Positions 1-38,458 of a DNA stretch of 38,458 nt are shown one piece after another (position 1 is the stretch's first letter; each line of letters begins with the position of its first letter). This DNA comes from Pseudobdellovibrionaceae bacterium. Lineage in GTDB: Bacteria > Bdellovibrionota > Bdellovibrionia > Bdellovibrionales > Bdellovibrionaceae. A program made the translations under genes and the position numbers. A model generated the notes under the pieces. That model was given only the letters and a program-made list of their open reading frames with translations, made no database searches and had not been told where the DNA came from. The stretch is taken from the NCBI GenBank assembly GCA_039810425.1, contig JBDHWW010000028.1, positions 1 through 38,458 on the forward strand, given 5' to 3'.

Positions 1-75
1 CCGCATCAGGAGTAGCGGGAGTTTGAGGGGAGAGCCCTCAACAGACAGGATGTCTGTTTGCAGTGACTTTGCGGC
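1..75. repeat. Multi-stem palindromic intergenic element (REP-like), possibly cut by the window edge
   Basis: Hairpins TTGAGGG/CCCTCAA and AACAGACA-GGA-TGTCTGTT, closed by CCGCA...TGCGG. Confidence 0.35.
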
Positions 76-206
76 AATAAAAAACTCCGCATTCTCCACC
101 AAAGCCTTGATTTCACGTCGACACACTATCACCAAGCACTCACAGCGTAAGGGGGCAGTTTTTAATCCTTTGACGCGCGAGTCTCCCCCGGGATAAAAAT
201 ACCCGG

Positions 207-860
207 ATGACAAACCGCACTGCACTCATCGAACAAATCGTAGAAATGGCGCGCCGTCTGCACAGCCGAAATATGTTGGCCGCCGCCGACGGCAATATCA
301 GTTACCGCATCAACGATGACGAAATCCTGATTACGCCCTCCGGCATCGCTAAAGCGTTTATGAAACCTCATGAGATGGCCGTGGTGACTCTGGATAATAA
401 AGTACTCAGCGGGAACCCCTCCGGAGAACGCCTCATGCATTTAGAAATTTTTAAAAACTGCCCCAAGGCAAAAGCGGTTATTCATGCGCACCCGCCCACA
501 GCGATCGCCTGGTCCATTGCCCGGCCGGAACTCAAAGAACTGCCTTGCAACAGCCTTTCGGAAGTGATCCTTGCCTGTGGCAGTATTCCGTTTGTTCCCT
601 ATGCCCGCCCGGGCACGCCCGAAATGGGTACACACTTGAAACCTTTTTTGCCGTCCCATCGTGCGATGATTCTTGCCCGTCATGGGGCGGTCGCGTGGGG
701 CGAGGATCTCGACGAAGCCTATCGCGGTATGGAGCGCATGGAACACTCCGCTTTGATTCTGGCAAAAGCCGTCCAGCTCGGAGGCCTGACCACACTTCCC
801 CCGGATGAAGTAAAGGCCCTTTATGAAATGCGAAAAACGCTGGGGGAGCGGCTGTTATGA
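207..860 (+). CDS. Class II aldolase/adducin family protein (FucA-like; probable Ald2/DrdA-type 5-deoxy- or methylthio-ribulose-1-P aldolase, MtnB not excluded)
   Basis: GNIS, ITPSG, PSGERLMH, HAHP and LARHG metal-binding motifs; translationally coupled to mtnA. Confidence 0.85.
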   Translation: MTNRTALIEQIVEMARRLHSRNMLAAADGNISYRINDDEILITPSGIAKAFMKPHEMAVVTLDNKVLSGNPSGERLMHLEIFKNCPKAKAVIHAHPPTAIAWSIARPELKELPCNSLSEVILACGSIPFVPYARPGTPEMGTHLKPFLPSHRAMILARHGAVAWGEDLDEAYRGMERMEHSALILAKAVQLGGLTTLPPDEVKALYEMRKTLGERLL

Positions 861-1894
861 TTAAAGTGCAGTCCCTAGCCATCGAATTTAACGAAGGCCA
901 CTTGCGTATTTTGAATCAGACTCTTCTTCCCCACGAGGAGAAATGGGTCGAGATCGAATCCGTTGACCACATGATCGAGGCCATTAAGCAGCTCAAAGTC
1001 CGTGGCGCTCCACTGATCGGAGTCGCCGCGTCTTTTGCGCTGGCGCAATCGGCGCTTAAAAAAACGCCCCGGGCGCAGCTTATGAAAAAAGCCCAAGCCC
1101 TTTATGAAGCCCGCCCAACGGCGGTGAATTTGATGATCTGCATGGACCGCATGAAAAAAGTCCTGCAAGAGGACTTCAGTATTGAGAACGTGGTAAAAAC
1201 CTCTGAATCGATTTTCCTGGAAGACTTTCAGCTGTGTGAAAGCATTGCCAATAACGGCGCGCGGTTTATCAATGATGGCGATAACATCCTGACTCATTGT
1301 AATACCGGCAGCCTGGCAACAGCCGGCGTAGGAACCGCGCTGGGCATTATTCGCCGCGCGCACGAACAAGGAAAGAAAATCCATGTCTATGTCGACGAGA
1401 CGCGGCCCCTGCTGCAAGGGGGACGACTGACCACCTGGGAGCTTAAAAAACTTCAAATTCCCTTTACCCTGATCACTGACAATATGGCCGGTCACTTGAT
1501 GAGCCAGGGTCGGATTCAAAAAATTTTTGTGGGCTCAGACCGTATTGCGATGAACGGTGATTTCGCCAATAAGATCGGGACCTACTCGGTTGCGGTGCTG
1601 GCTAGCCATCATAAGATTCCATTCTATGTAGCGGCCCCCTACACGACGGTAGATCCGGAGTGCCCGACCGGGGCTTCGATTCCCATTGAGCAGCGGAAGG
1701 CTGAAGAAGTCTTGGGGGTCAGCGGCAGCTTTGGGGGCTCGCCATCAACGATTGAGTGGGCGCCGGAAGGCAGTCCGGTTTACAACCCCGCTTTTGATGT
1801 GACTCCAGCGATGCTGATCACAGGATGGATTTTAGACAATGGGGCATTCAGCCAGAAAGATATTCAATCTGGCGCTCTCAAAAAAAGGAACTAA
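857..1894 (+). CDS. mtnA: S-methyl-5-thioribose-1-phosphate isomerase
   Basis: VRGAPLIG, ARPTAVNL, LTHCNTGSLAT, DETRPLLQGGRLT, GDFANKIGTY and NPAFDVTP motifs. Confidence 0.95.
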   Translation: MIKVQSLAIEFNEGHLRILNQTLLPHEEKWVEIESVDHMIEAIKQLKVRGAPLIGVAASFALAQSALKKTPRAQLMKKAQALYEARPTAVNLMICMDRMKKVLQEDFSIENVVKTSESIFLEDFQLCESIANNGARFINDGDNILTHCNTGSLATAGVGTALGIIRRAHEQGKKIHVYVDETRPLLQGGRLTTWELKKLQIPFTLITDNMAGHLMSQGRIQKIFVGSDRIAMNGDFANKIGTYSVAVLASHHKIPFYVAAPYTTVDPECPTGASIPIEQRKAEEVLGVSGSFGGSPSTIEWAPEGSPVYNPAFDVTPAMLITGWILDNGAFSQKDIQSGALKKRN

Positions 1895-1897
1895 CTC

Positions 1898-2743
1898 ATG
1901 TTTGGTATTATTGGTGGCTCTGGCTTTGAAAAATTCGACGACTTTGAGACGGTAGAACTTTTAAACCGTGAAACCCCGTTCGGACTGGCCAGTAGCGGCT
2001 TTAAAAAAGTCCGGGTGAACGGCGTTGAGTTCCTATTCATCTCCCGGCACGGTGATCATCATGAAATGCTGCCTTCTGAAATCAACTACCGGGCAAATAT
2101 CTTTGCCCTGAAAAGCCATGGGGCGAGGGCCATTGCTTCGTTCTCGGCCGTCGGGAGTCTTGAAAAAGCCTGCAAGCCCGGCGACCTCGTCGTGCCCCAT
2201 CAGTATATCGATCGCACTAAAGGTGTACGGGCACAGAGCTTTTTGGGCGACGGTTTGATTGGTCATATTTCCCTTGCAAAACCGATATGCGAAGTGATGG
2301 CGGAGCGCTTAAAACCACTCACCGCCAAACAAAACTTTGAAACTCACTACGCGAAAACCTACGTGTGTATAGAAGGCCCTTACTTCTCAACAAAAGCGGA
2401 GTCCTTGTCCTATCGCCAAATGGGGGCGGAGATCATCGGCATGAGCCATTTTCCAGAGTATGCGCTGGCGCGAGAAGCGGGCCTTCCCTACCTGCCTTGC
2501 TGCTTTGTCACCGACTATGATTGCTGGGATGACAGCATCCCGCACGTCACCGTTGAGGAAGTGATCAAAGTCATGAGAAGCAACAACAGCAAGGCTTTTG
2601 CGGTTTTGAAGGAACTGCTGGCGCAAAAGAATTTCTGGGAAGGCAGCCTTGCCCCGGAAGGTGGCCTGCGAACGGGCCTCTTCATGCCCAAAGAGGCGAT
2701 CCCTCAAAAGAAACTCAGCTGGGTTCAGGTCCTGATGTCTTAA
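1898..2743 (+). CDS. mtnP: S-methyl-5'-thioadenosine phosphorylase (MTAP)
   Basis: GIIGGSG, RHG, NYRANIFAL, SAVGSL, EGPYFSTKAES, AREAG and VTDYDCW motifs. Confidence 0.93.
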   Translation: MFGIIGGSGFEKFDDFETVELLNRETPFGLASSGFKKVRVNGVEFLFISRHGDHHEMLPSEINYRANIFALKSHGARAIASFSAVGSLEKACKPGDLVVPHQYIDRTKGVRAQSFLGDGLIGHISLAKPICEVMAERLKPLTAKQNFETHYAKTYVCIEGPYFSTKAESLSYRQMGAEIIGMSHFPEYALAREAGLPYLPCCFVTDYDCWDDSIPHVTVEEVIKVMRSNNSKAFAVLKELLAQKNFWEGSLAPEGGLRTGLFMPKEAIPQKKLSWVQVLMS

Positions 2744-2800
2744 TTCGAGACGTTCGCCGTTAAGAAAAAATCACTTAACTTCAAGCTTGTTAAAATACGG

Positions 2801-2828
2801 TAAATATTTGTTTCAAGGCACCCGATAA
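2801..2828 (+). promoter_or_regulatory. Putative sigma28 (FliA)-type promoter
   Basis: TAAA-N16-CCCGATAA ending 10 nt before the ATG at 2839; resembles TAAA-N15-GCCGATAA. Confidence 0.5.
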
Positions 2829-2838
2829 GAGAATTGAA

Positions 2839-5800
2839 ATGAGAACGTTTTTGGTTGTTAAATATTTATTTATCGTCTCCCTTTGTGGATATCTTGCTGC
2901 TTGTACCAGCAGTGACACGGGATCTATTGATAAACTCTTGGGAAATTTCTCATCAGCCCCCATCTTGAACTCGATCCCCGATCAGACCGTTCAACAAGAA
3001 GACCTGCTAAAGGTTGATATCAATAATATCAAAGACGGAGTTCCCGGAAACGACAAAGACATGAGCTATACCTGTGTCTATGACATGGAGGTTGACGGCA
3101 AGGTGACGGCGACCACGGCCTGTGCGGATCTGCCGAACTCGACGGTGACGTTTGATGCGGCGGCGGGGATTTTGCAATGGACCCCCCACTCAGGGGTTTT
3201 AGGGAACTACGAATTCAAAATCACCGGCAAAAATGCCGATGGCGTTTATGATGAAGTCTTCTCTGTCGGCGTTCGCTTAAAATTTAGCGGCGTCGGCCTT
3301 TACACGCAAATCACGGGCAACAGCGTGACCGTGAACTGGACACCGAATCCCGCGGCGCAAGGTTACCAGATTTTCAAACTCAACTCGCTCACCGGCCAGT
3401 ATGAAACTTTCAAAACGATTGCCGGTGGTTCCACCAGCGGAACCACTCTCACGGGCCTTTCTCCGAACACTCCTTACACTTTGCGTGTGCAAGCCATCGA
3501 CGCCCTCGGAAACTTTGACGGCAATGTCGTCTCACGCTCTTTTACAACCACGGAGCTCGTGAAGCTGTCCATGAGCGCGCCGGTTTCCACTCTTGCAGCC
3601 GGAACGCCAACCACTGTGACCGTGCAAGCGTTTAATGCGAATGGCACCCCCCAAACGGTCGGAGGCCTTCCCGTCGTGCCGACGATTGCAAGTGGTACAA
3701 GTTCGGGCACCTTCTCCGCAGTCACAGATAATAACGACGGGACCTATACATTTAGTTTTACACCGATCGTGGTGGGCAGTGCGATCTCGATTGATGTTTC
3801 TATTAATATTACTTTCTTTTTAAATAATACGGTGAACCTGTCGATCATCCCGGGTGCGGCTTCGTCGGCCAACTCTGCGGTTTCAACGAGCTCGGGCACC
3901 GTGGTTTCAGGCAATAGCGTCACTGTCACTGCCACCGTGCGTGACGCTTATAACAACCCGATCAGCTCTGGCCAAGTCGTCAGCTTTGTTAAATCCGGTG
4001 GCACCTCGACAGGAACTTTTGCCAGCATCAATAATCAAGGCAATGGGGTCTACTCGGTTGCCTTCACAGGTATAACCGCGGGAACGGCGCAGACGATAAA
4101 AGTCAAAGTGGATAGTACGACGCTAACTCCCTCCACACCCATTCAAGTTTTACCGGGTACACCGGTGTCGGTGAATTCGACCCTGACCATTAGCTCCGCA
4201 ACCATTTCTTCAGGCACGGCAGCGACAGTTGTCGCGACTTTAAAAGATATCAATAACAATCCGGTTCCTTCGGGCGTGATGGTTGTATTTAATAAATCCG
4301 GCGGGACGAGTTCCGGCGCATTTGATCCGATCGTCAACAATAACAACGGGTCTTATACGACGACTTACACCGGCGTCACTTCCGGGACGGCGCAGACGCT
4401 GACCGTGTCGGTGGACGGCGTGACGTTAGTTCCGACGGTGTCGGTAACGGTCGTACCAGGGCCGGCACTGCTTGCAAATTCAAGTCTCACGGTCACAAGT
4501 CCCACCGTGGTGTCTGGTTCATTCGTCACTGTGACTGCGACTTTAAAAGACGTGAATAACAATCCCATTGATTCCGGCGTCACCGTGAATTTTACAAAAA
4601 CCGGCGGGACTTCCACCGGAACTTTCGGCACGGTCACCAATCAGGGCAATGGGGTTTATAATATCCGCTATACCGGCGTTGTCTCAGGATCGGCGCAAAC
4701 GCTGACGGTGCTTATTAACGGCATCAGTCTTGGCGCCTCCGTGGGCGTCGCCGTTTTAACCGGGGCCCCGTCCCCGACGCAATCGACAATTTCTATCTCT
4801 AGCGGCACTGTGGTTTCAGGGCAATCTGTGATGGTCACCGCCAACATTCGGGATGATAATAACAACCCGGTAACGTCTGGAGTCTCCATTGCGTTTGCCA
4901 AAACCGGCGGGACTTCCACCGGAGCTTTCGGCACGGTCACCAATGCCGGTAACGGTGTCTACACCGTGGCTTACACCGGCGTGGTTTCCGGCAGTGCTCA
5001 AACGATTCATATTCTTGCCGATGGTTCGACGCTTGGCCCGAATACTACAGTGGCCGTTGTGAACGGCGCGCCTTATATGGCGAACTCCACACTGACCATC
5101 GGCTCGAATGCTATTTTGTCAGGCCAAACAACGACGGTCACCGCAACGATCAAAGACTTGAATAACAATCCGATTAGCTCCGGCATCACGGTCTCGTTCA
5201 CAAAAACCAGTGGAACATCGACCGGAGCTTTTAGTGCCGTGACAAACCAAGGTGCTGGCGTCTATACGATCACTTACACAGGCATCGTTGCCGGAAGTGG
5301 GCAAGATATAAAAGTTCTAACTGGGGGAACCGATCTTGGTTTAAATATCACTGTTGCCGTCAGCCCCGGCGCCCCTTCCGCCACACAGTCTTCTATTTCT
5401 GTGGCAAGCCCGACCGTGATTTCTGGTCAAGCCGTCACCATCACGGGAACAATCAAGGACGCCGCAGGAAATCCAATCAACTCCGGTGTTGCCGTCACTT
5501 TCTCGAAAAGCGGTGGTACGGCGACGGGAACTTTCGGCACGATCACTCCACAAGGAAATGGCGTTTACACCGTCGACTACTCCGGAATTATCGCGGGAAC
5601 AGCACAGACACTTGGAATTTTAGTGGATGGCACGGGTCTGGGCCCAACCACCACTCTCAGTGTCATCCCGGGCGCACCTAACAATACACTGTCGACCTTA
5701 ACCGTCACTTCAAACGTGGTGATCGCTGGCCAATATGTCACGCTAACGGCCACAATCAAGGACTCTAATGGCAATCCAATCAGCACGGGGATCCTTGTAA

Positions 5801-8800
5801 CCTTTGATAAGGTGGGCGGCACGTCGTTTGGCAGCTACAGCGCGGTGGTGAACCAAGGAAACGGCGTCTATACGTCGAACTACACCGGCATTACGGCAGG
5901 AACGGCCCAGACTCTTCAGGCAAACGTAAATGGTGCGGGCTTTGGCCCGACTCAAAGTGTGCAAGTTCTGGTGGGCGCACCGAGCCTGGCAAACTCGAGC
6001 CTGACGGTCTCTTCCGGTACAGTGGCTTCAGGCTCCAGCGTGAACATTACGGCGGTGATCAAAGATTCGCAGAACAACCCTGTTACTTCCGAGTATGCTA
6101 TTACCTTAGACACCATCGGCGGATCGAGCACGGGAACTCTTTCAAGCATTAACAACGCCGGTAACGGCACTTTCACCGCGACCTATTTGGGCGCGATTGC
6201 CGGCTCAGCGCAAACACTGCGCGTCCTTGCTGATGGCACACCGATCGCGGGCCTGACTAAAACAATTCAAGTGCTGGCAGGTCCGGCTTCATCGGCGACC
6301 TCAACATTCACCATGAGCGCTGGCACTGTGCAGTCTGGGACAACGGCCAATCTGACCATGAATTTACGGGATGCAAATAACAATGCGATTTCAAGCGGTG
6401 CCACCGTGACATTTACAAAATCCACGGGCGTCAGCGACGGAACTTTGAGCGGAGTTTCTAATGGGGGCGGCGGAAACTACTCGGCGATTTATACCGGCAC
6501 GACGATGGGTCCTCCCCAGACGATCCAACTGGTTGTAAACGGCGCGTCCGTAGGTCTTTCGGTGTCCGTGACGGTGACTGCGGGCCCACCGACGCACTTC
6601 TCGACTTCCCAGCCCTTAAATCCTTTGGCAAGTATTGATTGCGCAGGACCTTTTACTCTGACCTTGAAAGATGTCAGCGAGAACACCACAAGTTCCCTCT
6701 CGGTCGTGAATCTTGCGTTCTCGTCCTCGCCGGCAGGGAGTGCAACGGGTACGATTTTCTCCGACTCTTCGTGCTCGAATCCGATTTCTTCGTTAAGCAT
6801 TCCGGTTTTAACCGCTTCCGCGCAGTTCTATTATAAAGCTTATACTCCGAATAGCTTCACATTCACGCTTTCGCCGAGCGGAGGCATCGCAAACACAAGT
6901 TTTACGATCACAAACATCCCGGTCCTTTCATGGATTGGCGCCAGCGCGTTCTTCACAATGAACGGCAGCGGTTCAGGCACGGTGATTGACGACTCCGCCG
7001 GCGGTATGTGGAATCCCTCTGATATCGCCATCAATGGCAGTAGCATGTTCGTTGTGGATTACACCGCGAATCGGATTTTAAAATACGATATTTCCACAAA
7101 CCAATTCATTGGCTGGATTGGCTACGTGGGATCCAACGAAGCTCTGACGTCTTACGATGGCAGTAACAGCTGCCCTACGGCTGCGGTCGGTTCCTTGACA
7201 CCTGTTTGGTGCAAAGGCGGCCGCGCCAGTTCTTCTGTCGGCACAACAACAGTGGTTCAAAATCCGAGAAATATTGCTGCGGACAGCAATTACATTTACG
7301 TTTCCAGTTGGAGTAATCATCGTATCGCCCGCTTCTTACAAGCCGACGGAAGCTTCCAGGGCTGGCTCGGTAAGATAAATACCACACCAGCGACTTCTCC
7401 AGTGGCCTGCGTGAACGCCGGGACGCTAGCGACCACTCCTACTTGGTGCTACGGCGGCAATTCGGCAAGTGGCACCGCTGATGGTCAACTCAACAATCCT
7501 GCCGGCCTTATCGTTCTCAGCGGTAAAATCTATGTGAACGACAGCGCCAATCATCGCCTATCAAAGTACGATGCCGCAACGGGTGCGTTCGAAGGCTGGG
7601 TCGGTCGCGTGGGTGCGACGCAACCGCCAACAACGGGTCAGTTACCAACATGCTCTGTCCAGCCCGCCGTCGGTGCGAAAACTCCAGGCTGGTGCGTGGG
7701 CGGCACTTCTCAGTCTTCGCCGCGCCGGCAAGCCAGCGTCGCGGGTCCTCCTTCGGAAGTTGCCGCTCCGGATGAAGGCTTTTTCAACCCTTCAGGCCTG
7801 ACAACCGACGGCACCAGCTTGTACATTGGTGATGGAAATAATTATCGTATCGCCCGGGTCACTCTGAGCACCGGAGCATTTAACGGATGGCTGGGTTACA
7901 TCTCTCGTAACTCAGCACTGTCACCAACGACACCTTCGCAAACCGCAGGTAATTTTACCGCTGGCTGGATAGCCGGTGGTGTAACGGATGCCCGGTCCGG
8001 AGTCGATGGCTGGGGCTATATAAATCAGTTAGCATATGATTCTGCTTCCGGTTACTTGTTCGTTGCTGATCAATATCACCGCATTTCAAAAGTTCGGGCT
8101 TCTGATGGCAGCGACTTTCGCTGGATTGGCCGCGCCGCGAACTCGCCGACAGGTGGTTACACGGGTTGCAGCAGCACTCCGATGGGCGGCACAAATCCAG
8201 GCTGGTGCTTGAACGGCACTGCGAATAGATATGGCAACACGAACGGGACATTTTATACGCCGTCGGGTCTGGCGCTGACTTCAACGAAACTCTATGTGGC
8301 GGATTACAACAACTTCCGCGTCCAAAGATTCAATTTGAGCGATGGAACGTTTGACGGCTGGATCGGCAGTGGCAACATTGCTGCGATGAAATGGAGCCGA
8401 ACTATCGCCAGTGGCGCTGCGGCTTCACGCTCTGGTATTGATGATTACTCCTTCGGCGATGTCTCTGGCGTGTATGCAGGCATCACCATGAACTCGACTT
8501 ACCTGTTCATGAGTGATCTTGGCTGGAATCGTATTAAAAAATACAACTTCCAAGATGGCCAAATCACTGGTTACATCGGTCAAATTCTAAGCAGTGGTGG
8601 CTTCTACCCGACAGGACCGGATTCTTGCATTGGTTACACTTCGGGGATGACTCCTGACTGGTGCTATGGCGGCGGCCGCACGACAAACGGGAGCGGCATT
8701 CATGGTTACAACAATCCTTACTCGGTCGCTGCGGATAGCACCTACGTTTACATTGCCAACTACTCAAACCATCGTATTGATCGAGTTCGCATCAGTGATG

Positions 8801-9765
8801 CGCTTTACTTGGGATGGGTCGGACAGGTGAACACAACTCCGACCGACGGTGATCCTGCGTGCTTATTAACCAATTCGCCGAACCCCGCGCCGAACTGGTG
8901 TATCGGAGGTGCCGCAACGTCGAATAACGTATGGGGAACACTGAATGCGCCACGCGCGCTCTTTTACGATACCTCTCAGGGTGTCCTGTACGCGACGGAC
9001 AACACCTCTCGCTTGATTAAGATGGATCCATCAAATGGCGCGTTTTTAGCTGTCGGCGGTACTATTTCCGCAGGGACCGGCGGAGCCAACTGTGGCGTGA
9101 CTGCCGGGGTTGCCACCGGCTGGTGCACCACTTCCGCCACCGGCTCTACGGCGACAACAAAATACGGCGGCCTCAATGCTCCATCCGCCATTGCAACCAA
9201 CAGCACTCACATCTTCGTTGCTGACACCAACAACAACCGTATTGACCGCTTCGATAAAACTACCGGCGCGCCGGTGGGCTTTGTTGCTAAGCTGAATACC
9301 GGCACGAATACGAATCTAACTGCTACCGGTGGCGCTTGTAACGGTCTCTCCGGCTTTCCGAAAGTGACTCCGGGTTGGTGCTGGACGACGACACTGGGAA
9401 CTGCACCAAGCCAAATTACCGGCACCGAAGAAAATGCGTACAACGCCCCTCGCGGTGTGTGGGCGGATGATACTTATGTATACGTTGCCGATACCGGCAA
9501 TAACCGCATCGTGCGCATCTTCGCGGCCACGGGCGCGCCGGATGGTTGGAAAGGTCTCATCGGCTCAACAAGCGGCATGACCGATCCGGCCTGTATCGCT
9601 GCCGGCGTGGGTAGCGTCACCCCGAAGTGGTGTAAAGGCGGCACGTCCGCGCCTGGACAACAACTCGGAGCGCTCGACTACCCTGTCAGTGTTTTCGGTG
9701 ACGCGAATTACATCTATGTCATGGATGGCCGCAACAATCGTGTTCAGACAATCCCCAAAAACTAG
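2839..9765 (+). CDS. Giant surface lipoprotein/adhesin: cadherin/Ig-like domain, FN3, ~10 invasin/Big-like repeats, C-terminal NHL beta-propeller region
   Basis: Lipobox LAAC; FN3 motif (LTGLSPNTPYTLRVQAID); ~101-aa repeats (TATxKDxNNNPI...GNGVYT); NHL repeats (YVADxxNxRI). Confidence 0.85.
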   Translation: MRTFLVVKYLFIVSLCGYLAACTSSDTGSIDKLLGNFSSAPILNSIPDQTVQQEDLLKVDINNIKDGVPGNDKDMSYTCVYDMEVDGKVTATTACADLPNSTVTFDAAAGILQWTPHSGVLGNYEFKITGKNADGVYDEVFSVGVRLKFSGVGLYTQITGNSVTVNWTPNPAAQGYQIFKLNSLTGQYETFKTIAGGSTSGTTLTGLSPNTPYTLRVQAIDALGNFDGNVVSRSFTTTELVKLSMSAPVSTLAAGTPTTVTVQAFNANGTPQTVGGLPVVPTIASGTSSGTFSAVTDNNDGTYTFSFTPIVVGSAISIDVSINITFFLNNTVNLSIIPGAASSANSAVSTSSGTVVSGNSVTVTATVRDAYNNPISSGQVVSFVKSGGTSTGTFASINNQGNGVYSVAFTGITAGTAQTIKVKVDSTTLTPSTPIQVLPGTPVSVNSTLTISSATISSGTAATVVATLKDINNNPVPSGVMVVFNKSGGTSSGAFDPIVNNNNGSYTTTYTGVTSGTAQTLTVSVDGVTLVPTVSVTVVPGPALLANSSLTVTSPTVVSGSFVTVTATLKDVNNNPIDSGVTVNFTKTGGTSTGTFGTVTNQGNGVYNIRYTGVVSGSAQTLTVLINGISLGASVGVAVLTGAPSPTQSTISISSGTVVSGQSVMVTANIRDDNNNPVTSGVSIAFAKTGGTSTGAFGTVTNAGNGVYTVAYTGVVSGSAQTIHILADGSTLGPNTTVAVVNGAPYMANSTLTIGSNAILSGQTTTVTATIKDLNNNPISSGITVSFTKTSGTSTGAFSAVTNQGAGVYTITYTGIVAGSGQDIKVLTGGTDLGLNITVAVSPGAPSATQSSISVASPTVISGQAVTITGTIKDAAGNPINSGVAVTFSKSGGTATGTFGTITPQGNGVYTVDYSGIIAGTAQTLGILVDGTGLGPTTTLSVIPGAPNNTLSTLTVTSNVVIAGQYVTLTATIKDSNGNPISTGILVTFDKVGGTSFGSYSAVVNQGNGVYTSNYTGITAGTAQTLQANVNGAGFGPTQSVQVLVGAPSLANSSLTVSSGTVASGSSVNITAVIKDSQNNPVTSEYAITLDTIGGSSTGTLSSINNAGNGTFTATYLGAIAGSAQTLRVLADGTPIAGLTKTIQVLAGPASSATSTFTMSAGTVQSGTTANLTMNLRDANNNAISSGATVTFTKSTGVSDGTLSGVSNGGGGNYSAIYTGTTMGPPQTIQLVVNGASVGLSVSVTVTAGPPTHFSTSQPLNPLASIDCAGPFTLTLKDVSENTTSSLSVVNLAFSSSPAGSATGTIFSDSSCSNPISSLSIPVLTASAQFYYKAYTPNSFTFTLSPSGGIANTSFTITNIPVLSWIGASAFFTMNGSGSGTVIDDSAGGMWNPSDIAINGSSMFVVDYTANRILKYDISTNQFIGWIGYVGSNEALTSYDGSNSCPTAAVGSLTPVWCKGGRASSSVGTTTVVQNPRNIAADSNYIYVSSWSNHRIARFLQADGSFQGWLGKINTTPATSPVACVNAGTLATTPTWCYGGNSASGTADGQLNNPAGLIVLSGKIYVNDSANHRLSKYDAATGAFEGWVGRVGATQPPTTGQLPTCSVQPAVGAKTPGWCVGGTSQSSPRRQASVAGPPSEVAAPDEGFFNPSGLTTDGTSLYIGDGNNYRIARVTLSTGAFNGWLGYISRNSALSPTTPSQTAGNFTAGWIAGGVTDARSGVDGWGYINQLAYDSASGYLFVADQYHRISKVRASDGSDFRWIGRAANSPTGGYTGCSSTPMGGTNPGWCLNGTANRYGNTNGTFYTPSGLALTSTKLYVADYNNFRVQRFNLSDGTFDGWIGSGNIAAMKWSRTIASGAAASRSGIDDYSFGDVSGVYAGITMNSTYLFMSDLGWNRIKKYNFQDGQITGYIGQILSSGGFYPTGPDSCIGYTSGMTPDWCYGGGRTTNGSGIHGYNNPYSVAADSTYVYIANYSNHRIDRVRISDALYLGWVGQVNTTPTDGDPACLLTNSPNPAPNWCIGGAATSNNVWGTLNAPRALFYDTSQGVLYATDNTSRLIKMDPSNGAFLAVGGTISAGTGGANCGVTAGVATGWCTTSATGSTATTKYGGLNAPSAIATNSTHIFVADTNNNRIDRFDKTTGAPVGFVAKLNTGTNTNLTATGGACNGLSGFPKVTPGWCWTTTLGTAPSQITGTEENAYNAPRGVWADDTYVYVADTGNNRIVRIFAATGAPDGWKGLIGSTSGMTDPACIAAGVGSVTPKWCKGGTSAPGQQLGALDYPVSVFGDANYIYVMDGRNNRVQTIPKN
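3853..6585 (+). repeat. Intragenic tandem ~303-bp diverged repeats encoding Ig-like domains
   Basis: GxP/GxA repeat starts at about 3853, 4156, 4459, 4762, 5065, 5368, 5671, 5974, 6280 and 6583. Confidence 0.85.
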
Positions 9766-9835
9766 AGTCCAGTTTTCGAAACCATCGAACTCGCCACGAC
9801 GTTCCTCCAGTCTTCAAAGACTTGTTAAGAAAATC

Positions 9836-9863
9836 TCAAGAGCACACAGTCATTTGCCGAAAA
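9836..9863 (+). promoter_or_regulatory. Putative sigma28 (FliA)-type promoter
   Basis: TCAA-N16-GCCGAAAA ending 7 nt before the ATG at 9871; same spacing as the site at 2801. Confidence 0.5.
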
Positions 9864-9870
9864 GACCAGC

Positions 9871-10437
9871 ATGGGCTCATTTAGTTTTAAAATTTCCTTT
9901 ACAGCAGTTGTGATTTTGTGTGCACAAGCTACCCGCGCAACAGATGTTGTTTTTGAATCTGACGTTCAAATAAAGCGAAATGACCAAAACAGTTTCGAAA
10001 ATTTAAAGGCGGGTCAGAGCATTCCTCTCAATGCGGGCGATTCTGTTTTCGCGCTCAACGGTCAAAACATGCCCGTCCTTATTGTTGCCCCCGTAAAGGA
10101 CAAAGGGCGCGTCGTGGTGGCAGACTCTAATATGTCCCTCGCTATTCAATCGCAACTTCAGGCCACTTTGCAAAAATCAACCAGCGAAATTATTGACGGC
10201 CTCCGGAAAGCGGAAGGTTTGATTCAGAAAAAAGATTTCAACCAAGCCTCAACAATTATCTTGTCATTAAAGAGCAAATACAAAGACATCTCGTCGCTCC
10301 TATTTATGAGCGGCACCCTGTCTTACTTGCAAAACAACAAAAGCGCCGCGATCGAAGATCTGCAACGGGGTCTCAGTCTCGATCCTAACAATGAACCCGC
10401 GAAGAAATTGCTGACGCAATTAAAGGGTACGCCATGA
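9871..10437 (+). CDS. Exported TPR-containing protein
   Basis: N-terminal signal peptide; C-terminal TPR (AIEDLQRGLSLDPNNEPAKKLL). Confidence 0.75.
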   Translation: MGSFSFKISFTAVVILCAQATRATDVVFESDVQIKRNDQNSFENLKAGQSIPLNAGDSVFALNGQNMPVLIVAPVKDKGRVVVADSNMSLAIQSQLQATLQKSTSEIIDGLRKAEGLIQKKDFNQASTIILSLKSKYKDISSLLFMSGTLSYLQNNKSAAIEDLQRGLSLDPNNEPAKKLLTQLKGTP

Positions 10438-11141
10438 TCAGTTTACCGATTGGTGCCGTCCTTACGGTTTTCATCTTCTTGATCTCCATGGGGTTTGGTA
10501 ACCTGGGGATTTACTTTAATGCTCACTCCGCAATTCTGGTCGGCGGCGGAACGGTGGCCATTTTGCTATTCTCTTGCCCGAACGCGGTCTTGCGGAACCT
10601 CGTCCGCGAAATCAAAGGTCTATTTAAGGGCCACGACACTTTTACCAACGTCAGCGATGATCTTGCAAAGCTATCTAAGAATAAAGACGCCGCGACAATG
10701 TCCGGTGATGAACTGATAGCTTATGCCAAGGACTTGTGGCTGCAAGGCATTTCGCAGGATCTCTTCGTAGTTCTTCTTTCGCAAAAACGTAAAGAGATCG
10801 AACAACGCTCAGTGGATGCGATTCAAAGTCTTAAAAACTTAGCCAAGTATCCGCCGGCACTCGGCATGGCCGGCACGGTGATGGGTATCGTCACCCTCTT
10901 TCAAAGCCTGGATGGTGGCAAAGACAAGATCGGCCCGGCCCTCGCCCTTGCGATGACCGCGACCTTCTTCGGTCTCGCCATTGCCAATGGGATTGTGATG
11001 CCGCTGTCAGACCGGTTGCAAATCCGCCACCTGTCACAGACGCATTACTTAACAAACGTTTATCAAGTTTTGTTACTGATTAACCAGGATGAGTCTACTC
11101 ATCTGATTGAAGAAGAGGTTCAGCACCGTGCGACGGCCTGA
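10434..11141 (+). CDS. motA: MotA/PomA-family stator A subunit with a shortened cytoplasmic domain
   Basis: SAILVGGGT, PPALGMAGTVMGIV and IGPALALAMTATFFG..ANGIVMP motifs; four TM segments. Confidence 0.88.
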   Translation: MISLPIGAVLTVFIFLISMGFGNLGIYFNAHSAILVGGGTVAILLFSCPNAVLRNLVREIKGLFKGHDTFTNVSDDLAKLSKNKDAATMSGDELIAYAKDLWLQGISQDLFVVLLSQKRKEIEQRSVDAIQSLKNLAKYPPALGMAGTVMGIVTLFQSLDGGKDKIGPALALAMTATFFGLAIANGIVMPLSDRLQIRHLSQTHYLTNVYQVLLLINQDESTHLIEEEVQHRATA

Positions 11142-11814
11142 AAAGAGACTGCCAAGAATTGAACGCGACGAAGTCGTCGCCGTGGGTGAGGATGAAAATC
11201 AGCACTTGTGGGCCGTTTCGTATTCGGATTTCTTGATGGTCCTTTTATCGTTCTTTATCCTCTTCTTTTCAGCTGAAGCTCCACAGAAGCAGAAATTAAT
11301 TCTGGAACTCGCAAGCCACTTCACCTCTCCGCCTGCCGGGGCAGGCTCTGGCTCCGGTCAAAGCACCGGCAATGACTCTGACAATTCCGAGAGCAAGCGC
11401 CGCATGCCTTCCGGCGTGTTTGCAAGACTTAAAGGCCTGAACGTCACGGTGGACAAAGAAAAAGAAAGTTTGATTATCAATTTCCCGAATGACCTCTATG
11501 GCCCTGGCAAGCACCGCATTGAACATGACAAGGCCGCGATGATTGAAAACTTCCTCAACGTCATGAAACCCTACCAAGGCCAAGTGAATTTGTATTTTGA
11601 GGGCCACGCGGACACGACACCTTTAAAAATTCACAGAAATGAAATCGTCGTCGACAACTTTGTTTTAAGCAGCCTGCGCGCTTCATCCGCCCTTGGCCTG
11701 GCCCGGGGAATGGGTTTTTCCGAGAAAAATATGTTTATTCAGGCCAATTCGTCTAACTTAAGAAATTCCAGATCCCTTTCAATTCGCATCGAGCCTCGCG
11801 GAGAGTTTCTATGA
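11128..11814 (+). CDS. motB: MotB-family stator B subunit with an OmpA-like peptidoglycan-binding domain
   Basis: WAVSYSDFLMVLLSFF (conserved Asp), EGHAD and NFVLSSLRA; in-frame GTG at 11128 after GAGG (ORF open from 11107). Confidence 0.88.
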   Translation: MRRPEKRLPRIERDEVVAVGEDENQHLWAVSYSDFLMVLLSFFILFFSAEAPQKQKLILELASHFTSPPAGAGSGSGQSTGNDSDNSESKRRMPSGVFARLKGLNVTVDKEKESLIINFPNDLYGPGKHRIEHDKAAMIENFLNVMKPYQGQVNLYFEGHADTTPLKIHRNEIVVDNFVLSSLRASSALGLARGMGFSEKNMFIQANSSNLRNSRSLSIRIEPRGEFL

Positions 11815-13259
11815 GAAATATTATTAGACACTTCCTTTTGCTATTGCTTCTGATAGGTTCCGCTAAAACGGCGCGGGCGGATTTACTGGATAGAATGCGC
11901 CTTGAGGACACGCTCAAAAATCGTATTGAAGATGCGTTTCACTTGTACGATGTGAAAGCCAAGGCATTGATTCGTTTTGATTATAAGACCTTTAGCGGAA
12001 CGCTCCCCGGCACTTCGATTGAAACTCAGGGGCAAGTCAATCCCTACAACATTGATTCCGGCGACATCAACCGCGTGACGATTGAGATCTTTACGGATCT
12101 TGATGAAACACCGGCGGAAGCAAAGGACTACGTTCTTCGGGTCATTCCTATTGAAAAATCGAAAGTTTTTGTCGAGTACAAGAAACTGAGAACCCAATTC
12201 CCAAAAGACGTTCCTCGCCCCCATCTGGATCCCGAAGCCCTCTCGACGATTGCCCATGACATGATGTCGACGATGGCAAAGACCCTGGGCGCCATTTTTG
12301 GTAGCTGCCTGCTTTTATGTTTTGGTTTCTTATTCCATCAGAACTCCAAAAAACTCAAGGAGTTCAAATCCCAGATTCAGCTTTTAACGACGGCTCTCGC
12401 GGAAAATGCCTCGGCCCCCCCGCCGCCCCCTGTAGCTGCGGCAAATTCTCTAAGCAACTCCGCTTTTGGCAGCGGCAGTGGCTCACCGGAGTCCGGTTCC
12501 TTGAAGAACCTGCAGCTTGAAAGTCTCAAAGAGCTTTTTGCCGACTGCTATTGGTGCCGTGAGGACTCCTATGCGCACTGGTTGTGGAAAAACATTGAAG
12601 GCGCCCAGAAAAAGTCTTTGATGGATACGTTTACCCTGATAAAGGATTACTCGCTCTATTTTGTAACTATCCAAGCCCGTGAGATGTCGTATCATGAGCA
12701 CCCGTTTTATATGGATCCACAAGGCCTGCTCTGGACTTCGCAAGAGGACTTGGGCGCCCAAATCCGTAAAGACTTTAGCCTCTGGCATTTTGTGAGCCCG
12801 ATGCGCCAACAGAATTTACCTCTGAGCCTCGAAGAGCGCTTGCAAGCGGTGCAAACAAAACCTGAAGGAAAGAAGTCCTCTTTTGACAGCAAGCAACACA
12901 GCCCCTATCGTATTTTAGAAACCAAACTTTCTTGGGGCGAAATATCTTCTGAAGATGAATCCGCTTTATATCACCATCCGGAGATGGTGCCTGTGTCTTT
13001 GCGTGAGAACATTCAAACACTGGTTTGGTTTGCGCAAAAAGACGACACGTTTATTCAAAAGACATTGTCACGTTATGATGCTCGCTCACTCGCCTCTGCG
13101 TGGGTTGGGCCTGAATCCGTGCTTAAAAAACTTGAGTCCCAGTTGCCAGAGAAGAAGTTAAAACTTTTACTAAACTATAGGGAAAAAACCATTCCAAGCC
13201 GCCATTCCGATGTTTACGCGAGCCTGGTTGCGGAAGGGTTTAAAAATGAAGCTGCTTAG
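11811..13259 (+). CDS. Bitopic membrane protein with an exported N-terminal domain and a C-terminal FliG_C-like domain
   Basis: Signal peptide; TM LGAIFGSCLLLCFGFLF; Pro-rich linker; C-terminus DDTFIQKTLSRYDARSLASAWVG...LKKLESQLPEKK resembles FliG_C DDxxIQxxLRxVDxxxLAxALKG. Confidence 0.65.
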   Translation: MRNIIRHFLLLLLLIGSAKTARADLLDRMRLEDTLKNRIEDAFHLYDVKAKALIRFDYKTFSGTLPGTSIETQGQVNPYNIDSGDINRVTIEIFTDLDETPAEAKDYVLRVIPIEKSKVFVEYKKLRTQFPKDVPRPHLDPEALSTIAHDMMSTMAKTLGAIFGSCLLLCFGFLFHQNSKKLKEFKSQIQLLTTALAENASAPPPPPVAAANSLSNSAFGSGSGSPESGSLKNLQLESLKELFADCYWCREDSYAHWLWKNIEGAQKKSLMDTFTLIKDYSLYFVTIQAREMSYHEHPFYMDPQGLLWTSQEDLGAQIRKDFSLWHFVSPMRQQNLPLSLEERLQAVQTKPEGKKSSFDSKQHSPYRILETKLSWGEISSEDESALYHHPEMVPVSLRENIQTLVWFAQKDDTFIQKTLSRYDARSLASAWVGPESVLKKLESQLPEKKLKLLLNYREKTIPSRHSDVYASLVAEGFKNEAA

Positions 13260-13821
13260 CGCGCTTTTGTTTTTTCAAATGATCGCCACCAGCGCTCTTG
13301 CAATGGATATGCGCACGGGTCTTTCGACGACAAAAAGTTTCCTCACCGCTTCGGGTGAAGCCGCTCAATTCACTTTGGACGAAGGCCAAATCTCTGGCTC
13401 GGGTCTTAAAGTGGATTTCATGAATTCCTTTTCTGACAAAATTGCGCTTGCCGTTTACCTCGCTTCGGCCATCAATACGGCCGGTGGAGCAAGCTTCACA
13501 GGGATCGGCGGTTATACCTACTACAATATTTTTGGTGAATGCTGTGCGACGATTCGCACCGTGGCGGTCGATGGTAAACCGATGGTCACCGAGACATCGC
13601 TGCGCGGCCAGAACCTGCAAGTGGGTTTAGGCCTTGACCAGTTTTTCTTGAACGGTTCAAAAAGTGTTTACTCCGCTTCGGGCTTGGGCCTTTCGGTGAT
13701 CTATCAGTTTCCACTTTTCAACTACAATTTCAAAACCGAGGCCCGCCATTCGCAGATGACAGCGGGCCAAAATAAAATCCAAGGTAATTTCTTCAGTTTT
13801 GGTGTTGTTTTCGCGCTTTAA
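13246..13821 (+). CDS. Probable outer-membrane beta-barrel protein
   Basis: Signal peptide MKLLSALL...ALA (in-frame ATG at 13246); amphipathic beta strands; C-terminal FFSFGVVFAL. Confidence 0.6.
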   Translation: MKLLSALLFFQMIATSALAMDMRTGLSTTKSFLTASGEAAQFTLDEGQISGSGLKVDFMNSFSDKIALAVYLASAINTAGGASFTGIGGYTYYNIFGECCATIRTVAVDGKPMVTETSLRGQNLQVGLGLDQFFLNGSKSVYSASGLGLSVIYQFPLFNYNFKTEARHSQMTAGQNKIQGNFFSFGVVFAL

Positions 13822-13854
13822 ATCGTTTCAAAATTCAGCCCGGGCGCGCCCATT

Positions 13855-16800
13855 TTACGGATGCGCGACTCGTACCTTAAATTTATTTTCAAAAATCGAA
13901 TACAAGATCGGCAAAACGAACAAGGTCAACAGCGTCGACGAAACAATGCCGCCGATGACCACGGCCGCTAACGGCTTCTGAACTTCGGCCCCGATGCTGG
14001 TTGAAAGCATCATCGGCAAAAATCCAAAAATCGCCACCAGGGCTGTCATTAAGACAGGTCGTAGGCGTATCAGTGTCCCCTGAACCACGAGATCCTTTCC
14101 TGACTTTCCCTCAAGCTTCAGCTGATTGAAGTAGTTCACCAGCACCACCCCGTTCAAAACGGCAATTCCCGAAAGCGCGATAAACCCCACTCCCGCGGAA
14201 ATACTAAACGGCAGCTGATTCAAAATCAGCCCGACGACTCCACCAACAAGCGCAAATGGAATGCAACAGAAAATCAGCAGCGTCTGCCCGACGCTTCTAA
14301 ATGCCGCAAAGATCATCAAAAGCACAAGCCCCAGCGCGATCGGCGTCAAAACCAACAACCTGGTGCGGGCCTCCCGCAAGTTCTTAAAATTTCCGCCCCA
14401 TTGGACATAATATCCTTGAGGAAGCGCCACGTCCTTCTCCACGATCTTTTGCGCTTCATTGACGAAGCCTTCCGTGTCACGGCCGCGAAGATTAATAAGC
14501 ACCGCCGAACGGCGATTGGAATCTTCACGATTGATGGAACCAAAAGTCTCAGCAAATTTAGAACTTGCTAAAGTCGATAGAGGAGTCGTGGTGTTCGAGC
14601 CAATTCCCACCGGCAAAGCCCGAATCGTTGCCAGATCCGAACGTTCTTCCTCGCTGAGTCGGACGACAATCGGAAACTTCTTCTCGTTCTGATAAAGATA
14701 GCCGGCCTGCTGGCCGCCGAGGGCAATCGCAACCGTACTCAGAAGATCAGACACTCTGGCGCCGTATCTTTTCACCGCCGAATCCATCGGAGCGACACGA
14801 AGAACAGGACTGGTCCCCGCCAGGTCCACTTCAACATCTCCGGCTCCGGGGACTTTGGAAACCACTTCCTGGATTTGCTTTGCTATTTCCATGTTCTTCT
14901 GCAAATCAGGGCCAAAAACTTTCACCGCGACATCGGCTCGGGTTCCTTCAAGCAATTCATTAAATCTCATCTGGATGGGTTGAGAGGCCAAGTAAGACTG
15001 GCCCGGCAACTCTTTTTCAAGCCTTTCAATGATCGCTTTCACTAAACTTGCATAGGTGTGCTTTGCACCGGCAAAGTGAGGCCCCCACTGGTTGCGGGAC
15101 TTCAGCATGATATAGGTATCTGAAATATTCACCCCCATCGGGTCGGTCGCCACTTCACTGGTCCCGATACGCGAGAACACCCCTGCGACCTCTGGGAACT
15201 CCTTGATAATTCCTTCCGCCTTCACCTGAAAGGCTATAGACTGGTCAAGGCTCAGGTTGACAGGACGAATCATGTGAAACGCAAAAGAGCCTTCGCTTAG
15301 CTGGGGCAAGAACTCCGATCCGAGGCGGGCAAACAAAATCCCACCCAGAACAACCGCGGCCAGCGACAACACAATGGCTGTTTTCTTAAAGACGAAGGTG
15401 GCTTCTAAGACCGGCTTATAAATCGCGCGAATCCACCCCATGATCCGCGGCTCTTTATCTTCGGCTCTAGAAGACAGGAAAAGGCTTGCCAGAGCCGGTG
15501 CCGCCGTAAACGAGAGCACCAAAGCCGCAAGCACCGCAATCGAAAAGGTCGCGGCCATCGGCTTAAACATCTTTCCCTCAACCCCGACGAGTGCAAACAC
15601 CGGCAAGAAGACCATCACGACGATCAACTGGCCAAAGCCCGCGGCTTTTCGAATTTCAATCGAAGCTTCGACGATCATTTCCTGGATCTCTTCTTTGCTG
15701 AGTTTGCGTTTATTCTGTTTGGCGCGATCATGAATCATGCGAACGCAGTTATCGACCAGGATCACCGTACCATCGACGATAATACCGAAATCCAAAGCGC
15801 CCAGACTCATCAGATTTCCAGAAAGGCCGAGTGGTTTCATGATTAAAAACGTCATTAAGAGTGAGAATGGGATCGTCAGCGCGGTAATGACGGCGGCCCT
15901 CATATTTCCGACCAAAAGAAAAAGTACGATGATCACCAATCCGGCGCCTAAAAGCAGGTTGTGTTCCACGGTCCCAAGAGTCGCATTCACCAGATCCGAG
16001 CGGTTGTACACGGTCTTTAAAACGAACCCCTCTGGCAGAGTTTTGCGGATCTCCTCGACCTTTTCATGCACGCGCGTAGAAACGGTTCGGCTATTTTCCC
16101 CCAGCAACATCATCACCGTGCCCAGCACCGTTTCCTGACCGTTGTAGGTGGCCGCACCCGTTCTTAATTCTTTTCCGAGACGCACTTTCGCAATGTCGCC
16201 AATCGTGATGACCTTAAAAGAATCGAGCTGCTTTACCGGCGCTTGCTCAATGTCTTTGGGACCTTTAAACAGGCCGATGCCTTGAACCAAAAACTGCTCG
16301 GCCGTCTGAGAGATATAACCACCACCGACGTTTTTATTAGCCTTCTCCAGTGCAGCCACAATATCTTCAAAATGAATCCCGTAAGACGCCATTTTGATAA
16401 TATCCGGCTGGACATGGAATTGCCGCTCATACCCACCGGTGGTGTTGATTTCCGCCACTCCTTCAACGGTGAGCAAGCGTGGCTTCACAAACCAGTCCTG
16501 CACTTCCCGGACCTGCATCATTTGCGCTAAACGCCCGGTTGACTCTGACGAAGGATTTTCGACATCCAGAGTGTATTGAAAGATTTCCCCGAGACCCGTT
16601 GAAATGGGCCCTAACTTTGCCTCGGCTCCCGTAGGCAACTCGGGTAAAACCCCTTGCAATCTCTCGGTCACCATTTGGCGCGCTCGGTAGATGTCGATTT
16701 CGTCCTTAAACACAATCGTTACCTGGGACAGCCCGAAGCGCGTGATCGAGCGGACTTGCTCCACGCCGGCGATGCCCCGCATGGAGGATTCCACCGGATA

Positions 16801-16998
16801 AGTGATACTGCGCTCGATCTCTTCGGGCGCCAGGCCCTCAATCACCGTATTCACCTGAACCTGGTTGTTGGTGATGTCAGGGACAGCATCAATCGGCAGA
16901 TGCTGAAATGCGTACAAGCCCGCTAGGGCGACACCCAAAGTTAAAAGAAGCACCAAGAGTCTGTTATAAACTGAAAAACGAATAATATTATTCATCAT
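13855..16998 (-). CDS. czcA: CusA/CzcA-family heavy-metal efflux RND transporter
   Basis: LPIDAVPDITNNQVQV, GNLMSLGALDFG, EGKMFKPMA and RLRPVLMTALVA motifs; 1047 aa. Confidence 0.93.
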   Translation of the reverse strand: MMNNIIRFSVYNRLLVLLLTLGVALAGLYAFQHLPIDAVPDITNNQVQVNTVIEGLAPEEIERSITYPVESSMRGIAGVEQVRSITRFGLSQVTIVFKDEIDIYRARQMVTERLQGVLPELPTGAEAKLGPISTGLGEIFQYTLDVENPSSESTGRLAQMMQVREVQDWFVKPRLLTVEGVAEINTTGGYERQFHVQPDIIKMASYGIHFEDIVAALEKANKNVGGGYISQTAEQFLVQGIGLFKGPKDIEQAPVKQLDSFKVITIGDIAKVRLGKELRTGAATYNGQETVLGTVMMLLGENSRTVSTRVHEKVEEIRKTLPEGFVLKTVYNRSDLVNATLGTVEHNLLLGAGLVIIVLFLLVGNMRAAVITALTIPFSLLMTFLIMKPLGLSGNLMSLGALDFGIIVDGTVILVDNCVRMIHDRAKQNKRKLSKEEIQEMIVEASIEIRKAAGFGQLIVVMVFLPVFALVGVEGKMFKPMAATFSIAVLAALVLSFTAAPALASLFLSSRAEDKEPRIMGWIRAIYKPVLEATFVFKKTAIVLSLAAVVLGGILFARLGSEFLPQLSEGSFAFHMIRPVNLSLDQSIAFQVKAEGIIKEFPEVAGVFSRIGTSEVATDPMGVNISDTYIMLKSRNQWGPHFAGAKHTYASLVKAIIERLEKELPGQSYLASQPIQMRFNELLEGTRADVAVKVFGPDLQKNMEIAKQIQEVVSKVPGAGDVEVDLAGTSPVLRVAPMDSAVKRYGARVSDLLSTVAIALGGQQAGYLYQNEKKFPIVVRLSEEERSDLATIRALPVGIGSNTTTPLSTLASSKFAETFGSINREDSNRRSAVLINLRGRDTEGFVNEAQKIVEKDVALPQGYYVQWGGNFKNLREARTRLLVLTPIALGLVLLMIFAAFRSVGQTLLIFCCIPFALVGGVVGLILNQLPFSISAGVGFIALSGIAVLNGVVLVNYFNQLKLEGKSGKDLVVQGTLIRLRPVLMTALVAIFGFLPMMLSTSIGAEVQKPLAAVVIGGIVSSTLLTLFVLPILYSIFENKFKVRVAHP

Positions 16999-17006
16999 AG
17001 AAACCT

Positions 17007-17453
17007 CTAGTGCCCATGCCCCTCTTCTCCGGAGGAGAAGGCGGACAACTCTGCTGCACGCAAAAACCCAAGGCCGTTGAGGACGATTGCATCGCCGCCT
17101 TTGAGTTCTTTTGATTTGATTTTTAATTTTCCGGCGGATTTCGAAACCACAGTAAAGTCAATGCGCTTGTAAAAGCCCTCTCGCAATCTATAGATATTCA
17201 CTTCTTCACCGGAAACCAGTATCGCGTTGCTCGGGATTTCCCATTCAGAGGGGTCGGATTTCAGTTTCTGAGTCTGCAGGCCAAAGTTCTTGATGGCCTC
17301 CGCAGACAGCTTGATTCCGTCATGCTCATCCGCGGCGGTGATGCCTTTTTCTGGCCCCACGGCAGGCGATACCATTTCTTCTTCATGGGCCCAGGATAAA
17401 TGCGCCTGAAGTCCAAACAACAGACTCAGAACGGTTAAAAGGATTTTTTTCAT
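17007..17453 (-). CDS. Small exported protein in the adaptor position of the RND operon (partial CzcB-like)
   Basis: Signal peptide; IPSNAI...LKGGDAIVLNG resembles the membrane-proximal domain of adaptors; ends EEGHGH. Confidence 0.65.
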   Translation of the reverse strand: MKKILLTVLSLLFGLQAHLSWAHEEEMVSPAVGPEKGITAADEHDGIKLSAEAIKNFGLQTQKLKSDPSEWEIPSNAILVSGEEVNIYRLREGFYKRIDFTVVSKSAGKLKIKSKELKGGDAIVLNGLGFLRAAELSAFSSGEEGHGH

Positions 17454-18691
17454 AGGGCAAACTCCATCGCTTCACCATCAATAAAACGAATGTCTAAGTA
17501 GGTCTCGAGTGTTTTGAGCTCTCGTTCATTCCTGGTTTTTTCAAACTCAACAAGACTTCGATGGGCTTCGATCACCAGGCTGCTGGGAACGAGGCCGCGA
17601 TAGAAATGCACTTCGATTTTCTTATGGCGCTGCTCTTGCGACAAACCACTTGCCGTGGCCTTTAGCAAGCTCACCGAGTTTACGTACTGTTTAAGCAGCG
17701 TCTTACGCAGGCCCTGTAATTCAGTCATGGCTAAATCACGTCGAACCTCGGCGGTCTTCACATGGGCCGCAGCCGCCGCTCGTCCACCTTGATTCAGGCT
17801 CAGCAGCGGCAAGGGCATGCTTAAGTTGATACCCACCTGGCTTGAGGTCGCATCCCCGTCAGAGACCCGCTTCAGGGAGGGCCCCACATTCAGGGCCGGA
17901 AACACTTCGCTGCGCGCTTTTGCAAACTCAGCTTGGAATATCCCGACTTCTGCCTCATAAATTGCCAGCAGCGGTGAGCTGTTGAGCTTTTCTGATTTCT
18001 CAGCAACCTCGGGCCAGGTTTTCACTTTGGCTGCCAAATTCAATTTAAAATCAGCTAACGGCTGCCCGAGCGAAAGCTTAAAGAAGGCTTCAATCTTTGC
18101 GATCTCATCGAGGATCTCTTGTTTTTTAAAAACATAGTCTGATTTCGCGAGATCGAAAACCTCGACCGTCACCTCTTGTTCCGGCGAAAGTTTTGGCCGC
18201 TGCTGATACTGGCGCACGAGTTTTGCAAAGACCGCAATCGATTCATCAACCATTCCCGCCTCTTCGTTTAACTGACGCAGCCGAGTCAAATACAAGATCA
18301 CTTGCTTACGGACCTCGGCACGAATCTTCGTAAGCTCCGCTTCGGCTTTTTTCACTTCGGATTCGGCCAGGGCCTTTCTGGCCGAGCGCCCGCCGCCGAC
18401 TTCAATCGGAAATGCCAAGCTCAGGTCGAATTCCGACTGGTTCTGCCCCGAGTTTTTACCGGCGACATACTCTGATGATAATTCGGGATTTAAGAGCTGC
18501 GAAGACTGTCCAACGGTGGCCCTCTTTGCATTTAAATAAGACTCCGCCTTTAAAACTTCGGGCGATCGGCTTTCTGCACATAAAACCAATTGATTTGCAT
18601 TGTTAACGGCATGGCAAAGCTCTTCCGCTCCCGCGACCACGGGAGCCAAAAACATAGCTATCGCCATTGCCGCTTTTTCCAAAAACGACAT
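17450..18691 (-). CDS. TolC/CzcC-family outer membrane efflux protein
   Basis: Signal peptide; NPEL...LAFPIEVGG and INLSMPLPL repeats; first large gene of the RND operon. Confidence 0.85.
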   Translation of the reverse strand: MSFLEKAAMAIAMFLAPVVAGAEELCHAVNNANQLVLCAESRSPEVLKAESYLNAKRATVGQSSQLLNPELSSEYVAGKNSGQNQSEFDLSLAFPIEVGGGRSARKALAESEVKKAEAELTKIRAEVRKQVILYLTRLRQLNEEAGMVDESIAVFAKLVRQYQQRPKLSPEQEVTVEVFDLAKSDYVFKKQEILDEIAKIEAFFKLSLGQPLADFKLNLAAKVKTWPEVAEKSEKLNSSPLLAIYEAEVGIFQAEFAKARSEVFPALNVGPSLKRVSDGDATSSQVGINLSMPLPLLSLNQGGRAAAAAHVKTAEVRRDLAMTELQGLRKTLLKQYVNSVSLLKATASGLSQEQRHKKIEVHFYRGLVPSSLVIEAHRSLVEFEKTRNERELKTLETYLDIRFIDGEAMEFAL

Positions 18692-18736
18692 AAAAACCTC
18701 TGTAAATTGCGATTGGGAATGGGGCTTCGATGGGTG

Positions 18737-19096
18737 CTAAGAGCTCTTTGGCGGCTGATAGGGCACATCCAAGAACCGACCATGCAGTACCTTAAACTCT
18801 AACAAGTAATTCACTTTATGGGACCGCGCGAAGGAAAGGACAGGCACGGCTGGAATCACTAAACTTGCACAGTGGCCAAAATGGCAGATGCTATGCGAGC
18901 AGTCGCCAATGGGAATCCGGCTCTCATTCACACTTTGGTTGAATTGATATTCGGAGGTAAGGACCCCGCCCCCACTATGACCACATATCGCAAGAGAAGA
19001 CATCACGAGCGTGCCGAAGAGCAAGCTAATGGAAAACCACGTGAGTATTAAAAACGATCTGCATTTCGTCACTTTCGGCAACATACCAAGCTTCAT
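18737..19096 (-). CDS. Small Cys/His-rich leader protein (DUF2946/CzcI-like); start uncertain
   Basis: Hydrophobic N-terminus, CSHSICHFGHC motif and C-terminal PYQPPK; directly upstream of the metal efflux operon. Confidence 0.5.
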   Translation of the reverse strand: MKLGMLPKVTKCRSFLILTWFSISLLFGTLVMSSLAICGHSGGGVLTSEYQFNQSVNESRIPIGDCSHSICHFGHCASLVIPAVPVLSFARSHKVNYLLEFKVLHGRFLDVPYQPPKSS

Positions 19097-19333
19097 AGAG
19101 CGCATCAACAGTTTAGATTGATACGACTGAAATGAACCCACAACAAACAAATAGGCCCCCGACAAACCAACGGGGGAAAACCAGAACCTCTTCTTCCAAC
19201 GACCGATTGTCGAGGCTCTGTGCACAATAAAATCGCAATTGCACCGATCAATTTAAAATAAAAACATTTTGAAAGTTATAAAGAAGATGACAAGAGGTCG
19301 AAATAGTGTTTTTCTGACGCTTCATTTCTAAAT

Positions 19334-19368
19334 GCTCGAGTGGCGAAATTGGTAGACGCACAGGACTT
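19334..19368 (+). tRNA. 5' exon of the host tRNA-Leu(UAA), separated from its intron and 3' exon
   Basis: GCTCGAG-TG-GCGAAATTGGTAGACGC-A-CAGGA-CTT; GCTCGAG pairs perfectly with CTCGAGC at 37499-37505 and CAGGA pairs with TCCTG at 37457-37461. Confidence 0.9.
19350..19368 (+). repeat. attL core
   Basis: TGGTAGACGCACAGGACTT, 18/19 identical to 37197-37215. Confidence 0.85.
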
Positions 19369-19402
19369 AAAACTTTTTTCGGGTATTGATTAAGTAGCGG
19401 AT

Positions 19403-19642
19403 ATGACTAATAAAACTGGACGAATGGTAGACCAAAAATCCCTCAAAAAGGTAGACCAATCTACCGATAAGATCGTAGATATGGCGACCTATCGTGAAGC
19501 AAAGATGCTTTATGAAATCGCCCAGCGTATAAACCCCACTCATACGAGAGAGGAAATCTACGAAGCGGTAGAGTTTTTTAAAGCGAATGAAACGAGAGCC
19601 AAAAGTTCCAGAAAATGCAGAGGTGTTTTTCACACTCATTAA
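19403..19642 (+). CDS. Small hypothetical protein overlapping the integrase start (possible excisionase/regulator)
   Basis: 79-aa ORF between attL and int; function inferred from position only. Confidence 0.35.
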   Translation: MTNKTGRMVDQKSLKKVDQSTDKIVDMATYREAKMLYEIAQRINPTHTREEIYEAVEFFKANETRAKSSRKCRGVFHTH

Positions 19643-20795
19643 GCCCACTCCTAACAAGGAAGGGCCGAATGCTCGCCGCTCGTTTTCGTTCATCATGGAC
19701 ATCCGCTTCGCCGATGGCCGACGCGATCAACCTCGCTACAAATTTCCTGATGGCGACGACCGACTCAAGGTCATAAATAAAGCCTACAAAATTGCCGACG
19801 ATAAAAACGAAGCCTTCGAGAAATGCCTCAAGCTCGCTTTGGATCTGCAAAAGAAGCTCTACATTGAGCACGGCCTTGAGAAAAAAACAGTCTTCAATCA
19901 AGAAAACTACGGCGTGCTCGACGAGTTTTTCGATTGGAAATATAGCGCGAAGAAAACGAAAGATAAAACCGCCGCGTACAATGATTTTCGCCGCGCAGTT
20001 GATGCTGTCGGTTCAATTCCGCTGCAAACCGCGACGAAGTCAGAAATCCAAAAAGCGATCTCCACCGCCGAAAATAATCAGCAGCGGAGAATTGCGAGCC
20101 GCTTGAATATGATCCTCAAGTATCTAAAGCGGGATATTGTTTTGGATAAGGACAAGAAAAAACGAGTTTCTGTTCGCTACTTGAACGAAAAAGAGTTCGG
20201 CTCGGTGATGAAACTCATCAAGGACGAAAATCTTCGCTTGGTTTTCGAGATGGCGTTTCATTCCGGCTGTCGTATGGGCGAAATTTTCGCCTTAACCGAA
20301 GCGGATTTTCGTGCAGGAGTGCTTACCGTCGATAAACAGATGCTCCGAACCGAAGAAGCTGTTCGTCGCCGAAGACAAGAGTATCAAGCCAAGGGAAAAA
20401 CTTGGACGAATTGGGTTCCAAAACCCAGCGATCTGATTTGCCCGACAAAAAACGAACAAAGCCGACGGGTTGTCGTTTTCGAGGAGTTCGCTTCTGCCTT
20501 TAAAAAATGGTGCGAGGTGGATGCCGAAACAAAATTTAAACTGCGGCATTCGCGGTTAGCCGAGATGTTGAGGACAGTTTGCGAGCAAAAGTTTCCGCAG
20601 GCTCCGCAAAAGCATTGTGTGGCTCACGATCTGCGCCACTCATTCGCCATTCGCTTGCTGCAATTCGTGAATCTTACCTACGTCAGCCTTCAACTTGGAA
20701 ACCGTATCGAGGTTTGCCAAGAGTTCTACACGGGCTATGAGTTGCACGATGAGAACATTACCGTTCTAAAATCGATGATGCGTAAGCAGGCATAA
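19587..20795 (+). CDS. Tyrosine recombinase/integrase
   Basis: HSGCRMGEI (R), TKN (K), HDLRHSFA (HxxR), LGN and C-terminal FY (Tyr nucleophile). Confidence 0.92.
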   Translation: MKREPKVPENAEVFFTLIKPTPNKEGPNARRSFSFIMDIRFADGRRDQPRYKFPDGDDRLKVINKAYKIADDKNEAFEKCLKLALDLQKKLYIEHGLEKKTVFNQENYGVLDEFFDWKYSAKKTKDKTAAYNDFRRAVDAVGSIPLQTATKSEIQKAISTAENNQQRRIASRLNMILKYLKRDIVLDKDKKKRVSVRYLNEKEFGSVMKLIKDENLRLVFEMAFHSGCRMGEIFALTEADFRAGVLTVDKQMLRTEEAVRRRRQEYQAKGKTWTNWVPKPSDLICPTKNEQSRRVVVFEEFASAFKKWCEVDAETKFKLRHSRLAEMLRTVCEQKFPQAPQKHCVAHDLRHSFAIRLLQFVNLTYVSLQLGNRIEVCQEFYTGYELHDENITVLKSMMRKQA

Positions 20796-20797
20796 AT

Positions 20798-20817
20798 CGT
20801 TACGGGCGCCCGTAACG
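20798..20817. repeat. Perfect 20-bp palindrome CGTTACGGGCGCCCGTAACG (copy 1 of an element-wide motif)
   Basis: Core TTACGGGCGCCCGTAA recurs at 31569-31584 (1 mismatch) and 34553-34568. Confidence 0.85.
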
Positions 20818-20880
20818 CGTCGATACTTCTTGAAAAGTCAAGAGTGTTCAGTTATGGTTTTTGAAAGTTATAAATGTTGT

Positions 20881-21238
20881 GCCCTCATGGTGAAATCGGT
20901 AGACACAAAGGACTTCGCAAGTATTTGAAATCATTAGTGATTTTTAAATATAAAAATTGGAGCCTCGCTTGGGAAACCTCACGAGTGGACGCAGGGATAA
21001 CGGTGAACGCTTCACTACTTCGGTAGATGCCAACACCGTGGGAACATCGAAAGAATTTTTTCGATGAGCGCCGTAGAGACTAGATACCTGCGCACCTAAA
21101 ACTCGCAAGAGTCACGGTGAAGATATAGTCCAGACCACAAACGAAACCGATTTATTCGGCGTAGGCGGCGAAAGTCGAAGTGGTAAGAAAATCCTTGCCC
21201 GTAAGGGAGTGCCAGTTCAAGTCTGGCTGGGGGCACCA
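20881..21238 (+). tRNA. Complete element-borne tRNA-Leu(UAA); exons 20881-20915 and 21188-21238
   Basis: Acceptor stem GCCCTCA/TGGGGGC followed by ACCA; anticodon stem AAGGA/TCCTT; spliced loop CTT|AAAA; long variable arm; T-arm GCCAG-TTCAAGT-CTGGC. Confidence 0.93.
20916..21187 (+). ncRNA. Group I self-splicing intron (trnL-UAA/IC3-like, 272 nt, no ORF)
   Basis: Inserted after the wobble U; IGS GAG (20960-20962); P3 CGCAGG/CCTGCG; core GTAGAGACTAGA and AAGATATAGTCC; terminal G. Confidence 0.9.
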
Positions 21239-21262
21239 AACTTTTTTCGGAGGGGATTTGTA

Positions 21263-22576
21263 TTGATAAACCAAAGCTTGCTGATCACTACTTTGGTTGT
21301 TCTATCGAGTCTCTGCTCTGCTGCCACCGCTTCCTCTCAAAAAATTTCGTTTAAAGAAGCAATTCAGATCGCAATTGATAAATCGCCTTCGCTCAGTACC
21401 TCACGAGTGGAGGTCGACCTGCGTGATCTCGAATACTCGAACTCATATTCTACATTCTTGCCGTCGCTGGATTTCAACACAACGCACGGCTTACGCGATA
21501 GTCGCCCGTCGATTTACAGCAATATATACGGCAGCGAACTGAATCTGCAATTGACCGAAAACCTTTACGACAACGGCATCAGCTTTACGAAGTATCAATC
21601 CGCAAAAATTCAGAAAGACATTGCCGATCTTAATTTTCGTAACGAACGAGACAAAATCGTTCTCGACGTCGGTGCCGAGTACATGCGCTACTCGTTGGCT
21701 AAGAGTTTGGCCGAGGTTCAAGAGCAGCAGTTCAATACCATCAACAAACAGTACAAGGCTGTCTCGAACCAATATCAACAAGGCGTAAAAACTCGTCGTG
21801 ATTATTTGCGCTTCAAAACCGAATTGCGGCGCGCCGAAATCGATCTTCAAACTTCGCAGATAACGACCGAAAAATCCCGAGTCGAGTTGATGCGGCTTTT
21901 GGGATTCGAGATGAATAGCCAGACTGAGCCGTTCGACTTCATTCCAATCGAAATCCAGATGGATTCAGTTGCGACTGTTCCTACCGTGGCTCCTGAATTA
22001 TCGCAGCACTTTCAGTATCGTATCGCAGACCTTCAGAAAAAGGTTTATGAGAACGACGTTTATATCGTTAAGCGTTCTTACTGGCCCGAATTATTTCTGA
22101 CTGCCGGAGCCACCTACCACACTGGCGACTATTTAGCGGACAACATTGGGCTCACGCAAAATGAGACCACGAGTTGGAATGCGTTATTGACCTTAAAGTT
22201 CAATCTTTGGGACTGGGGAATCCGCAGAAGAAATATCTCAATTGCCGAAGTTCGCAAGACCCAGGCTGAAAACACAATAGCCGCAGGCCTAAATACATTT
22301 TCTTCCGACAATAGAAAACTCATGCTCGACCTTCAGCAAAGCTCCAAAAACTTTTCGCTGGCGCGTGAGCTACTCGATTTAGAAACCACAACCTATAATT
22401 CTTTAGACTCCGAATACCGTAATGGTCGCGTTTCGTATTTGGATATTATCGTCGCGCTCCGTGATCTATTGAGCGCGAAAGTTCAGATGTACACGTCCTA
22501 CTATGATCTGAGAGGGCAGCTATTGAAGTATCGCTATCATGAAGGGAAGCTCTATGAATCTATCAACGAAAAATAA
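21263..22576 (+). CDS. TolC-family outer membrane protein
   Basis: TTG start after GGAGGGG; signal peptide; FLPSLD and YWPELFL repeats (ORF-track start at 21209 lies inside the tRNA). Confidence 0.88.
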   Translation: MINQSLLITTLVVLSSLCSAATASSQKISFKEAIQIAIDKSPSLSTSRVEVDLRDLEYSNSYSTFLPSLDFNTTHGLRDSRPSIYSNIYGSELNLQLTENLYDNGISFTKYQSAKIQKDIADLNFRNERDKIVLDVGAEYMRYSLAKSLAEVQEQQFNTINKQYKAVSNQYQQGVKTRRDYLRFKTELRRAEIDLQTSQITTEKSRVELMRLLGFEMNSQTEPFDFIPIEIQMDSVATVPTVAPELSQHFQYRIADLQKKVYENDVYIVKRSYWPELFLTAGATYHTGDYLADNIGLTQNETTSWNALLTLKFNLWDWGIRRRNISIAEVRKTQAENTIAAGLNTFSSDNRKLMLDLQQSSKNFSLARELLDLETTTYNSLDSEYRNGRVSYLDIIVALRDLLSAKVQMYTSYYDLRGQLLKYRYHEGKLYESINEK

Positions 22577-23435
22577 GCGGAACTTCTTGATCGCTTTTGC
22601 AGTGGTTTTGGTCCTCGCAATTGGTTTGTACCTGAAGTTAAAAGACTCCAACTCAAGCTCTGCCGAAAGAATCGGAAAAGTAGTACGCGAGGATTTGGTT
22701 CAGCGCGTGACAATTGCAGGAACGGTGGAGCCTGTTCGCACGACTATTGTCGCTGCCCCTTACGATGGTTATGTAAAAAAACTTTTCGTTAAGCAGGGAC
22801 AAAAGGTACAGGCTGGAGATCCCATCCTAAGCATCGCTCAATCGCTCCAAGCAGCGGAGAATGTTTTCCCAATTCGTGCTCCATTTACCGGAACAGTCAC
22901 GCAACTGATAAAAAATGAGGGGCAATTCGCAAAACAGAATGACCCCAAAGAATACATTATGCGCATCGATGATCTTACGAAAATGTATGTTAATGCGAAT
23001 GCGCCTGAAATTGACGTCGTGAAGATCAAACCGGAGTTTGAAGCGGTGATCAAAGTTTCCGCGATTCTTTCTCGAAACTACAAGGGAATCGTCAGGGATA
23101 TTTCTCAGGCGGCTACGCAAAAGGAGCAATGGGGTGGCCGCTCGCAGGTCGAGTATGTCGTGAAAATTGAAGTCACCGATGCGGATACCCAGCTCAAGCC
23201 TGGAATGAGTGCGGTCGTCGATATTATCACCAACAAAAAGGATGCCGTCCTCACCCTTGGTCATGAGTTCATTCAAAAGGAAAACGACAACTACTTTGTT
23301 ATTTTAAAAGACGGCTCCAAAAAGAATATCAAGGTCGGTCTGCAAAATGAGACCGCGTTTGAAATCACCGAAGGTCTGTCCGAAGGACAGGAAATCCAAC
23401 AGGTGGATTTCCTGAAGCTGATCGAGAAGCAATAA
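22554..23435 (+). CDS. MacA-like periplasmic adaptor (MFP)
   Basis: N-terminal TM; GYVKKLFVKQGQKVQAGD; IRAPFTGTV; LKPGMSA; short hairpin region. Confidence 0.88.
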   Translation: MNLSTKNKRNFLIAFAVVLVLAIGLYLKLKDSNSSSAERIGKVVREDLVQRVTIAGTVEPVRTTIVAAPYDGYVKKLFVKQGQKVQAGDPILSIAQSLQAAENVFPIRAPFTGTVTQLIKNEGQFAKQNDPKEYIMRIDDLTKMYVNANAPEIDVVKIKPEFEAVIKVSAILSRNYKGIVRDISQAATQKEQWGGRSQVEYVVKIEVTDADTQLKPGMSAVVDIITNKKDAVLTLGHEFIQKENDNYFVILKDGSKKNIKVGLQNETAFEITEGLSEGQEIQQVDFLKLIEKQ

Positions 23436-25487
23436 ATGAGTCTGATCAGTCTTAAGAACCTTAATTTTTCTTATAAGACGGCATCGGGCGAGATGGTGCC
23501 AGTCTTGAGAAACTTGAACCTCGATATCGAGGCTGGCGAACTTATCGCCATTCAAGGACCATCTGGATCAGGGAAATCGACTCTCCTCTACATTATCGGA
23601 TGCCTTCTTAGCTCGTATTCGGGACAAGTTAAAATTTCTGGTCAAGACGTTTCAAAGTTGAATGACGAACAGTTGGCAATTCTCCGCAATCGGCATATCG
23701 GATTTGTTTTCCAGCAATTCCATCTGCTTTCAAAAGCCACGGTGATTGAAAATATTCTTTTGCCAAGCAAGTACCCCTCGGAAATCCCAACTCACAAAGA
23801 TGCTAATCACCGTGCGGCGAAATTGGTCGAGGATTTAGGCTTACACGGCAGGACTCATCACTATCCCAATCAACTTTCTGGTGGCCAGCAACAACGGGTT
23901 TCAATAGCTCGTGCTCTACTAAACGATACACAGATAATTTTAGCTGACGAGCCGACCGGCAGTTTAGATACAAACAATTCAAAGCAGATCATGGAGCTTT
24001 TAAAAGCCGCGAATCGATCTGGCCGAACGGTCATCATCATTACTCACGATCCAGAAATCGCCCAGCAATGCAACAAGGTCGTTCACTTCCGCGACGGCGA
24101 AATCAAGGAAGTCGTCGAAAATAAAAAGCCGCAACAGCACATCGACTCCGAAGACGCTGCCGTAGAGATTTCTTCTTACAAAAAAATAGAGCCACCGAAA
24201 GGTCGTATCGCTATCTTAAATCGATATTTCCATGTTGGCAGAACGCTTTTCCCGCTCGCTTTTCAAAGTTTACGTCAGAACCGAACCCGTTCGATGCTGA
24301 CGATGCTTGGAATAGTGATTGGTGTGGCTGCGGTTTTATCGATGATTACTATCGGATCGTTTACCAAAAGAAAAATTTTGGACTCTTACGCCGAAATGGG
24401 CGTAAACACCGTCGTTTTTTACGGCTATCCGAATTGGGAATTGAAAGCCACCGATCAAGTATCCGCAGTATTTCAGAGCTTTGATTGGGATCGAGATTTA
24501 ATGCCGATTAAGAAAGTTTTCCCGGAAGTGATTCGCATCTCTCCGAGTCTTTATTCGTGGGATAACAAAGTCAGCTACGGCGGTAAAATTGTCGACAATG
24601 ATGTTAGAGCCTTCGGCGTTTCTTCAGATGGTCTTAGCATGGCAAATAGAGAGGTCATCTTAGGCAATAACTTTAGTCCGTTCCATGTCGAGTATCGCAG
24701 CGCGGTTTGCGTGATTGGCTACGATATTTATCAACGACTATTTACGAATATGTCGCCTCTCGGGCAGATCATTTCTGTTAGTCAGCGAGAATCATCATTC
24801 GGCTGTCGCGTGATCGGCGTACTGGCCTCGCAGACGAGCAACAAAGAATGGAACAAGCCGAACCTGCAGGTTTATTTACCTTACACGTTCTTCCAAGGCA
24901 CAAGCGATCCGTGGAACTCCAGAATCCGCGAAGTTTTACTTCAAGTTCAACAAGGAGCTGACGTTGAACAGGTCGGCAAAAAGGTAAAAGCTTTTTTCGA
25001 TATGAAGTATGGCAAGTCGGCCAGGTTCGTAGTTGGTTCCGACAGTGTGCTGATCGCGCAAATGAATAAGTTTTTGAGCTTGTTCACTATACTACTCGCC
25101 GCGATTGCTTTGGTTTCGCTTGGCGTAGGTGGGATCGGGATTACGAATATGATGCTGGTTTCAGTATCCGAAAGATTTAAGGAGATCGGTATTCGTAAAG
25201 CTTTCGGCGCGACCAATTTTAGCATCCGAGTTCAGTATTTAGTCGAATCGATTTTAATCTGTAGCATCGCGGGGGCAATCGGCCTGGTGCTCGGATTTAT
25301 TTTATATCAAGGCGCGATCTATGGTGCCACTAAGCTGGTTACTAAGCTCGCCTTTGAATGGACCGTCGATTTTTCAGCCCTTCTCTTGTCGGTCGTTTCT
25401 ATTTTTGTCGTCGGAGTTTTGAGCGGCCTCACCCCAGCGTTAAAGGCCGAAAAACTCCAGGTGATCGAGGCGCTCAGGAGCGAATAG
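23436..25487 (+). CDS. macB: MacB-family fused ABC ATPase/permease
   Basis: Walker [57 protein letters not shown]. Confidence 0.92.
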
Positions 25488-25513
25488 CTGAACTTCATCC
25501 AATTGAAGATTTA

Positions 25514-25924
25514 TTAACGCTTCCGACGCTTTCTAGTCGTTCGCTTGCTCTTTGATTTTTTCCGACGCTGTGGATTTTTAGATAGCTCTTTTTGAGAAGA
25601 ATCAGGAACAGCCCGGCCACCCATCGGAACGGTCGAGAGAACATTTGCCAGCGCGCCACTAAGATTCGGTGCAATCATTTGTGCTGCGTGTATCTTCATC
25701 GATTCGCCGACGAAATGGCCCACCTGAAACTCGATATCCAAAAGTTCCTGGATCAGTTGCGAAGTAGGCTTGCGGATATTTTTTAATACTTTCAAGGCGA
25801 GGCCACTCGCCAGCATCGTGTTGGTCAGGCGCTCTTGGATCTGCTCAAGCGTAAGAGAATCCGACCGGACTATTTCTTTGGATTTTTTTGTCGCCTTCGC
25901 TTTCTTTCGTTTAATCGTCGCCAT
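25514..25924 (-). CDS. Hypothetical protein with basic termini
   Basis: 136-aa ORF with RBS (GGAG), abutting the upstream ORF. Confidence 0.6.
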   Translation of the reverse strand: MATIKRKKAKATKKSKEIVRSDSLTLEQIQERLTNTMLASGLALKVLKNIRKPTSQLIQELLDIEFQVGHFVGESMKIHAAQMIAPNLSGALANVLSTVPMGGRAVPDSSQKELSKNPQRRKKSKSKRTTRKRRKR

Positions 25925-26155
25925 CTAAGCTCCCTTTTTTGCGGCTTGAATTTCTTGAGCCTCAATATCGCGGGCCACTTGCATAACGTCGTGGCGAATG
26001 CCCTTGAGAATGAGGCCCAAGCCGTACCAGAGATCAAGTTCGTCCAGCTCCATCAGTTGATCGTCTTGCTGGTTTTCGAGAAGGTGCTCCAATGATTTTA
26101 ATTTGAAGCAACACTCTCGGAGTTTCACATAATCGAGTTCTTTTCGTTTTCGCAT
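25925..26155 (-). CDS. Small hypothetical protein
   Basis: 76-aa ORF in a tightly packed minus-strand operon. Confidence 0.6.
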   Translation of the reverse strand: MRKRKELDYVKLRECCFKLKSLEHLLENQQDDQLMELDELDLWYGLGLILKGIRHDVMQVARDIEAQEIQAAKKGA

Positions 26156-26168
26156 ATCGTGACCAACC

Positions 26169-26969
26169 TTAGTGGTAGTACACGATGGCCGAATTAGCTT
26201 TGATCGTGATGAATCCGTTTGTTGTGCCGATTGGAGAGCTTGCTGAAAACTCGACCGCGTCCGACCGGAAATTATAAATACTTAAGCTGTTCATATAAAA
26301 TGGGTACTCCCAATAGCTACCGATGGCGGCGGTCGCGGCCATCGAAACCAGCGATAAATTGGTGTTGTCTAAGTTGCTGACGTTGAATAGTCCCAACGTC
26401 GTGGCAACTTCGGCTGGATCGGCGCTGATGATATTGTTTCCCGCAGAGAGATCCGCGCTCGGCATTGATCCCGAAAGTCGTTGCAGGGTTGAATAAAACA
26501 CTCCGCCCGCATTTGCGCAGTTTGTGGACGTCGACACATCCGGATTATTCGCCGGGGTCCATACTCCGCTCGCGCTCGTGCAGGCGCCATTCGTCGTGAT
26601 TTTGCAGGTCACCTGAACCGATCCCCCTGCCGCTACGCATGCCGCATCTGCCGACGAGCTACCGCTTGTCGCAAGAGCAAAGCTTTTGCCTCCGACGTTA
26701 CACACCACCGAGGCAGTGCCCGCACTACAAGTCGCCGAGCTGGTTTGGTTGCTCGGAGTTCCGTCGACGCTGCAACTCGCAGCTGTCCCGATGGTTGAGG
26801 TGCTAAAGCAGACGTTATTTGTCGATCCGTATGTAAGGCTACTAAACGTAGCACTTCCAGCAGGGCCGGTGCTTCCGCCGCCATTACCATTTCCGCCACC
26901 ACCGCTACCGCAAGCGGTGAGTATCGTCAGCATTCCGATTACCATCATTGTTTTGTTTGTCGTTTTCAT
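26169..26969 (-). CDS. Cys/Gly/Ser-rich lipoprotein
   Basis: ATG at 26969 after GGAGG; lipobox LTAC; Gly linker; multiple Cys. Confidence 0.75.
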   Translation of the reverse strand: MKTTNKTMMVIGMLTILTACGSGGGGNGNGGGSTGPAGSATFSSLTYGSTNNVCFSTSTIGTAASCSVDGTPSNQTSSATCSAGTASVVCNVGGKSFALATSGSSSADAACVAAGGSVQVTCKITTNGACTSASGVWTPANNPDVSTSTNCANAGGVFYSTLQRLSGSMPSADLSAGNNIISADPAEVATTLGLFNVSNLDNTNLSLVSMAATAAIGSYWEYPFYMNSLSIYNFRSDAVEFSASSPIGTTNGFITIKANSAIVYYH

Positions 26970-26973
26970 TTTC

Positions 26974-27306
26974 TTATCCTCCACTTTTGTTTCCGCCGTT
27001 GTTTTTTGGGGACACTCGGCGGATTGATATTTCATAAAGGCCGGTATGGATCTCGGTCTTGGAAATGAGGCTCTCCAAGTTGATGTGACTTTCCTCGCCG
27101 AACAGCAGGAAATTCACAGTCACGCCGAAAAACTGAGCCAACGCTTTAATGTGTTCGGGATTTCTTGGAAGTCGGCCAGAAAGTCCAACCCACTCGTGAA
27201 CGGTTTTGGAGGAAATAGAAATACGGCGTGCCAGTTCGTTGACCGCGATGCCGCGCTCTTTGCAGAGCTTTTCTAATCTTTGTCCAAACTCGTTCTTTTT
27301 TCCCAT
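26974..27306 (-). CDS. XRE/Cro-C1 family HTH regulator
   Basis: FGQRLEKLCKERGIAVNELARRISISSKTVHEW...LAQFFGVTVNFLLFG. Confidence 0.85.
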   Translation of the reverse strand: MGKKNEFGQRLEKLCKERGIAVNELARRISISSKTVHEWVGLSGRLPRNPEHIKALAQFFGVTVNFLLFGEESHINLESLISKTEIHTGLYEISIRRVSPKNNGGNKSGG

Positions 27307-27361
27307 CGTCCCTTATTCCACATTTATTTTATCGGTATTGTTTGGGCTTACTTAGTCCAAA

Positions 27362-27418
27362 CCCGATAACTCAGTCGTCCATTCCCAAGTATTCGGGCAA
27401 AGCGCCTGATTACTCAGG
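27362..27418. promoter_or_regulatory. Three phased imperfect 14-bp palindromic operator-like sites
   Basis: CCCGA-TAAC-TCAGT (27362), CCCAA-GTAT-TCGGG (27384) and CCTGA-TTAC-TCAGG (27405), between divergent HTH genes. Confidence 0.55.
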
Positions 27419-27498
27419 TAGTCCCTTTTAAAGTCCCGCCTTATTGAGGTGGGTTTTATGGGGAACTGATTCAATTTTCGCTCGACTCGGCGTGTTGA

Positions 27499-27561
27499 TC
27501 CACTAAAAAGTAGTGCTTTATAAAGCATCGACCTAAAATGATATGGATTATAAAGGCTTGT
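27499..27561 (+). repeat. 63-bp direct repeat, copy A
   Basis: 55/63 identical (ungapped, by eye) to 31380-31442; contains the palindrome TGCTTTATAAAGCA. Confidence 0.85.
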
Positions 27562-27590
27562 GGCGTTATTATTGAGATAAAGGGGTTGTT

Positions 27591-27881
27591 ATGGCTAAAA
27601 AAGCGACTGCGAAATATAAGAGCTTTAAGGAAAAAGAATTAGAGCGACAAAAACAACTTAAAGAGTTTTGTAAGCGGCACAAAAGAGAAGTTCCTCGCTT
27701 GATCATTCAGGAGGTCATGGAGAAAAAGAATTTTTCCCACAGTGATTTATCAATCGCATTGGGCATTAAGAATCCAAGCAACATTCAACGGATCAAGACC
27801 AGCCAAGGCTTGTCGTTTGAAACTATCGTAAAAATTGCGGTCGCTATGGGCGTAAAGGTTAAAGACCTGATCGAAGAATAA
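27591..27881 (+). CDS. Cro/C1-type HTH protein
   Basis: IQEVMEKKNFSHSDLSIALG...LSFETIVKIAVAMGVKVKDLIEE. Confidence 0.8.
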   Translation: MAKKATAKYKSFKEKELERQKQLKEFCKRHKREVPRLIIQEVMEKKNFSHSDLSIALGIKNPSNIQRIKTSQGLSFETIVKIAVAMGVKVKDLIEE

Positions 27882-28197
27882 CACCGCAACCAATTGTCTA
27901 ACCTCTGACCGATTCAACTTTTGACCTCGGCTCGTTCCGGTCGGCTCCCCCAAGGAGCCAAAAACGGAACGGTGACGAGTTTTCTATTTTATTTCTTTTG
28001 TCCCGACCTATGGTCGGACAACTCTTTATTTTCTGATCTAAATCTATTTGGATAGATTTATCCTCCTACCCCGGGGACCGTCGCCCCTGGGTTTACTACT
28101 TCAGCGGTAAAAGCCGTGTACGGCCTTTTTAGGGCCACCCCGGGGTCGACGGCATACGCGTTCGCAAAATCCATTTAAACAAGCAGGAAGGGATTTT

Positions 28198-29076
28198 ATG
28201 AACGAAATAGACGCCACCAAAACGGCACGCGACCTAATTATTTTCTATACGCCAATCTACAAAATACCCCTACGGACGAAGGTCTTAGGCGCGGTTGAAC
28301 GCGGACTAGTCGCCTTGTTTGCGACCTACGACGACCATGGGTGTTTTTGGACGCAAAGCGAGCTTGCGAAACAATTTGAATGTGGGCCTCGTCAACTACG
28401 GCGCGCACTACTGCGGCTTCAATTTGTGAAAATGATCGCGGTTAAACAAGGCGCACGCAAACCAAACTCTCCGCGCCGCGAACCGAATAAATACACATTT
28501 ATAACCGATCCGTATCGATGGCGGCTGACCAAAGACATACAAACAAAAATCATCGGCGAAACAATAAAAATGGGAAAAGAGCCGAAGGCATTTGTGCACG
28601 AGCCTTTTAATGATGCCCTCGATCTTGAGATCAATTTTCTAAAAGAATATCCGCGCGCCGCAAACAAGAAAAAAGGCCGAAAGAAAAAGTCGACCGAAAA
28701 AATTAACAAACCCGTCGTCGTCACTCCGGTGCCGCCGCCAAAAATCAAAAACTTGTGGCGCCAAAAAATTGCGGAGATTTTTTCGGATGAGATGAGTTTT
28801 GCGCGCCTTGCTCGGATCTACCGACAAAACTATGAAGCGGTCGAGCTTGCACGAAACGCAATCGACCACGGCTTTTCGGATGATGAAAAAGAATACTACG
28901 AAAAGCTCCACCATATTTTTATGGAGCGAAATAGAACGGCGACCGCCGACGAAATGAAAAGCGCCAACGCTGTTAAAAATTGGGACTCGCTCGGGCTGTC
29001 GGAGGAGACTGTTTTAGAAATGCTCGAAAAATTGGAACAACAAAACAAAGGGGGAAATAATGAAACTGGCATATAA
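28198..29076 (+). CDS. HTH-containing putative replication initiator-like protein
   Basis: N-terminal GCFWTQSELAKQFECGPRQLRRALLRL...NKYTF resembles the winged HTH of phage/plasmid Rep proteins. Confidence 0.6.
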   Translation: MNEIDATKTARDLIIFYTPIYKIPLRTKVLGAVERGLVALFATYDDHGCFWTQSELAKQFECGPRQLRRALLRLQFVKMIAVKQGARKPNSPRREPNKYTFITDPYRWRLTKDIQTKIIGETIKMGKEPKAFVHEPFNDALDLEINFLKEYPRAANKKKGRKKKSTEKINKPVVVTPVPPPKIKNLWRQKIAEIFSDEMSFARLARIYRQNYEAVELARNAIDHGFSDDEKEYYEKLHHIFMERNRTATADEMKSANAVKNWDSLGLSEETVLEMLEKLEQQNKGGNNETGI

Positions 29077-29440
29077 AGACTCGGACCTGTATCAGACAAA
29101 CGAAAAAACATGGGGCCAGCTCCAACGGTCGCGGAAAAAATATGTCGCAACTTTTTCTGACCTAACTTTTTTAGAGGTTAATCGCCGCCGCGCAGACGGT
29201 CTTTTAAAAAAATACGTTTGGGTATTCTACAACGGGAAAAACATCACGCCACTCGTCGGTCTATTTTTAAAATCAAGAACCAGTCGGTCACAAAAATTTT
29301 GCGGCGCCCTTACCGGCGGCGGTTACGGTTTGCGGCACGCCGATATATTGATCGATGCTTTGGAGCGCAATGGCTACGTCTACTTTGAAAGTATGCTGTT
29401 GAGTTTGGTCACGAACGGAATTGTTCGGATAGAAAAATAA
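29060..29440 (+). CDS. Hypothetical protein
   Basis: 126-aa ORF with RBS GGGGG, overlapping the upstream stop. Confidence 0.6.
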   Translation: MKLAYKDSDLYQTNEKTWGQLQRSRKKYVATFSDLTFLEVNRRRADGLLKKYVWVFYNGKNITPLVGLFLKSRTSRSQKFCGALTGGGYGLRHADILIDALERNGYVYFESMLLSLVTNGIVRIEK

Positions 29441-29499
29441 AAAACATGGAGGGGTTCGATCCCGATCCGCTAAAGAAAGGGAAACGGACGGAGACCTAA

Positions 29500-29616
29500 T
29501 TACGGTCGCTCGTTTTCGTCAGCGCGTTTCTTTTTCTTATTGTCGCGGTCGGCGGATTCAGATCCGACGATTCCGCCAAAAATAAAAGCTACGATTAACC
29601 AATACCAGGCGATCAT
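29500..29616 (-). CDS. Very small membrane protein
   Basis: MIAWYWLIVAFIFGGIVG plus a basic tail; RBS GGGGG. Confidence 0.4.
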   Translation of the reverse strand: MIAWYWLIVAFIFGGIVGSESADRDNKKKKRADENERP

Positions 29617-29657
29617 AATCCCCCCATGCTCTAATTTTAAATGGATCTCATTTGGAC

Positions 29658-29861
29658 CTACGGCCAGTAGACATCGATGAGGCCGCAAAGCAACCACAAT
29701 AGGCCCGACACCGAGAGCATAGCCAAAGCTGGCGACCCACCCCCAAGCCAGAGCCAGAAAAGCCCACCAAGAGCGGTTACGGCGATATAATCGCCCAACA
29801 CCTCAAGAACCACGGTCTTCATTTTTCGCGGTCGGCCCACCGTCGGGTATTTCTTTTTCAT
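29658..29861 (-). CDS. Small two-TM membrane protein
   Basis: Basic N-terminus followed by two hydrophobic segments. Confidence 0.4.
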   Translation of the reverse strand: MKKKYPTVGRPRKMKTVVLEVLGDYIAVTALGGLFWLWLGGGSPALAMLSVSGLLWLLCGLIDVYWP

Positions 29862-29913
29862 ACCTGTTAAATGGAAACAGGCAGATCCATTTAGCAGGTA
29901 TGGAGGCAATTTT

Positions 29914-30327
29914 ATGGAAATCGAGCATCTAACAATTTTTATGCTGAATCGGAACGCCCTCAGCGATGTCGCGCTTCGGGTTCTTCTCTATATTCAAATC
30001 GCGCACAAGTTCGGCGGTAACGCGGAAAAACGAATCGTCTACATTAGTCGTCGTCGTATTTGTAAAAGGCTTTCGATCTCAATCGGTGCTTGCCGTTCGG
30101 CGGTCAAGCAGCTTGTGGATTTTGGATATATCCAGCTGACGGATTCAAAAGGAAATCCGGTCTCTGATTCTTCCAATTGGATGGTTCTAAATCCAAAAGA
30201 AAAACTGAACCACGAAAAAATTAGGAGTGTGATCACCTTGATTAACAAGGTGATCACAACAGCAGATAGGGGATCATCGGATGATCCGGGATCTGAGGGA
30301 TTATTCGATAATATTATGGAGGAGTAG
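29914..30327 (+). CDS. Winged-HTH protein (replication/regulatory)
   Basis: LSDVALRVLLYI...ISRRRICKRLSISIGACRSAVKQLVDFGYI; RBS GGAGG. Confidence 0.7.
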   Translation: MEIEHLTIFMLNRNALSDVALRVLLYIQIAHKFGGNAEKRIVYISRRRICKRLSISIGACRSAVKQLVDFGYIQLTDSKGNPVSDSSNWMVLNPKEKLNHEKIRSVITLINKVITTADRGSSDDPGSEGLFDNIMEE

Positions 30328-30481
30328 ATACATAAGTATATCCAGAATAATTATTCTGGATCGATGAATGGCGCACGGGTCAACAAGTGACCGTGGAGCA
30401 TTGAGAGATCCATTTAGTATTCAGAGTCACGGCTGATCGGTTTCGGTCGATGATTTTTAAAAACAAAAAAGGAGCGTTTTT

Positions 30482-30703
30482 ATGAGCTTAAAAGAAAAGA
30501 TTAACTATTATCCGTTCGTTGAACTACCTGATCCGAAGATTCGGTACCTGATTAGAAACTCGGAAAAAGAACCCATCGCGGTGCTTTGGTTCGATAACGA
30601 TGGGACGCCTAAAATCCGGTACCTCAAGCCAGTGACGCCGGATCTTGAGATACCCATTTTAGATTTTATGAACGAAAAGCAGCGGCTTTTGTTCGGGCGA
30701 TAA
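30482..30703 (+). CDS. Small hypothetical protein
   Basis: 73-aa ORF with RBS AAGGAG; internal repeat PKIRYL occurs twice. Confidence 0.6.
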   Translation: MSLKEKINYYPFVELPDPKIRYLIRNSEKEPIAVLWFDNDGTPKIRYLKPVTPDLEIPILDFMNEKQRLLFGR

Positions 30704-30714
30704 CCCTGTCGACG

Positions 30715-31296
30715 TTAGCTCGCAAGATGCTCTTTTTCTTCTTTGGCGCCTACCGCGAGGAAGCACCAGTTCACAAACTCGTCGTCAACCTCACGCATGA
30801 CGACCGGGAGAAATGGCATCTCGATCCATTGCTTTTCTTTGGCTTCCGACCATTGGCCTGTCGTCCGTTGATGATGGCGCCAGACCGCCATATTTGTTAG
30901 AAAACTGCGTGCGAGTTGGTAATCGTCCTTAGCATCTTGCGGTAGGAGATGCTGGTAACGATGAGGAAATAGCTCCTTCGCTGCAGCTTTGATTTTTTCA
31001 ATGTTCGGTTTTCTCGGAAACAACTCCTTGACGTGGAAATCGTGCCTCATCGGGTTGTAACCGTTCTTTTTAATGTCTAGTGCGCGGTAGCGCGTTTCAA
31101 TTTCGTGGTCCGAGAGATGGACGTAATGAATATGCGGCTTAATCCAGCTCTTCATCGCAAAACCGATGTGCTTGATTAACCCGACAACCAAAAAGGTCAC
31201 GCCGACCGTCACCTTTATCAACATCCATGCTCCGCAGACCATCGGAACTCCAACCAACAACAAGCCAGGAATGGCAATAAGTAATGCCGCTATCAT
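30715..31296 (-). CDS. Hypothetical membrane-anchored protein
   Basis: Long hydrophobic N-terminus; RBS GGAGG. Confidence 0.6.
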   Translation of the reverse strand: MIAALLIAIPGLLLVGVPMVCGAWMLIKVTVGVTFLVVGLIKHIGFAMKSWIKPHIHYVHLSDHEIETRYRALDIKKNGYNPMRHDFHVKELFPRKPNIEKIKAAAKELFPHRYQHLLPQDAKDDYQLARSFLTNMAVWRHHQRTTGQWSEAKEKQWIEMPFLPVVMREVDDEFVNWCFLAVGAKEEKEHLAS

Positions 31297-31379
31297 AAGA
31301 CCTCCGTTTCAAGCGCAGGCGATGGAGCCGAAACTCACAAGCGCCCATAAATCAATTTTTGCTCGATTCAATCCATTAG

Positions 31380-31442
31380 TCCATTAAAAAGTAGTGCCTT
31401 ATAAAGCATCGACTTAAAATGATATAGGATATAAGGGCATGT
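31380..31442 (+). repeat. 63-bp direct repeat, copy B
   Basis: Matches 27499-27561. Confidence 0.85.
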
Positions 31443-31510
31443 AAAGCTAAAGGGCCGCTTTAAAGCTGGCATAGAAATTGGCGGGAAATTGAATCAAGTG
31501 GCCGAAATAC

Positions 31511-31542
31511 AAAAAGAGCGACCCATAAAGGTCGCTCTTTTT
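31511..31542. terminator. Bidirectional Rho-independent terminator
   Basis: AAAAAGAGCGACC-CATAAA-GGTCGCTCTTTTT. Confidence 0.8.
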
Positions 31543-31596
31543 GTTCGTATTCATTTGCGTGTGGAACCTTACGGGCGCCCGCAACGTCACCGAAAC

Positions 31597-32451
31597 TTAT
31601 GATTTGTTGCGCTTAAGAAGTGGGTCGTTTCTTTTCGCGCGCACGTTGAACTTCCCATATTTCACGAGCAAGTTTGTATATTTCTTTGTTCCATTTTTAG
31701 TTGCCGCAGGGTTTGGCATTTTATCGGGTAATTTGTGGTTGCCAGTCAGGGCCGTAAGAGCCAGATATTCATTTCCGCAATCCATTGCTTGTTCTTCAAA
31801 CCGACTTCTTGACCGAATAATTGTGCCTGAATTGTATCGCGCAAAGAACGAAAGCTGAGCAATCAAATACTGATAAATCTGTCCAACCATTGCCTCACTT
31901 TCGTTCGGATATAGTTTACGCAGGTGCTGGAGCGTATTTTGGACCTCAAATATGGGATGAGGAAAGTCGGACCAATCCATCTCAATTTTCCAATCTACGA
32001 AATGCCACGTGCAATCGTCGTGTCTGCAGTTTTTTACTTCGCATCGTCCATCCTCTTTTTCATTTAAGAAAATTGTGTCGTCCTCTGAATTATAAAATAG
32101 CTGGATTCTTTTAATGCCTTCGTAATGCATATAAAGTTCTTTAATGAACCGTATTGGCGGACGACTTTTTGTTGCGACGTAGTAGCGGAGAAATAGACCA
32201 TCCTCTTCCATGCATCCCGCCGTATCATCGCTTTCATCAAACGGAAAAGATTCGGAACCATCCCAGAAAATATCCTTGAATAGCTCTAACTCTTTTTCGT
32301 CTTTAATGACTTGCGATGGAATTGGAAAAACGACGCTAAAATCCAGAAGCTAATTTTTTCCAATTTCAGTATTGGTCAGATTTTTAAAATTATTCTTGTG
32401 TGTTTCGTTGGAAAAATCGATTTCGATTCGGCTGTAATAAATAGTAGACAT
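31597..32451 (-). pseudogene. DUF1281/YubB-like gene with an in-frame TAG at codon 34
   Basis: ATG at 32451 with RBS AAGGA is in frame with ORF 31597-32211; single TAG at 32350-32352; motifs LDFSVVFPIP and ATKSRPP. Confidence 0.6.
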
Positions 32452-32520
32452 ATATATTCCTTTTGTTTTTTAGTTAAAAAATTGACGGGTCTTGCGCATT
32501 CGCAAGACCCGTCTGGATGG

Positions 32521-33831
32521 TTACTTAAAGACCGCAAGCCTTTGCAGAATTGCGCGCATTCTTTCGGTCAGCTTGGCGTGCCGTTCGTGGTCTTTAGCGG
32601 ATGGCTTTTTGCTCTTGATGATTTTCTTACTCAAGGCAATCAGTTCCGCTTTCACGCTCTCAAGTTCCATTTGTAGAGAAATAAAAACGGCGTCACCTGA
32701 TTTGTAGTCACGGGCTAATTTCTTGGTGCGGTTAATTCGTTCGTCCGCCATTCCAAAGTAGTGCTTATCAGCGTCCATTCCGATAAAACTACGTCCGTCC
32801 AACGCGCACGCTACGCCGGTGGAGCCGGAACCCATGAACGGGTCAATCACCACTTGGGCCGGGCCGCTCACCATTCTCACTAAATGTTGCATTAGGCGAA
32901 TTGGCTTGACGGTCAGGTGGAAGTTCTTGCCCTTGAGTTCCGTGCTCTTTACCTTTTCTGATTTTTTACGCGAAAAAGAGTCCTTTTTCTTTTTCGTAGG
33001 TTTGTATTTATCCAAACCAAAATCACGGTCAGAATCTCTTGGCTTTTCGTATTGGAGAAACGGACTCAACATTTCATCCAAAGACATAAACGGTGCGGAC
33101 AAGTAGTTCGCACTATTTTTTCCTACGGCGTGTAGCACCGCCGCCGAACCGTCCGTGATGATGTTCGTTGGGTAGCCGTCTTTGCCGTCAGCGCGCTGAA
33201 CTCTAATGGCACCAATGTTCAATGCGCCGGTTCCGTATTTCGCAACATTGGCACCAATGGTTTTTTCGGTCATTGGTTTTTGCGCAAGGATAATGTGTTC
33301 CGTTGCCGTTCGTAAGTCCGGTGCGTGGTCCATATATTGAGCCGAAAGCTTTTTAGAAAACTTTTGGCTCTTGGACGTTTTCATGTGCTTACCCACGTAG
33401 CCGCCTTTTTGCACGCCGCTTGAGTAAGTCCAAAAAAGAGTGTCCTTGATATGGAGTCCGGCTACTTGCATTCCAAGCACCATCAAGTGCGCATTTTTAT
33501 TCGGCGCAAACGAAACAACATGCGCGCCGGGTTTTAGAACTCTCATGAGTTCCTTAAAAAATTGCGGACCCGTGATGGTGTTGTCCCATTTTGCTTTATT
33601 GTAGCCACGCTTTCCAACTTGCACGTACTCTTGACCGTTCAAGTAGCATTGCATGAGTTTATCAATCTCTACCTTTTTATCGGTCAGTAGATACGGACCA
33701 TCAAAGACGGCGGCGTCCACTGATTCGTCAGGCAATCCTGATAAGAGCTTTTGCCATTTTCCGTTCAAGAGCTTGATGGTTGTTTTTTTCGGGAACGAAT
33801 AGGTCTTGGATTTCGGTTTAGGGGATTTCAT
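32521..33831 (-). CDS. Beta-class amino (N6-A/N4-C) DNA methyltransferase with a C-terminal coiled extension
   Basis: DESVDAAVFDGPY (motif IV variant), RVLKPG, HLTVKP and DPFMGSGSTG (motif I). Confidence 0.88.
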   Translation of the reverse strand: MKSPKPKSKTYSFPKKTTIKLLNGKWQKLLSGLPDESVDAAVFDGPYLLTDKKVEIDKLMQCYLNGQEYVQVGKRGYNKAKWDNTITGPQFFKELMRVLKPGAHVVSFAPNKNAHLMVLGMQVAGLHIKDTLFWTYSSGVQKGGYVGKHMKTSKSQKFSKKLSAQYMDHAPDLRTATEHIILAQKPMTEKTIGANVAKYGTGALNIGAIRVQRADGKDGYPTNIITDGSAAVLHAVGKNSANYLSAPFMSLDEMLSPFLQYEKPRDSDRDFGLDKYKPTKKKKDSFSRKKSEKVKSTELKGKNFHLTVKPIRLMQHLVRMVSGPAQVVIDPFMGSGSTGVACALDGRSFIGMDADKHYFGMADERINRTKKLARDYKSGDAVFISLQMELESVKAELIALSKKIIKSKKPSAKDHERHAKLTERMRAILQRLAVFK

Positions 33832-34643
33832 TGCGCACCCCCTTTGCGAACTTTCACGGTAACGGCATTTTTGTTCGCTACTTGCGTAAGATTTTTCTCA
33901 ATCCAAACGACCATTTCTTTTAGGAGCGCGCGTGAACCCTTATCCATTCCGCCTTTTTTGTTTGCGGCCTTGAATGAATGGAACGCCACTTTTAGTTCGG
34001 CGGTGGCGGTAGTTTTTCGTTCAGCCGCCGTGGCGAAAGTGCGCTTGCTTTTTTCGCTTTTCGGGTAGGCCAAGACGAAGTTTTTCTTCGTGTGCTTGGG
34101 GGCACGCTTTTTCGGATTATTTTTACGCGTGAGTGCCTTGATTTCGCGGTAGCTCAATTTCTTGAGCTTTGCTTTCGGGTGTGCGGCAAGGAATTGCTCA
34201 AGCGCGTTTTCGTTTAAACGCGCAATTTCAACGGACGCCGAAATTGGTAAGCCCAACGCAATGACCGCTTTGTTTTTGGCCACGGTAATGTATTCAGCCG
34301 CGCGCGGTGGCATGATGCCGAATTGTTTTTGGACCAATTCGTTAAATGCCTTGCGTGCTTTTTCGTCCACGTCGCGCTTATATTTTTTGTGCGCACTGAT
34401 TTCGATAACGCCCAAAAGCTTATGAAGCCCTTTGGCTAAACGTGCGTCTTGCTTTGCTTGAGAATTGAGAATGCTCTCAATCAAGTCCAAGCGGCGCTGA
34501 TAATTCTTAATCAGCGGTGCCGCTAAAAGTTCGTGGTCGAACTTTGTGGCCTTTACGGGCGCCCGTAAGAATGGGTTGTTGTTTTTAGTTTGAGCCGACT
34601 TTTTTGACCCCTGGCTCTTAGGATCTTGGTTATGCTTACGCAT
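33828..34643 (-). CDS. Basic DNA-binding protein, DUF3102-like HTH
   Basis: FNELVQKQFGIMPPRAAEYITVA...LSYREIK pattern; coupled to the MTase. Confidence 0.55.
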   Translation of the reverse strand: MRKHNQDPKSQGSKKSAQTKNNNPFLRAPVKATKFDHELLAAPLIKNYQRRLDLIESILNSQAKQDARLAKGLHKLLGVIEISAHKKYKRDVDEKARKAFNELVQKQFGIMPPRAAEYITVAKNKAVIALGLPISASVEIARLNENALEQFLAAHPKAKLKKLSYREIKALTRKNNPKKRAPKHTKKNFVLAYPKSEKSKRTFATAAERKTTATAELKVAFHSFKAANKKGGMDKGSRALLKEMVVWIEKNLTQVANKNAVTVKVRKGGAQ

Positions 34644-34704
34644 AGGTTCCTACTTTCTGGCCAGCGGTTGGTTAAACTCCGTGGCCAGAAGCAGAAAACG
34701 ACTG

Positions 34705-34738
34705 TTGATGTTGCGCTTAGTGCTGCAGCGATGCTGCA
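34705..34738 (-). repeat. 34-bp imperfect inverted repeat, left copy
   Basis: Reverse complement TGCAGCATCGCTGCAGCACTAAGCGCAACATCAA matches 37037-37070 at 29/34. Confidence 0.75.
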
Positions 34739-34833
34739 CGCGTAGGAAAGAGGGTAAAGCTCGCCCTCAAGCACGCGAAATTTAAATCATTTCGGTGCTT
34801 CTCAATTTGAGACTGGATGGAATTTGATGGGGA

Positions 34834-36972
34834 TTATCGTGCGCGTTTCGTAGGAGATTTTGAGCCTGATTTATCGGCCCTCGGAGAAACGCGGAGAGTT
34901 CTTTTGTTTTTTCCAACAGCGTCTTTTTCGGATTTCGCCACTGGTTTAGATTTTTCGTTTTTTGATCCGCTCTTTTTCTTCAGCGATTTTTGATCGTACT
35001 CAAGATTTAGCGCGTAGTAGATTTTGTCCTCGCGGTCAGCACCTTCATCTTTGAATCCATAAACGAATCCTTCGCTCCACGCAGGATGGCGACTAAACAC
35101 AGAACTTTCAATTCGCCACGTTTCGCCTTTTTTCTTGGAGTAAAGTTTGGCAAGCGCATCTTCTCGTTCTTTACCTTCGGGGTAGATGGCGCGAATGATG
35201 GTTTCTTTATCAACACCGCCATTGCCAGTATTGCTTTGGCTGGCTTCATAGAGAAGGCGAATAGTGGCTCGTTGTGGTCCTTTTTTGAATTCGAGAATTT
35301 TTCGATTTTCGTTTTTGGGATGATAAGCGGCACAGCCTTCCTCCATCAGATACTGACCGAAGATGCGCTTTCGCGTGTGGTCACGACTGCGAACCTGATG
35401 GGGATCGACGAAATATCCCTTTCGCCCCGAAAGTCTTTCGATGGCGCGCATATCTTCCAGTGCGTCGGCTAATTGTTTACGCCGTGCTTCGGAGGCTTGG
35501 TGTGCCGTCAGGATTCGCTCCCTCGCTGCGGATTCAATTTCTCGTCCGCGTTCGCGCGCGATGGCATAATTGAGAATTGTTTGATCAAGGTCAACGCCGG
35601 TTCCGCCCATGAAATACAAAGCTTGATAGTAGGTGCAAGAAGGTATTTTAAAAAGCTGAAGGTCATCATCGAAAATCTCACCGAAGAGAGGGTCAAGACT
35701 TTCTCGGACCTCGTTCATTGTGTGGCCACCAATATCTTGCGCAAATAAACTGAGGTTTCTAAAAATATCCAGACAAGGACTTGAATATGTCCATGAAAAC
35801 TTCTTGGATTTTTCTAAAGGCGGTCCAAAATAGTCGAGGCTTTTTCCTGCAAGGACATTGAGTTGATCAGGACTAAATTGCTCGACGAGCAGTATCCATA
35901 AATCATCCAGGAAGTTTTGTTCTAAGGTCGCATTTCGGCTTGATGCTCGTTTGCTAATTGCAGTCGTAAAAAGCGCATAACCTTTTTTGATAAAGCTAAA
36001 AATACTCTCGCGCAGTTCAGTTTCTTTTCGCTGAAACGGGGCACTCATTTTTAGTTCGTGGATTTTTTCTTCAAGTTCCGCGTCGTTGGATAAAATCCGA
36101 AGATCCGAAACAAAACCGCCATCACGTTCTCGGGCGGCATACCAAAGTTTTCGACCAAGGCTCGTGTTCTTTATCTCTTTTAGACGATCAATCACAGGGC
36201 GAACCTCCAGCCCGTCGGCACCAACCTCAATGGGTGGTGCCGTAATTGTTCCTGTCGTTTTCGACGGCGCAGAAAAAATTGAATCAATGGCCGCGTCCAT
36301 CGCTTGAGCAGGGATGCGAGTCCCTTTGGGCACCGATTTTAATTCACCTAAAATCAGTTGAACGGAGGAAAGTGCCGGACGCTTGATAACATCCGGCGCG
36401 ACAGCCATTTCCTTGTCGAGCGGAACGGGTTTGGGCTCGGGACCACCGAAGGTGTGACAAAGCCATTCGCTCTCGGGAAATGGTTTAGTCATGTGCCCGT
36501 TGCGGAGAAAATCTTCTCGCTCAGAATCAAGGTAGCTACCGAACTTTGAGAGGATGCTTTCATTTCCAGACGCGTATTCTAATTCACTTAAGCGTTGCAG
36601 CGGCAGAGGAGAACGGAGAATAGACCTGAAATCATCCTCTCTCCATTGCAGCACGTTCAGCCGTTCGGTTTGGATGGCTCCATCTTTATCGGAAAAAATC
36701 TCAATCACATCATCGGGATAAGTTGATTCCAAAGCCTCAAGTAGGTTCGGACGAAACCATTGCAGCAGTTCCGCGCCGTCGCAAACGCGGTCGGATTCCG
36801 ATTCCCATATCGGTTCCAGCGGAATCGTAGCGATGAGGACTTGCTCAACCCAATCCGCATCCATTTCGTAATGTTCAGCTAATTCCTTCGCCCAGGCGTG
36901 AAGCACAATCGCTTCCGCATCCGTAGGCTTACGGTCGCCGTAAAGCCATCTCTTTTTTCCCATTCCATTCAA
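34834..36972 (-). CDS. Large hypothetical protein with a C-terminal winged-HTH-like domain
   Basis: 712-aa ORF; C-terminal QRATIRLLYEA...VFSRHPAW...YYALNL pattern and a basic tail. Confidence 0.7.
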   Translation of the reverse strand: MNGMGKKRWLYGDRKPTDAEAIVLHAWAKELAEHYEMDADWVEQVLIATIPLEPIWESESDRVCDGAELLQWFRPNLLEALESTYPDDVIEIFSDKDGAIQTERLNVLQWREDDFRSILRSPLPLQRLSELEYASGNESILSKFGSYLDSEREDFLRNGHMTKPFPESEWLCHTFGGPEPKPVPLDKEMAVAPDVIKRPALSSVQLILGELKSVPKGTRIPAQAMDAAIDSIFSAPSKTTGTITAPPIEVGADGLEVRPVIDRLKEIKNTSLGRKLWYAARERDGGFVSDLRILSNDAELEEKIHELKMSAPFQRKETELRESIFSFIKKGYALFTTAISKRASSRNATLEQNFLDDLWILLVEQFSPDQLNVLAGKSLDYFGPPLEKSKKFSWTYSSPCLDIFRNLSLFAQDIGGHTMNEVRESLDPLFGEIFDDDLQLFKIPSCTYYQALYFMGGTGVDLDQTILNYAIARERGREIESAARERILTAHQASEARRKQLADALEDMRAIERLSGRKGYFVDPHQVRSRDHTRKRIFGQYLMEEGCAAYHPKNENRKILEFKKGPQRATIRLLYEASQSNTGNGGVDKETIIRAIYPEGKEREDALAKLYSKKKGETWRIESSVFSRHPAWSEGFVYGFKDEGADREDKIYYALNLEYDQKSLKKKSGSKNEKSKPVAKSEKDAVGKNKRTLRVSPRADKSGSKSPTKRAR

Positions 36973-37036
36973 GTCTAACGGACTTTCTTAAATCGGGCAA
37001 AGACCTCTAACCACTGGGGTTTTTCGTCCAGTTCAT

Positions 37037-37070
37037 TGCAGCATCGGTGCAGCACGAGCCGCACCATCAA
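37037..37070 (+). repeat. 34-bp imperfect inverted repeat, right copy
   Basis: TGCAGCATCGGTGCAGCACGAGCCGCACCATCAA. Confidence 0.75.
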
Positions 37071-37196
37071 GCTTCATATTCTAACCCCATAACAGCCGCC
37101 GGACTCCGGCGGTCCCGCCCAAACCGTGAACCCAAAACCAAACCTCCGCTATCGGCGTTTTTCGCCGCAGCGCCCCCTTTTTGCCCAATTCAAAAA

Positions 37197-37215
37197 TGGT
37201 AGACGCACGGGACTT
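37197..37215 (+). repeat. attR core (partial tRNA 5' exon lacking the acceptor strand)
   Basis: TGGTAGACGCACGGGACTT; the upstream sequence cannot pair with CTCGAGC. Confidence 0.85.
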
Positions 37216-37452
37216 TAAGATGAACGACGAAAGAGATCGTTCTAATTTGAGCCTTACTAGGGAAACTTAGTAAGTGGATTTGGGGATACCGGTGAAACCT
37301 TTCAACTGGCAACACCGTGGGAACATCAGACCGCAAGGCAGGATGGACGCCGTAGAGACTAGATACCCAAACACCTAAGACGAAAGTTATGGTGAAGATA
37401 TAGTCCAGACCACGAACGCTGATAAAGCGGCGATGAAAATCGAAGTGGTAAG
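37216..37452 (+). ncRNA. Group I intron of the host tRNA-Leu(UAA) (237 nt, no ORF)
   Basis: IGS TTTGAG; P2 CTTACTAGG-GAAA-CTTAGTAAG; P3 TTTGGG/CCCAAA; GTAGAGACTAGA; AAGATATAGTCC; terminal G. Confidence 0.9.
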
Positions 37453-37509
37453 AAAATCCTGGGCTTCCTTTACAGGGGCGTGCCGGTTCAATTCCGGCCT
37501 CGAGCACCA
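37453..37509 (+). tRNA. 3' exon of the host tRNA-Leu(UAA)
   Basis: AAAA-TCCTG, long variable arm, GCCGG-TTCAATT-CCGGC, CTCGAGC-ACCA. Confidence 0.9.
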
Positions 37510-37554
37510 ATTCCAACAGTACTCGAACCCACACGGGTTGAGCTGTTGAGACAG

Positions 37555-37583
37555 AAAAGCTGACTTTCGAGTCAGCTTTTTTT
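37555..37583 (+). terminator. Rho-independent terminator of the host tRNA gene
   Basis: AAAAGCTGACT-TTCG-AGTCAGCTTTTTTT. Confidence 0.85.
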
Positions 37584-37804
37584 ATGCCCAAAATCTGCCG
37601 CCACTGTGGCGGCGGTTGGGGTTCCTTCGGTTCCGGTGGCTTTCAAAGGTTCTTTTACCGGCGCAGACAAGTGGCTCTTGGTCAGGATTACGCGCAAAAA
37701 AAGCCGGAAACTTTCGTCGCCAGCTTTATCAGTAAAATCTTAAAGAGCCATCAACCAAGACTGAAGTGGTATGGTAGCTCTAATTCTCCTCTAAAAAGTT
37801 GGTA

Positions 37805-38446
37805 TTATTGCAATTGCTGCAAGATAACACTAATATTGGTTGCAAGTTTGTTTGTGTCATCAACGATGACAGTTTGCTTTCCTTCGCTTAAACTATTCAA
37901 ACCTTTTATGTCAGTGGCCAGTTGTTGTGCTTGGTCGTGGTCTTTGATATTCTTGTAGTTTACAAATGCAACTAGCCCTGCAACAGCTACTACTGGCACT
38001 GCCGCTCCGCCAGTACCGATAATTACACCGGCCATCGCAATGAAATTATAAGTCACCCATAAACCCGCATTCGTCTGTGTGCGACGAGCGTCATCGTTAG
38101 CAATTCTCTGAATATCTTCGATTCTATAGCTCTCACGATTACCTAGAGCGAGTTCGGCGATTTGATTTGTAAAATTCCATCAGTTATCCACAGATTTCCG
38201 ATATTTTCAGTTGAGGCGTTGTGGATAACTGGTTCGGTCGTCAGTTACCGCGCCCAATGCGCCAGCCATCATGCCATCTGAAGTTGTTGATCGTTCAATA
38301 TTCTCAAGGCCTTTGTCAGATTGAAGCCCAAAAACGAGCGATGGCCAGACATCTCCATTGCCAGTGTGGATTTCACATTGGGTTGCCCTCTAAGTCACTA
38401 TGGTCGAAGCACGCACTAATCCATTGAACAACCAGCGGAGCTGTCC
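37805..38446 (-). pseudogene. Probable degraded gene (membrane-segment-containing protein)
   Basis: The frame of ORF 37805-38056 continues upstream through a few in-frame stops (e.g. TGA at 38180-38182). Confidence 0.35.
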
Positions 38447-38458
38447 TTACTCGACGAA

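What the first reader, a model, noticed from the sequence alone, without database searches (positions are those of the whole stretch)
19334..37509. Integrative element that breaks an intron-containing tRNA-Leu(UAA) and carries its own intron-containing replacement
Seen: the 5' exon at 19334-19368 and the intron plus 3' exon at 37216-37509 join into one perfect tRNA-Leu(UAA) (GCTCGAG/CTCGAGC, CAGGA/TCCTG). They are separated by 17,847 bp bounded by 19-bp repeats (18/19) that end exactly at the 5' splice site. Neither junction regenerates a tRNA. A different complete tRNA-Leu(UAA) with its own group I intron lies 85 bp after the integrase. Known: tRNA-targeting integrases normally restore the target with a gene fragment carried in attP. 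Inference: the 3' half lies beyond an intron here, so the element uses a 'break and replace' strategy. TTA codons occur in genes of this window, so the island tRNA may be essential while integrated. The element could also spread ORF-less group I introns.
Basis: partly seen in the sequence, partly recalled or inferred. Interest (0 to 1): 0.92.

Follow-up and report, generated by a model that had tools for sequence, protein, structure and literature searches.

The report
Island splits tRNA-Leu, brings intron-bearing spare
A 17.8-kb mobile island has cut this bacterium's leucine tRNA(UAA) gene in two without repairing it and carries its own working copy interrupted by a self-splicing intron; unusually, the gene it cut also held such an intron.

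Summary
Joining 19334-19368 to 37216-37509 gives a perfect 92-nt tRNA-Leu(UAA) with a 237-nt group I intron. Neither junction alone gives a tRNA. The 17,847 bp between carry a tyrosine integrase and, 85 bp later, a complete tRNA-Leu(UAA) with a 272-nt intron.

Break-and-replace is the element's habit, not a consequence of the target's intron. Two sister elements (integrase 83-89% identical) break intronless tRNA-Leu(UAA) genes at the same loop position. Four more integrase or junction lineages do the same (G166, G002, G405, G284).

The principle is published as "tRNA-dependent lysogeny" (PMC10865867). My searches found no description of the intron-bearing replacement, seen in 4 of 5 lineages. 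Earlier notes of this scan report the same module in other genomes.

Special here: the target also carries an intron. It is 91% identical to one in an element-borne gene of G166, while orthologues in the genus are intronless. The island tRNA is the only tRNA-Leu(UAA) on native-GC contigs.

The idea that the intron shields the spare copy from integrases is attractive, but this window itself argues against it.

The parts
19285..19333 (+). Chromosomal leader/promoter region of the split tRNA-Leu(UAA)
   Evidence: Window 19285-19372 is 91% identical to the region upstream of, and into, the intact intronless tRNA-Leu(UAA) of same-genus G005.
19334..19368 (+). 5' exon of the split host tRNA-Leu(UAA); attL
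   Evidence: Forms a perfect tRNA when joined to 37216-37509. It is 35 of 35 identical to the 5' exon of the G166 element-borne gene.
19350..19368 (+). Left copy of the direct repeat (common core, D-loop to U34)
   Evidence: 18 of 19 identical to 37197-37215.
19369..37215 (+). Integrative island, 17,847 bp, 46.5% GC (left flank 51.3%)
   Evidence: Bounded by the repeats and the two tRNA halves. The left end, integrase, island tRNA and right end are homologous to elements in L049 and L052.
19403..19642 (+). Small ORF (79 aa) overlapping the integrase start; function unknown
   Evidence: The same reading frame is conserved in L049 and L052.
19587..20795 (+). Tyrosine integrase (402 aa)
   Evidence: Pfam PF00589 and PHROG 1. 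The motifs HSGCRMGE, HDLRHSFAIRLL and EFYTGY are shared with homologues.
20830..20858 (+). Promoter-like site before the island tRNA (TTGAAA-17-TATGGT)
   Evidence: Consensus scan only. The -35-like part recurs upstream of the tRNA in L049 and L052.
20881..21238 (+). Island tRNA-Leu(UAA): exons 20881-20915 and 21188-21238, 272-nt group I intron 20916-21187
   Evidence: ARAGORN with introns allowed. Rfam Intron_gpI 24.4 bits. The intron is 90-91% identical to the introns of the sister elements.
21209..25487 (+). Cargo: outer-membrane factor, HlyD-type adaptor and MacB-type ABC efflux pump. The start of the first gene is uncertain, because its ORF begins inside the tRNA.
   Evidence: Pfam OEP, HlyD_D23/HlyD_3, ABC_tran + MacB_PCD + FtsX. 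73-83% aa identity to genes placed just after the tRNA in the G405 element.
26974..27881 (.). Divergent pair of Cro/CI-type HTH regulators (26974-27306 on the minus strand, 27591-27881 on the plus strand)
   Evidence: Pfam HTH_26/HTH_31; PHROG repressor families.
28198..30327 (+). HTH_36 proteins, including a replication-initiator-like winged helix (29914-30327)
   Evidence: Pfam and PHROG matches. 70-83% aa identity in L052.
32521..33831 (-). N6/N4 DNA methyltransferase
   Evidence: Pfam PF01555, PHROG 67.
34834..36972 (-). 712-aa protein of unknown function next to the right end
   Evidence: No Pfam, PHROG or Atlas match. The N-terminal 106 aa are 45% identical to an ORF in L049.
36847..37215 (+). 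Conserved right arm of the element, ending in the right repeat (37197-37215; attR)
   Evidence: 94% identical to L049 13798-14169, against 82% for the integrase region.
37216..37452 (+). 237-nt group I intron of the split host gene
   Evidence: Rfam Intron_gpI 32.6 bits, E 1e-4. 91% identical to the intron of the G166 element-borne tRNA. 13 of 49 predicted pairs show compensatory changes across 5 related introns.
37453..37509 (+). 3' exon of the split host tRNA-Leu(UAA), with encoded CCA
   Evidence: The exons are 100% identical to the intronless tRNA of G023.

Best explanation
A site-specific integrative island sits in the anticodon loop of the chromosomal tRNA-Leu(UAA) gene. It has a tyrosine integrase, a small upstream ORF, a repressor-like switch, a replication-initiator-like gene, a methylase and an efflux-pump cargo.

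Its attP carries only the D-loop-to-anticodon-loop stretch of the tRNA. No 3' half is carried, so integration destroys the gene at both junctions.

The island supplies UUA decoding from its own tRNA-Leu(UAA), placed 85 bp after int. That gene must self-splice a group I intron. This is the scheme published as tRNA-dependent lysogeny, here in a Bdellovibrio-type phylum and on an element with no visible virion genes.

Shown:
- the split gene and the repeats;
- the integrase family and its catalytic motifs;
- the complete replacement gene;
- the same design in sister elements and in unrelated elements;
- no second native tRNA-Leu(UAA) in the assembly.

Inferred:
- Strand exchange lay within GGACTT, between the A/G mismatch of the repeats and the splice site.
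- The target already held its intron when it was hit (my odds 0.6).
- The island tRNA is expressed, splices, and is needed while the island is integrated (0.7).
- Precise excision would restore the intron-bearing host gene.
For: Split gene and junctions.

Integrase.

Sister elements:
- L049 (record titled MAG Bdellovibrio sp. ZAP7) has an integrase 83% identical overall (best segment 90%) and a tRNA-Leu(UAA) with a 238-nt intron. Its right end is 94% identical. It has a 27-bp repeat and an intronless host gene split after ...GGACTTAAAA.
- L052 (a metagenome contig) has the same attL, an integrase 89% identical, and a tRNA with a 225-nt intron.

Searching for broken 5' halves, which is blind to introns, gave 4 of 182 family genomes and 5 of 401 phylum genomes. 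Apart from G000 these are:
- G166: 5' half, then intron-tRNA, then a 326-aa integrase.
- G002: 5' half, then intron-tRNA. Two attR-type halves with a core of about 10 nt lie elsewhere in the assembly.
- G405: 5' half, then integrase, then intron-tRNA, then the same efflux genes.
- G284: intronless replacement tRNA. Its attR has a 24-nt core.
- G290: the ZAP7 record again.
- G043: contig too short to show a replacement.

Sole native tRNA-Leu(UAA): ARAGORN on all 149 contigs finds two such genes. One is the island gene. The other is on C121, a 3.2-kb contig of 70% GC in a 49%-GC genome. The window holds no contiguous anticodon loop, and the only other exact match, on C35, is inside coding sequence. 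TTA runs at 13 per 1000 codons.

Assembly: (the tRNA-to-efflux gene order is repeated in a 2.4-Mb contig of G405).

Precedent for the mechanism: PMC10865867.
Against: No excised circle or restored attB was seen, though only contigs could be laid, and these drop rare forms.

The assembly yields only 31 tRNA calls, so a second tRNA-Leu(UAA) could be unassembled.

The window is the only one of 5 attR junctions seen with an intron (window, ZAP7, G284, G002 twice). That is odd if integration needs the contiguous loop.

No phage structural genes were found, so lysogeny in the strict sense is not shown.

Both introns score below Rfam's gathering threshold. Splicing is untested.

The right flank (37510-38458) has no counterpart in 5 relatives and ends in a dispersed repeat, so the empty site cannot be reconstructed on that side.
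Confidence: 0.85

Rival explanations
1. The target was intronless when the island integrated, as in the other attR junctions seen. The 237-nt intron entered the orphaned right half later, by recombination or conversion with an intron-bearing element-borne tRNA-Leu(UAA) of the G166 type.
For: Four of 5 attR junctions are intronless and keep the contiguous GGACTTAAAA. The attR fragment keeps a whole anticodon stem-loop and so stays a possible target for other elements. G002 shows two attR-type halves 1.3 kb apart, which points to serial events at this site. With an intron in place, only 6 bp (GGACTT) right of the A/G mismatch are shared between the repeats.
Against: The 5' exon at attL (behind the chromosomal leader) and the intron at attR occur together as one intact gene in G166: 5' exon 35 of 35, intron 91%. 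The two halves in the window pair perfectly. Both facts favour a single pre-existing intron-bearing gene. The intron has no ORF and no homing endonuclease. It is only 68% identical to the resident island's intron, so the current island was not the donor. The published system tolerates secondary sites that keep only CTT at the left of the core (PMC10865867 discussion).
Confidence: 0.28
2. The introns in the replacement tRNAs are passengers with no role for the elements. The elements merely captured tRNA-Leu(UAA) alleles that happened to carry introns.
For: One lineage (G284) uses an intronless replacement that still contains GGACTTAAAA. The window's island integrated into, or sits next to, an intron-bearing site, so an intron does not obviously block this integrase. 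Group I introns at this position are a classical, widespread class (Leu.3Ug; preprint 10.1101/2020.01.27.920355, whole main text read).
Against: Four of 5 lineages found by an intron-blind search carry an intron, from at least two distinct intron clades (56-64% identity between the window/ZAP7/L052/G166 clade and the G002/G098 types; G405's 208-nt intron looks G098-like by eye, but was not in that matrix). By contrast, 152 of 182 family genomes hold a contiguous intronless anticodon stem-loop. Intron-bearing tRNA-Leu(UAA) genes were seen in only 5 of the 182: G000, G002, G098 and G113 and G166. In G166, G002 and G405 the exons around the loop are identical to the target, so the intron is the only difference. 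Kin are not independent, so this is a contrast and not a test.
Confidence: 0.5
3. Assembly artefact: similar tRNA and intron copies were joined wrongly, and the host gene is not really interrupted.
For: The independent contigs break at 21165-21193, inside sequence shared by the two intron-tRNA copies. The genome is a 149-contig metagenome bin with contaminant contigs.
Against: Both junctions are crossed by single contigs with 0 differences and even depth. The left junction, the gene order int-tRNA and the right arm recur in L049. The tRNA-to-efflux order recurs in G405. The contigs come from the same reads, so they are not independent data.
Confidence: 0.03

Closest known systems
tRNA-dependent lysogeny of actinobacteriophages (Fionnbharth, cluster L phages; Guerrero-Bustamante and Hatfull 2024, PMC10865867)
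   Same: A tyrosine integrase. An attB inside a single-copy tRNA gene at the anticodon loop. A short common core, so that neither junction rebuilds the tRNA. The element carries a tRNA of the same anticodon that makes up for the loss.
   Different: Different phylum and a different tRNA (Leu-UAA, not Lys-UUU). No virion genes are visible here. The replacement tRNA is split by a group I intron at the loop where recombination occurs. The target here also has an intron. In the sister elements the common core extends 19-27 bp towards the 5' side rather than about 10 bp. The need for the tRNA was shown by genetics there and is only inferred here.
Classical tRNA-targeting islands and prophages whose attP carries the 3' part of the tRNA (described in PMC10865867 section 5 for phage Boilgate; the Williams 2002 classification is recalled, not read)
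   Same: A tyrosine integrase next to a tRNA gene, direct repeats made of tRNA sequence, and use of the anticodon loop as the exchange site.
   Different: The identity block runs 5' of the loop instead of to the 3' end, so no functional tRNA forms at attL or attR.
Leu.3Ug group I introns of bacterial tRNA-Leu(UAA) genes (Williams 2020 preprint 10.1101/2020.01.27.920355)
   Same: Insertion between U34 and A35 (CUU/.../AAAA). U before the 5' splice site and G as the last intron base. About 200-270 nt with no ORF. A conserved core with GUAGAGACUAGA and AUAGUCC motifs.
   Different: Here the introns sit in element-borne replacement genes and in a gene destroyed by an element. The preprint does not link introns to integration sites. 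Its Table 1 is an image I could not see.
Prophage Lj965 of Lactobacillus johnsonii (known to me only as cited in the discussion of PMC10865867)
   Same: Integration fails to rebuild the tRNA, and the prophage encodes a cognate tRNA.
   Different: No intron is reported in that citation. I did not read the primary papers.

Membership tests
tRNA-dependent lysogeny / break-and-replace integration | Element-encoded tyrosine integrase | tested here: met
   PF00589 at 27.5 bits (cutoff 27.1); PHROG 1 at E 1.8e-26; RHR-Y-type motifs. No PDB sequence match.
tRNA-dependent lysogeny / break-and-replace integration | attB lies inside a host tRNA gene, and neither junction rebuilds a functional tRNA | tested here: met
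   0 tRNAs at either junction; a perfect tRNA only after joining the halves.
tRNA-dependent lysogeny / break-and-replace integration | Element carries a tRNA of the same anticodon | tested here: met
   tRNA-Leu(UAA) at 20881-21238. The same holds in L049 and L052.
tRNA-dependent lysogeny / break-and-replace integration | The host has no redundant copy, so the element tRNA is required for viability | tested here: inconclusive
   No other native-GC tRNA-Leu(UAA) among 149 contigs. Only 31 tRNA calls were made in all, so the set is incomplete. Requirement needs genetics.
tRNA-dependent lysogeny / break-and-replace integration | The element is a temperate phage | tested here: not met
   Of 13 island proteins scanned against PHROGs, only the integrase, two repressor-like proteins, a replication-initiator-like protein and a methylase matched; no structural genes. 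No relative in viral contigs. It works like the phage system but is better called an integrative island.
Group I intron, tRNA-Leu(UAA) class Leu.3Ug | Insertion between positions 34 and 35, with U at -1 and G as the last intron base | tested here: met
   gactt-intron-aaaat, and both introns end ...GGTAAG.
Group I intron, tRNA-Leu(UAA) class Leu.3Ug | Match to the group I catalytic core model | tested here: inconclusive
   Whole-model Rfam matches of 32.6 and 24.4 bits against a gathering score of 50. Introns in intact tRNAs of relatives score 30.3-48.3 bits.
Group I intron, tRNA-Leu(UAA) class Leu.3Ug | Conserved helices supported by covariation | tested here: met
   13 of 49 predicted pairs have compensatory changes across 5 introns. 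The sample is small and the sequences are related.
Group I intron, tRNA-Leu(UAA) class Leu.3Ug | Self-splicing | not testable with these tools
   Needs in vitro transcription with GTP and Mg.
Classical tRNA-restoring genomic island | attP identity block reaches the 3' end of the tRNA, so attL carries a complete gene | tested here: not met
   After the core, attL reads AAAACTTTTTTCGGG..., with no 3' half.

The most novel reading that the evidence does not exclude
Group I introns in the anticodon loop act as attachment-site shields in a contest over tRNA-Leu(UAA). Elements that destroy the gene can stably carry a spare only if it is not itself a target. An intron that splits GGACTT|AAAA achieves this while leaving the mature tRNA unchanged. 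Chromosomal genes can pick up such introns from elements. This window would then record a breach: an island that recombined at the exon-intron boundary of a shielded gene. It would also give ORF-less tRNA introns a vehicle for horizontal spread.
Probability: 0.3. Interest if true: 0.85.

Novelty: new variant of a known kind. Interest (0 to 1): 0.68.

Why it matters
It takes break-and-replace integration from actinobacteriophages to integrative islands of a predatory-bacteria phylum. At least five integrase or junction lineages converge on one nucleotide position of one tRNA.

It ties a classical self-splicing intron to mobile elements. This offers a testable reason for the intron's position, and a concrete route by which ORF-less tRNA-Leu introns could move between genomes, which is an old question in the cyanobacterial trnL literature (recalled, not read).

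Practically, tRNA finders in default mode miss both the replacement gene and the split gene. Such genomes therefore look as if they lack tRNA-Leu(UAA).

Tried and rejected
- Default ARAGORN and Rfam at gathering score found nothing. Intron mode and E-value mode were needed.
- The flanks of the tRNA in G001 and G023 share no genes with the window. The 124-aa right-flank ORF has no match in 5 relatives and looks spurious.
- G005 gave left-flank synteny only, with its tRNA inverted and 6.5 kb away, so no clean empty site could be reconstructed.
- Laid contigs showed no joint 19368>37216 and no circle joint. Contigs cannot show rare forms. Runs X2, X3 and X5 (of the small-share runs X2-X5, the three that were laid) held only tRNA-sized pieces of other organisms.
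- Viral contigs held no relative of the integrase and no exact copy of the island tRNA 5' exon.
- The integrase has no PDB sequence match. The 712-aa protein has no Atlas hit.
- GGTAGAC repeats right of attL looked like arm-type sites, but they fall in a conserved small ORF as Val-Asp codons. I make no claim about them.
- A loose anticodon-loop pattern gave chance hits, such as C35 inside coding sequence.
- The G405 attR was not found in 40 kb, nor anywhere in that genome by pattern.
- I considered that the island tRNA is the rebuilt host gene of a classical island. I rejected this because int lies upstream of it and the true host halves flank the element.
- ARAGORN's intron calls on C53 and C146 are false-looking.
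Full report
OBSERVATION

The window is the whole of contig C28 of a 149-contig, 3.54-Mb, 49%-GC assembly. ARAGORN in default mode sees no tRNA, and Rfam at gathering score sees nothing. With introns allowed, ARAGORN finds one gene: tRNA-Leu(UAA) at 20881-21238, with a 272-nt intron between positions 34 and 35.

A script joined 19334-19368 to 37216-37509. The join yields a 92-nt tRNA-Leu(UAA) with a fully paired acceptor stem and a 237-nt intron at the same position. Either junction alone yields nothing.

The repeats at 19350-19368 and 37197-37215 match at 18 of 19, or 23 of 26 when extended. They enclose 17,847 bp.

Both introns match Rfam Intron_gpI end to end but below threshold (32.6 and 24.4 bits; gathering score 50). 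The introns of intact tRNA-Leu genes in relatives behave the same way, at 30.3-48.3 bits, with 6 of 7 loci matched at E <= 0.01. Across five related introns, 13 of 49 predicted pairs keep pairing through changes on both sides.

Contigs that another assembler built from the likely source run cross both junctions without a difference, at even depth (14.7, 17.5, 15.4). They break only at 21165-21193, inside sequence shared by the two intron-tRNA copies. Same reads, so not independent data, but there is no sign of a false join.

WHAT THE ISLAND CARRIES

- A 402-aa tyrosine integrase at 19587-20795, with the motifs HSGCRMGE, HDLRHSFAIRLL and EFYTGY shared by its homologues.
- A conserved 79-aa ORF before the integrase.
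- The replacement tRNA.
- An OEP/HlyD/MacB efflux set.
- A divergent pair of Cro/CI-type regulators.
- HTH_36 and replication-initiator-like proteins.
- A DNA methylase.
- Several unknowns, including a 712-aa protein by the right end.

No virion genes were found.

RELATIVES OF THE ELEMENT

A genome-collection scan found one close relative: a contig titled MAG Bdellovibrio sp. ZAP7 (L049). Its integrase is 83% identical overall, with a best segment of 90%. That genome lies in another family of the same phylum (G290).

In L049 a 4.4-kb element has the same left end, then int, then a tRNA-Leu(UAA) with a 238-nt intron, and a right arm 94% identical to window 36847-37218. Its host tRNA-Leu(UAA) is intronless and is also split. 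attL ends ...GGACTTAAAA followed by CTTTTGG. attR carries a 27-bp repeat followed by TCCTGGG... through to the 3' end, with an acceptor strand that fits the 5' half.

A metagenome contig (L052) has the same attL, an integrase 89% identical, a tRNA with a 225-nt intron, and part of the window's cargo, but no efflux genes.

So close integrase homologues are followed by an intron-bearing tRNA-Leu(UAA) in 3 of 3 cases. Break-and-replace does not depend on an intron in the target.

OTHER LINEAGES

Searching for a 5' half that ends ...GGACTTAAAA and is not followed by T gave 4 of 182 genomes in the family and 5 of 401 in a sample of the phylum, G000 included each time.

- G166. The broken half lies at the locus syntenic with the intact gene of G160. 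It is followed after 130 bp by an intact intron-bearing tRNA-Leu(UAA), a 326-aa integrase (27% identical to the window's), and a transposase.
- G002 (same genus as the window). Broken half, 107 bp, then an intact tRNA with a 263-nt intron at a contig end. Two attR-type 3' halves with a core of only about 10 nt lie on another contig.
- G405. Broken half, an integrase (28% identical), a tRNA with a 208-nt intron, then efflux genes 73-83% identical to the window's.
- G284. Broken half, then an intronless replacement whose anticodon stem differs from the target, then an integrase. Its attR, with a 24-nt core and a matching 3' half, is on another contig.
- G043. The contig is too short to show a replacement.

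Counting the window, ZAP7 and L052 as one lineage, 4 of 5 lineages with a visible replacement carry an intron. In G166, G002 and G405 the exon sequence around the loop equals the target, so the intron is the only local difference.

Against this, 152 of 182 family genomes hold a contiguous CAGGACTTAAAATCCTG, and G000 holds none. Intron-bearing tRNA-Leu(UAA) genes were found in only 5 of the 182: G000, G002, G098 and G113 by a splice-junction pattern (13 of 182 genomes matched it; 11 places were tRNA-Leu(CAA) genes), and G166 by intron similarity. Relatives share ancestry, so I offer this as a contrast and not as a test.

THE TARGET'S OWN INTRON

In same-genus G005 the left flank is syntenic: window 8553-19135 at 82-83% identity. 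The tRNA leader (19285-19333) is conserved at 91%. There, however, the orthologous tRNA is intact, intronless, inverted and 6.5 kb away. G001 is also intronless. Of the 9 relatives' loci, 7 held intact intronless genes.

The window's exons are 100% identical to the intronless gene of G023. The intron is 91% identical to that of the element-borne gene in G166, whose 5' exon is identical at 35 of 35. It is 68-75% identical to the sister-island introns and 54-62% identical to the remaining introns compared (G098, G002, G113 and the tRNA-Leu(CAA) introns).

I conclude that this chromosomal gene is of an allele type, intron included, that also travels on elements. The present island most likely hit it when the intron was already there. 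Exchange would then have been confined to GGACTT, between the A/G mismatch and the splice site. The published phage system tolerates secondary sites that keep only CTT at the left of its core, which makes this plausible.

The alternative, late arrival of the intron, stays open at about 0.28. The window is the only one of five attR junctions with an intron.

Related introns also occur in G575 (an intact gene, context unknown) and as a truncated relic with a 3' exon in G422.

DEPENDENCE ON THE ISLAND tRNA

ARAGORN with introns allowed, run on the whole assembly, gives 31 calls. The two tRNA-Leu(UAA) genes among them are the island's and one on C121, a 3.2-kb contig of 70% GC that looks like bin contamination. 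No other contiguous loop of this tRNA exists in the assembly apart from a chance match in a coding region. TTA makes up 76 of 5823 host codons and 62 of 4623 island codons in the window.

By standard wobble rules only the UAA anticodon reads UUA. The island gene is therefore probably indispensable while the island is in place. The tRNA set is incomplete, so this remains an inference.

ZAP7, G405 and G166 likewise show no intact intronless copy.

COMPARISON WITH WHAT IS KNOWN

The scheme matches tRNA-dependent lysogeny (PMC10865867; I read the abstract, section 5, the discussion and term-search passages). That paper does not mention introns in replacement tRNAs.

The intron class is the classical Leu.3Ug (preprint 10.1101/2020.01.27.920355; main text read, its Table 1 is an image, supplements closed). 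That preprint's Leu.3Cg class fits the tRNA-Leu(CAA) introns seen here.

Five literature searches found no description of intron-bearing replacement tRNAs or of integration into an intron-bearing tRNA. The library lacks most subscription journals.

Earlier notes of this scan report the same integrase plus intron-tRNA-Leu module in other genomes and raise the shield idea. They are unchecked AI notes, and I reached my reading before seeing them. None that I found mentions an intron-bearing target.

VERDICT

This is a real, well-supported island of the break-and-replace kind. It is a new variant because of the intron-bearing spare and, uniquely among the cases I saw, an intron-bearing target. The shield hypothesis fits 4 of 5 lineages. 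It is weakened by G284 and by this window itself, and I give it 0.3.

Noticed in passing
G000 contig C36:3290-4972 (locus L024/L048): tRNA-Leu(CAA) with a 269-nt group I intron after C34, which fits the Leu.3Cg class of the Williams preprint. A paralogous integrase (25% identical to the window's, 41% to G166's) follows directly. The same integrase type follows 5 of 12 such loci in the family. No broken tRNA-Leu(CAA) 5' half is seen in G000.
   Followed up: partly
window 27471-27561 and 31352-31442: A 91-nt direct repeat (80% identical) in two intergenic regions of the island, one beside the divergent HTH regulator pair. Possibly shared operator or promoter regions.
   Followed up: no
window 20800-20817, 29310-29327, 31569-31586, 34553-34570: Four copies of a GC-rich palindrome (TTACGGGCGCCCGTAA type) after island genes. 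The same palindrome follows int in L049 and L052.
   Followed up: no
window 19267-19282 and 20859-20874: An identical 16-nt stretch lies 52 nt upstream of the split host tRNA and 7 nt upstream of the island tRNA. It is absent from the G005 leader and from the sister elements. It could be chance or a small transfer.
   Followed up: partly
window 38379-38458: The last 76-80 bp of the contig recur at 99-100% identity at the ends of C1, C5, C29, C35 and C37. A dispersed repeat probably broke the assembly here.
   Followed up: partly
G000 contigs C86-C148 (many): About 45 small contigs of 58-74% GC in a 49%-GC bin, including C121 with an intronless tRNA-Leu(UAA). They look like contamination from another organism.
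   Followed up: partly
window 2839-9765: A 2308-aa protein with about ten Invasin_D3 repeats plus Big_1, filamin, fn3 and NHL repeats. Probably a giant surface adhesin.
   Followed up: no
G002:C84 (locus L102): Two orphan tRNA-Leu(UAA) 3' halves 1.3 kb apart, each preceded by only about 10 nt of core. This suggests repeated integrations at one site.
   Followed up: partly
G422:C99 (locus L104) and G187:C116 (locus L043): Relics. In G422, the 3' part of an island-clade intron plus a tRNA-Leu(UAA) 3' exon abuts a coding sequence. In G187, there is a decayed intron-bearing tRNA-Leu(CAA) copy.
   Followed up: partly
L030 (G005:C2) 10912-17600: Relative to the window, the tRNA-Leu(UAA) and its leader are inverted and separated from the conserved AcrB block by 6.5 kb of unrelated genes. 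The locus is rearranged between species of one genus.
   Followed up: partly
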